DNA of 64,000 bases from Okamejei kenojei (Eukaryota). The position numbers and the translations under genes are program-made. Location: assembly GCA_035221665.1 (NCBI GenBank), contig CM069161.1, positions 3,720,001 to 3,784,000 of the forward strand, in the 5' to 3' direction. The notes under the pieces were generated by a model. The model was not told the DNA's origin and did no database searches. It worked only from the letters and a program-made list of their open reading frames with translations. Numbering within the stretch: position 1 is the stretch's first letter; every line of letters begins with the position of its first letter. Shown here one piece after another: positions 1 through 64,000 of this stretch.

Positions 1-1087
1 AAAGAAAGGAAGAGGAAGAAATTAGACGAACCCCACGCCGAACAGGGTTGAACGAGGGGGAGAATGGGGGACCGGTAGAGATAAAACAAAAGATTAGATG
101 CTTAATGGTAAAGGCAAGTCAAAGAGAGAAATCCGGAGTATACAGAGATGGGCTTCTGTTGAGTGAAAACTAGGGGAGAGAAAGTGAGAATAATATTGAG
201 GCAGGAGGCGAGGAGGTAGACGGGGCTGGCGAAAATGAGGAATGCAGAATGCAGAACGAGTGTCAGGTAAGCCTGCTGACTCGCCCCGTCTGCTAGCCGC
301 GGCAAGGGCGTCTCCGCGGCAGGGTAAAACTGAACCAAAGGGGCCTTCACCTGAAATATACCACAGAACCATGGACTTGTACCCTCGCCGGACTTTGAAA
401 CAGACTCGGGAAAACTGTCCGAAGCGTGTTGAAACTTAAAGGTGTCAGCTTCCCCCGCTCTCCCCGCTGGCTCAGGCGCTCCCTCAACATCTTCTTTCGC
501 GAAACAAAAGCTTGAAATAATGTGTTTATATTTAATATATATTTAAAACAAACCATGTTAGTCGTTATCAAATCTACCCACAAGCGATTGGGCAAGGTGT
601 GAAGGAAAGTCTAGCCAACCAATGTATTCATTGTAAAACACAATTCCGACCAAATAAACTCCAAAAATGTTTTGAACTGGTGAAAGCGCGGATAAACTCC
701 TGGGAGATTACACCCGCTTTTCATGAGCGTGATCTCGTTTCTAATTGTAACAGAAGGTTTAGGGATTTTTGTTCAGCAGGTCCGCTGTTGAAGTGAGATC
801 ACCTTAGGACAGGGACAAGCGCAGACTGAGCCAAAGAAAGATTGGAATTCAAACATTATTTTATTCCAGCACCATCAGACTTGTTGTTGGAGGCTGCAGC
901 TTTGGCTCGGGTTCCTGTCACCGCAAGGGGCTTTTCAGTTTTTTGAATAAAATACTCTTTTTACATCGTGCCTGTCACGTCCGTTTGAAAAAATTATCCC
1001 AATGTGCTTTGCAGAGGTTTGAAGACTAGTCGCTGTTGCAATATTGAAATCACCGCCGCTAATTTGCGCACATCAATCTCCAACTCC

Positions 1088-1176
1088 CAGTCTGAAGAAG
1101 GGTCTCGACCCGAAATCCCCTCTCTCCAGAGATGCTGCCTGTCCCGCCGAGTTACTCCAGCATTTTGTGTCTATCT
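1088..1176 (+). mobile_element. Solo Penelope pLTR arm
   Basis: cagtctgaagaagggtctcgacccgaaa...gagttactccagcattttgtgtctatc. Confidence 0.8.
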
Positions 1177-2355
1177 ACCCTGAACGTGAGCACGTTTTGG
1201 AAAAAGCTGATTGAATGATAATCCGGAATATTCACATCCCTTCCCTGCCTTCTCCTACACACACCTCGCACTGGGCTCTGGTTTAATTCTACGTGGCCCA
1301 ATGCGACGGGGGAGCATTTCACTGTTCACTCACCACCCAAGGCAGGTACATGCCCTCGCTGCGCGGCACCCACCGCCTACCTATTCCTGCCCAGGTGTAT
1401 TGCCGCGTACAGGCTGTGAGAGACAGAATCTAACTCAACACCACGCCTCTGTCGGCCTGGCAGTCCGCTCTCTTGGCCACGCCAAGTCATCTCCGTTATT
1501 AGTTAATGTCTACATTGTGTTTTGGATTAGGTCACTTTTATTTTACAGAAAGCAATATTCCACCCTGTTTTAACAATATCAGCGAGTTGCTGGGTGTGAC
1601 GCCATGACATCCATTCATGGATTCAACGTGACTCACCAGGAGTTACTAGTATGGGAAACCTTTATACATTTAATATTAATTCCGGCGTTGAAACAAAGAG
1701 CAAAAGCGCCACGTCCCTGCTGTTTGAGGATGTGTTCAATGCGTGCGCGCTTTGGTGAGAAACTGTGTGTATATTTTATCAATGATCGTCATATAGAAAG
1801 AGATGCGCAGACGTTTTCAATGTACTCGGCTAAAATATTACCCCGCAATCAGTGTGGACAAGGAACAGACACACGACTGCAAGTGTCAGACAAAGGGGGA
1901 GATATGAGCAAAGGACAGGGACACAAAGAGATGCGAGGGACATGTAATATGATGAAAGAGAGTTAAAATCCAATTTTTGTTCCTTTCTATTCAATGGCAG
2001 ATTGAGGGCGTGACTTTACCAAGGAAAGGCAATAGATTGAGAATGACTCCTTGCCCGCAGCAGTCCGCCCGCACCCTGAACGCAGCTCCACAGCTCCTGG
2101 CGCATCGTGAGCTTAATCACTCCCATTTATCGCTTGTCGGACGATAAATGTTTTATCTTCCTTGCCAACACCTGCCTCGCCCCTCCCTCCGACATCTTCA
2201 TCATCCCTCAGCCAAACCTGACCCTCAGTCTCCACAGACCTAACATTGGGTTAACGAGTGTTGAACCGATGGAAGGAACGGCTCCCGTTTTACTGGTGTG
2301 GGCTCCATACTATTGTATGGGTGACGGGCCCTGTTCATGGGGTCCTTAGGTGACA

Positions 2356-2574
2356 TGTGTAGGAAGGAACTGCAGATGCTGGTTTAAACTGACGATAGAC
2401 ACAACATGTTGGAATAACTCAATGAGACAGGCAGCATCTCTGGAGAGAAGGAATGGGAGACGTTTCGGGTCGAGACACTTTCTTAGACTGACCGAGGCTG
2501 CCTGTCCTGCTGGTTTACTCCAGCATTTTGTGTCTATCATCGGTGTAAACCAGCATCTGCGGTTTCTTCGTACA
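2356..2574. mobile_element. Penelope-derived fold-back element, both tails present, right arm internally deleted
   Basis: Starts tgtgtaggaaggaactgcagatgctggttta and ends taaaccagcatctgcggtttcttcgtaca. Confidence 0.8.
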
Positions 2575-3617
2575 CTATCAAATGGGAGATGAAGATACTG
2601 TACATTGTAATAGAGGTGTGGGGGGTGGGTGCGGGGAACGAACATCACAGTGGAAAATTGGAAGGGGGAAGTGTGTCAAGTGGTCCGGCGCAGGTTGGGT
2701 GGGACAACTTGTGTCTTGTGCGGTGCGATTCTGTGGTTACCAATGTTGCTTCACGTTAACAAGGGATACTAACCAGAGTCTCCAAATTCAAAGCGATTCG
2801 TGTTCAGGTTTCGTGGGTATTCAGATAAGTGCGATTTGTAATGTTTACACTGTAAGTGGCAATTTGTTCATATCTAAAATTAATTATCTTCTTTAGCTAA
2901 TGAGCTAATTTCATAAAGTGGAAGTGCACACTCCGAGGGCGCAGTTACGAGTATTTATTCGTAATGATTGCTCGCACCAGCGAGGGGTGAGATCCGGGTC
3001 TTGACCTCCCTCTCCCTCTCCCTCTCTCCCCATCGACCCGGGGCTCTACCTGCGGCATGTCAGGTCATGAACTCTCACCTGGAGATTAACCCAAGACAGT
3101 TCAAAGCTCCCAACTCGGCGCAGACTCGCCGACTCTGATATGCCTTCAGCAAACACATTTTTTAAAAAGAGGGGAACGGGCAAATTCTGCGCAAAATAAA
3201 GCGAGATGCTTTGGAAAGTATCAAAACATCCCTCCCGACACGTTCAGTTTGACAGGGTATTTGCATCCCAGTGTCGGAAATGCGATTCTGTGCGAGTCTG
3301 CACTTAAACGTTTTTAAGTTTTCAGAAACATAAACAAGTTGTTTTCACCTTCATAGGAAACCAAGGGATCAAATTTAAACAAAATTTAGATCGCACCGGT
3401 CGAACCCAGCCAGACTGCCCTGGTGTTCCGCCCATTCCACTTCAGTGACTTTCTTGGCGTTTGAATTTAAAATATTTAAAGTTTTGCGGCTTATTGTGTT
3501 TAGTCTGACATTGTTTGCGCCCCTCTTGAGTGATCCCACGCGACATCATGACACATTTCCTCAGCATCTCAATGTTGTCTGTGACATTATCAAACCGGGT
3601 GTTAGAACCAAAAAAAA

Positions 3618-3619
<2 letters not shown>

Positions 3620-3665
<46 letters not shown>
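3620..3665. repeat. Poly-C homopolymer (46 bp)
   Basis: Directly visible. Confidence 0.95.
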
Positions 3666-4799
3666 ACCACCAATGTAGACGGGGGCGATAAAAGTGCATT
3701 TTTCTTGGCTCCGTCAGACGCGAGGTTCGCAACCTGCAGTCCGCTGTGTGAGTCAGTGTCAGCGAATATGATGCATGGAGGAAGTGGCTTGTCACCGGCT
3801 GTCCTGTACACGGACAGTGATGGAGGATGTCTTCTCCGCAGTGATGACGGGCGCCAGTTCTTGCCCATCCAGGCGCAGAAGGCATATTTCACTCCTCCGT
3901 CTCCGCACCCTGACCCGCCCCACTATTATTTACAGTATTCCAAAGCCGCTTAAAAAAAATCAATCTTAAAGAGACCATTCAGCATTTGGTTAGTGTTCGG
4001 AATAAGGGTTGATAATGATTCTGTATGTCTAAACACTTTTAGACAAAGTCATACCCCTCAGCACAGAAAGTGGCCCTTCGGTCCACCATGTCCATACTGT
4101 CCTATACTAATCTCATTTACCAGCGCTACGCCCACAGCCTGCTCTGACCTGGTGATCCAAAGTACTGGTCCAGACACCTTTTAAATTTTGTGAAAATCGT
4201 TACCTCGACGAAATAATATTTCTGGAACAGACAAGGTTAAGAAGAGATTTATTGCCGGGGTTTAAGGCCATGGACAGTTTCGATTTTTTTTTCGCATGTA
4301 AATAAATCTTTTCACTTAGGGAGAGGAGAGGTGAGTTGACGGAAGGATGAGAGGGAGCATTGCGAAGATCTGGAATTTCCTAGCTGGATGTTGGTGAGAA
4401 TAAATTCAACAATTTATTTGAAAGTGAATTGGATTTGTACTCAAAGGAGAGACAAATGCCGAATTATAGGGAAAACTGCAAGAGAATGTGGCTGCAGTGA
4501 TATTAATTTATTTCAAAGACCCAAATAGAAGCACGAAGGGATGTGACCTTCAAGATTATGATTTCAATTTTTTTTTTTAAATCTTAATTGATATGTAAAA
4601 TTTGGGAGACGATGTTCTCCTTTTAATGAGGCCTCGAGTTCTGTCCGAAGGAACCGATGACATCTCATATGCGTCCGTTTAACTCGAGCAAGGTCTGACT
4701 TGGTGGGAAGGTGGATATTTTAAACAATTATGGAAAGTACTGGCAAAGACTTGCAGTTTCTGAGAGGGGAACTCCGAGAGCTCCGTCAACTCCGGCCGA

Positions 4800-5193
4800 A
4801 ATTTGAAGGATGAGGGGGAAAATCTTATAGAAGGGTTAGATTAGGCTTAAGGCTAGATGCAGGGAAAATGTTCCCTTTGTTGGGGGAGTCCAGAACCAGG
4901 GGTTACAGTTTACGAAAAAGGGGTAGGACTGAGATGACGAAAAAACTTTTTCACCCAGAGAGTTGTGAATCTGTGAAATTCTCTGCCACAGAAAGCAGTG
5001 GAGGCCAATTCACTGGATATATTCAAGAGAGAGTTAGATATAGTTCTTGGGGCTAACGGAATCAAGGGATATGGGGAGAAAGCAGGAACGGAGTACTGAG
5101 TTTGGATGATCAGCCATGATCATATTGAATGGCGGTGCAGGGTCGAAGGGCCGAATGGCCTATTCCTGCACATATTGTCTGTGTTTTTATGTT
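4800..5193 (+). mobile_element. CR1-clade LINE 3' fragment
   Basis: MFPLLGESRTRG... followed by the gatcagccatgatcatattgaatggcggtgcagg 3'UTR. Confidence 0.88.
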
Positions 5194-5556
5194 TAACTCG
5201 ACGAAGCAGCTTGCAGTGAGTCGCGGAGGTCTACGGGAGACATTCCTGGTCACACGTGGGCGTGTGAGCGTGTGTACACATGAATAAAATTACTCACAAT
5301 GTGAATGACTTCAGGCTCATGACTTTGTCGAAGGAGATGAGGGACAACCTGGGAGCCTCAGGCAGAGGTAGATAGAGAACGATGCTCCGAGTAAGCAGAG
5401 GTATGGGGAGAAACAGAAGCTAATAGACATGGTAATAGATACATAGAATGATCTACGTGATAGCGATGCAGAATAATGATAGATAGACAGAGAGAGAGAG
5501 AGAGAGGGAAAGATAGAGATAGATGGAGATGGTACATAAATACATACGCCATAGAT

Positions 5557-5776
5557 ACAAATCACAAAGCGCTGGTGGCACTCAGTAGGTCAGGCAGCAT
5601 CTGTGGAGGGAATGGACAGGAGACGTTTCCGGTCTGGACTCTTCACCAGGCAGAAGGCTGAATAAAGTCCCCATCCGAAACGTCGAATGTTCGTTTCCCT
5701 CCAGAGATGCTGTCAGACCCCGTTAGTTCCTCCCGCATTTTGTGTTTTTTTCCCTCAAAATTCAAGCATCTGCAGT
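5557..5776. mobile_element. Diverged Penelope-derived fold-back element
   Basis: Inverted arms (caggcagcatctgtggaggg / ccctccagagatgctgtc) around a degenerate core. Confidence 0.7.
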
Positions 5777-6165
5777 AGATAGTCAGATAGACAGATAGAC
5801 AGTCAGACGGACAGACGGGTGGGTGGGCGGACGGACGGATGGATTGATACACAGACAGAGAGAGGGATATTGAGATAGAGTGGTATATATAAGCAGTGGT
5901 AGATAAATGTGGAGGTAGATAGATGGAGGAGTAGATAAATGGAGGGCAGAGATAAATGAGTGCGTAGATAGATGGAGGGTGAAGATAGATGGAGGGGGAG
6001 AAAGATGGAGGTTGAAGATAAATGGAGGGTGTAGATAGATTGGGGTGTAGATAAATGGGGGGTAGATAAATGGGGGGAGAATAGATGGGGTGTAGATAAA
6101 TGGGGGGTAAATAGATGGGGGGTAGATAGATGTGGAGATAAGTAGATAGAGAGAATTGAATGGAC
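5776..6165. repeat. Purine-rich degenerate microsatellite (gata/gaca and ggtagataaatggggg units)
   Basis: Low-complexity tandem units; a similar gata/ga tract lies at 5365-5560. Confidence 0.85.
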
Positions 6166-6792
6166 ATAAAACTCGTTAGTTAATCATTTGACAGATAGGA
6201 CAGGTTTGGAGGGATATGGCCCAAGTGCAGGCAGGTGGGACTAGAGTAGCTGGGACATGTTGGCCGGTGTGGGCAAGTTGGGCCGAACGTGCCTTTTTCC
6301 ACACTTTATGACTCTATGACTTGAGAATACTGCGCTGAGTTCTCGAGGTCCTCTTTGGACATTGGCATGCGTCTGTGTAACATCTTGCACGGTCTGTTGC
6401 ATATGTTCACGTCACTGCAGCAACGTGTTTTGTAAGGAAGAAATGTTGGGCATCCAGTTATCTTTTCCTGCTCTAAGAAAATGTAACAGAAAGCCAGCGC
6501 GAAGTTACTTTTGCAAGAATCGTTCCCAAGGAATGTGTTTGGGATTATTTTCTGGGGCGTGGTCGAGTGACACACACCCTTTTACCCCCCGCTGGGTGTT
6601 TGCTGTAAGAAATCAGTTACACTGTTCAAGATCTTGCTTCACTCAGTTCGATTCAGTGAAACCACTTACAAATAAATAAATGTATGTAGGAACATTGCTG
6701 AGTTATGTTTAAGAAAAACTGCAAGCATTTCCAAATGTCGGATTTTAATATATATATTACGAGTATGCGAAGTGTAACGAAACTAACATTTC

Positions 6793-7518
6793 ATAAGATC
6801 ATAAGTGATAGGCGCAGAATTAGGCCATTCAGCCCATCAAGTCTATTCCGTCATTCAATCATGGCTGATCTATCTCTCCCTCCTAACCCCATTCTTCCGC
6901 CTCTTCCCATAACCTCTGACACCCGTACTAATCAAGAATCTATCTATCTCTGCCCTAAGTATATCCATTAACTTGGCCCCCACAGCCTTCTGTGGCAACG
7001 AAGTCCACAGATTCACCACCCTCTGACAAATTCCGTGAGCATGTGCAGGTAAGAGAGTGTAGTAGAATAGCCAAAGGTAGAAACATAGAAACATAGAAAA
7101 TAGGTGCAGGAGTAGGCCATTCGGCCCTTCGAGCCTGCACCGCCATTCAATATGATCATGGCTGATCATCCAACTCTATATCCCGTACCTGCCTTCTCTC
7201 CATACCCCCTGATCCCTCTAGCCACAAGGGCCACATCTAACTCCCTCTTAAATATAGCCAAAGAACTGGCTACTTTCTGTGGCAGAGAATTCCAGAGACT
7301 CACCACTCTCTGTGTGAAAAATGTTTTTTCTCATCTCGGTCCTAAAATATTTTCCCCTTATCCTTAAACTGTGACCCCTTGTTCTGGACTTCTCCAACAT
7401 CGGGAACACTCTTCCTGCATCTAGCCTGTCCAACCCCTTAAGAATTTTGTAAGTTTCTAGAAGATCCTCACTCAATCTTCTAAATTCACCCCTCAATCTT
7501 CCAAAATTCTCGCGAGTA
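6793..7518 (-). mobile_element. Two CR1-clade LINE 3' fragments (6793-7027 and 7077-7518)
   Basis: Reverse-complement 3'UTR and ORF2 end (ETYKILKGLDRLDAGRVFPML). The second fragment abuts the Penelope fragment. Confidence 0.88.
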
Positions 7519-7519
7519 C

Positions 7520-8010
7520 ATAGACACAAAAAGCTGGAGTAACTCAGCGGAACAGGCAACATCTCTGGAGAGAAGGAATGGGTGACGTTTCGGGTCGAGA
7601 CCTTTCTTCAAACTGGTTAGGGATAAGGGAAGCGAGATATATAGACGGTGATGTGGAGAGATCAAGAACAACGAATGAAAGATATGCAAAAAAGTATCGA
7701 TGATAAAGGAAACAGGCCATTGTAAGCTGTTTGTTGGATGAAAATGAGAAGCTAGAGCGACTTGAATGGGGGAGGGATAGAGAGAGAGGGAATGCTGGAG
7801 CTACCTGAAGTGAGGGAAATCAATATTCATGCCACTGGGCTGTAAGCTGCCCAAGCTAAATATGCGATGCAGTTGCTCCAATTTGCGTTCAGCCTCTCTC
7901 TGACAATGGAGGAGACCTAGGACAGAAAGGTCTGTGTAGGAATGGGAAGGAGAATTAAAGTGTCCAGCAACCGTGAGATCATGTTGGTTCACGTGGGCTG
8001 AGCGAAGGTG
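7520..8010 (-). mobile_element. Penelope-like retroelement 3' fragment (GIY-YIG endonuclease C-terminus, 3'UTR and pLTR)
   Basis: ORF 7801-8028(-) HLRSAHVNQHDLTVAGHFNSPSHSYTDLSVLGLLHCQREAERKLEQLHRIFSLGSLQPSGMNIDF matches the PLE GIY-YIG C-terminal pattern (VAxHFN...HS..DL.V.GL...RKL.E...IF.LG.L.P.GMN). It is followed by the same terminal sequence as the short fold-back repeats. Confidence 0.85.
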
Positions 8011-8694
8011 TCTGCATCTGGTAGCCACATGTCAGCAAAACACGAACGGGAGACCTGTGCCTCATGAGCTGAAGGCAACATTCCTCTTATGGTTGCTGCG
8101 AAGTAGCCATTCCTATTACTTGTTAACGTTCATCATTTTGGGGGAATTTCCGATGAGTCGCCAGCCTATTACATGCTGGGAACTGTGTTAGGTGACTCAT
8201 TCGGGAAATTGGCAAATGTTAATGAAAATCTTCACCCAATGGGCATCACGATATGTCATCCGGTCAGCGATGCTGGAAGTCCCGCTGACATGTGCGTTCA
8301 TCACAATTTGATACTTGAAACAGTTCGCTTTCACTTTCTTTGCGGCGCAATAATACAAATGTTTATATTGTCATCTGTTTAAAAGAACAACCATTCTTTG
8401 TGCGATAAGCGTGCCTGCAAACACGTGTCATTGGATATGTATGTGTTTTGTCTGTGTTTACATAGATTAGGCATGCCCGCCTGCATCGCATTGCGTGTAT
8501 CGTGCACTTGTGGCGCATGTCTCCGTGTGTATGTTTACCTTTGCACATATCAATGTATATGTTCATTGGTGCCTGGTCGTGCCTGGGTATGTGTACTAAT
8601 TTAATGTTTCTCATCGAGGCGCGTGTCTATCACCAGTGTACGTATCCGCCTTATACAAGCTATGCAAAATCCCGCATAAGGCAGCATTAAATTT

Positions 8695-9250
8695 AAAACA
8701 CAGAGTCCTGGAGGAACTCATCGGGTCAATTCGTGTCTGGGCAGGGAATGGACAGGCGAAGACACTTATTCAAACTTTCCGGATGCTGCCTGACCCGCAG
8801 AGTTCCTCCAGCGCTTTCTGTTTTGCTCAGGATTCCAACATCTGCAGGTTCTCGTGTCTCGACCTGAAATGTCACCCATACATTCGATCCAGAGATGCGG
8901 CATTTTGTGTCATTCTTCGGTATAAACCAGCATCTGCGGTTTCTTTCTACACAGTTTAAGGAAATGGCTGAGTAACAGCAATGCAGAGGAATTAGCATAA
9001 TAAAGACACTGAACAAATTGATGCTTATTCCAAGCCAGACCGTTTAAGGAAATGGACCCAGAGTGCTGGAGTAACTCAGCGGGTCACGCAGCATCTCTGG
9101 AGAGAAATGATGGTTGACGTTTCGGGTCAAACGTCTGAAGAAGGGAAACGTCACCCATCCCTTTTCTCCAGAGATGCTGCGAGACCCGCTGAGTTACTCC
9201 AGCACTCTGTGTCTACCTTCGGTATAAACTAGCATCTGCGGTGTCTTTCT
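8695..9250. mobile_element. Cluster of Penelope-derived fold-back elements
   Basis: Arms at 8695-8950, and a clean fold-back at 9058-9250 whose hammerhead stem II is deleted (ctgaagaagggaaacgtcacc). Confidence 0.75.
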
Positions 9251-9440
9251 GTGCAGATTGGGAAATGGCTGAGTAACACCAATGCAGAGGAATTAGCAGA
9301 ATAAAGATATGAGCAAAGGATGCTTCGCACTGTGACATATTTAAGGGTGAGAGCGTCAGAATGTGCAGCCAATACTGAACTTGCGAACACTGAATGTGGG
9401 GTCAGGCAATGGATGCGGAGCGGTGTGGAACTTGAGGGGC

Positions 9441-9652
9441 ATAAAAACATAGAAGCATAGAAAATATGTGCAGGATGAAGCCATTCGGCCCTTCGAGCCA
9501 GCACCGCCATTCATTGTGATCATGGCTGATCGTCCGCTATCAATAACCCGTGCCTGCCTTGTCCCCATATCCCTTGACTCCACTAGCCCCTAGAGCTCTA
9601 TCCAACTCTCTCTTAAATCCATCCAGTGATTTGGCCTCCACTGCCCTCTGTG
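9441..9652 (-). mobile_element. CR1-clade LINE 3' fragment
   Basis: catagaa tail, then ccattcggcccttcgagccagcaccgccattca. Confidence 0.85.
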
Positions 9653-10310
9653 GAGGTGGCATTGAGATGGACGGGAAATGGAGAAAACAAATTCACTCAG
9701 ATCACAATATATTGTCGTGGGGAGGGGAAAGGCAGTTAAATGTGACGTGTATAGGGTGCCTGCTAAAGTTTATCGATAGAAAATGTAACACGTGTTACAT
9801 TCATGCTTTGATCTGCAGATTCCGGCGCCTCACGATAATGGGAGGCACTTAAAGTTGTCATATCATTATGGCTTGTTGGCTATAGGTGTCATATTGCATT
9901 ATATTCAGGTTACAAACTGTTTTGGACAACATTCGTTTTATCCCTTTCTACACAACCGATGTGACACAGGTTAGATATTCTACTAATCCGACCCCACCAT
10001 GAATGTGTTTACACGCGCCTACCGGGACACAGGTGTTTGGTAAGTGATTCCTTGGCAAGCTGTTCCGTTAGCAAATTGGCTGCCACTTTGCCGCAACTGT
10101 GTCTAAACTAAAACTGAACCTCCATTGTTGTGAATGTCTGTGGGATTCCCTGAACACCGGATACATGCGACGTAAGTTAAACCCTTTCTGTACAATGCAC
10201 GGCGAGGTTTCGTAGGATGTCCACATTTACATGTAGCGGCCACTCAGGAAGAAAAGGTTTAAAATATCGACGTGCCTTTATGCCCTCCCTAACTTCGCTC
10301 CCAATTTCTT

Positions 10311-10556
10311 AGTCGTAGTCACAAAGCGTGGAAACAGGCCCTTCGGCCCAACTTACCCACACCCGCCAACATGTCCTGTCTACACTAGTTCCACCTGTCC
10401 GCGTTTGACCCACATCTCCCCAAACCTATCCTACCCATATACCTGTCTAACTGTTTCTTAAACGTTGGGATAGTCCCCGCCTCAACTACCTCCTCTGGCA
10501 GGTCCTTCCGTACACCCACCACCCTGTGTGTGGAAAAGTTACCCATCAGATACCTA
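10311..10556 (-). mobile_element. CR1 subfamily B 3' fragment
   Basis: FSTHRVVGVRKDLPEEVVEAGTIPTFKKQLDRYM; tail ggaaacaggcccttcggccc. A shorter + copy lies at 6190-6321. Confidence 0.85.
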
Positions 10557-11706
10557 TTGAATGTATTAAAAATAAATATTAAAATCCTCATCTATCTCCT
10601 ATTAGTGATCAGGGCCCTTTATTTTCTTCCATCAAGTCCTTTGCACGCTCAGTCCACTGCCTCCCCGCAGCTCCACCCTTCTCCTCGTCATTTTGCCCCG
10701 TTGGAGTTATTCTTTCAACCACCACTTCAATACTCATGGAGAACTGAGTTGTCCAAGCCATCGCCTTTCACACGAGGAGTTGAATGGAAGCTGACTCTGT
10801 CTTATCTAACAAGGCACCATTTGAAGAGGCACCGAGTTGGCTCAGCGATCCAGCAACACTAACTCCCCGACCTGCACCAGGTTAAATAAAGCGACAAATG
10901 GTTTGTGGTCTGGACTGTTCCTAGGATATGACGACGCGCGCTTTTCCTCCCTTACCTGCAGTTCTTTCCCACACATTTTGCCAGTGACCAGCAAATCACT
11001 GAAATACTAATTAAAATATTTCCAGGTTTTCAACTTTCTAACAAAAATGACAAATATAATCAGGAAATGGTGAAAGTACGCAGCGTGTAAGGCGACATCT
11101 GTGGAGAAAAAAAAAAACAGTTCCAACGGAAGGAAAGTTTCGTTGCAAGTGTTTATACCTAAAATATTAGCTTTTCTCTGTCTTTCCTCAGAGGTGCCAA
11201 TCTTGTTTTTTTTAATACATTGCTGCAAAGGTGGCATTGTGCCAGGCACCAAATATCTTTGAATTGACTGAGATTGTGCCATGGATATTTAAATCATTCG
11301 TAAGATGCTATATATTTATCCCCTTAACAAAATGTAAAAAGACCGATACTCTTCATCGATGTTGGAAGTTTCCTGTTCTGTGCAAGGACTGTGGTCATCT
11401 GGACTTGTTCCGTTTCAAAATAAAGTGTGCAAAATTCCATAGATGGCAATACTAAATTCAAGCCACATCGTGTATTCGCTGAATAAGCAAACGACTAGTA
11501 TTAGTAACGTGGAATAAACACGGTGACAACTGAGCAAAGGATGCTTTCTCTGAGAATTGGTTACGGGTTAGGGTGACAAACATTCGAATAATTCTAAATG
11601 TCTCAGATCCACCCGTCTAAAAGGTTTTCAGATAAAGAGCGCCAAGACCAAGTGGTCTGGGGCCATGGACAAACTGCGAGGAGAACAGGGACAATGTAGA
11701 CTGGGG

Positions 11707-11927
11707 GTGTAGGAAGGAACACAAGGAATCTTATAGAAAGATTCTATGTTTCTATGTTTCTGTGAACTGCAGATGCGGGTTTACACCGAAGACAAACACA
11801 AAGTGCTGGAATATTTTGGAGATGGATGCTCTCTGAAGAAGGATCTTGGCCAAAACGTTACCTATTCATTTTCTCCAGAGATGCTGCCTGACCCGCTGCG
11901 TTACTCCAGCATTTTGTGCCCATCTTC
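11707..11927. mobile_element. Penelope-derived element interrupted by a short CR1 tail
   Basis: The tail gtgtaggaaggaac is split by ...ttctatgtttctatgtttc before resuming gaactgcagatgc. Confidence 0.65.
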
Positions 11928-14900
11928 AGTATGGACTAGACTTGAGTTCCGCAAACAGAATATCAAGGCAGTGTAGACAGGTTGATGGCTATTTACCCTG
12001 TTGGTAGAGTTCCTAAAATGAGACAAACACGATTATCTGGAACCACTGGTTGGAGTAAAGCGTAGAAGATGTCTAGAGCCCTCGCCTCCCCACTAACCCC
12101 TTCCTCCACCACCACCGCCATTCCCCCCAAAATGATTAACTGCATCAAATCAAGTTGTGTTTATTGTCACACGCACAAGTACAACGAGATAGAGGAACAA
12201 TACAAATCTTACTCGCAGCGGCATCACAGGCACGTAGACGCAGATAAACACACGCACACATAATTTACACGTAAAATTATGCAAGGCAATAAAGAAGAAA
12301 GATTGCAAAAACAAGATTAACGCAAACCCAATTGTGTCTTCCTGAAACAAACAAAAACTCACTTAAATGTTTAAAGTAATTTTATGATAAAATAATTATT
12401 CAATTAATTAAAGTACTAATCTCATCGGAATGGCAATTTATGTAACAGAAACTGTATTGGTAGAGGAGATACAATGAACTGCAGATGCAGGTTTGCAAAG
12501 AAATGTCTCGGAATGGAGGACATTTGAACTGTACAAATTGTGGTAAATCATCGCTCAATAATCCCTTATTTACCCGTGTGCTGTCTACATGTTAACGTTC
12601 ACGTACACACCATAAACTCGACGAGTTTAAACAGTATGAAGATAAGATTTGTTAAATAACATTAAAGCTGCTTATTGTCATGATAAAGTGTTCTACATTA
12701 CTTAGTCAGACACTGTGGAAGTGGATATTAATAATTAAAACATGTGCGAATATGGAACCCAAATGGCGATTTAATGGATTCCTATTATGAAATCCTTTTG
12801 GTACTATTAGCTAATACTAAAGTGCTATTACCATGGCAGATGCGATCGCCTGATGATACATTCCGCCCAATGCGCATAAGAAAGCGGATTGTAAACAATT
12901 CGTTATTAACTATTTGTTATACCAAACAGATAACGGAGGGGATCAAACTAATTTAACTCTGTGTCCTTGCAGTCCTGATGGTCTTTGCAACCCGGTGCCA
13001 GCTCACCAAATTCCAGAGGCATCCTTGCAGACATGTTTTGCAGTAGAGCAATTACCCGCAAGTCACGCACTTCCTCTACTCCGCCACCAACCTTCATGAA
13101 CTTGCTTGTCCTGTGTGAACTTACAACTATTAAAATAGTAAGTGTTAGTCGTAAAATCTAAAACAGGCAACATTGGGAAAGATAGAGTAACGATCGCTGT
13201 GAGACTGGGTTATCAGAACAAGACTTCCGGAGCAGCACTAGGAATTCAAGTTAGGACGGAAAATTAGTTAATTTTATTGTAAATCGTTTCTAGCCTCCGT
13301 AAATCTCATTCTAGCGGTAAATAAACTTCGTTTCAACATAGCAACACAAGGAACTGCACATGTTGGAACTTTGAATAAAACACAAAGTGCTGGAGGAACT
13401 CAGCGGGTTAGCCAACATCTGCACAGGGAATGGATAGGCGAGGTTTAAGAAAGGGACCCGTATTCGGACCACTATGCCGCTGTTTCGATCTTACTACAAA
13501 ATCCTTTCACTTTGTGATGTATTTATGATCTTAACAGTGACCTTTTTTTAAAAATAATACTAACGATCGATTCTCGGGGTTACGAAGATTCCCTCTAAGG
13601 TGTCTTTAGAAAAGAACAATGACATAAGATATTCTATCTGCACCAGATAGTTGTGTTGAGAGGCAAGATTTAGTTCATGCACATAAAAGGCATTTTTGTG
13701 TGCCAGCATTGCCTTTGAAATGTAAAGCATTTTATTGCATTTTGGTAATCAGTACAAATGTGGATGGCTGCGAGTCAAAATGAATTGGATAAAAGAAAGT
13801 GTTTGTAACACTTGAAGGGTCCTGACCCGAATCGTTATCCGTCCATTCCCTCCGCAGTTCCGCCTGACCGCTGAGTTCCTCCGGCATTCTGTGACTTGCC
13901 CCGTTTCAATCTCTATCTTAACGTAGAAACAGTGAGTAATTTCTGCAAGTTCAATGTGATCCAAGATCAGTGCAATATTATTAGGGAGTGGAAGGAGAGA
14001 AACGGTGGGGATAATCGCCAGATATCCCTGGTTAGTTATTGGGATATAACACCCAAGGGGCCCCTATTGAGGTAACATATATCACTGCCCAGCGGACCGT
14101 GACACAATCGCCCTGGGTGAGAAACAATACTAGTTGGTTAATTAATCCTCCAAAGGAGTGGCGCAGTCCCATCCTATCCCACCCTTTCCCCATTCTCCGT
14201 GCCGCTGCTAATTCAACTTGCACACATGTATAAGCACTTGTGCACGCCTTCGCAACGTCGCGAGGGTGAATCATTAACTCGAGTCAGAGGGCAATTAAAC
14301 CGAATAGAGATCGATAGCAATTGTAGTGATATGCTTTAACATAACAAATAACATATCATAAATACGAAGGAACAAGAAACTGCAGATGCTGGTTTACAAA
14401 GAAAGACACCTATTCTGGACTAACTGATATCCACGTTCTCCGGAGATGCTGCCTGGCCCGGTGTGTCACTCCAGCACTTCCTATCTGTTTTTTACTGCAA
14501 CTATAGACGGACCCATCAATGACAATTTAGCAGGAAACAACATATTTAGATTAAACTAATAACGACATTGTTGTAATATAGGGTTATCTGTCCCTTCTTC
14601 TGCAAGATATCCCTGGTAAAGAGACTTTTGCAGATGTTTTTCAGGAAATGTGAAAAATGCCAACATGTTCTCGATGGAATGGAAATGGAATGGAATTCGA
14701 CTTTACTGAGTGTCCAAAACATGTCTGACTGCGGGGCACAGAACTCCCGGGGAGGAGTAGTAACGCTCGTTACTAATTGATATTGGGACAGAGAGCCGAG
14801 CTTCGGTTGAAAACGAACTCACTTGTAGGAATAGAGGGGAGAAAGGGGGAGTAAGGAAATACAGTAAATAAAGAGAGAAAAGACCAGAAGCGACAGCGCT

Positions 14901-15269
14901 CCATCAACATAGCAAACGTGCCAGTTAAAAGCTGTATAACATTGCTCAGTGTAATGTAAATCATCTCGGGCAGTTCTCGGAGCTGTCACCCAGAAGCTCT
15001 TTCAGGTTCCTGCAGCTCCATTTTCCACACGTCATTAATGTGGATTTTATGAACTCAGACTTTTTTTTTCTTGTTGGGGAGGTGTGAGAGGGAATGAAAG
15101 CGAGGACGCGATTCTCCCTAATTATTGTCGGTCCAGATTTATGCTCGTTAGAAGAAGACATGATGAAGGCATTGACATCAGTGGGGCTTCGTGAAGAGCA
15201 GAGCTAAATGTATGATTGTCACACCGAGCATCTCCGATCTGTGTCACCTCCCCGCTGGCTCGGGGGCGT

Positions 15270-15318
<49 letters not shown>

Positions 15319-15340
15319 GGGGGGGGGGGGGGGGGGGGGG
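15270..15340. repeat. Poly-G tract (~70 bp, one T)
   Basis: Directly visible. Confidence 0.95.
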
Positions 15341-15674
15341 TCAACGCCACTGGATAGATAATATCGGCAACAAATAACTATGCCCACCTTATTATTTTCT
15401 TACGTACAGTCCAATAGAGTATTGCCCTACCTAAAACAAGCATATATTGCACATACGCAGTATACTCCATCGTCTGTTTTTGCTTGGCTAAATTTGCGTG
15501 TGTCCAAATGTTCATGTACCTATGACCTGTTTAGTCGGTCTGCCAATGTAACACATCACTTACCTCCCTGATATTCACACATTCGTGTTTCTAGTTATAT
15601 AACGGTTTGCTCCAGCACTCAGTTTCCTGCGTATTCATTTATCTAATAGTATTGCTGGAAATATTCATACGCCA

Positions 15675-15902
15675 NNNNNNNNNNNNNNNNNNNNNNNNNN
15701 NNNNNNNNNNNNNNNNNNNNNNNNNNNNNNNNNNNNNNNNNNNNNNNNNNNNNNNNNNNNNNNNNNNNNNNNNNNNNNNNNNNNNNNNNNNNNNNNNNNN
15801 NNNNNNNNNNNNNNNNNNNNNNNNNNNNNNNNNNNNNNNNNNNNNNNNNNNNNNNNNNNNNNNNNNNNNNNNNNNNNNNNNNNNNNNNNNNNNNNNNNNN
15901 NN
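15675..15902. other. Assembly gap (228 N)
   Basis: Run of N. Confidence 1.
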
Positions 15903-16152
15903 CACACCCACATGCAGAAAACACACACACAAACATGCACACACACGCACACAGAAAACACACACGCACACAACACACCTACACACACACAAACACACAA
16001 ACACACAAACACACACACGCACACAGAGAACACACACACACAACACACAAACACACATACAGAAGACACAAACGGAAAACACACACATACACACACAGAA
16101 AACAGACACACAAACACACATAAAACACACTCACACACAACACACACACATA
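15903..16152. repeat. Degenerate (CA)n low-complexity tract
   Basis: Directly visible next to the gap. Confidence 0.95.
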
Positions 16153-18013
16153 CGTATATAATTGTTAAAAGAGAATTGCTTCTTGCTGATATATTGAAAG
16201 AAGCAATTCTGTAGTTACAATTTTACACGTGCATGCAAGAAACTATATTTGAGTGCGTGGTTGTAACACACTCTATACTCTCAGACATGTCCCAAAGAAT
16301 CTATTCAGTAGCAACGACAGACTGTGAAGCTCAGCAATGTTGTATCAAGCAAAGACTTGAAACATGTTGTCATATTACAAGGGAGAGAATGAGAAAAGTG
16401 AACCAGAGCCTGATATAGAGCCGGAGGGAGAGCAACGTGATTTATGTTTGGCTGTTAATAGCTTCAGAGAGTGTGCCCAAAGGAGTCGAGACTAACCTCA
16501 CAGAACATGTAGGACGTCTGAACGGATTCCTAGACGGATTAGAAAAGAAATCATGATCAAATAGCCTCGATTAATGAGAATTATCCGTCCCTCATTGAAA
16601 CACCTTGTCATGTGTAACATTGTAGCCAAATATAATCCAAGGCCAACAAATTGAAATCGAAACGTAAATAATAATGTTTAAACATCCTGGTAAAGGTTAT
16701 TCAAGCGCGACCCTGCCTCTTGCCACGTGGGCTCGCTCAGAGTATAATCCGAGTCTCACCTGTTAAAGGCGGCTCGGGTTACCCGGTGGGTCTGAACATT
16801 CATGAAGTCTGAATTTGGTCGGTTTATCTGTAACTTCGCAACTAGTGCTCGCTCTCACTCCACTTCATCAGTTGACTTTTGGACGGCGGGTCGTAGCGGC
16901 ACACAAATGCTAATTATATCGGTGTGTACATAATTACCAGCTGTTTCAGCCTTAATAGAAAATGCAAAATCACTTTCAGCTTTGACTCCAAGGAGGAGAT
17001 CTGCCATCTATCCGTCCCACTCGGATTATACGAGGTCCTGGGAAATTTAGCCGTGGCTCTCCCGGTCCTCGCGTTACTTAGCATCGAGGAGTTATCACGG
17101 GAGTGTGTAGGAAGGAACTGCAGATGCTGGTTTACACCGAAGATAGATACAAAATGCTGGAGTAACTCAGCGGGTCAGGGAACATCTTTGGAAAATAGGA
17201 ATAGGCGACGTTTGGCGTCATGGGTAAGGTAGCGGCGGGAGGAAAGATCAGGGGTTCTCGTTGAGTATTAGGATCAATCCCAGTTGCAGCGCAGTGGCCC
17301 ACAACGGTGCCCATTTCTGTCCAAAACTAAAATGTACGGTCTGCCAGGTATCGCCCTAAACACCAACCAAACCACCAGCCACTTCGTTCAAATCCCTGCG
17401 TTAGAGTCATTGAGCCATGCGGCATAGAAACACGCCCTTCAACCCATGGCGTTGCCTGCATTTGGCCACATCACTGTGAACCTTTATATGTTTCAAAGAT
17501 ATATAGGCGCGGAAAGCTGGAGTAACTCAGCAGGTCAGACAGCACCTCTGGAGAAATGAGTAGGAGATTTTTTCCACATCGCTCTAAACCTTTCCTATCC
17601 ATGACCCTGTTTTTTTTTTTTTTTTTTATGTTGTTATTGTACCTGTCTCAGTTATTAGTTTAATACCTAGGCCCCTCGCAGCATTTTGCATCCGTATAAA
17701 AACGAAAACAATTGACCTGATTTTTTTTTTTAATTGCTTTAAATGTCAAAATCAAAAGATTTATATCCGAGCGCCATGGCCGAGAGCGAAAGCCGTTGGA
17801 ACAGTGAATGTTGAGTGAGAGGGGAAGTCTTGACAGCGAGGTGAAGACGACAGGCAGCCTGTGGTCTGCTTAACCTGCATAGAAACTGAATAATCCATGG
17901 GAATATATTGTTTACTTTAATTCCCCAAACTATTTTTAAATAACAATGGTTGCAAAATTATGCTGTTATCAATTTAGACAATTTTCTTTTAACAATCTGT
18001 CAGTCTAACAGAT

Positions 18014-18249
18014 GTTTTTCACACAAAGGGTGGTTGATGTATGGAGCAAACTGCCAGAGGAGGTAGTTGAGGCAGGGACTATCCCAACATTTAAGAAACA
18101 GTTAGACAGGTACATGGGTAGGACAGGTTTGGAGGGATATGGACCAAATGGTGGCAGGTGGGACGAAGTGTAGCTGGGACATGTTGGCCGGTGTGGGCAA
18201 GTTGGGCCGAGGGGCCTGTTTCCACCCTGTATCACTTTATGACTATGAT
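18014..18249 (+). mobile_element. CR1 subfamily B 3' fragment
   Basis: ctgccagaggaggtagttgaggcagggactatc...gggccgaggggcctgtttcc...atgactatga. Confidence 0.87.
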
Positions 18250-19267
18250 TCTTACAGTGGCGGCTCGATTCCCCTATCCCCTCTCACACCTAAAGCAGGC
18301 AGATACAAAGTGCGCTGAATTGTCATCAACCCACTGCCATCATTATTTCCTTTGGAAGTAATGAGTGGTTATTGTAGAGGTGTTACAGGTGGAAATGAAC
18401 CTTCACGATAGCAATAGGTCACACTTTGGGCCTGACACAGATCTAGTCACTTGGTTGCTGATCAGCGTGGCTTTCTGGTCTTCAAACTTCGGTTTGATAC
18501 ATCTCTGGGATTATATTTTTTTAATATAGAAAGGGCATCAACTCAAAAAAACTCAAAAGAGAATTTTAAATGTTGAGGACTTCATTCACTATTCAGGGCC
18601 ATTTTAATTCATGGGAAAAATTACTTATTATATGTGAATCATTAAAGACAATAGTCTTCGCTGATAATGGAATCAAACTGCCCAAATACTAATCAAGACA
18701 GCTCGAAAGTGGAAGGCGTTTGTCAACTGTCCCTGAACTGTGCACTCGGGAAAAGACGGGATAGTGCCCTGGTCTATGTGCAACGGAGCCCAGCCATCCG
18801 ATTAACTCAATCGCAATGTCCCATTCTGCCCTCTTCTATTTGACCACAGCCATTCCCCATTTCAGAAACTGCCCAAATAACCATTTTAGCGAGGACATGT
18901 TTTAGGAAATTCATCCGCGGCACATCATAATAACAAGCAATTGTACTATTGTTGCTTAAACATAACTTTGCAAGAATTATTTTAACAATTTCGCCGACAG
19001 CTTTAATTGTTTACTGTGGCCCCAGAATCCCTTCCTTAATTTCCCATTGCATTGTTCTTGGTTCTAATAATTCAGAATGTATTTCTTAAATCTAAAGGTT
19101 TAATGATTGATGGCAAACACTCAAGATATTCCATTGTTTAATGTTGAATCTGAGCTGGTCGAGCAAAAACCTGCAACTACTTCACCAGTATGTGGCTAAT
19201 ATTTATAACCAAAGCAACATATTAGAAAGCCTATTCCCACTATCTATAAATGTAGTATATAATACAT

Positions 19268-19556
19268 AAGTCAAGTCAAGTCAAGTCACTTTTATTTCTA
19301 TCGCACATTTACAAAACAACTCTCGTTGGCCAAAGTGCTTTACATTTGTGGCGGTACTAACATTATACAATAGTGGTTCATAGATTAATTACATACATAA
19401 ATGCATACATATAGCCCTCACTCAGAGGACACCAAGAAAGGCTTCAGAGTAGAGATGATTTTTTTAGTCTCAACTTAAAGGAGTCGATGGAGGGGGCAGT
19501 TCTGATGGGAAGAGGGATGCTGTTCCTCAGTCTATGAGCTGCAACTGCAAAGGCGT
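19268..19556 (-). mobile_element. L2-clade LINE 3' end
   Basis: Minus strand reads AFAVAAHRLRNSIPLPIRTAPSIDSFKLRLK (L2 ORF2 C-terminus); (cttga)n tail. Confidence 0.75.
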
Positions 19557-20270
19557 TTCACATAAGGTGTGAAAGCTATGTCTATTTGTCCATAATATAT
19601 ATATTTTGCAGGGGGTTATGAATTATATTTGATATGTATATATATGTTGTATTTCGGATTTCCAACATTCATATTACTGTCATTTATCCAATTGACCTTG
19701 GTCACCTTCATATTCATTTCCAAGAATACCAACAATTTCTGAATTTTTTCATACTGGGTAGGTCGACACAAGCCATTCCTAAAATTTGATCTTCTCGATA
19801 ACCAAATGCAAGTCAACCTCTTCAAAGCCCTGCCAGCAGAGCTTTGTCAATCAGATAAGACATGCCCCAGGTGAAATTAGCTATCAGAATACCGAATATT
19901 TGCAACATTCCTACTAATCTGATCTATTACAAATTAATAGAACATAAAATATAGAACATAGAACAGTACAGCACAGAAATGGGCCATTTGACCCACAATA
20001 TCTGTGCTGAACATTGTGCCGAGATAAATAATCTAAGTTGCCTGCACAGGATCGATATCCATCCTTTCTCTGCATATCCTTGCACCAATTCAAAAGACTC
20101 TTAAATGTCCCTATTGTATCTGCCTTCCAGTCTGAAATACTTGCACCCGTACTGAGTTTTCTCCTTTTTGCCTCTCTGCATATCCTTACCAAGCTCTTAA
20201 ATGTCCCTATTTATCAATTCCAGGGGAAAAGGTTCTGACTGTCCACCCCATCTATGCTGGGGTGGACAGG

Positions 20271-20758
20271 GAAGGTTCACCAGACTGATTCCTGGGATGT
20301 CAGGACTTTCATATGAGGAAAGAAGGGATAGACTTGGCTTGTACTCGCTAGAATTTAGAAGACTGAGGGGGGATCTTATAGAAACTTACAAAATTCTTAA
20401 GGGGTTGGATAGGCTAGATGCAGGAAGATTGTTCCCGATGTTGGGGAGGTCCAGAACAAGGGGTCACTGTCTAAGGATAAGGGGGAATTCCTTTAGGACC
20501 GAGATGAGGAAAACATTTTTCACAGAGAGTGGTGAGTCTCTGGAATTATCTGCCACAGAAGGTAGTTGAGGCCAGTTCACTGGCTATATTTAAGAGGGAG
20601 TTAGATGTGGCCCTTATGGCTAAAGGGATCAGGGGGTATGGAGAGAAGGCAGGTACAGGATACTGAGTTGGATGATCAGCCATGATCATATTGAATGGTG
20701 GTGCAGGCTCGAAGGGCCGAATGACCTACTCCTGCACCTATTTTCTATGTTTCTATGC
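20271..20758 (+). mobile_element. CR1-clade LINE 3' fragment
   Basis: RFTRLIPGMSGLSYEERRDRLGLYSLEFRRLRGDLIETYKILKG; tail ttttctatgtttctatg. Confidence 0.92.
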
Positions 20759-21784
20759 TTCATCTAATTTTATGCACTTCTATCGGGTCTCCTCCCAATC
20801 TCTGGTTTTAATCATACTGTTAAAGATGTTAATCATACTGTTAAAAACTTTAAACATATTTCACAATTGATATTAAAATATGGCATAATCTCATAAAATA
20901 ACAGAACACATTTAAATATATTTGTTAATATAATTGATTTAAAAATGTAAAATACTTCAAACTTGCTATTCTGTCACAGAAACATTCCATCTCCTGTCCA
21001 TTGAAATAAAGGGAATCATCAAACCTGTTCCATTGCTAGTTCTGGTCTTACTAAATCTGTTTCTCTCCACTCCCCCTCTCCCCTGGCATCAACAGCAACA
21101 TCTCCATCTGCTTTGTTAAGGTATAAGAAAAATATATGAGCTTTTAAAAAAATTCCCTTTGGATATTTGAATTCACAATGATTAAAAAAATCCTATCTAG
21201 TAAATTTTATGGGATTTGTTTTGTGAAACTGTGTATTCAAGTGGTCCAAACATCTTGATATTTTAAATATTAAGATTGCTTAAAAATGCAAAGGAAAGCA
21301 GAGCCAACAAAATGGATATTAGAATAGCACATTGTCAGGAAATGTACAGTATGCGACCAATGCACATAGCTCTCTATCTGTATTTGTAGTTGGATGTGTG
21401 CATCTTATACCTGCACATGCGGAAATGTATGTGTTCATTCAGAGTATGTGTGAATTTATATATTTCCATATCTGCCCACAAATCCCCTATGACATCATAC
21501 GTGGAAGGCTACACAAAGAATATTGTCTGTTACTTCACTCTCTGCCCTGCGTGCTGCTGTTTTCTCATCTTCTTTTTATATCCTACTCTTTGCCATTTAC
21601 GTTCCCCCCTACAAATACCACTTGATCTGTTTCTCTAGTTCTTATTTGCTTTTCCTTTCAGAGTGGAGGTAGATGTTGTACAGCATTATGATGGGGACCT
21701 GATTTACTAATTGCTACACCTTCAGGTGGCTCTTGAAGGAAGGTTTGCTCAGCTGTCACTTCACTGTTAAAGTCACTCCATGAG

Positions 21785-22035
21785 TGGCAGATTGGCGCAG
21801 TGGTAGAGTTGCTCCCTTACATTTCCAGAGACCCGGGTTTGATACTGACTATGGGCACTGTCAGTATGAAGTTTGTACATTCTCCCTGTGACCATGTGGG
21901 TTTTCCCTGGGTACTCCAGTTTCCTCCTACATTCCAAAGATCTACAGGTTTGTAGGCATGTAGGACAGCACTAGTGTACTAGTCGGCACAGGCTCGGTGG
22001 GCCGAAGGGCCTGTTTCCATGATGCATCTCTAAAA
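21785..22035 (+). mobile_element. HE1-like tRNA-derived V-SINE
   Basis: A box tggcgcagtgg, B-box-like gggtttgatac, V-domain gtttgtacattctccctgtgacc...gtttcctcc.acattccaaaga, and a 3' tail gggccgaagggcctgtttcc shared with the CR1-B LINE. Confidence 0.85.
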
Positions 22036-25001
22036 TTCTGAAGTCTATAGAAGATGTAGCTCCCAGAGTTTGTCAACACAGTGGGACCTCCCTGCCTGTA
22101 ATTCTAATTCAATCTACATTGTGCCAATTACCATTCACTTACACCATTGGAACACTGTCCCATCTCATGGTCATTGAATCTGCTGCTTCAAGCCCCTGGA
22201 ACTACCCAGTGTAACTCATTCTCATTTCCTCTGCTGTTATCTCGCTCATGAACTCACTCCAATAATTCTCAACGCTGTTACCTGCTCTGCTCAAAGGCAG
22301 GTGCTGAGTGCCCCAAAACCCACACCATCAACAACAATGACCTCTCCAACACTCCCATCCCCAACAGACCCTCTGCCCCACTCCACTTCTCCTCTGTTCC
22401 AAAATTTCCTCTCTGCTTTCATCAGTACACTTTGTGAAATGCGTCTTGTTTTTTCAGGTTGAGTAAAGTGCCCCGTCTTTTGCTTTTCATGCCACTTCTA
22501 CCTTGTTGTCTCACAGGGGGCCAGTAATGAAATGCCCACAGGTTCTCACTCCCAAGTAAACAAGAGATTGTTCACCAGCATCAAAATTATTCTTGAACAC
22601 GAGTTAAACAAAATAAAAGTCTCTTTCCATCTTTTGATTTTATTACATTCTCCAAAATCTGTGGATATATCAAATGCACAAATTATCCATAGATAATTAT
22701 CACTTACATACTTTATGCAGTCAAAAATATGTACTAATATATCAATTGGCTGCATTTACATGTGAGTGAATGACCAGGATGGTATTTGCAAAACAAACAG
22801 AAACATCTGGAAATAGTAGATCAAATAGCATCTGTGGAGCAAAAAGTTACCCTTTGAAGTCCACTACCTTCCATCAGAAGTGGAAAAAGTACAGGATTGT
22901 TAGATGTTGCTTAATACCATCTCTCGCCGTATCTTAAAGCTGTTTATTCCAATGAAACGCCATGAATCTGAAACATTCGGCTCATCTTTGATCAGAGACT
23001 GAATGGCTTACTTCTGGTATTTTAGTAAAAAAAATACTTCCAGTATTTTGTTATTTTATTTCGGATTACCATCATCTGCCGGGTTTTGCCATGAGGGAGT
23101 GCATTGTGAATCTGTCACCTCCAGTCTGTTTATGATCTATATGTTTACATCGACTCGCTTATGGGTCAGAGTAAATGTTTTGACCATCAGTGCTTCCAGT
23201 CAGGTCCTCATTTGTGACTGTCTGAGTTTAAATATCGATAATTTATTTCCATCACTTGATCAGATTTAGATGCATTTATGCTAGTGGGCTTATTTTATTG
23301 TTGACAATACAAAGAGTTTCTGATTTCGGCATTGTACCAGCCTATTACATTTATTAAGTAAGTTTTGCTGATTTATATTTTAGCAAGCACGTGTCTACTG
23401 GTTAAACAGATTGCCCACAAGACTAGTGGGGGAAACACGATTTTGTTCACTACGTGCATTTATCATTGGATTTAATTAATTTCAATTTATAAAACGATTA
23501 ACAATTATGAAACACGTTCCAAGTAGTTAACTTGAAAGGCAATGCCGGGATCTTATACGCCATCGAGTTCGATTCTGTTTAGATTAAGTGGAATTCCTTG
23601 TACGATCAACGTTGGTAATAGACCTTGTGGCGTTGTAAACGGCGACGTTGGATGTCGGTGTTTGTTGACAGATGGGCCTGGGACGTGCACACGTGTTTGA
23701 ACAAAGTGTCAAACTCACGTTCAACTAAGCACTGTTTAAATCAAAAGGTGCTACAGACACAAGGCCAGAATCCGGGATCTGATCGGTTATCAGTAACGTT
23801 GTAAAACTGGAGCGCTGCGTTTTGCTCAAGATTCCAGCAGGTCCTTGTGTCTTGGGGTAATAATTATCTGGCACCTTTTCAATATTTTTTTTATTTTGCC
23901 GGAGTGAGGGATTTATCAACACGAGGAATACAGCCAGTGAAACTGGCCAGATATCATGGCCAGGGACATTTATTGGAATGCAAAACAGTTCGAAATATAC
24001 AATTAGAGCGAACGGGGATCCTCCCCGGGGGGTCTGTATTTGGGTGGAGACTGTGAATGGCATCTCGGGCGAGAGGATGTTTATATTGTTGAAGTTTTAA
24101 GACATTTAGGGGATGATGTGTACGCAATGCTAAGATGCAGGGGTATAAACTCTGATTGACATCTACTTGGTGCTTAAGGCTTGAAGATCTGCATTGGCCA
24201 GTTTTGATTAATTTCACAATGTTGATTGTTTAGCGAATTCCTGTCAGAAGTCTAATTTTTCCTACTGCATTTGTCTTCTATGAGGCAATAATTAACCTAT
24301 CAATATATTTATTATTTAAACGTAAGTCACTATTTTTTTTTGGCTCGGGCCAGGAGTGATTTAATATGTATTGCTCCTGCAAGATCCTTTAATCCCCCCC
24401 CCCCCCCCCTCTCAGTTTTGAGACTATAACCAGAATTGGCAATAATTGGACATTGGGTAACTGGATCTGTAAACCTCTGTAACCCTGGCGCTCTGTATCT
24501 TTCTGCTCATTGCAAATTTTACCCTAAATTCGTTAACTTCAGAAAGGTCGGAAATGGTTGTTAGTGTAATGTTTGTCAAATTATTTCACGCAGAATGTTC
24601 ATTAAAATTGGAAACGTTCCAATAAAAAGCACATCAGCGCTGTGCAAAAAAAGTTCAGCACAAAAGAAAAAACCGCCGGCAATCTTGCAGTGTACGAAAC
24701 CCCTCGAAACATAATTAAGTGAGAGAGTAATTGTATTAGAAATTGAGAAATTAAGCATTCTATCCGAATATTTGACGACAATATTGCAAGATTCACAAGT
24801 ATTCCTGCTCAGACGACGAAGAGCGCCGGAGGAAATTTAGCCTTTCCTGCTAATTGACAACGAATAAATGTCAACGATTGTAATAAGAATGAACTAAGAA
24901 TGCTGGTTCAATATTTTGTCTTTGTTTCTGACTAATAATGCGTAATTTAAAACAAATAATTCCTTAATTGCATTGGTTTGACCATCTCTTATCTTGTCCA
25001 G

Positions 25002-25243
25002 GTCTCTGGCTCTGGGGCATCAGTACTCGTCTCTCGGTTCCCAACCCATCCTCTGCGGTAGTATCCCGGGTCTAGTCCCAAAGCAACTCCGCTTCTGCAG
25101 GAACTACATCGAGATCATGCCCAGCGTGGCGGAGGGAGTCAAGATCGGAATCCAGGAGTGCCAACATCAGTTCCGGGGCAGGAGGTGGAACTGTACCACT
25201 GTCAATGACAACCTGGCCATCTTCGGGCCAGTTCTGGATAAAG
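25002..25243 (+). CDS. wnt3: Wnt3 coding exon 2 (242 bp, phase 2 start, phase 1 end)
   Basis: Acceptor ctcttatcttgtccag ends at 25001 and donor aag|gtattt starts at 25244. Encodes (W)SLALGHQYSSLGSQPILCGSIPGLVPKQLRFCRNYIEIMPSVAEGVKIGIQECQHQFRGRRWNCTTVNDNLAIFGPVLDK; LCGSIPG and NYIEIM are Wnt3-type (Wnt3a has LCASIPG/NYVEIM). Confidence 0.97.
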
Positions 25244-25681
25244 GTATTTCAAGCTGACACTCCCAGGCAAGATCAGAATGGTGGAACACTAACACACCTT
25301 CCATTCGGGGGAGGGGCGGAGGGAGTGAAAACCGAAAAAGAAAGACTATTTGGAGAAATGCTTACACTATGAAATCATACAATCTTTCACTGAGTAGCCC
25401 CAAGTAAAATTAACCAAATGGGCTGAGTAAACTTATGGTTAGAATAACTCTACCCTCCTAAAGCAAATGTAATAGTTTGTATAACCAATCCAAATACATG
25501 CATTTGAAATGGCAAGTGTTATCGGGAATGTTAAACCGTTTTCTGTCCAATCACTCTATAGTGGAGAGCAAATTAAATTATAGGTTAGTCAATGCTAAAC
25601 TGGAATTCTCAGGAGTTTGAGGATGATTAATCTGGAATGGGGAACTTCACATCTAGTTCAATGGACAAACCAATGGTCACA

Positions 25682-26250
25682 TTAGAGCCCTGGTGAGATC
25701 ACACCTGGAGTATTGTGTGCAGTTTTGGTCCCCTAATTTGAGGAAGGACATTCTTGCTATTGAGGGAGTGCAGCATAGGTTTACACCGTTCATTCCCGGG
25801 ATGGCGGGACTGTCATATGCTGAGAGAATGGAGCGGCTGGGCTTGTACACTCTGGAGTTTAGAAGGATGAGAGGGAATCTCATTGAAACATATAAGATTG
25901 TTAAGGGCTTGGACACGCTAGAGGCAGGAAACATGTTCACGATGTTGGGGGAGTCCAGAACCAGGAGCCACAGTTTAAGAATAAGGAGTAAGCCATTTAG
26001 AACGGAGACGAGGAAACACTTTTTCTCACAGAGAGTGGTGAGTCTGTGGAATTCTCTGCCTCAGAGGGCAGTGGAGGCAGGTTCTCTGGATACTTTCAAG
26101 CGAGAGCTAGATAGGGCTCTTAAAAATAGCAGAGTCAGGGGAGAAGGCAGGAACAGGGTACTGATTGGGGATGATCAGCCATGATCACAGTGAATGGCGG
26201 TGCTGGCTCGAAGGGCCGAATGGCCTACTCTTGCTTGGATTGTCTATTAG
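25682..26250 (+). mobile_element. CR1-clade LINE (HER1-like) 3' fragment
   Basis: ORF 25693-26184 RSHLEYCVQFWSP...EGVQHRFT...LGLYTLEFRRMRGNLIETYKI...FFSQRVVSLWNSLP is the CR1 ORF2 C-terminus, followed by the 3'UTR. Confidence 0.92.
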
Positions 26251-27217
26251 AACAGTTTGTTTTCATGCGTAGTTGCATTGAAATGGAGAATTGGAATTTG
26301 TTAGTCAGCGTCAACTTCGTTTAGTGCAAAACTCCGTGCACCGTTTTCCTCATTACCAAATTTAATGCCTCCATCGGCCTCTTGCTGCTGCATCAACAGC
26401 CCCGAATTTACCAGGCAAATACAAGTTTAAGAATCTTTTCTGTCTGGGATGGGGATGAGGAAGGGGTCCCTGATGAGTCGTGAATGCCCACAAAATGTTG
26501 GAGGATTTGTGCTCTTCAAATCCAGGGTCAGCTTCACTGTATGTGTAAAAAACATAGTGTGTGATGGGGGGAGGGGTGGGGTTGTTGCTGTGTTCGTGAA
26601 GCATATAGCTAAATCTTCAGAAAGTTGGGACGATGTTTCTAACCACGTTGTGATGACACTATTGAGATTGTGCTGTGGCTGCGTGTCCACTTACCTTCAG
26701 AGACCCATAAAGTGAACAAGTAAAACGACCGAGTTCTTCTGCAAGTAATGGTATTGACTTATCATTGTCATGTGTACTCGGATAAAGTAAGAAGCTTTAT
26801 CTAGTTACACTTCATACCATGCATGAGTGCAACCCCACTATTCCTCCAACTGGAAGTGCAGAATATAGTTTTACACCTACTGAGAACCCCAAAACAGGTG
26901 TTCTTGTCTGTTTCTATAAATATCCTAAACATCCTAATTTCCTTAGTTCTCTTTTAATTTAACCTTCCCCTCTCTTTACATCTATTTGGCCAATTGTACT
27001 CTTAATATACCGTGTTTCCTTCTTGATCATTTGTCTCCCTCTCCCTCCTTCATTCTAAGAAGCTCACTGGTTAACTGGTGGCAGACTGTAGTTTGCCAAA
27101 TTCATTAAGTTCCCCGTTATTTTGTTCTCTCCAGTGTGCCTTTGTTAGCTCAAATGTGACCATCTTGCAGTTCAATATCAATTAACCTAACGGTGAGGGG
27201 AAACTCCTTCCAGCAAT

Positions 27218-27572
27218 CGACACAAAATGCTGGTGTAACTCAGCAGGACAGGCAGCATCTCTGGAGAGAGGACATGGGCGTCATGTTGAGTCGAGTCGAG
27301 ACCCTTCTTCAGACTGAGAGTCAGGGGAAAAGGAAACAAGATATAGATGAAGTAGAGAGATATATAACAAATGAATGAACCATATGCAAAAAACAACAGT
27401 GATTTAGGGAACAGAGCATTTTTAGCTGTTTTCTATGTGAGAATGAGAAGCTGGTGAGACTTGCGTGGGGGAGGGGTGGAGAGAGAGGGAATGCAGGGGT
27501 TACTTGAAGTTAGGGAAATCAATATTTGTACCACTGGGTTGTAAGCTTCCCAAGCAAAATATGAGATGCAGC
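27218..27572 (-). mobile_element. Second Penelope-like 3' fragment
   Basis: Colinear with 7520-7875, including the end of the GIY-YIG ORF (gggaaatcaatat...ccactggg.tgtaagct.cccaagc) and the terminal pLTR sequence. Confidence 0.8.
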
Positions 27573-28112
27573 AACCTCATTCCAGCAACCTCTGGCATAG
27601 TATTTTTGTGATTGTACGGTAATGAAATAAAATCAAAACTGGCATCAGAATCTACACAATCATGACAGATTTACTGTGTGTCTGTTACCAAACACACCAC
27701 AATGAAATCTTCAAATGGACAAGTACCAAATTCCTCGAATCGTTTTATTTTCCATTGAATCTGTGTGACAGTAGCTAAATTCATTGGAGGGTGGTGCTAA
27801 TTTCGTTTCACTGACTTGTTTAATGCTACAATGGTAAAAAATTTCATTTTGGGAGGTCAACAAAAAATATCACCATATATACTTGGGTACTAGCAGTGGA
27901 ATCGGTGATAAGCAAGTCAACTGTGTATCTAGTTGACCATCTGCCACCCTGCATTGCACAAATCCACAATAAAGGGCACTGTTGACTAATCTTGCCAATT
28001 AATCTCTAACTACTAGTTTACAATAGGCCCGGCCTTGAGGTGAGGGAAAATTTTTTGGAAGTTATATGTCAATAGTCACCTGCTCCTCACAACCAAGTTG
28101 CATTTACCATAT

Positions 28113-28328
28113 GTGTAAGAAAGAACTGCAGATGCTGGTTTAAATCGAAGGTAGACACAAAATGCTGGAGTAACTCAGCGGGACAGGCAGCATTTCTGGA
28201 GAGAAGGATGTTTTGGGTCGAGAGCCTTCTTCAGTCTAAAAAAGGGTCTCGACCCGAAATATCACCCATTCCTTCTCTCCAGAGATGCTGCTGGTCCCAT
28301 TGAGTTACTCCAGCATTTTGTGTCTACC
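28113..28328 (-). mobile_element. Penelope-derived fold-back (palindromic) element with TSD
   Basis: Two inverted arms meet at cttcttcagtct. Flanked by tgcatttaccatat (28099-28112) and tgcttttaccatat (28329-28342). Confidence 0.85.
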
Positions 28329-29497
28329 TGCTTTTACCATATATTATATCTCAGATAATTCATTCACTGTATCAAAAATATTACTTTCAAAGGGAAAGCC
28401 ATCTAATTTGTATTTAAATGATTGGCATAAAACACACTGAACCACATAGGGAACTTGTTCCACAGACTGAGCACTTAATCTCCAATGGATGCATTGGTCC
28501 ATAGAATATTGTAGTATCGTTGTAGGGTTCAAATGTACTTGGATAATAAATTTGTTTAAGGATTAAGCTTGCTCTTCTCATCTTCTAATTGAATATATTT
28601 TCAATTCTGTTCAAATCATTTCATTTCCCTTCTCTAATCCTCAAACTCCCCCAGCCCAACAAACCTCAAAATCTTTGATTTTAACCAAATTTTAATTCTT
28701 GCACAACTTCTATTCCCTCCATCCATTATTGGTAAACATTTTTTCATCATCTAGATTCTAAACTCTGAGAAACCACCTCTTCATGCATTCCTTCCTCTTG
28801 CAAGTCTCTAGTTACACCTTTCAAGTTACACCTGAAACGTCACATACTCCTTTTCTCCAGAGATGCTGCCTGACCCTCTAAGTTACCCCAGCATTTTGTG
28901 TCTATCTGCTGTGCAAACCAGCATCTGCCGTTCTTTTCTACACATTCGTTTCTTGGCATTGGTGTTAATTTTTGGCTGCTTCCACTTTTGTGAGGTGCTT
29001 TTCCATATGCTCCTTCATTGAACATGACAGAAATGCAAAGGTCCATGTTCTTCAGAGATGCTGCTTGATCCTCTGAGTTATTCAAGCATTTTGTATCTTT
29101 CCTTGGTGCACCAACATCTGCAGTTCCTAGTTATTACATTTTGCTTGACCAAGATAGTCCCTGTACCTGCTTCATATGCCTCCGAACCTTTTCAGCCATG
29201 TGTCATGTACCACAATCTCTAGCACTCGTTCCATATTATACACTACCCTCTGTATGAAAACATTGCCACTCAGATCAATTTTAAATCTTTCCTATTTCAC
29301 CTTAAGCACCATGCTCAATACTCGAGTACTTAAACGAACGAGAAACAAAATTAATGTGTCAAGCTGAGTTTTCATTGGGACATGTACTGGTAAACTGTTC
29401 TTGAATTTGGCCTTGTTATATGGTTGGCTGAATCATAATTTTGTTTGTGGCAACATAAACAGAAATTGCCCCCACATACAAGTCTAAGATTTACTTT

Positions 29498-30050
29498 ACA
29501 TAGAAACATAGAAAATAGGTGCAGGAGCAGGCCATTCGGCCCTTCGAGCCTGCACCGCCATTCAATATGATCATGGCTGATCATTCAACTCAGTATCCCG
29601 TACCTGCCTTCTCTCCATACCCCCTGATCCCTTTAGCCACAAGGGCCACATCTAACTCCCTCTTAAATTTAGCCAATTAACTGGCCTCAACTACCTTCTG
29701 TGGCAGAGAATTCCACAGATTCGCCACTCTGTGTGAAAAATATTTTTCTCATCTTGGTCCTAAAAGACTTCCCCCTTATCCTTAAACAGTGACCCCGTGT
29801 TCTGGACTTCCCCAACATCGAGAATAATCTTCCTACATCTAGCCTGTCCAACCCCTTAAGAATTTTGTAAGTTTCTATAAGATTCCCCCTCAATCTTCTA
29901 AATTCTGGCGAGTACAAGCCGAGTCTATCCAGTCTTTCTTCATATGAAAGTCTTGCCGTCCCAGGAATCAGTCTGGTGAACCTGCTCTATACTCCCTCTA
30001 TGGCAAGAATGTCTTTCCTCAGATTAGGAGATCAAAACTGTACACAATAC
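29498..30050 (-). mobile_element. CR1-clade LINE 3' fragment
   Basis: ORF YSPEFRRLRGNLIETYKILKGLDRL; (catagaaa)n tail on the + strand. Confidence 0.92.
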
Positions 30051-33000
30051 TTTAGACTTGGTGCCATGATTATAATTGAGAAGGGATAAGAATAACAGAA
30101 TTTGATAATGCTACCACATTCTAGTCCATTTACTTTTCGTTAAGTCACGGATTCAAGTAAAGAGGAGTGGAAACCCATTTGTTTTATCTTTCAACATTAA
30201 ATTCACCCTACTGCGCCCAAGGGTATTCTTACTTGGAAAAGCACTTAAGATAGACAATAACTGAGATTTAAATGGAAATAGATGTCTTTTGATTTATTTT
30301 TAAACATCAAGTTTAGTTTCATAAAATAGAGTATGTAAAAATGTAGTTCAATTTTGAGTTAGCAATTAAAGACTAATGAAATTGAGTTTTTAAAAATTAA
30401 TGTAATTGTTTAAATCAAGGTTATCTGTGAAGAAGACAATTCCATCATTTATTTTCATGGTCACCAGTGCAATTGTCAACAAGTTTGAAACTTGGAGGTT
30501 TGTTTAGGGTCCTTTATTTAAAAAATTGAACAAACCTTTGCAAAGGAACAATTTCCATAATGCAGATTATTATCATAGGTGCAAAAACTACAAGGTAAAT
30601 CAAATAGAAATGTTGTTTGCCGACACTCAAACTATAAACCGTAGTCGGAAGTGAAATACTGGGATGGTCAGCTGACTCGTTTGGGGATTCTGAAAGAGGA
30701 TGAGGTAGTGTTGGAAAAACACTTCAACTTCAACAAACTGCATGATAGATATTGCATGTAGGTATTACATGTAGGTATTGGTTCTTAAGGTTTTAAAGGA
30801 TTATATAGAGCAATATATATTGGTGGCAGTCTTGCAAAGTTTGGATTGATAACAAATTCTTCCAAATTTATTGTAAACACAGTATATGATTACTGTTTAT
30901 GGTATGATGCATTGTAGTATGGTAACAGGATTTCAGACACGTAATGTTGGCCATGTTCTCTGTTGCCTCATTTGCAGTATCTGGCTTTAAAGCTACATCA
31001 ATTGGTTTTCAACAGATACAGTATCTATTTCAATAAAATTACATAGATTTTATTCCATACAAACTACCTCCTGCTTTTCTTTCACTCATTGTACCAACAT
31101 AATCCTTTGTTTCATTCTCCATGATCTATTTATTCAGTTTCCCAATACAGCCATCAATGCCATCCTTCTCAATCTGTCCACGTGGTTCTGAATGCCTCTG
31201 TATTAGCATGTGTAATATTAGAAGCAATAAAAACAAATCAAGTCAAACTCTCATAATATTGCATTCATTGAAAGAAGGCAGTGACACACTTTGCTTCTGC
31301 CATGCTGCAATTGCATGAATCCACAATAAGCAGCGCATTTAGTGAAGCAATTAATGCAATGTTGCATCAACCTGTTAGTTGTTTCAATGTTAGTGTCTCC
31401 CAATTTTCATTCTGGATGATGTTTGGTAGATTTGGAAACGATAATTCATTGAGATATATAAGAATGTAATGTAAACTATTTATATTTGCACAATTTACCT
31501 AAAGAAAGCAACCATATTACATAGATTTATAACATATAGTGTAGCTTTGGTACTTCTAGATGAACAGCCAAAAACTGGCATTTAGTTAGTGCTGTATCAC
31601 CTGAATTAATTGGATTGAAAATAACAACATACAACGCGATAAATTAAAAAAAATGACAATTATTTATATTTTACTAAATTGCCATTTTTAACTAATTCAG
31701 TCTGTACTAGTCATGCTATCAACTATCTGCGAATAATGGCATCGTTATCATTGAGTCAATATATTAAAGCATCATGGTTACCTTTTAGAGACGTATATCA
31801 ATAAATCCATTATTCCCAAATATTATCAAGTGAGATATTCAATATTAGAAATGTTGTATTTTAAGTAAGATTTGGATGACTAGAGGATCCAGATATATGT
31901 TTCTGAAGAAGAGGAGGGTGCCCTTCAGTCTGAAGAAGGGTCCCGACCCAAAAAGTCATCTATGCATTTCCTCCAGGAATGCTGCCTGACCCACTGAGTT
32001 ACTCCAGCATTAGGTGTCTTTCACTGACACACACAATCTGGTTATTAATGCATTGTTTTATGTGGGATATTTCCATGTGCAAACTATCTGCCCATCTCTG
32101 ATATTATGTTAGTGACTTCACTTCATAATCAAATCATTAATGTTGGCATTCTGTGTGAGTTTCTATATATGCCCAAATTAGTTTGAGGAAGTTTTGATTC
32201 TGCTTAAAACAATGTTGATATGCTCCAAACAGTTACACTAGCCATGTTAAGAATGAGTAAACTAACCTCCACATCAACACAATCACAGTATTAGGTTACT
32301 TGGATGAAATACTGTGTATCTTCATAGATTTATCCAATAAAGTCATATTAAATATATGTGGTGTTGTAAAATATAAGGCTTCACTGCCACACGGTATACG
32401 TTTGAACAAAACTATTGAAGGAATTTTTGGAAACACTGAGGAGAGAGTAAATTGAAAATCAGTGCAGGATTCTCTTTGCAGATAGCGTTCCAAACAAAAC
32501 AAAACACAAGGAGCTTAGGGTGCTGAAATAATTTCCATACCTTTGCCAGAATGTGCAATTGAAAGGCTTTGGGTGGGGACCTATATCAAGATTTTTATCA
32601 CCAAAATTGGTGAGCTATCTACACAAAGGGAAAATAATCTCTAAGGTAATAATGAGCTGAAATATCATATCAGCAGGCCCTTTTCAATTACATTGGTTTC
32701 CACACACCTGACTACCCCAGTTGAGTTTACTAATTATCACCACATTTCTTTCATTGCTTGGCTCCCTACCAAAATATGTGTCAGTTGTAGGAACATTCTG
32801 GTTGATGACATCTCGCTTTCCATCTGCCTCTGCACATTGCATATCTCCTGCATTTTCAGCCGCCTAAGGCCATTTTTGATTAAATTGATATGCAGAGAGC
32901 ACGGGATGAACTGGTGACTTCTTGCAGACAGATCAACAAGTGATAAATATGTTCCTGTTTCTTGAGTTGCTGTAGAAGCTAATGATAATCTCCCTCCGTT

Positions 33001-33162
33001 GATTCAGGTCATGGGTTAAAAGCCCACCCAGACACAACTAATCGTAGAGAACTGCAGAAGAGCTCTCTATGGGTGAGACATTTGACCCAGGTCCTCTTAG
33101 ATTAACTAACAAAATCCCATGGTAGAATTCTGAAGAATTTCTCCCAACATCCCACCCAATAT

Positions 33163-33298
33163 TCAGTCTGAAGAAGGGTCTCGGTCCAAAATGCCACCCA
33201 TTCCTTCTCTCCAGAGATGCTGCCTGTCCCTCTGAGTTACTCCAGCATTTTGTGTCTACCTTTGATTTAAACCAGCATCTGCAGTTCTTTCCTACACA
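33163..33298 (+). mobile_element. Solo Penelope pLTR arm with tail, inserted in an old Deu-SINE
   Basis: tcagtctgaagaagggtctc...tttaaaccagcatctgcagttctttcctacaca. Confidence 0.82.
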
Positions 33299-33409
33299 TT
33301 ACTCGAGAAAACCCAGATTGTCATATTTATGACATTGCAGGCCACAAGAGAATGCAGGGCATTCATGTGTTATAGCAGTAAGAATACCTCCGTGCATTCT
33401 TAATTAACA

Positions 33410-33688
33410 GGGTGGCACAGCGGTCCAACGGTAGAGACGCAGGTTCAATCCTGAACTATGGCTGCTGTCGTAACTGAGTTTGTATGTTCTCCCTGTGACC
33501 GCATGCGATTTCTCCAGGTACTCCAATTTCCTACCACATCCCAAAGATGTGCAGGTTTCTAGGTTGATTGGCTTCTGTAAATTGTCCCTAGTGTTATAGG
33601 ATAGAACAAGTGTACGGGTGATTCTTGGTCGGCATGGACTAGGTGGGCCAAAGGCTCTTATTTCCACGCTATATCTCTAAACTCTATA
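33410..33688 (+). mobile_element. HE1-like V-SINE
   Basis: ggtggcacagcgg...ggttcaatcc...gagtttgtatgttctccctgtgacc...tatctctaaact. Older copies lie at ~51785-52070 and ~63370-63650. Confidence 0.83.
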
Positions 33689-35399
33689 AATACAGTTTAA
33701 AATTTCCAAAGAACATGAATGGCACTTTGTAATTAAAAGTCTTTCTTTCCCACAACAAGAGTCATTCCTGCTATATTGCCAAGTGTAAAATTGATCCATT
33801 TTGGCTTCATAAATGTGAGGTTTGATTGCAATTGCTGAATATTTAGGACTTGTCAGATCTTGGCCAAGGAGATATAGGGCTAAATGTGCCGGCTCTGGCT
33901 TGGATTCAGCTACTCCTGAGTATCAAGTCTCGGACATTTGAGAACCTATTCCAAGTCTAGGAAATGAAGAATGCTGTGGTGGATTATTGGATTTCATATT
34001 ACGATTTGTTGTGTAAAATTATAATATGGTGGTCTAAAACTTGGATTCATATACAACTGTAATTTTATCTATTACTACACTAAGTAGGGTGTATAAACAT
34101 GTTGGTTTTGAGATAAAGCCATGGGAAACCAATTACAAATGCTTAAAGAATTTAGATGAGGTTTCTTCTTCAGCTATTTTAATAATGCTTTAGATCCCTT
34201 TATTTAAAATATGTTAATGCCTAAGGCAAAACTGGAGGCATAGATCTGGAACACAATTTTGTAACTCCCACAATGCAGCATGTGATGTGATATGCATTTG
34301 GTAAATAGTTTTATAGTTTTTTGGAATACATCTCAATTTATGCAATTTGTATATAATTTCTTAAATCTGCATTGTATGGTGGATTTCTACTCTGAACAAA
34401 TTGGTTGTATCATGCAACATTAGTCTTTTTGACTGAGTGCTCTCGGCAACAAGCTCCAGTGCCTATGCAGCAGTCTCATATACACAGGATGAATGGAAAT
34501 TCATAGCAAGCTCATCCTTAGTGTTACAATAGATTTTCCAAACACAACCCCTCTGAACACTCAATATATTTAAAACTTGTCTGCCCTTGTGCTATTAGTG
34601 AGGCAGGAGAGCTGCCATTGAGCCAGAAATGACAACTTGTCCACACCAACCAACAAGTCTCAGCTATACTAGTCGCACCTGCCTGCATTTGGCCTATATC
34701 CCTCTAGATCTGTCTAGTTACATGTAAAGCAATGTAAAACACAATGCTTGCTGTGCATTAGAAATTGGTGATCATTCAAGGCTTACCTGCCCTTCCTTCC
34801 TACAAGTCCCATGGTGATATCCTAGTTTTGTTGCTGTCTCTTCCATTCAATCTTTTGCATTTCCTCAAAATGGTTTAGTTCAACTGTCATTTATTAAGCG
34901 TTTGTCCCTATTTTCAGTAAATGGTGGTGTCTTATACTAGATTATAATGCCATATTTTTAATTATTCCTGGTGCCACCTTGATCTTTATTTATAAAAAGA
35001 AACTGTTGCTTCTGCAAAGTTTAAGATATGTAGCTAACTAAGAGATTTTGAGATTTTGTTGAACGTTGGGGTTTCTCATTTGGCGAACTAGGAATGGCAG
35101 AAAAAAATGAAGTGGTGAAACTTCTCCTGTCTCTTAAGTCCAGACCCTACTACCCAAGATCCACACAGAAAAACACCACACAAAGACTCAAATCTCAGTC
35201 AGCGGATTTATAAGCGCCTTGGATGGGAAACAGAAACACTGTTGTGGTTGGGACTTATGGGGCTAATAGCAGTATAGAAAGTAACATGGAGATTCAATGC
35301 AGATTTGTCCTACAATGAGAAAATTAATCACGCACTCTTCAGGACTTTCCGTTCCAAGCCCATGAGAAGCCAAGCAGGGTGTGGGGATCATTATCTGGT

Positions 35400-35812
35400 G
35401 AGGAAACCTTAAGCAGACTGAGCCCGTCTGCAGTCTCAACTTTAAAAGAATGAGAGGTGATGACATTGAAACAAAGACATTCTTATGGACTTAAGAGGGT
35501 GGATGCTGGGATGGCGTTTCCATGGCTGGGGTTTCCGAAACCAGTTACAAAAGAAGGAGATTAGGACTTAGACAAACACTTTCTTCATCCAGAAGAAGGT
35601 TAGTCTTTGAAATTATCTACCCAAGATGGTTGTGGGGAAAGACATTTGCTGAGTATATTCAATTCAGAGATTGATAGATTTTTGGATAGTGAGTAAAGTT
35701 ATGGGGTTAGGACAGGGAAGTAATGCTCAGTTAAATGATTAGCCATGATCTCATTGAGAACAGGAGCAGGTAAGAGGCCAAATGGCCTACTCCTACTTCA
35801 GTCTATTTTTAT
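35400..35812 (+). mobile_element. Diverged CR1-clade LINE 3' fragment
   Basis: agaatgagaggtgatgacattgaaaca ... agccatgatctcattga ... aatggcctactcct. Confidence 0.7.
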
Positions 35813-38059
35813 GTTAATACATGAATGCCACACATCCACCCTCTGGTGTAAAGTTCTCCTATATCCAGCGCAAACAGCTTTCAGTACAAAATACAACAAG
35901 AATCACTCCACACCCTGTGACTGCGAAATTTGATTGTGCAGGTCAGTTTATTTCAGCACTATACCACTGATAATGTATTATGGATGAATTGTGGCACAGT
36001 TATTATTATCTCCTGGTATTCCCAACACAAATCATCTAATTCAGGATCTGATGTACATCAGGGGGGTTTTGGAGCATTGTGGGGTAATGGGTGCATGTAG
36101 GCCTGGGAGCAACTGAAACTGGCCTTTCTCAAAAGTTGTGATGAACTGGATGGACCAGGACTGTAATAAACGATGTTATGAGCTTAAGTGGTGCTTCTTG
36201 TGTACTGCCTTAGTCATGTCTACTATTCTTACTCTTGCACTTTGTTACAATTATGCCCATGTGGAGTAGGATTTTACTGAATTGTATGCAGGAAACAAGA
36301 ATTTCATTCTCCTAGGCACATGTGACTAAAAAGTACCAATGAACAATTGAGGATTCGGGAAAAACGAAGGGAGGCATAGCAAGGAAGCCAGGAGACAGTT
36401 GACAGCAGACAATAGAAAACACTGCATAAAAGTAAGAGCATGGCTGTCAACATCGTTGTAAATTCAAGCCTCCATTTGCAGCTGCACCATCACTTAATCA
36501 AAGAATTGTTTGCTACTTTTGTATATGGTCACAAAGAGCGACTGTTTGATGAAGGATTGCACCTTAGTAGTTTCATAATGTGTCTGTTAATGCTCCCGGA
36601 AGGTTGTGGCATTCATTTTCTTTCTTGTTTTGTTTGTTTACAACTTTCTGTGATGACCTGTTAAACAGATAAATACTACATTATAAAGCGTGATACTCAT
36701 TGGCCTGTCAACTCTGCTTACAACATTTCTTAAAATCAATGATCAAATATTTGACCACAGCTCCTCAACGCAGTCCTTTGGCTTGCCATCATTTGTTTTA
36801 ATGTGCTTCTTTAAAGGTTAATTGAAGTTGCCATCAGGTATTATTTTTTTTATTGGTAAAGGGGATATCATGGATTAGAATATTTCCATTATTTTCAGAT
36901 TCTAGATTTAAACACAGCCTAGAATGAATGGTTAAAATTTCCCTGCCAGCCAGCTGTTGGAGTTTCTTCAAATATATGTTTGAGCAGGCATGTTTAATTT
37001 TCTAGAAAGGTATCAAATAGGCCCCTCATTCTCTCTGAATTACTGACCCCACCTAATGGAATGAAAATTGATCACTTTTTATGGAAATTATAACTCTGGC
37101 ACTGTGTAGATTACCTCAATTGATTGCGGTCAGGCTATATTTTTGAGCTGGAATTTAATTTCCATCTAACCTTTACACTGGGATCATTGCTGCTAATATG
37201 GGATGCTAGCAATAAATATGTGACAGAAAATTACAATCTTTTAGCTGTTGAATCATCATTCTGGGATGATCTACAACAAATCTGAAACTTATCTAGACCA
37301 CAGCTAACTTTCATGTGGCTATGAGACGAGGTGAAAGGTCCTGAAACAAATAATTAACCTTCTGACTTTTCAAAGCATTTAAAAAAGAACAAGTCGGAAC
37401 GGTGAAAGAAAAAGTCTCTAGTTGCTTGGATGAGAGCTGAAGCAGCAATACACAAGCAGTGGAGCAATCCTGGATAATGCAATCTATTTAACTGGGCTCA
37501 AACCTCACACTCCGTATATTTACACCTTCCACCACTTGCTCACTACAGCTATTACATACCAGCTACAAAATGCACAGCAGTAATTCACAAACGCTTCCAT
37601 GGCAGTACCTTCCAAACTCCAGTCTCTGTCACCTAGAAACACAGGAGTAGGGGGCACATATATTGTCTTTCTGCTGACTGGTTAGCACGCAACAAAAACT
37701 TTTCACTGCACCTTAGTAAATGTGATAATAAACTAAACACAAGGAAACACTAGTATCTGTCAGTATCCCTGCTTACCACACACCATCATGGGAAGTTCAT
37801 AACCATTCCGTCTTGATTCCATCCTCCCTAATATTACTAGGGAATTACCATCAGAGCTGAAAGAGTTCAAGGTCGCATTTCCCAATCATCTTCCCATAGC
37901 AATTAAATGCTGGATTTCCATACCTCTGAAGCAACAAAATATCAAAATAATAGTGAAAATTAATATTGTGCATAAAGGAAAAAGGAGCAAAGTAAGAACT
38001 ATATACTTTATTCTAATATAAATATGCTTTAATTCTAAAACATTTTCAGCTACACAATC

Positions 38060-38402
38060 TAGAGTCATAGTTCTAGAGTGATACAGTGTGGAAACAGGCC
38101 CTTCAGCACAACTTGCCCACACCGGCCAACATGTCCCAGATACACTAGTCCCACCTACCTGCTCTTGGTCCACATCCCTCCAAACCTGCACTATCCATGT
38201 ACCTCTCTAACAGTTTCTTAAATGTTGGGATAGTCCAAGCTTCAACTACCTCATCTTGCAACTTGTTCCATACACCCATCACCCTTTGTGTGGAAAAAGT
38301 TACCTCTCAGATTCCTATTACATCTTTCCCCCTTCTCCTTGAACCTACGTCCTCTGGTCCTCGGTTCCCCTACTCTGGGCAAGAGACTCTGTGCATCTAC
38401 CA
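38060..38402 (-). mobile_element. CR1 subfamily B 3' fragment
   Basis: Reverse complement of the same family as 18014-18249. Confidence 0.87.
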
Positions 38403-40360
38403 TCTCTACGATGTGTTAACTTTAAGTCAGTGATCGCCAGCCTCGTGTCTACGTTGGTTTATATGATTTGTCAAAGTCAGAAGGCTGGAGACTGCTATAA
38501 TGAGGTACTGAATTGCTGAGGGACCGATCACAAAGGTCATCAAAGCAAATGTGTAATTATTTTCTCTTTTAGTGTCCCATGCAGTGATGTGAAGGCTTAG
38601 ATAACAAGTCTTTCAATTCTGCAAGACATTGAGGAACAGACAATAAAAAATCGATAGCTTAATGTGTAGGTTTATGATATTGAACCATATATGAAACAAA
38701 GTTACTGTTCAATCCCCATTTGTTATACTGCTTAAATAGCAATTGAATTGATGGAATTGGGTTGAAAAAAATTGGATTAGCAATAGTTTAACAAAATCAG
38801 TCCTGTTTCTCCACATTCAATTTCTGCCAGTGAAAAGAAAGGGAATGTATTACAGATTCATTCCCTTTCACAATTATGTAACAGAGTCAAAAATCAAAAG
38901 GCTGCTGATGCTGGAAATCTGAGATAAAATAGAATGTAGCCAAAGTACTCGAGAGGTCAAGGACTATCTGTGGAAAGAGAAACCGAGGTAACGTTTCAGG
39001 TCAAATTTTAGATTCCATGTCGGGTAGATAATGCATGTTAGAATTTTTCCCATCTGCCAAACTCCACCTAAACTTGGAGAAATTTATTCCTTGTCCCACA
39101 CCAGCTGTAATGAAGAGTATGGTCCTTTATGCTGTGGTTTCATGCCTGAGGCTAATGGGTATAGTACAAACCAAAGTAAGTTCACACACATCTTATCATC
39201 CGTTAATAGAAGCAGTTTTCACCCCCATTTGGTTGAACTGGATTCAAAGCTCGATATTTTTATCCTCATTGATCCTTAATTATTAAACATTACTTTATTA
39301 GATTTTTTTTTTAATGTATTTGTACAAAACCGGAACATTGTTTTATTATCTGTTCCTAGTATGCATTATTTTTTTGTGGCCAAATAAATCTAAGTCATTG
39401 CAAATGAAATTGAACTTCAGTTGCATATGTAGTATGAAGTTAGGAAGTTAACTGCACTGGGTTCTGTCTGGATGGGGTGGCACTCTTGACCAAAGGTCTC
39501 ACAGACAATTCACAGGATTATACAATTTTTGTACCAGTAGTAAGTGTGGAACTGCTAAAATTAATTAAACATAACCTAGATCATTGCTGGCTGTCAATAA
39601 GGGAAGACTGAGGCCAATGGAGATACAACATGAGCCTAAAGTATGTACCGCAAAAATAATGCATTGAAGAGCATATTTCATTTAATGTTGCTGGTAATTA
39701 TTGATGACTTTACCATTTGTGGTCTTATTGGAAGAAAGTCTCTTTGATAATTGTCCATTGCTCTGCTTAACCTCGTATATTAGCGAATGGAATTGGCAAC
39801 AGCTCAAGTCTAATGGTATTTGCACCTGATGATTCCACTAGAGATTATATTTATTCAGCAAACAAATGGTCCAATATAGGTAGTTTAAATATTGCCTAGA
39901 TTGTGTATGCTTCAAATTATCAGGTGTGAAAAACTTCACCCATTATCTTTTTACCTCTGGACAGAACGATTTCAGATGTCTTCTGGCCAGACTACCATCT
40001 TCCACCCTCCATAAACATAGATTCACCCAAAACCTCTGAACACGTTATCTATCAGCTTTGTGTTTGTTGAGCTACAATGTGCCCCAAATTAGCAATCGCA
40101 AAGATTCCCTCCCAAACCTTGCATTGGGTGTGAAATACCATCCTTTTGAACCTTTCCATTTGTGTTCTCTAACCCCAATGAAATGGGCTCCAAAGCGAAA
40201 CCAAACATAGGGCAAAACTAGCCCCAGATTGTACTATGGGCCAAATTGAGATTGAAACTGACATCGTGAAGGAATCCTGTGCATGTTATGAAGTTCTGAT
40301 TCTGGTTAACCGTGGCACAAAATGTATAGGTAGATCAGAGAGCCAAAATCTATATACATT

Positions 40361-40758
40361 AATCATCGGCGATCACTCAAAATGAGTATGACTGTCTCTC
40401 CCGAGGACGACTGTGCATGACATTGTTTAACGTGGGGAGACTGGTGCACAGACAGCCACCACACGGTCCTTGACAGGTCTGGGTCAAGATGCAGTGGCAT
40501 GGAGTCCAAGATGACCGGGGACACTTTTCTGCTGCAGCCTTCATCCGCCTTCCCAGCCGTTGTGATGCTCCACTAAGGTCAGCCATCATCCTCCGCCTGT
40601 TCCACTGTTGAGGTCTTTGTTGGATTGTGCTTTGCCAGAGACCTCCCCCTCGACCTTATGGCCATGGGTGGCCCCACCAGGGGCATCGCTCCAAACTGCT
40701 TCGATCTCAGGACCACACGGGCTTCTCCACCACGACAAGGTGACAATCCACGGAGAAG
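40361..40758 (-). mobile_element. Non-autonomous RTE-clade element (RTE 5'UTR joined to 3' end, no ORF)
   Basis: Minus-strand 5' end caccttgtcgtggtggag...tgcccctggtggggccacccatgg resembles RTE/Expander/Bov-B 5'UTRs. The 3' end is ...gccgatgat. Imperfect flanking duplication aatc-tatatacatt / aatccat-tatatccatt. Confidence 0.65.
40693..40758 (-). ncRNA. Predicted HDV-like ribozyme at the 5' end of the RTE element
   Basis: Minus strand: P1 CUUCUCC/GGAGAAG (7 bp perfect), P3 ACC/GGU, L3 UUGUCGU, J4/2 CGAA, P2 GGAUUGU/GCAGUUU (wobble-rich). P4 is weak. Confidence 0.5.
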
Positions 40759-41997
40759 AATCCATTATATCCATTCTCTTATGTATTTAGTTCATGAACT
40801 AAATTACATGACACTTCTATTCTTAATGAGATCTCTAATTTTCTGAATTCTATTCATCCTTGAAGTGTAGAATCAGGCAGCAAGCAGGAATGTTTATCTG
40901 TGTAATCAACAAAATGGAAAACTATGCTGCTAACTAAAGATGGACAAATCGAATCTGGCCAAATGCTGTTATATTTGTCCACTCTAAATCATCAGCAGAT
41001 CATGGGTGGTGTCATCACTTCTTAATCTATCAACATTTCTTGGTTTGTGTTCCTCCAGAATCATAGTTTCAGACCTCTTTACCAGTCTTAATCCACATGG
41101 GGGCAAAGTCTCTGAGTTTCATATGTAAGGTGAAGACAATGGCACTTGATATGAAGGTGATATTTGACCAGAAGTTACATCAAATAGATCCACAAAAGAT
41201 TGGTCAATAGGAATCAGAGGAAAACTCTCATCTAACTTTAGCTCATACACATGATTAGAGGATGATTATAAGATTGGAAGTCAATTATCCTCGGGCAGTG
41301 TGAACAACCAAATGTAGCTGCTCCTCCTTCCAACAGGTCAGAAGTGGGTAAAATCACTGACAATTCTGCAATCTGGGTCCATTCCCAATTTCTCGGATTT
41401 GTACAAGCCTGGACCAATATTCAGCCTTGAGCTGATACACAACAAGTAACTTTCATACAATGCAAGTAACAGGCGTGAACCACTTCCAGCGCAAGAAAGT
41501 CCAATAACCTTCCAAAGACATTCAATGACGTAAACATCATCAAAACCACTAGGACAACATCGATGCGACACCGTTGATCAGCAGCTTGACTGAACACATA
41601 TTTTGATGTAGGTTTTCCACAGTGAGTAGATGACATCCCAACTATCCATCCTTCTGGATCAGTGCTGCTCCGTCAAAACTCATAAAAGTTCACACCATGG
41701 CAAAGCAGGGTGTTTGACACTCTTCTCGGCATCAACAAGATGTACTCCAAGCACATACCCGCGCACACCTGTGGCCCCACACCCCCACCATCCCCAATCA
41801 GCTGCCGGTAACAGGGTAACAGTTACATGTGCTGTACCTTCATCTTTTCTCCCCTTCAAAAGAGATGACCACTCTGCCTTGATCACCAGTCTGTGGTCTA
41901 CATTCAAACAGCTGAAGCTCCCTGCTACTGTGGGAGTACACTCAGTGCACATGTAAGGAGCCTATTATCTAGCTGTTCTCAGGGATGACAATAAATC

Positions 41998-42146
41998 CTG
42001 AAGAAGGGACTCCACCCGAAACATCACCGATTCCTTTTCTCGAGAGATGTTGCCTGGCCCTCTGAGTTACTCTAGCATTTTGTGTCTGTCTTCAGTGGAA
42101 ACCAACATCTGCAGCCCCGAACCATAACCCTAACCTTTCCTAAACA
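41998..42146 (+). mobile_element. Solo Penelope pLTR arm with TSD
   Basis: Flanked by acaataaatcct (41988-41999 and 42144-42155). Confidence 0.78.
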
Positions 42147-43544
42147 ATAAATCCTAACCTGGTCACCAACTCCCACGTTCCCTGAATGAATTTCAAATAT
42201 ATATATATATTTTAGATTCCATAAAAATCTTGCCAGAAGTGTTTAATGTAGGTTATGGTGGATATTTAGAGAGGTTTCTGAATTTGCGTTTCACATGATT
42301 CTGCACAATATTGTATTGACGGTGACTAATCGACAGCAACTTTCTACCTAAAGTGTTGAGACTTGCATGACGCCTCCAGACTGAAATTCCCTGGCACTCA
42401 GCCCATTCGCAAAGGTGGAATGCCACTTCGTAAACCAGCTACGAACTCGTGTGCACGTTCTGTACCCCACCTCCTTGAGTCAAAGTTAAAGTCAATTTTA
42501 TTCGTCACATACACCCGAAGGTGCAGTGAAATGAATAGAGTGCACGGCCCATTAGGTCATTTCGAAACGACGTGTCTGATTTCGCTTGGAAGGAGTTCTG
42601 GAGCACAACATATAGCCATCTCCGGCACTTTTCACAGCAGAGCAAGGGGGGTAAAAAACGAATCACCTCTGGCTTTCGTATATTTTAATCTGGAGAAATT
42701 GTTATGATATTGCACGACTCATTATTAAGAATATTTCATATCTAGGAAGAACTGCAGATGCTGGTTTACACCGAAGATAGACACTTCTTACACTTTATTT
42801 TAACCACTGCTCAGAAACCACAGCCCCGTTTCTGTTCCACCGTCTCCAGAAGAGAAAAAAGCAGTGTAGTTTTCTGCCCTCAGCAACCTTTAATGCTGAA
42901 CGGTACACAGAAACCACGGCGCTCTGTAACTCCCTGCGCCTCCCCGTTGCTCCTGACCAAATCCTCTCCCTGCCTCGGTTCCCGCTGTCCACAACCAATT
43001 CGCACCAAGTCCCGGAGGAGATGAGTTTTTTGAGAACAAAATCTCAAAATAGATTCTTATTTCTCCAAAATCACTGAATTCAGCTGGTAGTATTAGATTT
43101 CCGCGAAATGTAATTTGGCGAGAATGCCAGAGAGGAGAAAATACCGGGTTAATTCTTAATCAGATTTTTATTAGAACGAAAACATCTTCCATTCAGGGCG
43201 GTTTACAGTGCACGGGGCCGCTGATTTGGGGGCTTGGTATTACTGTTATATTGGCCAGCTCTTTCTGTTGCAACAATGGGAGCGTTTTACAAGTAATGCG
43301 TGGTATTCTGTCATTGTTACCCGACCACTAAAATGCCCTCACATTCAATGTGATGTTGGCTTTCATACTTTGGGTCTTATATCCTCAACCGGGTCAACTT
43401 CATGATCGGTTTATGATGACCGATCGCACTTGGTACACAATGCTTTTACGGGTTTTTGTTTAAATTGAGATTTGGCCGACTTCAGCTCTCTACAGCCCAC
43501 AATGTGTGAATGTTTCAATCAATGAAGCAAGCAATCAATTTAAA

Positions 43545-43656
43545 TCAGTCTGAAGAAGGGTCTCGATCCGAAACGTCGCCTATTCCTTTTCTCCAGAGAT
43601 GCTGCCTGACCCGCTGAGTTACTTCAGCTTTTTGTGCCATCTTCAATATAAACCAA
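43545..43656 (+). mobile_element. Solo Penelope pLTR arm with intact minimal hammerhead core
   Basis: CTGAAGA-A-GGGT(CTCG)ATCC-GAAAC-GTC at 43550-43577. Confidence 0.8.
43546..43581 (+). ncRNA. Predicted minimal (PLE-type) hammerhead ribozyme motif
   Basis: All core nucleotides are present (CUGANGA, GAAA, GUC), with an extra A after A9, a 4-bp stem II and a palindromic ACGU in place of helix III. Stem I is very weak; activity is untested. Confidence 0.55.
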
Positions 43657-45489
43657 CGAATGAATTAAATAACTATTCGTTGCTAAGAATTGAATGAACA
43701 AATTAATGAATCATAAAATTAACCGAGAATTCCGTGTAAGGAATTTTAACCGGCACTGTATTCGAAGTCCCACTTTTAAATGTTTATTCATTTTTAACTT
43801 TAGCTGCTCTCTTTTTGTTTATTTGTGCCCCTGTGGTTCTACCCCCTCTACCCTTTCTCTTCAGAGATTCAGTAGGTTTCGAAATTTCTCGCTATTCAAT
43901 CAAGTCGGGGAGGTGGGGAGGGGGGTTGGTGGTGGGTGAGTTGGGAGCATTGAGGTTAGAGTGGAGTGTGTGCTTGTCGCGCTCGCTGACACCTTTACCC
44001 TGATCCGCGACGCCCCCTCCACTCACCCCCCTCTTAGCACCAGGTCAGCAGACCCGACAAGATGTTACGACCTGCTTCTTCCATTACTGCCAATTAAATT
44101 AAATTTTTAAACCATATCTTCTTTAAAAAAAAAACATTATTTGCTTCTGAGTTGAAATGCTCAGGATCAGTTTTGATGCTTCATGAGCTAAAGGGATTAA
44201 AAAGAGCAAAATAAGCTTATACTGAGAAAAAGAGTTAAGCTTCTACCCCACTGCGAGAGAGGGCAAACTATATCAGCGCGAACTAGTGATTAGGGCCATA
44301 GCTGCGCCATTCACACGCCCTTTAGTCATTTTGATGAAAATGTTTCAATAGGGATTTCCTAGTCCACCCCACCCGATTGGGGACACACTAGAATTAAGAA
44401 TAGTTGGCTGTTGCTACGATTTGTCAGGGAATGCCAGAACTCTGCAGTGGGTAACGTTGCCTGAAGTAACTCTCTCTATTGTGTTAATAATACAGTGTGA
44501 CACCGAGCTAACAAAGGCAGATTCAGACACTCAGCAGGTAATGCAACTCATTTTCCAGGCAAGAGAGTCGGCCTCTGTCCTGAGCTGTCACAGGGCATTC
44601 CCACACCTCCGACATTACACTCTCACACTTACTCTCTCATACTTAATCCCAGGACCATCCCACACCTTTAAACTGTCCCAGGACACACTGATTGTGTCTC
44701 CTACATCACTGTCCATTGGCCTTGCTCTTTTGGTGAGTTCCTCATTCACAATTACTTTAACACCATGCTCCTTGTTCTGCTCCTGGCGTCTGCACTTCGC
44801 TAAGTATTCAGCATTGACCTTTCATTGCAACCCTCTTATCTTTCACCCATCGTGGGTTTTTTTTTACATTTAGAGGACCAGGGTTAAGCAGAAATATATC
44901 ATTGTTTGTTTGTTTTCAGGGTATCGGTAAGTATCATGCACATCCAGTTTTCCCATGGACATTAAAAGCCAACAACACCATCACGTTTCTTTAGGTTAGA
45001 TGGAGGTGGCAAGTTTCTTTCTATGAGGGACACCCATGACCCAATTGAGTATTTATGACATGCATTGTTTTTTTTTAAATCATTGTTAGATTCAGGGAAA
45101 ATAATGCTTGATTTGCTTCTTTATGCTAAAGATTCAGGAGATGACTGTTAAATCAATTTCAACGTGATTACCCCAAGTAAAAATTCTATTATGTTTCATG
45201 AAGTACATGTAATGAACTTTCCAGCGAACGGCACCAGGGGATTCACAACTTAAATGTACAATAATATGTCAGCTTATATCTCTCACAACTCTGCAGCAGA
45301 TTAATGAAAATATATCACTTTTGTTCACAATGTTAAACTGTCTATACCCTCAGGTGGTTAAAACGATGAAGACCAGGGTAGTCATCCTTGTTTTCTCGCC
45401 AACATTTATCCTTTGAGAAACATACATTCTGTAAACCAGGGTGAAGGTGGCTGCAGCCGCAATCTACACCCACTCCTTTCTACATCTAC

Positions 45490-45655
45490 TGGACTTTATC
45501 TTGCACTAAGCATTATTCATCTTATTGTCTTTATCATACATCTGCACACAATGGATGTCTCTACTGTAATCATGTATTTTCTTTCTGCTGACTGGTTAGC
45601 ACGTAAGAAAAGATTTTCACTGTACCTTAGTACGCGTGACAATGCACTGAACAAA
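45490..45655 (+). mobile_element. LINE 3'UTR fragment (Rex1/Babar-like; family uncertain)
   Basis: ctttctgctgactggttagcacg.aa.aaaa..ttttcactg.accttagta is shared with 37660-37738. Confidence 0.55.
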
Positions 45656-47927
45656 ACTACATTTCTTCCTTTAAACTTGCTGCGTGCAAATTGACTTCAA
45701 TGAATACCTCCAATTTCAAATGACCATATTAATCATTCGGTATGTTAGGATTCCCTGATCTTACAAAAGCATCCTACACTTGTGGCTTTTGTTTAGTTTG
45801 CTTCTGTTTTTGTCTTTCCTTTCATTTACATAGAGCAGATTTCTAAGTTTGAATCATATGGTATGGAACACATTGACACAAAATTAGAAAGTAGCTTGTC
45901 AGAGATGATTGATGGCATTATCTGTGCTGGATAGGAAAATGTAACTAATTAGAAGGGAGACGGTGAATGTGTCCATTATAGAACAGAGCATGAGAGCCCG
46001 TAAGGTTGTCGGATCATTCTCCGAGCTGTGCCGGTCTGCTGATCCAATTTGGTTGCTGGGATCTTGTTAGGTAAGATTATTAAAGGGTCATGGAGCCAAT
46101 ATGAGTAAATGGAGAAGCAAAGGCTTGTATGTAGAAATACCATTTAATGTACTCTAGACATCTTCACATTGGACACAACCAACAGTGAACACTCTCATGG
46201 ATATGGACTGTTCATTCGTAGTGATCAACCAGATTCAACCTCAACCAAAAGCAATAGATATATAAATGGGTGGGGGAATCACACTGATAATATAAAAATA
46301 TTATCATATCCTAATTATATTTTACTAGTTTTCTTTTCAACTGAGGAGATAATAACCAAAAATGTAAAAAGGTTTCCAGCGCTCTAGAAAAGCACAAAGA
46401 AATATCATACAGTGCCATTAATGTTTTCATGTTATTACTTAACTGTTTTCTAATTTGATATATAGAAATGAGATGTGATTCCATCTAATTTGATCTCCCT
46501 GCCAACTGGCAAGATAATAATGGATGCTTTTGACAGGAGTCCCCAGTGTGCAACTCAATAGCCGGGGTTTGTTGATGTCATGAAAAGAGAGCTGAAGATT
46601 ATCAGTAAACCACTGAAATTTATTTTAATGCCTAGCTGCGACCGTTGGTGCTCGTCTTAATGAAGTGTGGGTAATAATCTGCGCTTTTTTAAAATGGGGA
46701 AATCTCACGTACATCCCAATTTAAAGGCAAACGCCTGGAATCAGCAAACCTCTTATACGGGGAAGATGCAGTATGACAATAATTCTATATAGTACATTGG
46801 TAATAATTCTTCTTAATGTGTCACTTTTAACGAGTGAATCTCACCATAAGCACATCTTTTAACAGAAATGTTGTCAACAATCCTTTCAATATGGGAGGGT
46901 TATTATTTTTATGCAGTGACTCTCATCATCTTTAAAGAGGGCGCTTTCATCACAAATGACCTCTTTATTTGGAGATCTTCACCTTCAAAGATGATTGACA
47001 ATATAAATGCTTCTTTTTAAAGAGCTAATCTCATCATCAGCATCCCTTTTTAATTGAAGAGTTTCTCCAGCAGTATGTAATAACATCAGCAAAAAAATGC
47101 ACCATCCTACGAATGCGTTTATTGTCTCAGAGTGGGAAGGAAATAAATAACCCAGAGGCCCCACTCCTGATTAGTATTCATTAACCCTTGCTGAAATTAT
47201 GCATGCATTTTCACATGAGGAAGAATCTAAGATTAGTTTTGGCTGTGATGCCCCCTCAGTAAAATAGCTTACAAATGAAAAAGTAAGGGTGGTAGATCTG
47301 AATACCCCTACAAATAAGAGATTTTTAAGAGAGAAGGTAGTGGCAACCACCCCCCCCCCCCCCCCGCCCCCACTCCCCGAAAAATACTTGTAAATTTACA
47401 ATGAAGACATTTTTTTTTAAAGGAGCGTTTCATTCCAGCTTCATTTAAAATGTTTTTCAGGAGTAGACTATCCAACTGGCGATAAACATTGTAATTAATC
47501 CAGAATCACTTGTGTGAACTAAATTAATGTAACTCTCAGGTTCAGTGACAAATCATATGAGAGTTTTCCAAAATTATTTCTAAGCCAGGTTGTTGTAAAC
47601 AAAATGAAGGTGATCAGAGTTAGTAAAATATCATTACTGCCTCAATTCATTGTCACTTCTGCCGCAGATACTCAGAAGAGGTCCTATTGGCAAAACTTTC
47701 TTTAAATCACAATATATTGTCTGCTATTTAATGTAATATATATTAATTACATTTCTAATGATCAAAGAAACACAAACATTAACAACAGACATCTTCACAA
47801 TAGTTTACAGATGCATCATGTCATTAGTTCAGATTACAAAACATGAATCATTGGCTTCTTTTCTGTGGCAGTGTTGAAATCTGTCCATGTCCTGATCCCC
47901 TTCTCTCCTTTTTGTCTCAACTTCCAG

Positions 47928-48193
47928 CCACCCGGGAGTCTGCCTTTGTCCATGCCATTGCCTCAGCTGGAGTGGCCTTTGCCGTGACACGTTCCTGCGC
48001 CGAGGGCTCCAACACCATCTGTGGCTGCGACTCGCACCACAAGGGTCCGCCAGGCGAGGGCTGGAAGTGGGGGGGCTGCAGCGAGGATGCCGAGTTTGGC
48101 GTGCTGGTGTCCAGGGAGTTTGCTGACGCGCGGGAGAACAGGCCCGATGCCAGGTCTGCCATGAACCGACATAACAACGAGGCTGGCCGGACG
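47928..48193 (+). CDS. wnt3: Wnt3 coding exon 3 (266 bp)
   Basis: Polypyrimidine tract and cttccag acceptor end at 47927; donor acg|gtaagg at 48194. Encodes ATRESAFVHAIASAGVAFAVTRSCAEGSNTICGCDSHHKGPPGEGWKWGGCSEDAEFGVLVSREFADARENRPDARSAMNRHNNEAGRT; DSHHKGPPGEG and FGVLVSREF are diagnostic of Wnt3. Phase joins exon 2 (G|CC = Ala). Confidence 0.97.
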
Positions 48194-50023
48194 GTAAGGA
48201 ACAAAACTGATCTGGTCTTGAAGCAATGCATTCTTCTCATATCACATCGAATGGGATGTGAGATTTGCTTGAAACACCATTTCATCTTATTCATTACTTT
48301 AGATTGTAGTCTAGGATTCTAATGGAGAATTATTATTTTTTGCTCAGAAGATGGTTAATATTCGCTATGTTATTTAAATTACATCAGGCCAGTCATTTGA
48401 GGCTCCAGTATAGCCTCAGGAGAGCATATCTGACAATACAGCATTTCCTTTGTACTCCACACAGGGAATAAGGCACATCAGGCATACACGTGCTGGCAAG
48501 GGGACTGAATTCACTGCCTTCTGATACAGACGCAACAATTCAACAAGTCCTGTCAAGCTCTGAGTGCAATGGGATTGTGTGGGGAGAGGATGTTATCCTG
48601 CAGCCATTGCAGTCATCTCAGCAACTCACTACCCAACAGTGCTGTCATATTTAGAATTATATTGGAGTTTGATTCTCGTCAATGGAAAGTGAGAGACAGG
48701 AACTCAAAGTGTCCAAAGAGTTGGCAATCCATGGTTTCCGATGCAGACTGAATATTGACAAGAAGGAGAATGGATATTCGAAGGTTCTAGAGTATACTAG
48801 TACACCACTCTTCAACATGCATCTTTCCTACATTGATTATGATAGGCAGCTTCCGTGGCTATCAAGATATGTCTGAAGAAGGGTCTTGACCCAAAACATT
48901 ACCCATTCCTTTTCTCCAGAGATGCTGCCTCTCCAATTTACTGCCTGCTTGAGTTACTGCTGCCAGAGTTACTCCAGCATGTTGTATCTATCATCAATGT
49001 AAGACAGTACTCAATGGCACCAGATATATGCCCATTTCCAAAAAGTTGCATCAACCATGGATGCAACCATCTCTGATGGGAGTTGATTGTCATTATGACA
49101 TTCCTTTGCTGAATTGTCTGAATCATTTGTGCCCCAATGTCCAAGAAAGAGTGTGACATGACTGAAGTAGTCATAAACCCCAGCCAACAAGTGATGAGAT
49201 AGACATGGGTGTCATCAGTGACAAATAGAGGTTCATCCCATTCCTGTGGCTGATGTCACCAAGTGGGAGCAAGGATGAAAAGAGCAAGGATTTCATTAAT
49301 GATGAGTGAACAGAAAAGCAAGTCTTCAAACAGGAGTTGAGCATGCTCAGACAAATACTGGTATGAACCAAGGTAGATAGTTTATTTAACTCTGAAAGTA
49401 TGTGGCATTCAGGGAACTTATAATGAGTAATTAATGTTAGTTGCTTTCCCGAAGTAGGACTGTGAAAGGAAATTGTGTGCTTCAGCTGATGTGAACTCAG
49501 GGCTGCATTTGCTTTCTGCCAGTCTCCAGCGGGACAGAGGAGGTGATGTAGCTGAGGAGAATAAAATGAGTGAGTACCTTGCTAACAGTCATAGTTCACT
49601 CTGAGCAGTCATACAAACCTGGAGCTTGAATAGGGGGTGAGAATGACTCTGAGGTAAGGACACAATGGAGAGAAAGGATGTTGAAGATGGGGCAGTCGTG
49701 GGAATGGATGAGTTGAGTATATTCATAAGGGAGGGGTAACCACAGTTTACCGGTAGTTTATGTGTCTGTAAATTACACCCTGAAACAAGCCTGCCACTGG
49801 AAATAATACACGGGGCAGTTTGACATGAAGACCGCCCCATCCAGGTGTTTGTTGTGTGTAACAGGTAGGTGGCATAAAGCCAGTGCATCTTCCTGGCATG
49901 CACTGATAGCTTGACACCATTAAGGTATGTGCCATTTATTCTCAAACAGGACTCTTTTAAAGAGTACTGCAAATTAGTCACTTTCCAGAAGGTGACTGTG
50001 AGAAGAAGCATCAACTGATCTAA

Positions 50024-50171
50024 TCCCCCCACCCTCACATCAGTATGAAGAAGGGTCTCGACCCGAAACGTTGTCTATTTCCTTCGCTCCATAGAAGCTG
50101 CCTCACCCGCTGAGTTTCTCCAGCATTTTTGTCTACCTTCGATTTTCCACCATCTGCAGTTCCTTCTTAAA
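50024..50171 (+). mobile_element. Penelope 3' end with TSD
   Basis: Flanked by caactgatctaa (50012-50023 and 50172-50183). The hammerhead C3 is mutated (atgaaga). Confidence 0.82.
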
Positions 50172-50429
50172 CAACTGATCTAAATTTGCACCCAGGCCTG
50201 ATTGGTCTCTGGCAATTGCAGTCTATTGCCCTCAGCTGACGTGTGAACCCTTCACACTGAAATAATGTGAACTGACATACATTGTACCCAGCCCATGGAG
50301 AAAACTACAGTCCATCAATTCTGACCTGTAATGTTTCCTGGATTTCTATCAGCCCTCCATTGGTATTTGTGCTTCCAGTTGTATGGGCTCCAAGCTGTTC
50401 ACAACTCCCTTTCCTTCCTCATTTCAGAA

Positions 50430-51590
50430 ATCTTAAAACCTATGAAAGGAATAGATCGGATAGACGCACAGAGTTTCTTGCCCATAGGAAGACCAGAACC
50501 AGAGGACATGGGTTTAAGGCGAGGTAGAAAAGATTTCATAGGAACCTGAGGGGTAACATTTTCACCCGAAGGGTGGTGGGTGTATGGAACAAGCTGCCAG
50601 AGGAGGTAGTTGGTAGAAGGGTGGTGGGTGTATGGAACAAGCTGCCAGAGGAGGTAGTTGGTAGAAGGGTGGTGGGTGTATGGAACAAGCTGCCAGAGGA
50701 GGTAGTTGGTAGAAGGGTGGTGGGTGTATGGAACAAGCTGCCAGAGGAGATAGTTGTAGGTGGGTGTATGGTGCCAGAGGAGGTAGTAGAAGGGTGGTGT
50801 ATGGAACAAGCTGCCAGAGGAGGTGGTAGAAGGGTGGTGGGTGTATGGAACAAGCTGCCAGAGGAGATAGTTTGGTAGAAGGGTGGTGGGTGTATGGAAC
50901 AAGCTGCCAGAGGAGGTAGTTGGTAGAAGGGTGGTGGGTGTGGATGGAACAAGCTGCCAGAGGAGGTAGTTGGTAGAAGGTGGGGATGTATGGAACAAGC
51001 TGCCTGCCAGAGGAGGTAGTTGGTAGAAGGGTGGTGGGTGTATGGAACAAGCTGCCAGAGGAGGTAGTTGGTAGAAGGGTGGTGGGTGTATGGAACAAGC
51101 TGCCAGAGGAGGTAGTTGGTAGAAGGGTGGTGGGTGTATGGAACAAGCTGCCAGAGGAGGTAGTTGGTAGAAGGGTGGTGGGTGTATGGAACAAGCTGCC
51201 AGAGGAGGTAGTTGGTAGAAGGGTGGTGGGTGTATGGAACAAGCTGCCAGAGGAGGTAGTTGGTAGAAGGGTGGTGGGTGTATGGAACAAGCTGCCAGAG
51301 GAGGTAGTTGGTAGAAGGGTGGTGGGTGTACGGAACAAGCTGCCAGAGGAGGTAGTTGGTAGAAGGGTGGTGGGTGTACGGAACAAGCTGCCAGAGGAGG
51401 TAGTTGAGCCACGTACTATAGCAATGTTTCAGAAACAATTAGACAGGTACATGGATAGGACAGGCTTAGAGGTATTGTGGGCCAAATGCAAGCAAGTGGG
51501 ATCAGTGTGGATGGGACATGTTGGCCGGTGTGGGCAAGTTGGGCCAAAGGGCCTGTTTCGATGTTGAAAGAGTCCATGACTCTGACTCTA
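50430..51590 (+). mobile_element. CR1 subfamily B 3' fragment hosting the minisatellite
   Basis: Normal CR1 sequence on both sides of the tandem array, ending atgactctgactcta. Confidence 0.88.
50568..51406 (+). repeat. 48-bp minisatellite, ~18 copies
   Basis: Unit gaagggtggtgggtgtatggaacaagctgccagaggaggtagttggta; 18 occurrences of gccagagg were counted. Confidence 0.95.
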
Positions 51591-52539
51591 TCCCAATGAC
51601 TAAGTTTTTGTTCATTTGTCCTAATGCTTTTTATGTTTAAGAATGCTTGCATTTGCACCCAGAAACCTTTTACCAAATCAAACATTTGGTTTTGTACCAC
51701 CTCCACCAGCAAGGTATATACTTCACCTTGTCCCATGAGCACTTATTCAGCCTTCTCCGGACAGTCTGGAATCACATCTCATTGGTGGCACTGTAGAGCA
51801 GCTGCCCCACAACTCCAGTGACCGCAGCTCAACCCTAACCTCCAGTATTGTCTGTGTACAGTCTGACAGTGTGGATTTCATCCACATGCTCTGGTTTTCC
51901 TCCTGCATCCCAAGGTATGTGAGTTGGTAGATAAATGATCCACTATAAATCGCTTCTGGTTTGCGGGTGACTGATGGAATCTAGGGGGAGTTGATGGGAA
52001 TGTAGGGAGGGTAAAATAGAATTGCTGTAAAATAGGTGCTTGATGATCAGATTGGACCCGGTTAGATGTTGTAAGACTGATTCTAACTCCATCTTTTCAT
52101 CCTTCTTTGAGAACCAATCTTCTCAACAGTCTTTTGATCATCCATATTTTCCTGGTTTAGTATTCATAATGCCTTCTCCTAGTCTATGAGAATTCCCAGT
52201 ATAATGCAATGTTAAGTCTGTTTGATTAATAAGTGTTCTGGCTAATGGTCCTGATCACCAGAGCTAATGCACAGTGCATGGTACACAGATTAGTGGATCG
52301 TTGAACATAATGGGTCTTCGAAAATGTTCATACTGTATCTCATAGCGCCATATTTCAGAGGATAGATGAATCTTTGAGTTGGAGGTACGTGGGTTTATGT
52401 CTCACTCTGAATCTCAATTGATATTCCAATGTAATATAGAGAGAGTGCTTCAATATCGGAGATGGTGCTTTTTGGATGAGGGGTAAAATCAAGGTGCTAT
52501 TGAGCATCTTGGAGACATGAAGAACATTGCGACACTAGA

Positions 52540-52965
52540 GTCACGGAGTAATAGTCAGATAGCATAGAAACAGGCCCTTCAGCCAAACCTGTTTGTGCCG
52601 ATCAAGATGTGCCATTTAGTCCATATCCATCTAAACCTTTCCTATCATGCATCCAGCGTCTTTTAAAATGTTGTTAGACAGCTGTCTCAACTACTTCCTC
52701 TGGCAGTTCATTCCATGTGCTCACCGTCCTCTGTGTGAAAAAGTTGCCCCTCAGGTTCCTGATAAATATTTCCCCTCTCACCTTAAACCTATGTCCTCTC
52801 GTTCTTGATTACCCTGAATAAAAGACTGTGCATTCACCCAAAGAAATGTTCATAAGTGATAGGAGCAGAATTAAGCCATTCGGCCCATCAAGTCTACTCC
52901 GTCATTCAATCATGGCTGATCCATCTTTCCCTCTATGCCATTTTCTGGCCTTCTCCCCCAAAATT
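52540..52965 (-). mobile_element. Two adjacent CR1 3' fragments
   Basis: Subfamily B at 52540-52840 and a cataagtgataggagcagaatt-type copy at 52851-52965. Confidence 0.8.
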
Positions 52966-54084
52966 CCTGACTAAGCACGATGCAAGCAGTGCATGTTATT
53001 TTCTCTTCGGGCAATGGCACTAAACGGGATTCACTGATTGAGTGGCTGTGTGTGAATTGGCTGCTACACTTCCTGCTCTGGAGTAGTGACCACTCTTCAA
53101 AATGCCTATCATGGGCTGTAAGCACCGTTGGGGCGTTCTGAGATCAGATTATGTTGGTGGTAAGATAGGAACTTATCCGACAGTTGCACAAAGTTGGTGT
53201 TAGATTTTAGTTAAAGACTGGAATAAGCTGCAGAGAATACAGTTGAGCCAGGAGTCACACAATTGCTTGATACAATTTGTCGTTGACTTGGTGACAGTTG
53301 CTTATTTCAGCCACAAAAGTCAAAACATAGATTACAAAGCTGATAGCTATGACTCCACAATATGCAACTGAAGTGTTCTAATAACGATTTCTGTGGAATA
53401 TGAAAGTGTTATCAAGGCTGCATTAAACATTATGGTCATAGCTAGAGGTACTAACCATAACTTCATGACAGTGTATTATGTATTTAATACTATAATTAAG
53501 CTGACCACATAATTTTACTCATCATGCACAAAAACAGTCAGTGGTACAAACACTTTAATTATTTTAGGTGAAGAACTGATATTAATAAAAATGATTTTTA
53601 AAAAAAGGCAGTCCAGATCAGTCAGTTGGGAGAAACTACATGAAAAAGGGTGAGTTCATGGATTTATAATTATCATGTGCTGAATGGTTTCCTCTTTACC
53701 AATTTTTCTTGCGCATTTCTGACATTCCATCAGTTCCTTGAGCGAGTGGTGGGAAATGGGATTTCCAGATATTACAATAGCATTTATGCGAGTTGTGAAG
53801 TTACACCACAGCGGTGTGTTTCTCTGGTCATCGTCAAACAGCAAATCAACAGTGTCTCCATCTGCAACAACTCTTCAAGTTTCTTGGCAAGTGAGAACCA
53901 TGCGGTGGCCTTGTGTTTATGCTGGGTTTTGGACACGCTCCAAAGAGGAAGCTATCTGGCAGATTGATACACGATGGAGAACTATACAGAAAGAGTCGGC
54001 ATATTTTGGATGCCACATTAAATGAGGCACTACCTTGATTTTTCAGGAGAACATAATAGATTGTGCAGCACCAAGTTGTAGAAA

Positions 54085-54300
54085 AACAGAGAAGGTTTCC
54101 TCAGTGTTCTATCAAATATTTATCCCATCAATTAACATCACTAAAACGGGTTACTGTATGTGGCATTCTCACAGTGATGCTCACGGGATCTTGCAGCGTG
54201 CCTTGTTTTCTATATTGTACCATTGACAACCCTTCTGTATCATTGGGATTACCCGAGGCTATAAATGGCATGTACAATGTGAATCTTTCTTTTTATTTAT
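54085..54300 (+). mobile_element. Old Deu-domain SINE (SacSINE1/AmnSINE-like) fragment
   Basis: aatatttatcccatcaattaacatcactaaaac...gggatcttgc matches the Deu-SINE body as recalled. Related remnants lie at ~970-1085(-), 31895-32150, 33060-33350, 52420-52510, 53040-53145 and 55410-55580(-). Confidence 0.55.
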
Positions 54301-54761
54301 TACATTTTCAGATTACATTTTGTCATCATGTTCAAAGACTTGGCCTACATCCAATTTGTACCCCTCAGTTCCCTCCTGACTCAAACCTCAGGAACAATGT
54401 TCACAACACATCCACTAAACAGATCAGGCAACTCCATCAGCAACTTTGTCAATGTTTGTGTGCTGGAACTAGTATTATGTCAAATAAAAGCCTCAATTAT
54501 TGTAAATATAACACTGTAATTCACTTCACACTTTCACATTCCAGCAGATTATCGAGCTCCTTGGTTCATCATCAACAAAGAATCCAATTTCAAATACTGA
54601 AGCCATAAATCTATCCCTAATTTCCAAAAGAGAATTGCAAATATACCTCAGAGATTCAGGAGACTGCAGATGCTGGAATCCTGAGAATAATATTTGCTGG
54701 AGGAAGTCAGATCAGGCAGCATCTGTGGAGGGAAATGGACAGCCAACTTTTTGGGTCAGGA

Positions 54762-54988
54762 GGTAGACACAAAATGCTGGAGTAACTCAATGGGACAGGC
54801 AGCATCTCTGGAGAGAAGGAATGGGTGACGTTTTGGGTCGAGACCCCCCCCTTCAGACTGAAGAAGGGTCTCAACCCAAAATGTCACCCATTCCTTCCCT
54901 CCAGAGATGCTGCCTGTCCCGCTGGGTTACTCCAGCATTTTGTGTCTACCTTTGATTTAAACCAGCATCTGCAGTTCTTTTCTGCACA
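54762..54988 (+). mobile_element. Penelope-derived fold-back element nested in an older copy
   Basis: Inverted arms around cttcagactgaag. Perfect 13-bp TSD ttttgggtcagga at 54749-54761 and 54989-55001. The older host copy spans ~54660-55115. Confidence 0.88.
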
Positions 54989-55854
54989 TTTTGGGTCAGG
55001 ACATGTTTCAGACCTTCTGAAGGTTTTCTAAAGTAAGGTCCCAAACCGATACGCCATCTGTCCATTTCCCTCCATAGATGCTGCCTGATCTGCTCAGTTC
55101 CTCTGCACTTTGTTTTTTTTCTGTAAATGTATCTCAACTATTAATGTTTACTGATTTCTAACTAACTTGTCACTGGAGGGGATGAGGCAGTAACTTCCAT
55201 CCTCAACAACCTCCAGTCCTACGTTCAAAGCAGCCCCAAGGAAAGATGTGGGTGTATGACCAGCGATTCTACTTGATGTAATGTCTTTCCCGCTTTTTCT
55301 ATGTGTGAAACATCAATGCAAAGAAATTCCTAGCAAGGACTTGACATTTGTATTATGCTTTTGGGTCCATTTCATAAAGAAGAAAGAATGATAATGTATT
55401 TTGTAATATCAAGACATCCCAAAACACAATCAATGGGGGATTTCTTTTTGGAGCATTTGAGGCAATAATGGTGTTGAAATGCATGAAACACAGCAACCAA
55501 ATTTGCACAAAGCAAGGGCTCTTGAGCAATAATTTGGTATCCTCAGATAATCTGCTCTTTAGTAATGTTGGTTGAGCCTTTAGTTTTAGTTAGGTCTGAT
55601 AAGATTTTGAGAGGCATGCAGAGCCTCAGTATAACATTTCATCCATCCAAACCACTGTCCTGGTGTCACTGTGGAACTCACCATAGAATGCACTACAGTG
55701 GCACTTGAACCCATGAGTCACTGAGTTGGGGGGAAACCGGAGAACATCACCACTGCGGCTTACATTAAACCCTCAGGCCAAAACAATGCTAACAATTACC
55801 TTTCATGGTACTCCTTGTTTGAATTTCCCAAAGCACAACGCCTTTCTTCCTGCT

Positions 55855-56130
55855 AGTGTATCAAGGTGGCATTGACCAAAGTCTTGAATGGCATCTTATG
55901 TTTTGACAAAAGCAACCTACTTGCTCCTTATTTTTCCTGACTGTCCGCTTCCTTGGTATGATTGACTGCACAACTCCTTCTCCAGTATCTCCCACTTTCA
56001 TTGAGCTGTGTGAAACTGACTTCTAGTTCCACCATATCTACCAGTCCTAGGTAGGGAATCACCTGTAATAGCTTCTCTTCCCATGTCTACTATCACTCTA
56101 GTGTCCACAAGGATTCATCTTTGGCCTTTC
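55855..56130 (+). mobile_element. Highly decayed L2-like reverse transcriptase fragment
   Basis: Frameshifted remnants of ALxKVxNxIL, FLDLSAAF and SGVPQGSxLGP motifs. Confidence 0.55.
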
Positions 56131-56192
56131 AAATTTATCTGTCAGTTCACACTCAATAATTTTCATATCACTTTAAAGCTAGTTTCCATAAA

Positions 56193-57345
56193 GTCATAGA
56201 CCCATAGACACATATAAGCATATAAACAGGCCATTCGGCCAACCACGTCCGTGCCAGCAAGTAAATACCCGTCTGCATAAATCCTATCTTCCAACCTTTG
56301 GCCTTTAGTCTTCTATGCCTTGGAAATCCAAGTGTATGATAATGACACCTGGCAGTAATTCTTGCCTAATTTAGGCTGAAACAAAGTTCTCCAGAAGAGG
56401 AAGCTGGTACCATATGGTCAGGGTGAATATACAGAGTATTTTTCTCCAAAGTGAATAAAGAACTAAAAAGCATAGGGTTAAGGAGAGAGGGGAAATATGT
56501 AATAGGATCCCGAGGAACAGCTTCTTCACACAGAGGGTAGTGGGTACATGGAACGAGCTGCCAGATGAAATAGCTGAGTCAGGTACAATAACACATTATA
56601 AAGTAATCTGAACAGGTAAATGAATAATAAAGGTTGGAGGGATATGGGCCAGATGCAGGCAAATGGAACTGGTTGGGACATTTTGGTTGGTATGGAGAAG
56701 TTGAACCTAAAGGGTTATTTTAGTGCAGTATGACTTTGACTGTACAGTGTTTATTTTGAGGTATATTCCTGGCTTATGGTGGTGGTTATTTCAGAATGCA
56801 AAGATTATTTAAAGAGGTCACAAGTCCATCATGAGCTTTCACAGAATAGGTTTGGTTTGAGGGTGTAGGTGAAATGCTAAACGTACATTTAACACCATTG
56901 ATTTGGTGCTAATAGAATGTGTATGTAAAATTTAAAAAAACTGGAGGCAAAATTATATAGTGGGTAGCAATTGGATAAGAATACACAGAAAAGGTTAAGC
57001 TCCATTTTTAAAGTAAAAATCCTATGCTTTTTAATGCTTTCTATGCCTTAATTGATCTTGCATTAAGGCCAGAGTAGGGAATCAAGAACTAGAAGACATA
57101 GGTTTAAGGTGAGAGGAGAAAGTTTTAATAGGGACCTGAGGGCAACTGTTTCATATAGAGGGTAGTGCGTATATGGAACAAGCTGCCACAGGACGTTCTA
57201 TAACAGCATTTGAAACGCATTTGGACAGGTACGTGGATAGGAGAGTTTAGAGGAAAAGGCCAAAATGCAGGCAAGTGGTCAAGTGCAGATGGGGCATCTT
57301 GATCAGCATTGAAGGTTGGGTTGAAGGGCCTGATTCCATGCGTTA
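56193..57345. mobile_element. Cluster of diverged CR1 fragments (56193-56330 -, 56420-56742 +, 57070-57345 +)
   Basis: cacacagagggtagtgggtacatggaacgagctgccag and related motifs. Confidence 0.75.
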
Positions 57346-57640
57346 TAACAGGCAGTTGTGGGGGCCACGGCATTGGTACATGGTATGTCACCATTAGCTG
57401 GAGATTGGAAACACACCAGTGTGGTTAACATAGGTAGGATCCATGATCACATGAGACAAGGGTATCTACAATGACAACATTTTTCAACAAGTAGAGTATT
57501 ATAGCTGCGAAAATGAGCATTCATTAGAATATCACAGATAATTCAAAAATTTCTCTCACGAGAAAGATACACAATATCATGAGAATGTTGTCCTGTTCTG
57601 AAGAGTGTTTGCTAATTGTGTCACTTAATTATTGTTGCAG

Positions 57641-58120
57641 TCAATCCTGGACCACATGCACCTGAAATGCAAATGTCATGGTTTATCTGGGAGCTGCGAG
57701 GTGAAGACCTGCTGGTGGGCCCAGCCGGATTTCCGGGTGATTGGGGATTATCTGAAAGATAAATACGACAGTGCATCTGAGATGGTGGTGGAGAAACACA
57801 GAGAGTCCCGGGGCTGGGTGGAAACCCTTCGTGCCAAGTACGAGCTCTTTAAACCGCCGACCGAGAGGGACCTTGTCTATTATGAAAACTCGCCAAACTT
57901 TTGCGAGCCAAACCCCGAGACTGGCTCTTTTGGGACCAGGGACAGGATCTGCAACGTCACATCTCACGGCATCGACGGTTGCGACTTGCTGTGCTGCGGC
58001 CGTGGACACAACACCAGGACGGAGAAACGCAAGGAGAAGTGTCACTGCATATTCCACTGGTGTTGTTATGTCAGTTGTCAGGAGTGTGTTCGTGTATATG
58101 ATGTACATACATGCAAATAA
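57641..58120 (+). CDS. wnt3: Wnt3 last coding exon 4 (480 bp including TAA)
   Basis: Acceptor ttgttgcag ends at 57640. Encodes [31 protein letters not shown]...[14 protein letters not shown]. Has the Wnt signature [10 protein letters not shown] with the PORCN-acylated Ser (TCT 57686-57688) and the C-terminal Cys-rich domain. Confidence 0.98.
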
Positions 58121-58957
58121 CAGGACGCACAATCTCCCGGAACATCAATAACAAACTTACACACACACACACACACATAAACATGCACATACAAACACAC
58201 GCACTCACACACACAAACATGCATACATACGCACAGACACACACACAGACTGGCACCGTCCAGCCACTGTTGGGCAAAGCAGGATATGTGAAGTTTGGTT
58301 TTCACAAACATTGTCAAAAATGAATTCTGGGGAATGTAGTCTCTAATTAATCAAATTTATTATTTTACTCAAATACTAGGAGGTCATAATTTAAAATGAT
58401 TGAGGAAAGAGGTGACATTTCTAATTGAACCCCAAACAGGTTCTGTACAATAATTGTGTCTAGTTACCTACCATATCTTGCTCCCATCTTCCCAGACTGC
58501 TCATACACTTGAGCAGCTGCCATTTTGTGTCACTTAATTTCAGTAACATTTATTCATGATCATTATTAATCATAATTAGTTATCCCATATTTTTAACTAT
58601 TATGGGTTGGTTTATTGTATCCCAGCAAGTAATTATGACTAATAATGCTAATGAATAATTGGAAGAATTATAGCTCATTGCCAATGATTATAACTTGGAA
58701 AGATCCCAGGTTAAGTGGCTTTATATTTTGTTATTTTAGAAGTGACAAATACAAAGCCAATTTGTGTGATCTTCTTTAGGGTTTAGATTGTCATCAGGAT
58801 AGAGATGAAGGGATGGGGAGGAGGGTGCTGTTCTTGGGAAATAGTCATCACTCAAGTAAATGAACCACCACGCAAAACATAGATAGTGTAGTAAATGTAA
58901 ACAGAACTAAATTCAGGATATGCCATTGGGAAGTTTGGCAGAACTTGGGTGCATTAA

Positions 58958-59318
58958 ACATAGAAGAGTACAACATAGGAATTAGCTCTTTGGCTGAACA
59001 AGATGCCAAGTTAAACTGGTTCCATCTACGTGCTTGTCATCCATATCCCTCCCTTCCCTGCATATCCTTGTGCCTTTCTAAAATCCTCTTAAATGCCACT
59101 ATCCAACACAATAAATTGCCTCCTCCAACACACCTGGCAGCACATTCCAGGCACCCACCACTTTCCACATGAAAACCTGGCTTTATATCTCCATTGACCC
59201 TCTTATCTAGTGTTTGACGTTTCCACCCAGGGAAAAAAATTCTGACTATCTATCCTATCTGTGCCTCTCATAACTTTATATAGTTCTATCAGTTCTCTCC
59301 TCAGCCTCTGATGTTCCA
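58958..59318 (-). mobile_element. CR1 fragment antisense within the putative Wnt3 3'UTR
   Basis: catagaa start, ctcttaaatgccactat...cctggcagcacattccaggcacccacca. Same family as 19940-20255. Confidence 0.72.
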
Positions 59319-59455
59319 GGTCGAAGGATTTACAATAGACCTTTGAAATTCTTCAACAATTACATATTTAAAAATGTCCCCAAGAATGCCGGCTTTGAAG
59401 AGCTATGTATATGAAACTATTTTTGAATATTTGATAAGACATGAATCTAATCTGA

Positions 59456-59461
59456 AATAAA
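59456..59461 (+). terminator. Possible proximal polyadenylation signal AATAAA
   Basis: AATAAA in the putative 3'UTR; the downstream GU-rich element is weak. Confidence 0.25.
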
Positions 59462-60504
59462 GCTCCCCAGAAAGGAAAGCGGGTGCCACCGAGGGCGTCT
59501 TTAAATCAGTTTCATTCTAGTTTTGTTCAAGGCCCAATTTTTATGTTTCTGAATTTAAATACTGTCACCTTGACAGGAATGACTACAACCTCCAGAATGC
59601 ATTGCACAATGCAAAATCCCACAGGGCTCAAGATACAAGCTGTGGTATTAGTATCGTAACAACAGCTTAATATTTCAGCCGTACATTTATTATATCCCCA
59701 AGTCAAAGGATATCAGACAAGATCCTGGTTACAACAACTCCTAGTTCTTTAGGATGGTGACTATATCACATTCTACACATCGACTTAAGTATTAATACTG
59801 CCTGTATTTCTCACCTATCAGTTGCACCTTTATCATATGATTGAAAGTTGAGATTTGAGTGGATTTATGGTTCGGCTGATGCAGACATGCCTTCCCCTTA
59901 CAGGGACCTTGCATCCACCACCCACTGAAGAGCAATTCTACTGACTTCTTTCTGTGAAAGAAACAAACAATGTTGGATAAGATAAAGAAGCAAGGTGGGA
60001 ATTCATTGTTGAGCCCCATGGATAGCTTTCCTGAATGAGCGAGTAGTTACTTCAAGCAAATGGGCATTGACATCCTATGCTCTAAAAATAACCAACAGTC
60101 TGCAGCATTTATCGTAGCATTTTTCTACCTTGTAGCCTGGAATTACTAGCTCCAAGTTGAACCTGTATTGCAAGTTGCTATATCCAAAGTTTTGTACAAA
60201 TTAGATGTTTGACCCTTTGATTTTATATTCTTAAAGCCTATGTTTTTATAATTATTTATTGCACAATGTGTATATATATGACTCAACTGAGATTATATAT
60301 TTGCAGAAAGTGTCTTATCTGCTGTTTCTAGTTTATAAACTTGCCATGGTGGCTTGAAGGCAGCGTGAGTTACATTTACTATCATGCTTCACAGCGGAGG
60401 ATCCAGAGTGAGTTCTATGGAAGCGGATGTTAAATGTATAATCTCTCCTGTCACTCAGTGTACATATTCTTCTTTTAGTATTTAGAAATAGCAACAAACA
60501 AAGA

Positions 60505-60510
60505 AATAAA
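60505..60510 (+). terminator. Distal polyadenylation signal AATAAA
   Basis: AATAAA with upstream TGTA elements (60436, 60459) and a downstream GT/T-rich tract (gtagtgtattctggtgtgctgctctttctt). Confidence 0.6.
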
Positions 60511-60863
60511 ATTTATTCATGTAGTGTATTCTGGTGTGCTGCTCTTTCTTACCTGGACACCCAAACTCATTGATTGTGATTTAACATCATGTTACTGCAC
60601 TTGTCAGTCCCATTCAACTGGTAGACTTTTAACTCCCAACTCCTCTACAGGTCTTTGCAACTGGTTGCCCTTGTTTGAAGTTGCTGTTCTTCACATGTAG
60701 GAGAGGCAGTGAATGTCAGCTGGCCGGTTAACTGATGAGCCGGGTCTTGTTCTTATCGGCTGTCTTTGCACTAATGTCAATGGGGTACTAATCTGGAGTA
60801 TCAACTCTGGCTGGGGAATCTCAAATGCTCTGTCAGGTTCAACCTAGGCACTTGATGACATTG

Positions 60864-60972
60864 TGTGTAGGAAGCCTGAAGAAGGGTCTCGACCCAAAAC
60901 GTCACCCATTCCTTTTCTCCAGAGATGCTGACTGGCGCTGCTGAGTTATTCCAGCTTTTTGTGTCCTCTTTG
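60864..60972. mobile_element. Collapsed Penelope fold-back element with TSD
   Basis: Perfect 14-bp TSD acttgatgacattg (60850-60863 and 60973-60986). Only 11 bp of the left-arm tail (tgtgtaggaag) remain. Confidence 0.82.
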
Positions 60973-61354
60973 ACTTGATGACATTGCGAGGTAGGCCCAG
61001 CTCGCTCTCAAATGTTAGCATAAACTGGGGCTTTAAAACGCAACTGGTATTCAGCAGCCATTGTATTTTCAGCATTTACTGTACATCTCCTAACATTGAG
61101 TCACTTGACAGGACTGTTTTAAACCCGACTGCAGGCCGCTGAAACACCTTCCAAAGTTCACAGAGTTTTGTCAGATGAATGGGGAACAGGTTTTGCAGCA
61201 TTCAGCAGCAGATACACTAATTCAATGGGTGAGTATTGATACTCACTCAGAGGTGACCCCACTGGCAATTCTGGTCGCATCAGCATGGCAATGACTCGGG
61301 ACAGTTAGAGGACTTTGGAGAAGGAGGCAGAGATGTAGTGCAGGCCTCTCGCAA

Positions 61355-61629
61355 AAAAACAAACTGCTGGATGAACTCAGCAGGTCAGGCAGCATCTGTG
61401 GAGGGAAATGGACAGATGGGGTTTCGACGAGGAACCCTTCTTCAGACAGTATCTGTAAGGGCTGTCCTTAAAAAAAAAGGCCCTTTCCTCAACAGAAAAG
61501 GTTTCTGCTCCCACAGGAGTACGCAAGAAGAGGAGATAGGCACAAAAAGCTGGAGTAACTCGGTGGGTCAGGCAGCATCTCTGGAGAAAAGGAATAGGTG
61601 ACGTTTTGGGTCGAGGCCCTTCTTCAGAT
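61355..61629 (-). mobile_element. Two Penelope pLTR arms
   Basis: Arms at ~61355-61448 and ~61533-61629, each ending ...cccttcttcaga. Further partial copies lie at ~13345, 13815, 14370, 17103, 28832, 29040, 31925, 38895, 42743 and 48870. Confidence 0.75.
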
Positions 61630-64000
61630 GGGAGTATTCTTCATTCCCTCCAATTCAATACTGTTGTTCAGTATGATTGTAGTTGATCAATGCTTAGCTT
61701 CATCTCCTTCTCTCTGCCAGATTGCCCTTGCCCTGATCTACAGGACTCCATCTAAGTTACATTAAATGTGGTAATCACAAAACTTTCCTGATGGCAAACG
61801 TTCACTTCCCGGGAATGTACTAGACACGTTCATCCACAGAGAAAACAAACTGCTGGACATTTTCCCCAACCAGCCCCATCAGGATGGTTCACAGGAGACA
61901 CAGGCCACCCGCTACTTCCCTGACTCATCACTCCAACTCCCAGGTCTCCTGCAGCTGCTGATCTCTGCTACAACCAGATCCTCTGGAGAATGTGACTGAA
62001 CTTCTGGAAATGAGACTGTGGTTCCAGCAGCTAGTCAGAGATTGCTCTGCATTGCATGTCCAGCTGGTGGGGAAGTTTTCATCATCACGGACTGTGTGCT
62101 GTAAGCTGCAAATCCTCACAATCCATGCCAAAGGAAAAGCAGGTGAGCTGGAGCCTGAGGGACCTGATGCTTAGGCTGAAGAGCAGGAACAGGCGAAGGA
62201 TGAGGAAGGCAGCTGGTGGAATTCCCAGCAGAATGCCAACAGCCTCCTCTCCCAAAATAATAGGGGAGGGAGGCATTTAGTGCCTGGGCAATAAGGGACT
62301 CTGTGACAGAAAGCCTTTTCATATAGATATTAAATCAAAGACTCCAATACAGGTAGAATTACTCTCTCTGCATATCAACACTAATCAGCCAAAAGCCCAG
62401 GTATCACCTAATCATCCCTCACATGCTTCTGTAGGACCACCTGTACTTATCATATCACTGCAATGACTGACCCCCTGATCCATTCACTGAAGTTGCTCGG
62501 TAGAACTGCTTCCAGCTGTGCTTTATCATGAGGGCATAAATCTTGCTCAAATGAGTGAACATTCTCACAGCTGGAGGGGATAGCTGGAGCCACCTCCTGC
62601 CAGACTCTTCCAAAGGATGTCTGGTGGGTGTCCTGGTTTAGGATCCTGGGCTGTAGCTCATTGATAAGAATACCGGGTCTCGCACCAAATCCAGGAGCAC
62701 TCTATATGCTTCATGTGAACTAGGAATTTCATTGCACCCTGGTGTATGTGACAATAAATTAACCTGAATCTGAATTGTCTGTTCTGATTAACGTTCTGTG
62801 GACATTAAGTACCAATATTTCAATCCTTACACCAAAAGTCTATCCTCAGATACCAAATGAGCCCACAGCACAGACTGTATTATTAGAAGATCAGACATTC
62901 CTCAAACTTGAAGCCAACTGAGAAAACTAATGCACGCCCTTCCCAACCTCTTTATCAAACAGAGACACTCTCTGTTTTTTGGAGTTAAACAGTTTCTCAC
63001 CACTTCAGGTACACGTCAGGTACGCAAACTGGGGTCAACTCAAACTCATGAGTTCTAGAATCAACAGAAATGCAGCACAGTTCCACATTGGATGTAGGGA
63101 GATTTCCCCTGGCAAAAGAAAGCCCAGCACCAGGGGCTTCTACTCAAATCCATTATATTAAAGAAAAATACCCATCTCACAAACCACTTTCTTGAACACG
63201 ATCTGGGCATCTTTGCTAGAATTCCATGTCCCAGACCCCTTCAGCTTGCTTGCCACTACCATCCTTTCAAACCACCTTGCAGAATTGATTCCACGCACTT
63301 ACCCATCACAGAAGTTAAGACTAACTGGTCTGCTCTTACTTAGTTTGTCCTTCTCTCCTTCAAACAGCACAATATCTGTGTGGAGTTTTGCATGTTCTTC
63401 TTCCCACGATTGTGTGGGGTTCCCTCCAGCTACTCCATTTCCTCCCACATCCCAAAGTCATCCTTGTCAGCTGGTAAAAGACAAGAGTATAGGGTGAGTA
63501 TAAATTGGCAAGAGTAGAAGTCAGCAAGAATATAGGGTGAGTATTAGAATGTGGAGGGAATTTCTGTGAAAATAATATGAGATTAATGCATGTGGGTGTT
63601 TGAAAGTTGGTGTGGACTTGATTAGTCTCTTTCTGTGCTGCACAATTCTATGATAATTCCCAATCCTCCAAACCACACATTTAGCTGGTAGTGACTGAAA
63701 TTTGATGCTCAGAACCTCTGTAACTTCACCTCTTACATTATATACCCATTTCTTTATTAGAGTTCAGATTTTGACTTTTATTACAACAAAGACCCTTTGC
63801 CTCTAAAACTACAGGAAACCCAAATGAATGCACAAGACCTGGGGTCCATCATTCTTGGTCAGTACAGAGATTCACAAGCTCTTCTCAAACACATGCCTTT
63901 TCCAGATGTACTGTATTGGGCAAGTGTTCTAGTATTTCTCTCCTCCTAGATTTGGAACCACCACTGTCTGTCTGAAAATAGACAATCCCTCAGAGGTTCT

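Follow-up and report, generated by a model that had tools for sequence, protein, structure and literature searches.

Putative hammerhead-bearing ends of a Penelope-like element, single and folded back, at the Wnt3 locus of a skate

The stretch of DNA analysed here (the window, 64,000 bases from the skate Okamejei kenojei) holds three located coding exons of Wnt3 (Table 1), the gene being assigned from its last exon, which scores 374.7 bits to Wnt-3 versus 347.3 to Wnt-3a. Dispersed through it is a short repeat, each copy of which is called an arm below. A profile built from 8 window arms recovers 39 arms at E<1e-3 in the 64,000-base window and none in the reversed window, confirming both the reality of the repeat and the more than 20 copies reported in a first-pass annotation of this DNA. 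The arms cluster into about 30 loci spanning 1088-61628, one locus per 2 kb, and cover 4420 of the 64,000 bases (6.9%). None overlaps any of the three located Wnt3 coding exons, and 8 of the 10 intronic solo arms lie sense to the gene, a bias that is not significant (P 0.11). A tree was built from 34 of the 39 arms, 5 being too short, and 3 of its 31 inner branches are well supported. We rejected the idea that the arm is coding: most arms have a stop in one frame, and in young arms the ATG frame ends at 17 codons. In translation, the arms show no match to any of 197 fetched proteins. A literature search found no description of this skate family, which Dfam or Repbase may catalogue.

Two of the 30 loci extend into an open reading frame, and both are 5'-truncated Penelope-like elements (PLEs). 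They had been annotated as fragments encoding the end of a Penelope GIY-YIG endonuclease and closing with the repeat sequence; the two fragments stand, but only the C-terminal half of the endonuclease is present in the window, the GIY-YIG motif itself being seen only in relatives. A full HMMER search with the endonuclease end finds 205 relatives at E<=0.001, the named near ones coming from skates and sharks. The C-terminal half aligns to six relatives at 38-64%, five of which match Pfam GIY-YIG at E<=0.0021 and one at 0.008. The 69-aa fragment itself drew nothing relevant from Pfam or PDB, and a word-indexed protein search found 0 of 22 candidates. The longest relatives have reverse transcriptase (RT), an extra Cys cluster and GIY-YIG: RT lies in the same ORF in P0027, P0106 and P0114, and a CX2-5CxxC cluster lies between RT and endonuclease in P0006, P0015, P0027, P0106 and P0114, all outside the window, within which neither RT-coding sequence nor a full-length element occurs. 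Relatives with RT and GIY-YIG uphold the Penelope origin first proposed, and RT, extra Cys cluster and GIY-YIG together are the Neptune/Nematis layout (PMC8557442). By sequence, the arm is the 3' terminal repeat (pLTR) end of a PLE, lying behind the endonuclease; the element appears to be of Neptune type, the CX2-5CxxC cluster of its relatives being common to Neptune and Nematis.

Table 1. Wnt3 exons and PLE-related copies in the window, by position and strand
Feature	Position	Strand	Evidence or remark
Wnt3 coding exons	about 25002-25243, 47928-48193, 57641-58120	+	context; first exon not located
5'-truncated PLE, endonuclease C-terminus 8010-7801, untailed 3' end	7520..8010	-	pyrimidine-rich pLTR part of about 190 nt; hammerhead 7611-7584 with a C3-to-U change
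5'-truncated PLE, last endonuclease codons (about 27498-27572), pLTR, untailed	27217..27572	-	hammerhead damaged; 16-bp target duplication abutting both ends
Fold-back, both ends tailed	2356..2575	.	ATT arm (-) complete; GCT arm (+) without hammerhead
Old-subfamily fold-back	5562..5776	.	profile, pair geometry
Old-subfamily fold-back, centre deleted	8687..8851	.	profile, pair geometry
Fold-back, arms with common private variants (sister arms)	9050..9254	.	support 96/90
Fold-back, left arm mostly lost	11764..11939	.	profile, pair geometry
Fold-back, centre deleted	14373..14496	.	profile, pair geometry
Young fold-back, tailed arm (-, GCT) versus untailed arm (+, ATT)	28112..28328	.	14-bp target duplication
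Old-subfamily fold-back, arms 54660-54757 (-) and 55027-55113 (+)	54660..55113	.	split by young fold-back
Young fold-back, untailed arm (-, ATT) versus tailed arm (+, GCT)	54761..54988	.	16-bp target duplication; sits inside older copy
Vestigial fold-back, ~11 nt inverted tail and untailed + arm	60864..60972	.	exact 14-bp target duplication
Untailed solo arm, cleavage site deleted across	1088..1178	+	profile, sequence
Tailed arm; ~67 bp 3' flank in common with 9132-9254 arm	8854..8953	+	flank comparison
Decayed remnant	11064..11110	-	profile
Old-subfamily tailed arm	13348..13469	-	profile
Old-subfamily arm; head-to-head with 13348 at 345 bp	13814..13910	+	profile
Tailed arm, truncation within stem II	17104..17219	-	profile, sequence
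Arm truncated in hammerhead; imperfect 20-bp target duplication	17492..17572	-	profile, duplication scoring
Tailed arm, truncation within stem II	28830..28944	+	profile
Tailed arm without hammerhead	29042..29129	+	profile
Untailed arm, G12 lost; short inverted remnant on 5' side	31925..32026	+	
Tailed solo arm, full length; G12 and U16.1 lost	33163..33298	+	profile
Tailed arm, core kept, stem II and helix III broken	41996..42118	+	12-bp direct repeat with 25 extra bases inside
Tail only	42742..42784	-	profile
Solo arm, only intact minimal hammerhead (43550-43577), partial tail	43545..43665	+	Wnt3 intron, sense
ATT-type solo arm (48867 arm), internal duplication, partial tail	48870..49007	+	
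Tailed arm, divergent type	50024..50173	+	exact 12-bp target duplication enclosing 16 extra 5' bases
Old-subfamily arm	61359..61448	-	profile
Untailed arm, G12 lost	61534..61628	-	profile

The hammerhead core quoted in the first-pass annotation holds as a consensus, with 15 arms within 5 mismatches of the 28-mer, but none carries it exactly, and a minimal-hammerhead descriptor is passed by 1 of 39 arms (43550, +); 40 shuffles average 0.125 hits. The majority base at every hammerhead core column is the expected core base; G12, at a CpG site, is lost in 9 of the 21 core-spanning arms. Helix I has 2 bp, and across helices I and II 80% of cells are paired, versus 7-47% when slid. The hammerhead region of 21 arms served to build a covariance model, which gives 24 matches, 21 of them by construction. 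Covariation in the arms does not rise above shuffles (390 of 500 reach the observed level), and RNAalifold applied to 16 arms returns one 5-pair helix with 0 compensatory changes. A conservation check suggested with the annotation places old-versus-young differences at 1 of 28 hammerhead columns versus 11 of 63 downstream (P 0.096). Rfam scans of the window and of 43500-43680 yield no hammerhead family match; a match to mir-641 was set aside as just the hairpin, below that family's cut-off. In monomer folding, which leaves out tertiary terms, the ribozyme fold lies at -1.6 versus a minimum of -10.3 kcal/mol. A helix predicted in the monomer hides the core; it is partly disrupted in old arms, and we therefore make no claim of conservation for it. 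The match to the hammerhead consensus stands. The extra base after A9 and the palindromic 15.2-16.2 pair are published hallmarks of the minimal PLE hammerhead (PMC4209133), so the analogy once drawn with the CChMVd viroid for the extra base is not needed. The arm consensus fits the published minimal PLE type I hammerhead and is regarded as a putative ribozyme. The motif is also compatible with the read-through tail of a distant endonuclease relative (1 of 18 tails, as against 0 of 540 shuffles).

The 3' ends fall at columns 90-103 in 13 of the 39 arms and at columns 134-137 in 11, giving two preferred end points about 35 nt apart, and the 5' ends fall at columns 2-6 in 24 of 39, and close to the cleavage site in 1 of 39. 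Columns 2-6 and 137 are also the ends of the profile, and the pile-ups there rely on the flank checks. Among 18 arms compared, flanks diverge directly after the AC-rich tail end, with one duplicated pair as the exception, and this end is 123 nt away from where stem II starts. In an anole element, RT starts 111-118 nt from the stem II start, in an AC-rich loop and on both strands, and its priming does not need cleavage (PMC11167929). Most skate copies start no more than a few bases upstream of the hammerhead core, long upstream sequence being common only to the two endonuclease-linked arms (19 checked). The last 40 nt of either pLTR contain no other AG, and the whole region is pyrimidine-rich. 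Target duplications of 12-20 bp score at least 10 at 7 of 31 intervals, versus 2.8% of random intervals. They flank solos, fold-backs and an endonuclease-bearing copy.

The fold-back form described earlier is real but a minority, found at about 10 of 30 loci as 8 adjacent head-to-head pairs, one split and one vestigial. All 8 opposite-strand close pairs (gap <=10 nt) are head-to-head; fold-backs occur in old and young subfamilies and typically have the 35-nt tail on one side. That either strand yields one hammerhead is true of the consensus, whereas the descriptor fails on every arm at the 10 fold-back loci. Sequestration by the complementary arm is borne out by folding, in which the fold-back RNA forms a 92-pair hairpin (MFE -173.9 kcal/mol, z -22), and the intronic hairpins are likely to form double-stranded RNA in the pre-mRNA. 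In all three youngest-subfamily fold-backs (2356, 28112, 54761) one arm is ATT and its partner GCT, the ATT arm being the one that reads CAG-T-CTG. Because C>T alone is absent from the 32 other arms, ATT behaves as a haplotype; it occurs in neither of the 2 endonuclease-linked copies. Permutation, post hoc and with n=3, gives P 0.12 for three mixed pairs and, once polarity is counted, 0.016 if the 48867 arm is included; without that arm the values are 0.067 and 0.009. The asymmetry is a hint in favour of a non-autonomous family, as it would need either two pLTR alleles that always pair or a fold-back that is propagated.

The short copies are rather probably insertion products of an autonomous Neptune-type PLE of cartilaginous fish, generated by two-site priming and a fixed stop, a mechanism described for a Poseidon element and applied here to a Neptune one. 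Against this reading count the arm asymmetry, the absence of ATT from the endonuclease-linked copies, the absence of RT-coding sequence and of a full-length element from the window, and the fact that no more than 2 of 30 loci extend into the ORF. The element's protein would nick both target strands, and reverse transcription would start within uncleaved RNA at either of two sites, by analogy with the anole Poseidon. The cDNA from the 5' pLTR would stop at a fixed point just 5' of the ribozyme, giving a copy of ~100 or 135 nt. This stop would probably be the RNA 5' end or a splice acceptor. A possible splice acceptor or initiator at the 5' boundary is a lead, favoured by the absence of another AG and by the Drosophila intron, whose end is at helix I, but weakened by the pyrimidine-rich nature of the whole region. 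A fold-back would result where two cDNAs come together at the CAG-N-CTG palindrome. Ribozyme activity is probably confined to the source RNA, in dimeric form or aided by protein; in the genome most copies are dead, and they stand without the downstream RNA that the protein may need.

A different reading, which we regard as unlikely, makes the fold-back itself mobile: a PLE-derived, non-autonomous master of ~225 bp (untailed ATT arm, tailed GCT arm) would be transcribed and then moved whole by retrotransposition in trans, with some solos as its deletion products. The shared arm asymmetry at 2356, 28112 and 54761 argues for it, as do the haplotype nature of ATT, a weak grouping of ATT arms in the tree (83/89) and the fact that both untailed arms end on the same base with the target duplication abutting. 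The peptide of a database record runs across the centre of another fold-back, whose tailed arm has the same polarity (read from the peptide), non-autonomous PLEs exist (PMC8557442), and in rotifers pLTRs are enough for mobilisation in trans (PMC3846280). However, the 48867 solo arm has ATT too, at 2356 the ATT arm is tailed, and the column 98 state is common within each fold-back, not along the ATT lineage. The sister arms at 9050 mean that fold-backs also form anew, the RNA of such a master would be the 92-pair hairpin, and the anole template needs ~55 nt past the RT start, which by analogy short copies would lack (PMC11167929). The non-autonomous family proposed in the first-pass annotation gains from the three asymmetric fold-backs and loses from the 9050 arms and from a standard PLE insertion signature. 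Just as doubtful is a fuller version, in which the ~225-bp hairpin of two different pLTR ends would be a self-propagating non-autonomous skate retroelement copied whole by Neptune protein, its hammerheads locked by the opposite arm and its joint the annealing point of two cDNAs from a dimeric PLE protein. If true, this would explain the long-known inverted pLTR and one-sided tail.

Fold-backs made by self-priming of one cDNA at the palindrome, with solos as leftovers after arm deletion, are a decidedly improbable origin. Loss of an arm or the centre at 11764, 14373 and 60864, the inverted remnant retained at 31925 and the private variants common to both 9050 arms favour this route, but it predicts identical arms with CAG-A-CTG on the second-made arm, whereas 28112 and 54761 have the opposite polarity. 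At these two loci a single arm bears the tail and the two arms are not alike, so self-priming of one cDNA cannot give them and is already contradicted there. In a DNA folding model, moreover, palindrome-ended cDNA forms no hairpin unless longer, and solos 50040, 17492 and 27217 carry target duplications of their own. A MITE-like DNA transposon with an incidental hammerhead match is hardly credible: the near-perfect inverted repeat of about 220 bp, the lack of an Rfam hammerhead match and the lack of covariation suit it, but the arms run on into a PLE endonuclease, the duplications are long and variable, the ends are asymmetric, the core matches the PLE consensus position by position, and the distant relative's tail is compatible with the motif.

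Insertion by an autonomous Neptune-type PLE remains the preferred origin of the short copies, and the first-pass interpretation as a whole is partly supported. PLE hammerheads, solo copies and inverted ends are already in print, and the kind is known. The copies nonetheless form a test bed, sharp at both sides, with two 3' ends and one 5' joint. The two 3' ends correspond to the pair of priming sites that in vitro work established in another clade, and the sharp ends may record how PLEs copy themselves. At the density of this window, the copies in a skate genome could be numerous enough to settle the origin of inverted pLTRs and the ability of short copies to move again.

Non-LTR retrozymes (Cervera 2020 PMC7229834; Li 2026 bioRxiv 10.64898/2026.07.22.740005), to which the family had been likened, are similarly short, ORF-less and pLTR-related with a type I hammerhead, but form head-to-tail arrays with a hammerhead per unit and circular RNA, whereas the skate copies are solo or head-to-head and nearly all their hammerheads are broken. 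The window has 1 intact motif, and 0 of its 21 tandem-repeat rows have the arm as unit; with no arms in tandem arrays, these are not retrozymes as defined, and that likeness falls away. Metazoan PLE pLTRs, including fish Xena, Poseidon and Neptune, carry minimal hammerheads (Cervera and De la Pena 2014, PMC4209133) that share with the arms CUGANGA, the extra base, G10.1-C11.1, GAAA, a palindromic 15.2-16.2 and NUH, and that are likewise mostly dispersed single motifs from truncated PLEs. The 2-bp helix I lies at the low end of the published alignment consulted, which contains no cartilaginous fish, and some published hammerheads are opposite-strand pairs 100-700 bp apart, whereas in the skate such pairs overlap at a single palindrome. 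The standard product of PLE insertion is an inverted, 5'-truncated copy with 30-40 bp of tail on one side (Craig 2021 PMC8557442; Arkhipova 2013 PMC3846280). The 5' truncation, inverted copy at the 5' side, one-sided tail and target duplications recur here, although the whole insertion is often just two pLTR ends with a fixed joint, and the duplications are 12-20 bp versus 8-10 bp in rotifer PLEs. Anolis Poseidon PAc (Frangieh 2024, PMC11167929) belongs to another clade; unlike it, the skate arms are known from sequence alone and keep no ORF frame across subfamilies. The two have in common the absence of an end pile-up at the cleavage site, two 3' ends bounding the tail, and an AC-rich end ~120 nt from stem II.

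The repeat with a hammerhead-like core is indeed dispersed over the window. A profile built from eight arms (an arm being one copy of the repeat; threshold E<1e-3) recovers 39 arms, against none in the reversed window used as control; these fall into ~30 loci, which together make up 6.9% of the sequence. The exact core pattern occurs at four sites, and the 28-mer core quoted in the first-pass annotation is found within five mismatches in 15 arms but exactly in none. The host gene is Wnt3, as that annotation held, the last exon being nearer Wnt-3 than Wnt-3a, and none of the 39 arms overlaps the three Wnt coding exons. A literature search, covering papers rather than repeat databases, found no description of this skate repeat family. 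Where younger copies lie inside or directly against older ones, the nesting is as expected if Penelope-like elements (PLEs) target their own repeat. Pieces of a different repeat are also present in the window, and when translated they look like the C-terminal part of a LINE ORF of CR1 type; a Pfam search of the 25657-26181 fragment gave no match. The C run, G-rich run and N gap are possibly assembly artefacts.

Coordinates of features in the window
Feature	Position	Remarks
Wnt coding exons (three)	~25.0, 47.9 and 57.6 kb	
ORF-linked copies	7520-8010; 27217-27572 (minus)	
Endonuclease piece	7801-8010	69 aa
Endonuclease stop overlapping splice-donor-like site	~7797-7805; 27494-27502 (minus)	
Tailed arms with common 3' flank	8854-9045; 9132-9325	~67 bp in common, 90% identity
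Bases between arm tail and second copy of 12-bp direct repeat	42119-42143	~25 bases, loosely telomere-repeat-like in appearance
Same short box preceding each 3' end	arm columns 82-87 and 112-117	30 nt apart
Younger copies inside or directly against older ones	54660-55113; 8762-8953	
Fragments of second repeat	7251-7500; 20201-20566; 25657-26181; 29690-29986; 50402-51564	
48-bp minisatellite	50568-51406	roughly 4 + 13 copies matching at 95-99%, within one LINE-like fragment
C run	3620-3665	46 bases
G-rich run	15262-15340	79 bases
N gap	15675-15902	228 bases; beside an AC-rich stretch

The majority base at each arm column fits the published consensus of the minimal PLE hammerhead (PMC4209133) in the core, the extra base after A9, G10.1-C11.1, the palindromic 15.2-16.2 and GUC, which upholds the proposed ribozyme identity. 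Helix II comprises 4 bp, helix I 2 bp, with pairing in excess of slid controls; an Rfam scan gave no hammerhead match. Between old and young arms, one hammerhead column out of 28, lying in loop II, has changed, as have 11 of the 63 columns downstream (P 0.096); no covariation is seen in the arm helices. The read-through tail of a distant endonuclease relative (40% identity) is compatible with the same motif, the one such case among 18 tails, versus 0 of 540 shuffles; the evidence is indirect. G12, which lies at a CpG, is lost in 9 of the 21 full-core arms, and only one arm of 39 (at 43550) has an intact hammerhead. This arm sits in a Wnt3 intron, sense to the pre-mRNA, which suggests that the monomer is harmless or inactive. 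Folding predicts that a competing helix hides the core in monomers and that the opposite arm does so in fold-backs (two arms head-to-head), in agreement with the sequestration first proposed.

The Penelope origin is secured by two copies that extend 5' through ~190 pyrimidine-rich bases into coding sequence; the endonuclease piece at 7801-8010 has 205 relatives at E<=0.001. The longest of these contain RT, a cysteine cluster and GIY-YIG, the layout given for Neptune and Nematis (PMC8557442). A search with one top-scoring relative found its closest named relatives in skates and sharks, which makes a cartilaginous-fish host very likely; no RT remnant was found in the 64-kb window. In one protein, P0090, the reading frame passes at the splice-donor-like point from the endonuclease end into unrelated sequence of host-like character. 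The 5' boundary of the short copies could be read as a splice acceptor or as an initiator, both of which it resembles; with donor-like and acceptor-like sites at its ends, the 190-nt stretch of the terminal repeat (pLTR) could be an intron.

Arm 5' ends fall at columns 2-6 in 24 of 39 arms and near the cleavage site (34/35) in one, and 3' ends at columns 90-103 in 13 and 134-137 in 11. Because the profile itself ends at those columns, the flanks were checked for shared sequence: among 19 arms checked, only the two ORF-linked arms share long upstream sequence, and sequence 3' of the tail (the extra ~35 nt of some arms) is unrelated among the 18 arms printed, bar one duplicated pair. The flank common to the 8854 and 9132 arms is absent from the rest of the window; either local duplication or 3' transduction would account for it. 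A single upstream segment is predicted to be able to pair with either of the short boxes, which might underlie the presence of two priming sites. Target duplications with a score of at least 10 accompany 7 of 31 intervals versus 2.8% of random intervals, and abut both ends within 3 bases at the ORF-linked copy 27217 and at the fold-backs 28112 and 54761. It follows that solos (single arms), fold-backs and the 355-bp copy with its piece of ORF each arose by a single insertion. All eight close opposite-strand pairs are head-to-head, so that a fold-back is bounded on each side by a 3' end of the element.

With these observed ends and target duplications behind it, a direct origin of the short copies from the autonomous element is probable. 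Solos would result from priming at either site and a stop at one constant position on the 5' side of the ribozyme, and fold-backs from two cDNAs, one per target strand, annealed at the CAG-N-CTG palindrome; both the annealing and the cause of the 5' stop we infer. At 28112 and 54761 a single self-priming cDNA cannot have been the source: only one side has a tail, the two arms differ, and the polarity of the centre does not fit. Counting against direct production, all three fold-backs of the youngest subfamily pair an arm of the ATT haplotype with a GCT arm, and CAG-T-CTG is always on the ATT arm.

Such constant pairing and polarity would be explained by a propagated fold-back master, on balance an unlikely source. 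ATT is present in 4 of the 36 arms spanning the site and C>T alone in 0 of 32; when 11 arms are permuted, in a test chosen post hoc, three mixed pairs have P 0.12, or 0.016 if their polarity is counted too. A single master is opposed by the 9050 locus, whose arms are sisters (96/90), by the occurrence of ATT in a solo arm too, and by column 98, whose state follows the locus and not the ATT lineage. The pairing would also fit a source array whose two pLTR alleles act jointly. In a database record, a peptide crosses the centre of a further fold-back, and there too the tailed arm has this polarity; a mechanistic rule or an old master would each account for that. The non-autonomous family originally envisaged is possible, the haplotype asymmetry speaking for it and the 9050 sisters and solo ATT against.

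Retrozymes are defined by a tandem arrangement in which every unit contains a hammerhead (bioRxiv 10.64898/2026.07.22.740005; PMC7229834); no tandem array with the arm as unit occurs in the window, so the copies fall outside that definition. The former source, a survey sampling one cartilaginous-fish family, reports cleavage of one of nine frog dimers. Minimal PLE hammerheads are described as inactive as monomers and weakly active as dimers (PMC4209133), dimer cleavage also being the topic of Lunse et al. (via review PMC6765202). In Drosophila, transcription is reported to begin within the pLTR, and inverted copies to give siRNA (PMC2377424, PMC3681739). The protein of an anole element is reported to extend both target strands and to start reverse transcription internally, 111-118 nt from stem II, at two sites between which the tail lies; the tail end in the window arms is at +123. 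The anole protein requires RNA to +172 but not hammerhead cleavage, and the hammerhead itself cleaves only with protein (PMC11167929). The window fold-backs share the described PLE insertion signature of an inverted 5'-truncated copy with a tail of 30-40 bp at one end (PMC8557442, PMC3846280, PMC8969392), and coelacanth and frog are reported to carry thousands of dispersed single hammerhead motifs plus opposite-strand pairs (PMC4209133). The fold-back form and the dispersed minimal hammerheads are already known features of PLEs.

What the first reader, a model, noticed from the sequence alone, without database searches (positions are those of the whole stretch)
40361..40758. HDV-like ribozyme fold exactly at the 5' end of a ~400 bp ORF-less RTE element
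Seen on the minus strand from 40758: CUUCUCC-GU-GGAUUGU-C-ACC-UUGUCGU-GGU-GGAGAAG-C...CGAA-GCAGUUU. This gives a perfect 7-bp P1, a P3 with a 7-nt L3 resembling CPEB3 L3 (UUCACGU), a J4/2 CGAA like genomic HDV (candidate catalytic C opposite g40703), and a wobble-rich P2. The element boundary suggested by the imperfect TSD coincides with the start of P1, the expected cleavage site. Known: RTE-clade retrotransposons can carry 5' HDV-like ribozymes. Inference: a bipartite non-autonomous RTE that kept only the ribozyme head and 3' tail, so it can cut itself out of host transcripts. This copy lacks G1 and has a weak P4, so it may be decayed.
Basis: partly seen in the sequence, partly recalled or inferred. 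Interest (0 to 1): 0.7.

Follow-up and report, generated by a model that had tools for sequence, protein, structure and literature searches.

The report
Ribozyme-headed mini RTE with kink-turn
This is one worn copy of a short jumping element made from the two ends of a longer retrotransposon; its front end folds like a self-cutting RNA about twice as long as first proposed and carries a conserved, likely kink-turn bend, but cutting is predicted, not shown.

Summary
The element is real: 40758-40362 (minus strand) is one copy of a 407-nt family, 91% like the family majority. It equals nt 1-367 plus the last 40 nt of a 3.9-kb endonuclease/reverse-transcriptase LINE in the same genome. The head core has 1,391 exact genomic matches. 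P1, P3, L3 and the 5' edge at P1's first base are confirmed. The real ribozyme spans about 145 nt (40758-40622 here), with candidate catalytic C at 40634. Its P2, P1.1 (G-C/A-U) and P4 helices covary across metagenome homologues. C1-G, not G1, is the lineage norm, as in active trypanosomatid ribozymes, so lacking G1 is not decay. This copy lies antisense in a Wnt3-like intron, so it would not cut that pre-mRNA. Cleavage is untested. The scan has noted ribozyme-headed mini-RTEs in other genomes before. Known kind, variant ribozyme.

The parts
40362..40758 (-). Whole non-autonomous element (tail-A type of a 407-nt family)
   Evidence: 40 scored genomic matches: itself and 39 at 87-90%; 90.9% to the majority of 30 copies
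40759..40775 (-). 5' copy of imperfect target-site duplication; ends at the base before C1
   Evidence: sequence; TSDs of 8-19 nt in 17 of 34 other copies against 0-2 in shuffled pairings
40347..40360 (-). 3' copy of imperfect target-site duplication
   Evidence: sequence
40622..40758 (-). Predicted HDV-like ribozyme (137 nt here, 145 nt in the family majority); predicted cut between 40759 and 40758
   Evidence: covariation; cleavage inferred
40752..40758 (-). P1 5' strand, starts with C1
   Evidence: pairs 7 of 7 with 40728-40722; C-G first pair in 29 of 37 homologues
40742..40749 (-). P2 5' strand
   Evidence: 7 of 8 pairs show two-sided changes
40729..40741 (-). P3 and L3; L3 G at 40736 pairs with C at 40721 (single-pair P1.1)
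   Evidence: P1.1 is G-C in 11 and A-U in 10 of 23; P3 was fixed by the search pattern
40722..40728 (-). P1 3' strand
40635..40719 (-). P4 domain (multi-helix). This copy lacks one 8-nt unit and breaks 3 peripheral pairs
   Evidence: 92.4% of cells paired, 78 two-sided changes against 29.8; differences, broken pairs read from alignment A1
40705..40714 (-). Kink-turn signature, bulged strand: 5-bp helix (40714-40710), 3-nt bulge (40709-40707), GA (40706-40705)
   Evidence: kink inferred from sequence only
40639..40645 (-). Kink-turn signature, other strand: GA (40645-40644) then helix strand
40631..40636 (-). J4/2, candidate catalytic C at 40634
   Evidence: GAC-N-AA in 63 of 64 homologues where the motif search located it, out of 79 distinct
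40622..40630 (-). P2 3' strand with one bulged base
40403..40621 (-). Rest of the LINE 5' UTR
   Evidence: matches the long element up to nt 367
40394..40408 (-). Deletion junction; in intact copies a 6-bp hairpin formed by 5'-UTR and 3'-UTR arms; degraded here
40362..40402 (-). LINE 3' end (about 40 nt) with (GAT)n tail
   Evidence: matches the 3' end of 15 of 21 long loci
25243..47927 (+). Host context: intron of a Wnt3-like gene (ends approximate); the element is antisense to it
   Evidence: Pfam wnt hits for two downstream exons; upstream exon at about 25.0-25.2 kb by translation; the Wnt3 label is recalled

Best explanation
[quoted passage not shown] Shown: the bipartite anatomy, TSDs, a 5' edge at or just inside P1, and covariation of P1, P1.1, P2 and P4. 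Inferred steps: (1) a source copy is transcribed by read-through or from a promoter near its 5' end; (2) the double pseudoknot cleaves 5' of C1, with C133 (window 40634) as the general acid, giving a defined 5' end; (3) the LINE's endonuclease/RT protein, supplied in trans, recognises the 40-nt 3' end and copies the RNA by target-primed reverse transcription, leaving 8-19 nt TSDs; (4) the conserved ~90-nt P4 domain, kinked by a likely k-turn, is a probable protein-binding or packing module and not part of the active site. The window copy keeps the catalytic core but has a damaged outer P4 and lies antisense in a Wnt3-like intron, so it is most likely an inert insertion.
For: Bipartite: the family majority matches all 21 long loci in the 5' part (ending at nt 367 in 19) and at nt 368-407 in 15 of 21. 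The majority of 16 long copies has one 1,148-codon frame; real fragments hit RVT_1 (E 1e-18) and Exo_endo_phos (E 1.6e-6). Fold: over 32 distinct P2 strands from metagenome loci, 5.28 of 7 Watson-Crick pairs against 3.09 +/- 0.26 shuffled, maximum 3.94 in 2,000 shuffles. Unconstrained RNAalifold recovers P2, P3 and the P4 helices. Core: 73 two-sided changes against 25.8, 0 of 500 shuffles. P4: 78 against 29.8, 0 of 500. A second LINE family found by protein, not by the RNA pattern, has a 68% identical head with the same pairings and kink-turn signature (pairings read by eye). Active trypanosomatid HDV-like ribozymes cleave at C1 (PMC4035085 section 8), and L1TcRz has a one-pair P1.1 (PMC3185411 passages). 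Contigs of an independent run have loose ends at family positions 1 (115 contigs) and 2 (51).
Against: No cleavage data. Nested thermodynamic folding of the family majority prefers an alternative long hairpin (P1 probability 0, P2 0.10-0.16; window copy 0.56-0.59 and 0.28-0.40); this method cannot draw pseudoknots, but it shows competing folds. In the head-pattern sample only 13 of 29 copies keep C1. Only 17 of 30 head-pattern hits and 15 of 27 best hits keep an intact core by my criteria. P3 and most of L3 were fixed by the search pattern, P1 was scored at the best of 7 offsets, and the 21 metagenome rows of alignment A1 were hand-picked from 79 distinct cores. No intact long copy among 150 scored of 23,412 candidates (longest open frame 613 aa). 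No Rfam HDV-like family matches even at E 10. RTE clade membership was not tested with a tree.
Confidence: 0.85

Rival explanations
1. The head is a real conserved fold, but it no longer cleaves in these elements. It serves as an internal Pol II promoter, translation element or nuclease shield, and the 5' edge is set by transcription start or RT run-off.
For: L1Tc's 77-nt head is both promoter and ribozyme (PMC3185411 passages). The P4 domain is far more conserved than catalysis should need; P4 of drz-Agam-1-3 is described as not contributing to catalysis (bioRxiv 10.64898/2026.10.01.755752 passages). The majority sequence has competing folds. Many copies start at +2 or later.
Against: The catalytic-type features (L3 U..CGU, single P1.1 pair, C-N-A-A before P2) are kept or covary across distant hosts, and the edge coincides with P1.
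Confidence: 0.11
2. The first reader's compact ribozyme (about 66 nt), with J4/2 CGAA at 40703 and a wobble-rich P2, is the working fold.
For: In this copy 7 of 7 P2 positions can pair if G-U is allowed, and the C at that site is conserved in homologues.
Against: The CGAA and two of the pairing bases are mutations of this copy. Homologues give 2.12 Watson-Crick pairs of 7 against 2.24 shuffled, and 9 two-sided changes against 6.7.
Confidence: 0.02
3. This particular copy has been co-opted to regulate the host Wnt3-like gene by cutting its transcripts.
For: It lies in an intron of a developmental gene and keeps the catalytic core.
Against: It is antisense to the gene. It is the most diverged of the 30 aligned copies (90.9%), with several broken P4 pairs.
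Confidence: 0.02

Closest known systems
Bipartite ORF-less non-autonomous RTE LINEs (RTE-N2_Lch, WALLSI3, RTESINE2, Bov-A; Kojima 2018, PMC5786205: parts 1-2 of 5, passages and supplement passages read)
   Same: 5' end plus 3' end of an RTE joined by internal deletion; no tRNA head; the paper notes that such elements usually keep the LINE's 5' end and links this to ribozymes.
   Different: The paper's main text has no occurrence of shark or skate and, in what I read, gives no fold. Here one head carries two tails, and the commoner tail B has no LINE partner that I could find.
Repbase RTE-3_Crp, RTE-7_PM, RTE-4_PM, RTE-2_Croc 5' UTRs (seen only as alignment rows in the supplement of PMC5786205)
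   Same: RTE-3_Crp 24-155 is about 85% identical to this head by eye; the downstream 5' UTR is homologous too.
   Different: No ribozyme is annotated in those rows. I could not get the full sequences, so family identity is untested.
L1TcRz and NARTc/SIDER ribozymes of trypanosomatids (PMC3185411 passages and section 12; PMC4035085 passages and section 8)
   Same: HDV-like ribozyme at +1 of a LINE and of its short derivative; cleavage at C1; single-pair P1.1.
   Different: L1Tc/ingi clade, about 77-96 nt long; here 145 nt with a multi-helix P4 and kink-turn signature. Their activity is shown; this one is not.
HDV-like ribozymes of RTE elements (Ruminski et al. 2011; not held; known from PMC5786205 and PMC6765202 passages)
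   Same: Same LINE clade, same position and proposed role of releasing the element from co-transcripts.
   Different: I could not see their sequences or supplements, so this fold may already be among them. Rfam has no HDV-like family matching it.
R2 SIDEs of Drosophila (via PMC6765202 passages)
   Same: Short internally deleted elements propagated thanks to the parent's 5' ribozyme.
   Different: R2 is rDNA-specific and of the RLE type; this element is dispersed and of the APE type.
Standard k-turn (definition in PMC8191799 passages)
   Same: Helix, 3-nt bulge, tandem G:A and A:G in the right orientation.
   Different: U replaces G at 2n in 12 of 59 homologues; kinking and L7Ae-type binding are untested.

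Membership tests
HDV-like ribozyme | 7-bp P1 starting at the cleavage site | tested here: met
   7 of 7 in the window; 37 of 79 distinct homologues have 7 of 7 and 23 have 6 of 7 at the best of 7 offsets
HDV-like ribozyme | 3-bp P3 with a 7-8 nt L3 | tested here: met
   present; its invariance in homologues is by construction of the pattern
HDV-like ribozyme | P1.1 of 1-2 pairs | tested here: met
   one pair, G-C in 11 and A-U in 10 of 23; over all 79 cores G-C 19, A-U 23, with 24 G/G mostly from poly-G expansions
HDV-like ribozyme | P2 pseudoknot closing after J4/2 | tested here: met
   7 of 8 pairs with two-sided changes; found unprompted by RNAalifold
HDV-like ribozyme | C-N-A-A J4/2 with catalytic C | tested here: met
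   located in 64 of 79 homologues by a motif search; the P2 strand covaries right behind it; C in 71 of 87 genomic heads, A in 1, not located in 15
HDV-like ribozyme | G1 wobble or G1-C at the cleavage site (HDV type, recalled) | tested here: not met
   C1-G instead; not required, since C1 ribozymes are active (PMC4035085 section 8)
HDV-like ribozyme | Mg2+-dependent self-cleavage giving a 5'-OH end | not testable with these tools
   only contigs were offered, no raw RNA reads
Bipartite non-autonomous LINE | 5' and 3' ends of an autonomous-type LINE joined with the ORF deleted | tested here: met
Bipartite non-autonomous LINE | Amplified as a unit, with TSDs and a simple-repeat tail | tested here: met
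   308 exact junction matches; TSDs in 17 of 34 against 0-2
RTE clade (partner LINE) | Short element with a single ORF holding APE endonuclease and RT | tested here: met
   about 3.9 kb, one 1,148-codon frame in the majority sequence; Pfam hits; homologues mostly 950-1,150 aa with the same domains
RTE clade (partner LINE) | 5' UTR homology to named RTE families | tested here: met
   by-eye match to RTE-3_Crp and RTE-7_PM rows
RTE clade (partner LINE) | RT phylogeny groups with named RTE elements | not tested
   no hit carried an RTE name to root a tree
Kink-turn | Helix, 3-nt bulge, tandem G:A / A:G | tested here: met
   GA/GA in 36, GA/UA in 12 of 59 scored rows (7 of 66 lacked the anchor); helix 4-5 of 5 pairs in 52 of 59; all 5 helix pairs show two-sided changes
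Kink-turn | Folds into the kinked form and binds L7Ae-family protein | not testable with these tools
   needs FRET or a binding assay

The most novel reading that the evidence does not exclude
A widespread animal RTE lineage carries an undescribed, active HDV-like ribozyme subtype whose 90-nt P4 domain contains a true kink-turn that binds an L7Ae-family host protein (SNU13/15.5K) or the element's own protein. This couples 5' self-cleavage to RNP assembly. A stem between the 5' and 3' UTRs brings the LINE's ends together and sets where ribozyme-headed mini-elements are born and where tails are swapped.
Probability: 0.3. Interest if true: 0.65.

Novelty: new variant of a known kind. Interest (0 to 1): 0.4.

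Why it matters
Ribozyme-headed RTEs and their two-ended derivatives are known, so the element class is not news. The useful gain is a covariation-backed model of this lineage's ribozyme. It is missing from Rfam, has C1-G and a purine-first P1.1, and its conserved P4 has a kink-turn signature. That makes it directly testable: one C-to-U mutant, one k-turn mutant. It would also explain conserved 5' UTR blocks in Repbase RTE families. RTE UTRs are being engineered for RNA-based gene insertion (PMC13708176 passages), so knowing that a 5' UTR may self-cleave or bind a k-turn protein could matter there, though I did not examine the engineered elements. Over a thousand genomic heads also allow a test of selection against sense-oriented intronic copies.

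Tried and rejected
Rfam at E up to 10 on the window stretch and on a near-majority copy: no ribozyme family. Depletion of G at -1, which would protect P1.1: 4 of 38 against 21% background, p = 0.07, not accepted. The 5'-extension tally was distorted by point mutations and was replaced. Expression and in vivo cleavage: no RNA holder listed and only contigs served, so nothing can be said. Partner LINE for tail B: 29 matches to an exclusion pattern; of the 25 fetched, 22 had the family 5' part upstream and none had RT coding sequence running into the tail; 9 loci of a second LINE family lack tail B; unresolved. Intact long copy: none among 150 scored. PDB sequence search gave only distant R2 and L1 proteins. 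My recollection that a drz-Agam ribozyme k-turn is in PMC8191799 was wrong (0 occurrences of 'drz'). Literature searches for this fold or host group; for a k-turn in HDV-like ribozymes: (three papers listed; one read in passages, where the k-turn is an engineered tag; the other two seen as listings only). Ruminski 2011 and its supplements could not be seen and may already cover this ribozyme. No covariance model was built. No look-alike among earlier notes by sequence, none with the kink-turn words.

Full report
What is there. On the minus strand, 40758-40362 is a G+C-rich insert ending in (GAT)n, flanked by an imperfect duplication that stops at the base before 40758. A search of the own genome (2.76 Gb) gave 2,986 candidates. 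The 40 scored were the window itself and 39 matches at 87-90% over most of the element. Thirty aligned copies share a sharp left edge: C at +1 in 26 of 30, no base above 13 of 30 at -1. The window copy is the most diverged, 90.9% to the majority against 94.2-99.0%. In the first 30 exact hits to the head core, a less biased sample, nothing upstream is conserved, but only 13 of 29 distinct copies keep C1 and 22 keep T2. Contigs of another run show loose ends at positions 1 (115) and 2 (51). TSDs of 8-19 nt were found in 17 of 34 two-ended copies against 0-2 in 20 shuffled pairings; 12 of the 17 end within -3 to +4 of C1. The 21-nt head core has 1,391 exact matches and the commonest tail-A junction has 308.

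The partner. Asking for copies that continue differently after the shared 5' part revealed a 3.9-kb element. The short family's majority matches all 21 long loci in the 5' part, ending at nt 367 in 19, and matches again at nt 368-407 at the far end in 15 of 21. The majority of 16 long copies has one stop-free frame of 1,148 codons. Real fragments hit RVT_1 and Exo_endo_phos, and 148 database proteins at E 1e-30 or better have mostly the same two domains. All copies seen are broken: the longest open frame among 150 scored of 23,412 candidates was 613 aa. The supplement of Kojima 2018 (PMC5786205) shows rows of RTE-3_Crp and RTE-7_PM that match this head, about 85% by eye for RTE-3_Crp. The RTE label rests on this and on the anatomy, not on a tree. 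Of the first 30 head hits, 5 have tail A, 19 a different tail B ending in (AAG)n, 3 are long and 3 unclassified.

The fold. The proposed J4/2 and P2 strand fall on three changes private to this copy. To test folds I scanned metagenome contigs with a two-motif pattern and got 102 loci, 79 distinct cores. Eight of the 102 show downstream similarity to the LINE protein within the short flank. A GAC-N-AA motif lies about 115 nt after P3, and the strand behind it pairs with the P2 5' strand: 5.28 of 7 Watson-Crick pairs over 32 distinct strands, against 3.09 shuffled. I then aligned 21 hand-picked cores (leaving out poly-G-expanded, truncated and most near-identical rows) with the window copy and L004. 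RNAalifold found P2, P3 and the P4 helices unprompted. The revised core has 88.5% of cells paired and 73 two-sided changes against 25.8 (0 of 500 shuffles). P1.1 is G-C in 11 and A-U in 10 rows. These shuffles ignore relatedness, and P3 and most of L3 were fixed by my pattern. A second LINE family in the genome, found by protein, has a 68% identical head with the same pairings read by eye. Against the model, nested folding of the majority sequence prefers another hairpin, and Rfam has no match.

C1 is not decay. The first pair is C-G in 29 of 37 homologues with a full P1. Active trypanosomatid ribozymes cleave at C1 (PMC4035085 section 8), and L1TcRz has a single-pair P1.1 (PMC3185411 passages). 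The window copy keeps P1, P3, L3, P1.1, C-A-A-A and all 8 P2 pairs. Its damage is in outer P4: one 8-nt unit is missing (as in 4 other of the 30 copies) and 3 pairs are broken.

P4 and the kink-turn. The stretch between P1.1 and J4/2 is a conserved multi-helix domain: 92.4% paired, 78 two-sided changes against 29.8. Its basal 5-bp helix is followed by a 3-nt bulge and G-A, facing G-A or U-A on the other strand: GA/GA in 36 and GA/UA in 12 of 59 scored rows, 7 of 66 lacking the anchor. That is the standard k-turn layout (PMC8191799 passages), and these bases were not in the search pattern. Three paper searches and the scan's notes gave no natural k-turn in an HDV-like ribozyme. Ruminski 2011 was not held, so prior description cannot be excluded.

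The junction. Earlier notes of this scan suggested that such deletions fall at a 5'-3' UTR stem. Here the junction folds into a 6-7 bp hairpin in tail-A and tail-B copies, and the two arms pair in 7 long copies at -12.6 to -20.8 kcal/mol. The 3' UTR ranks 1, 3 or 16 of 141 bins as partner, depending on whether 17, 30 or 11 nt of the 5' arm are used. In the second family the pairing is strong with one of three 3' ends and weaker with two. This is suggestive, not established.

Host context. Wnt exons lie on the plus strand at about 25.0-25.2, 47.9 and 57.6 kb. The copy is therefore antisense in an intron and would not cut that pre-mRNA. The host is a vertebrate; a cartilaginous fish is my guess from recalled flank repeats.

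Mechanism and verdict. Most likely a source copy is co-transcribed, cuts itself before C1, and is reverse-transcribed in trans by the LINE protein through its 40-nt 3' end. The anatomy and covariation are shown; cleavage, k-turn folding and protein binding are inferred. Both halves of the story are known kinds (PMC5786205; PMC6765202 passages), and the scan has noted ribozyme-headed mini-RTEs in other genomes (26 findings held the search words). The variant feature is the long, kinked P4 on a C1-G core. Interest 0.4.

Noticed in passing
L032, L235, L030 and others (G000): A commoner sibling family has the same ribozyme head but a different ~45-nt tail ending in (AAG)n, which also pairs with the 5' junction arm. 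No LINE with this tail was found.
   Followed up: partly
Supplement of PMC5786205, IdioSINE2: The cephalopod SINE's 3' part, labelled 'unknown', matches by eye the 3' end of this LINE (tail A). Its RTE-derived body begins just after the ribozyme's P2 strand, so it omits the ribozyme.
   Followed up: partly
L279:809-1152, L287: A second APE/RT LINE family in the genome (protein about 47-58% identical) carries a homologous ribozyme head with the same kink-turn signature.
   Followed up: partly
L134, L162 (metagenome contigs): Heads 74-78% identical to this family over 350 nt, followed by the start of the same ORF; this hints at wide or horizontal spread of the lineage.
   Followed up: no
L097-L190 (many Ga01233xx/Ga0131853/Ga0136643 contigs): One homologous family often has poly-G expansions in the P1 3' strand that displace P1.1.
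   Followed up: no
Supplement of PMC5786205, SINE2-1_EC: The horse tRNA-headed SINE keeps a region homologous to this ribozyme, with altered P3/L3 by eye, as expected if an internal ribozyme had to be disabled.
   Followed up: no
window 25003-25243, 47927-48193, 57650-58120 (+, approximate): Three exons of a Wnt3-like gene.
   Followed up: partly
window 25657-26184 (+) and 20201-20569 (+): Fragments that look like the 3' end of CR1/L2-type LINE ORF2 (recalled likeness; no Pfam hit for the first).
   Followed up: no
window 50400-51570: Tandem repeat of about 42 nt giving repetitive open frames on both strands.
   Followed up: no
L049, L262: Copies of this family adjoin or nest in other copies of the short or long element.
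   Followed up: no
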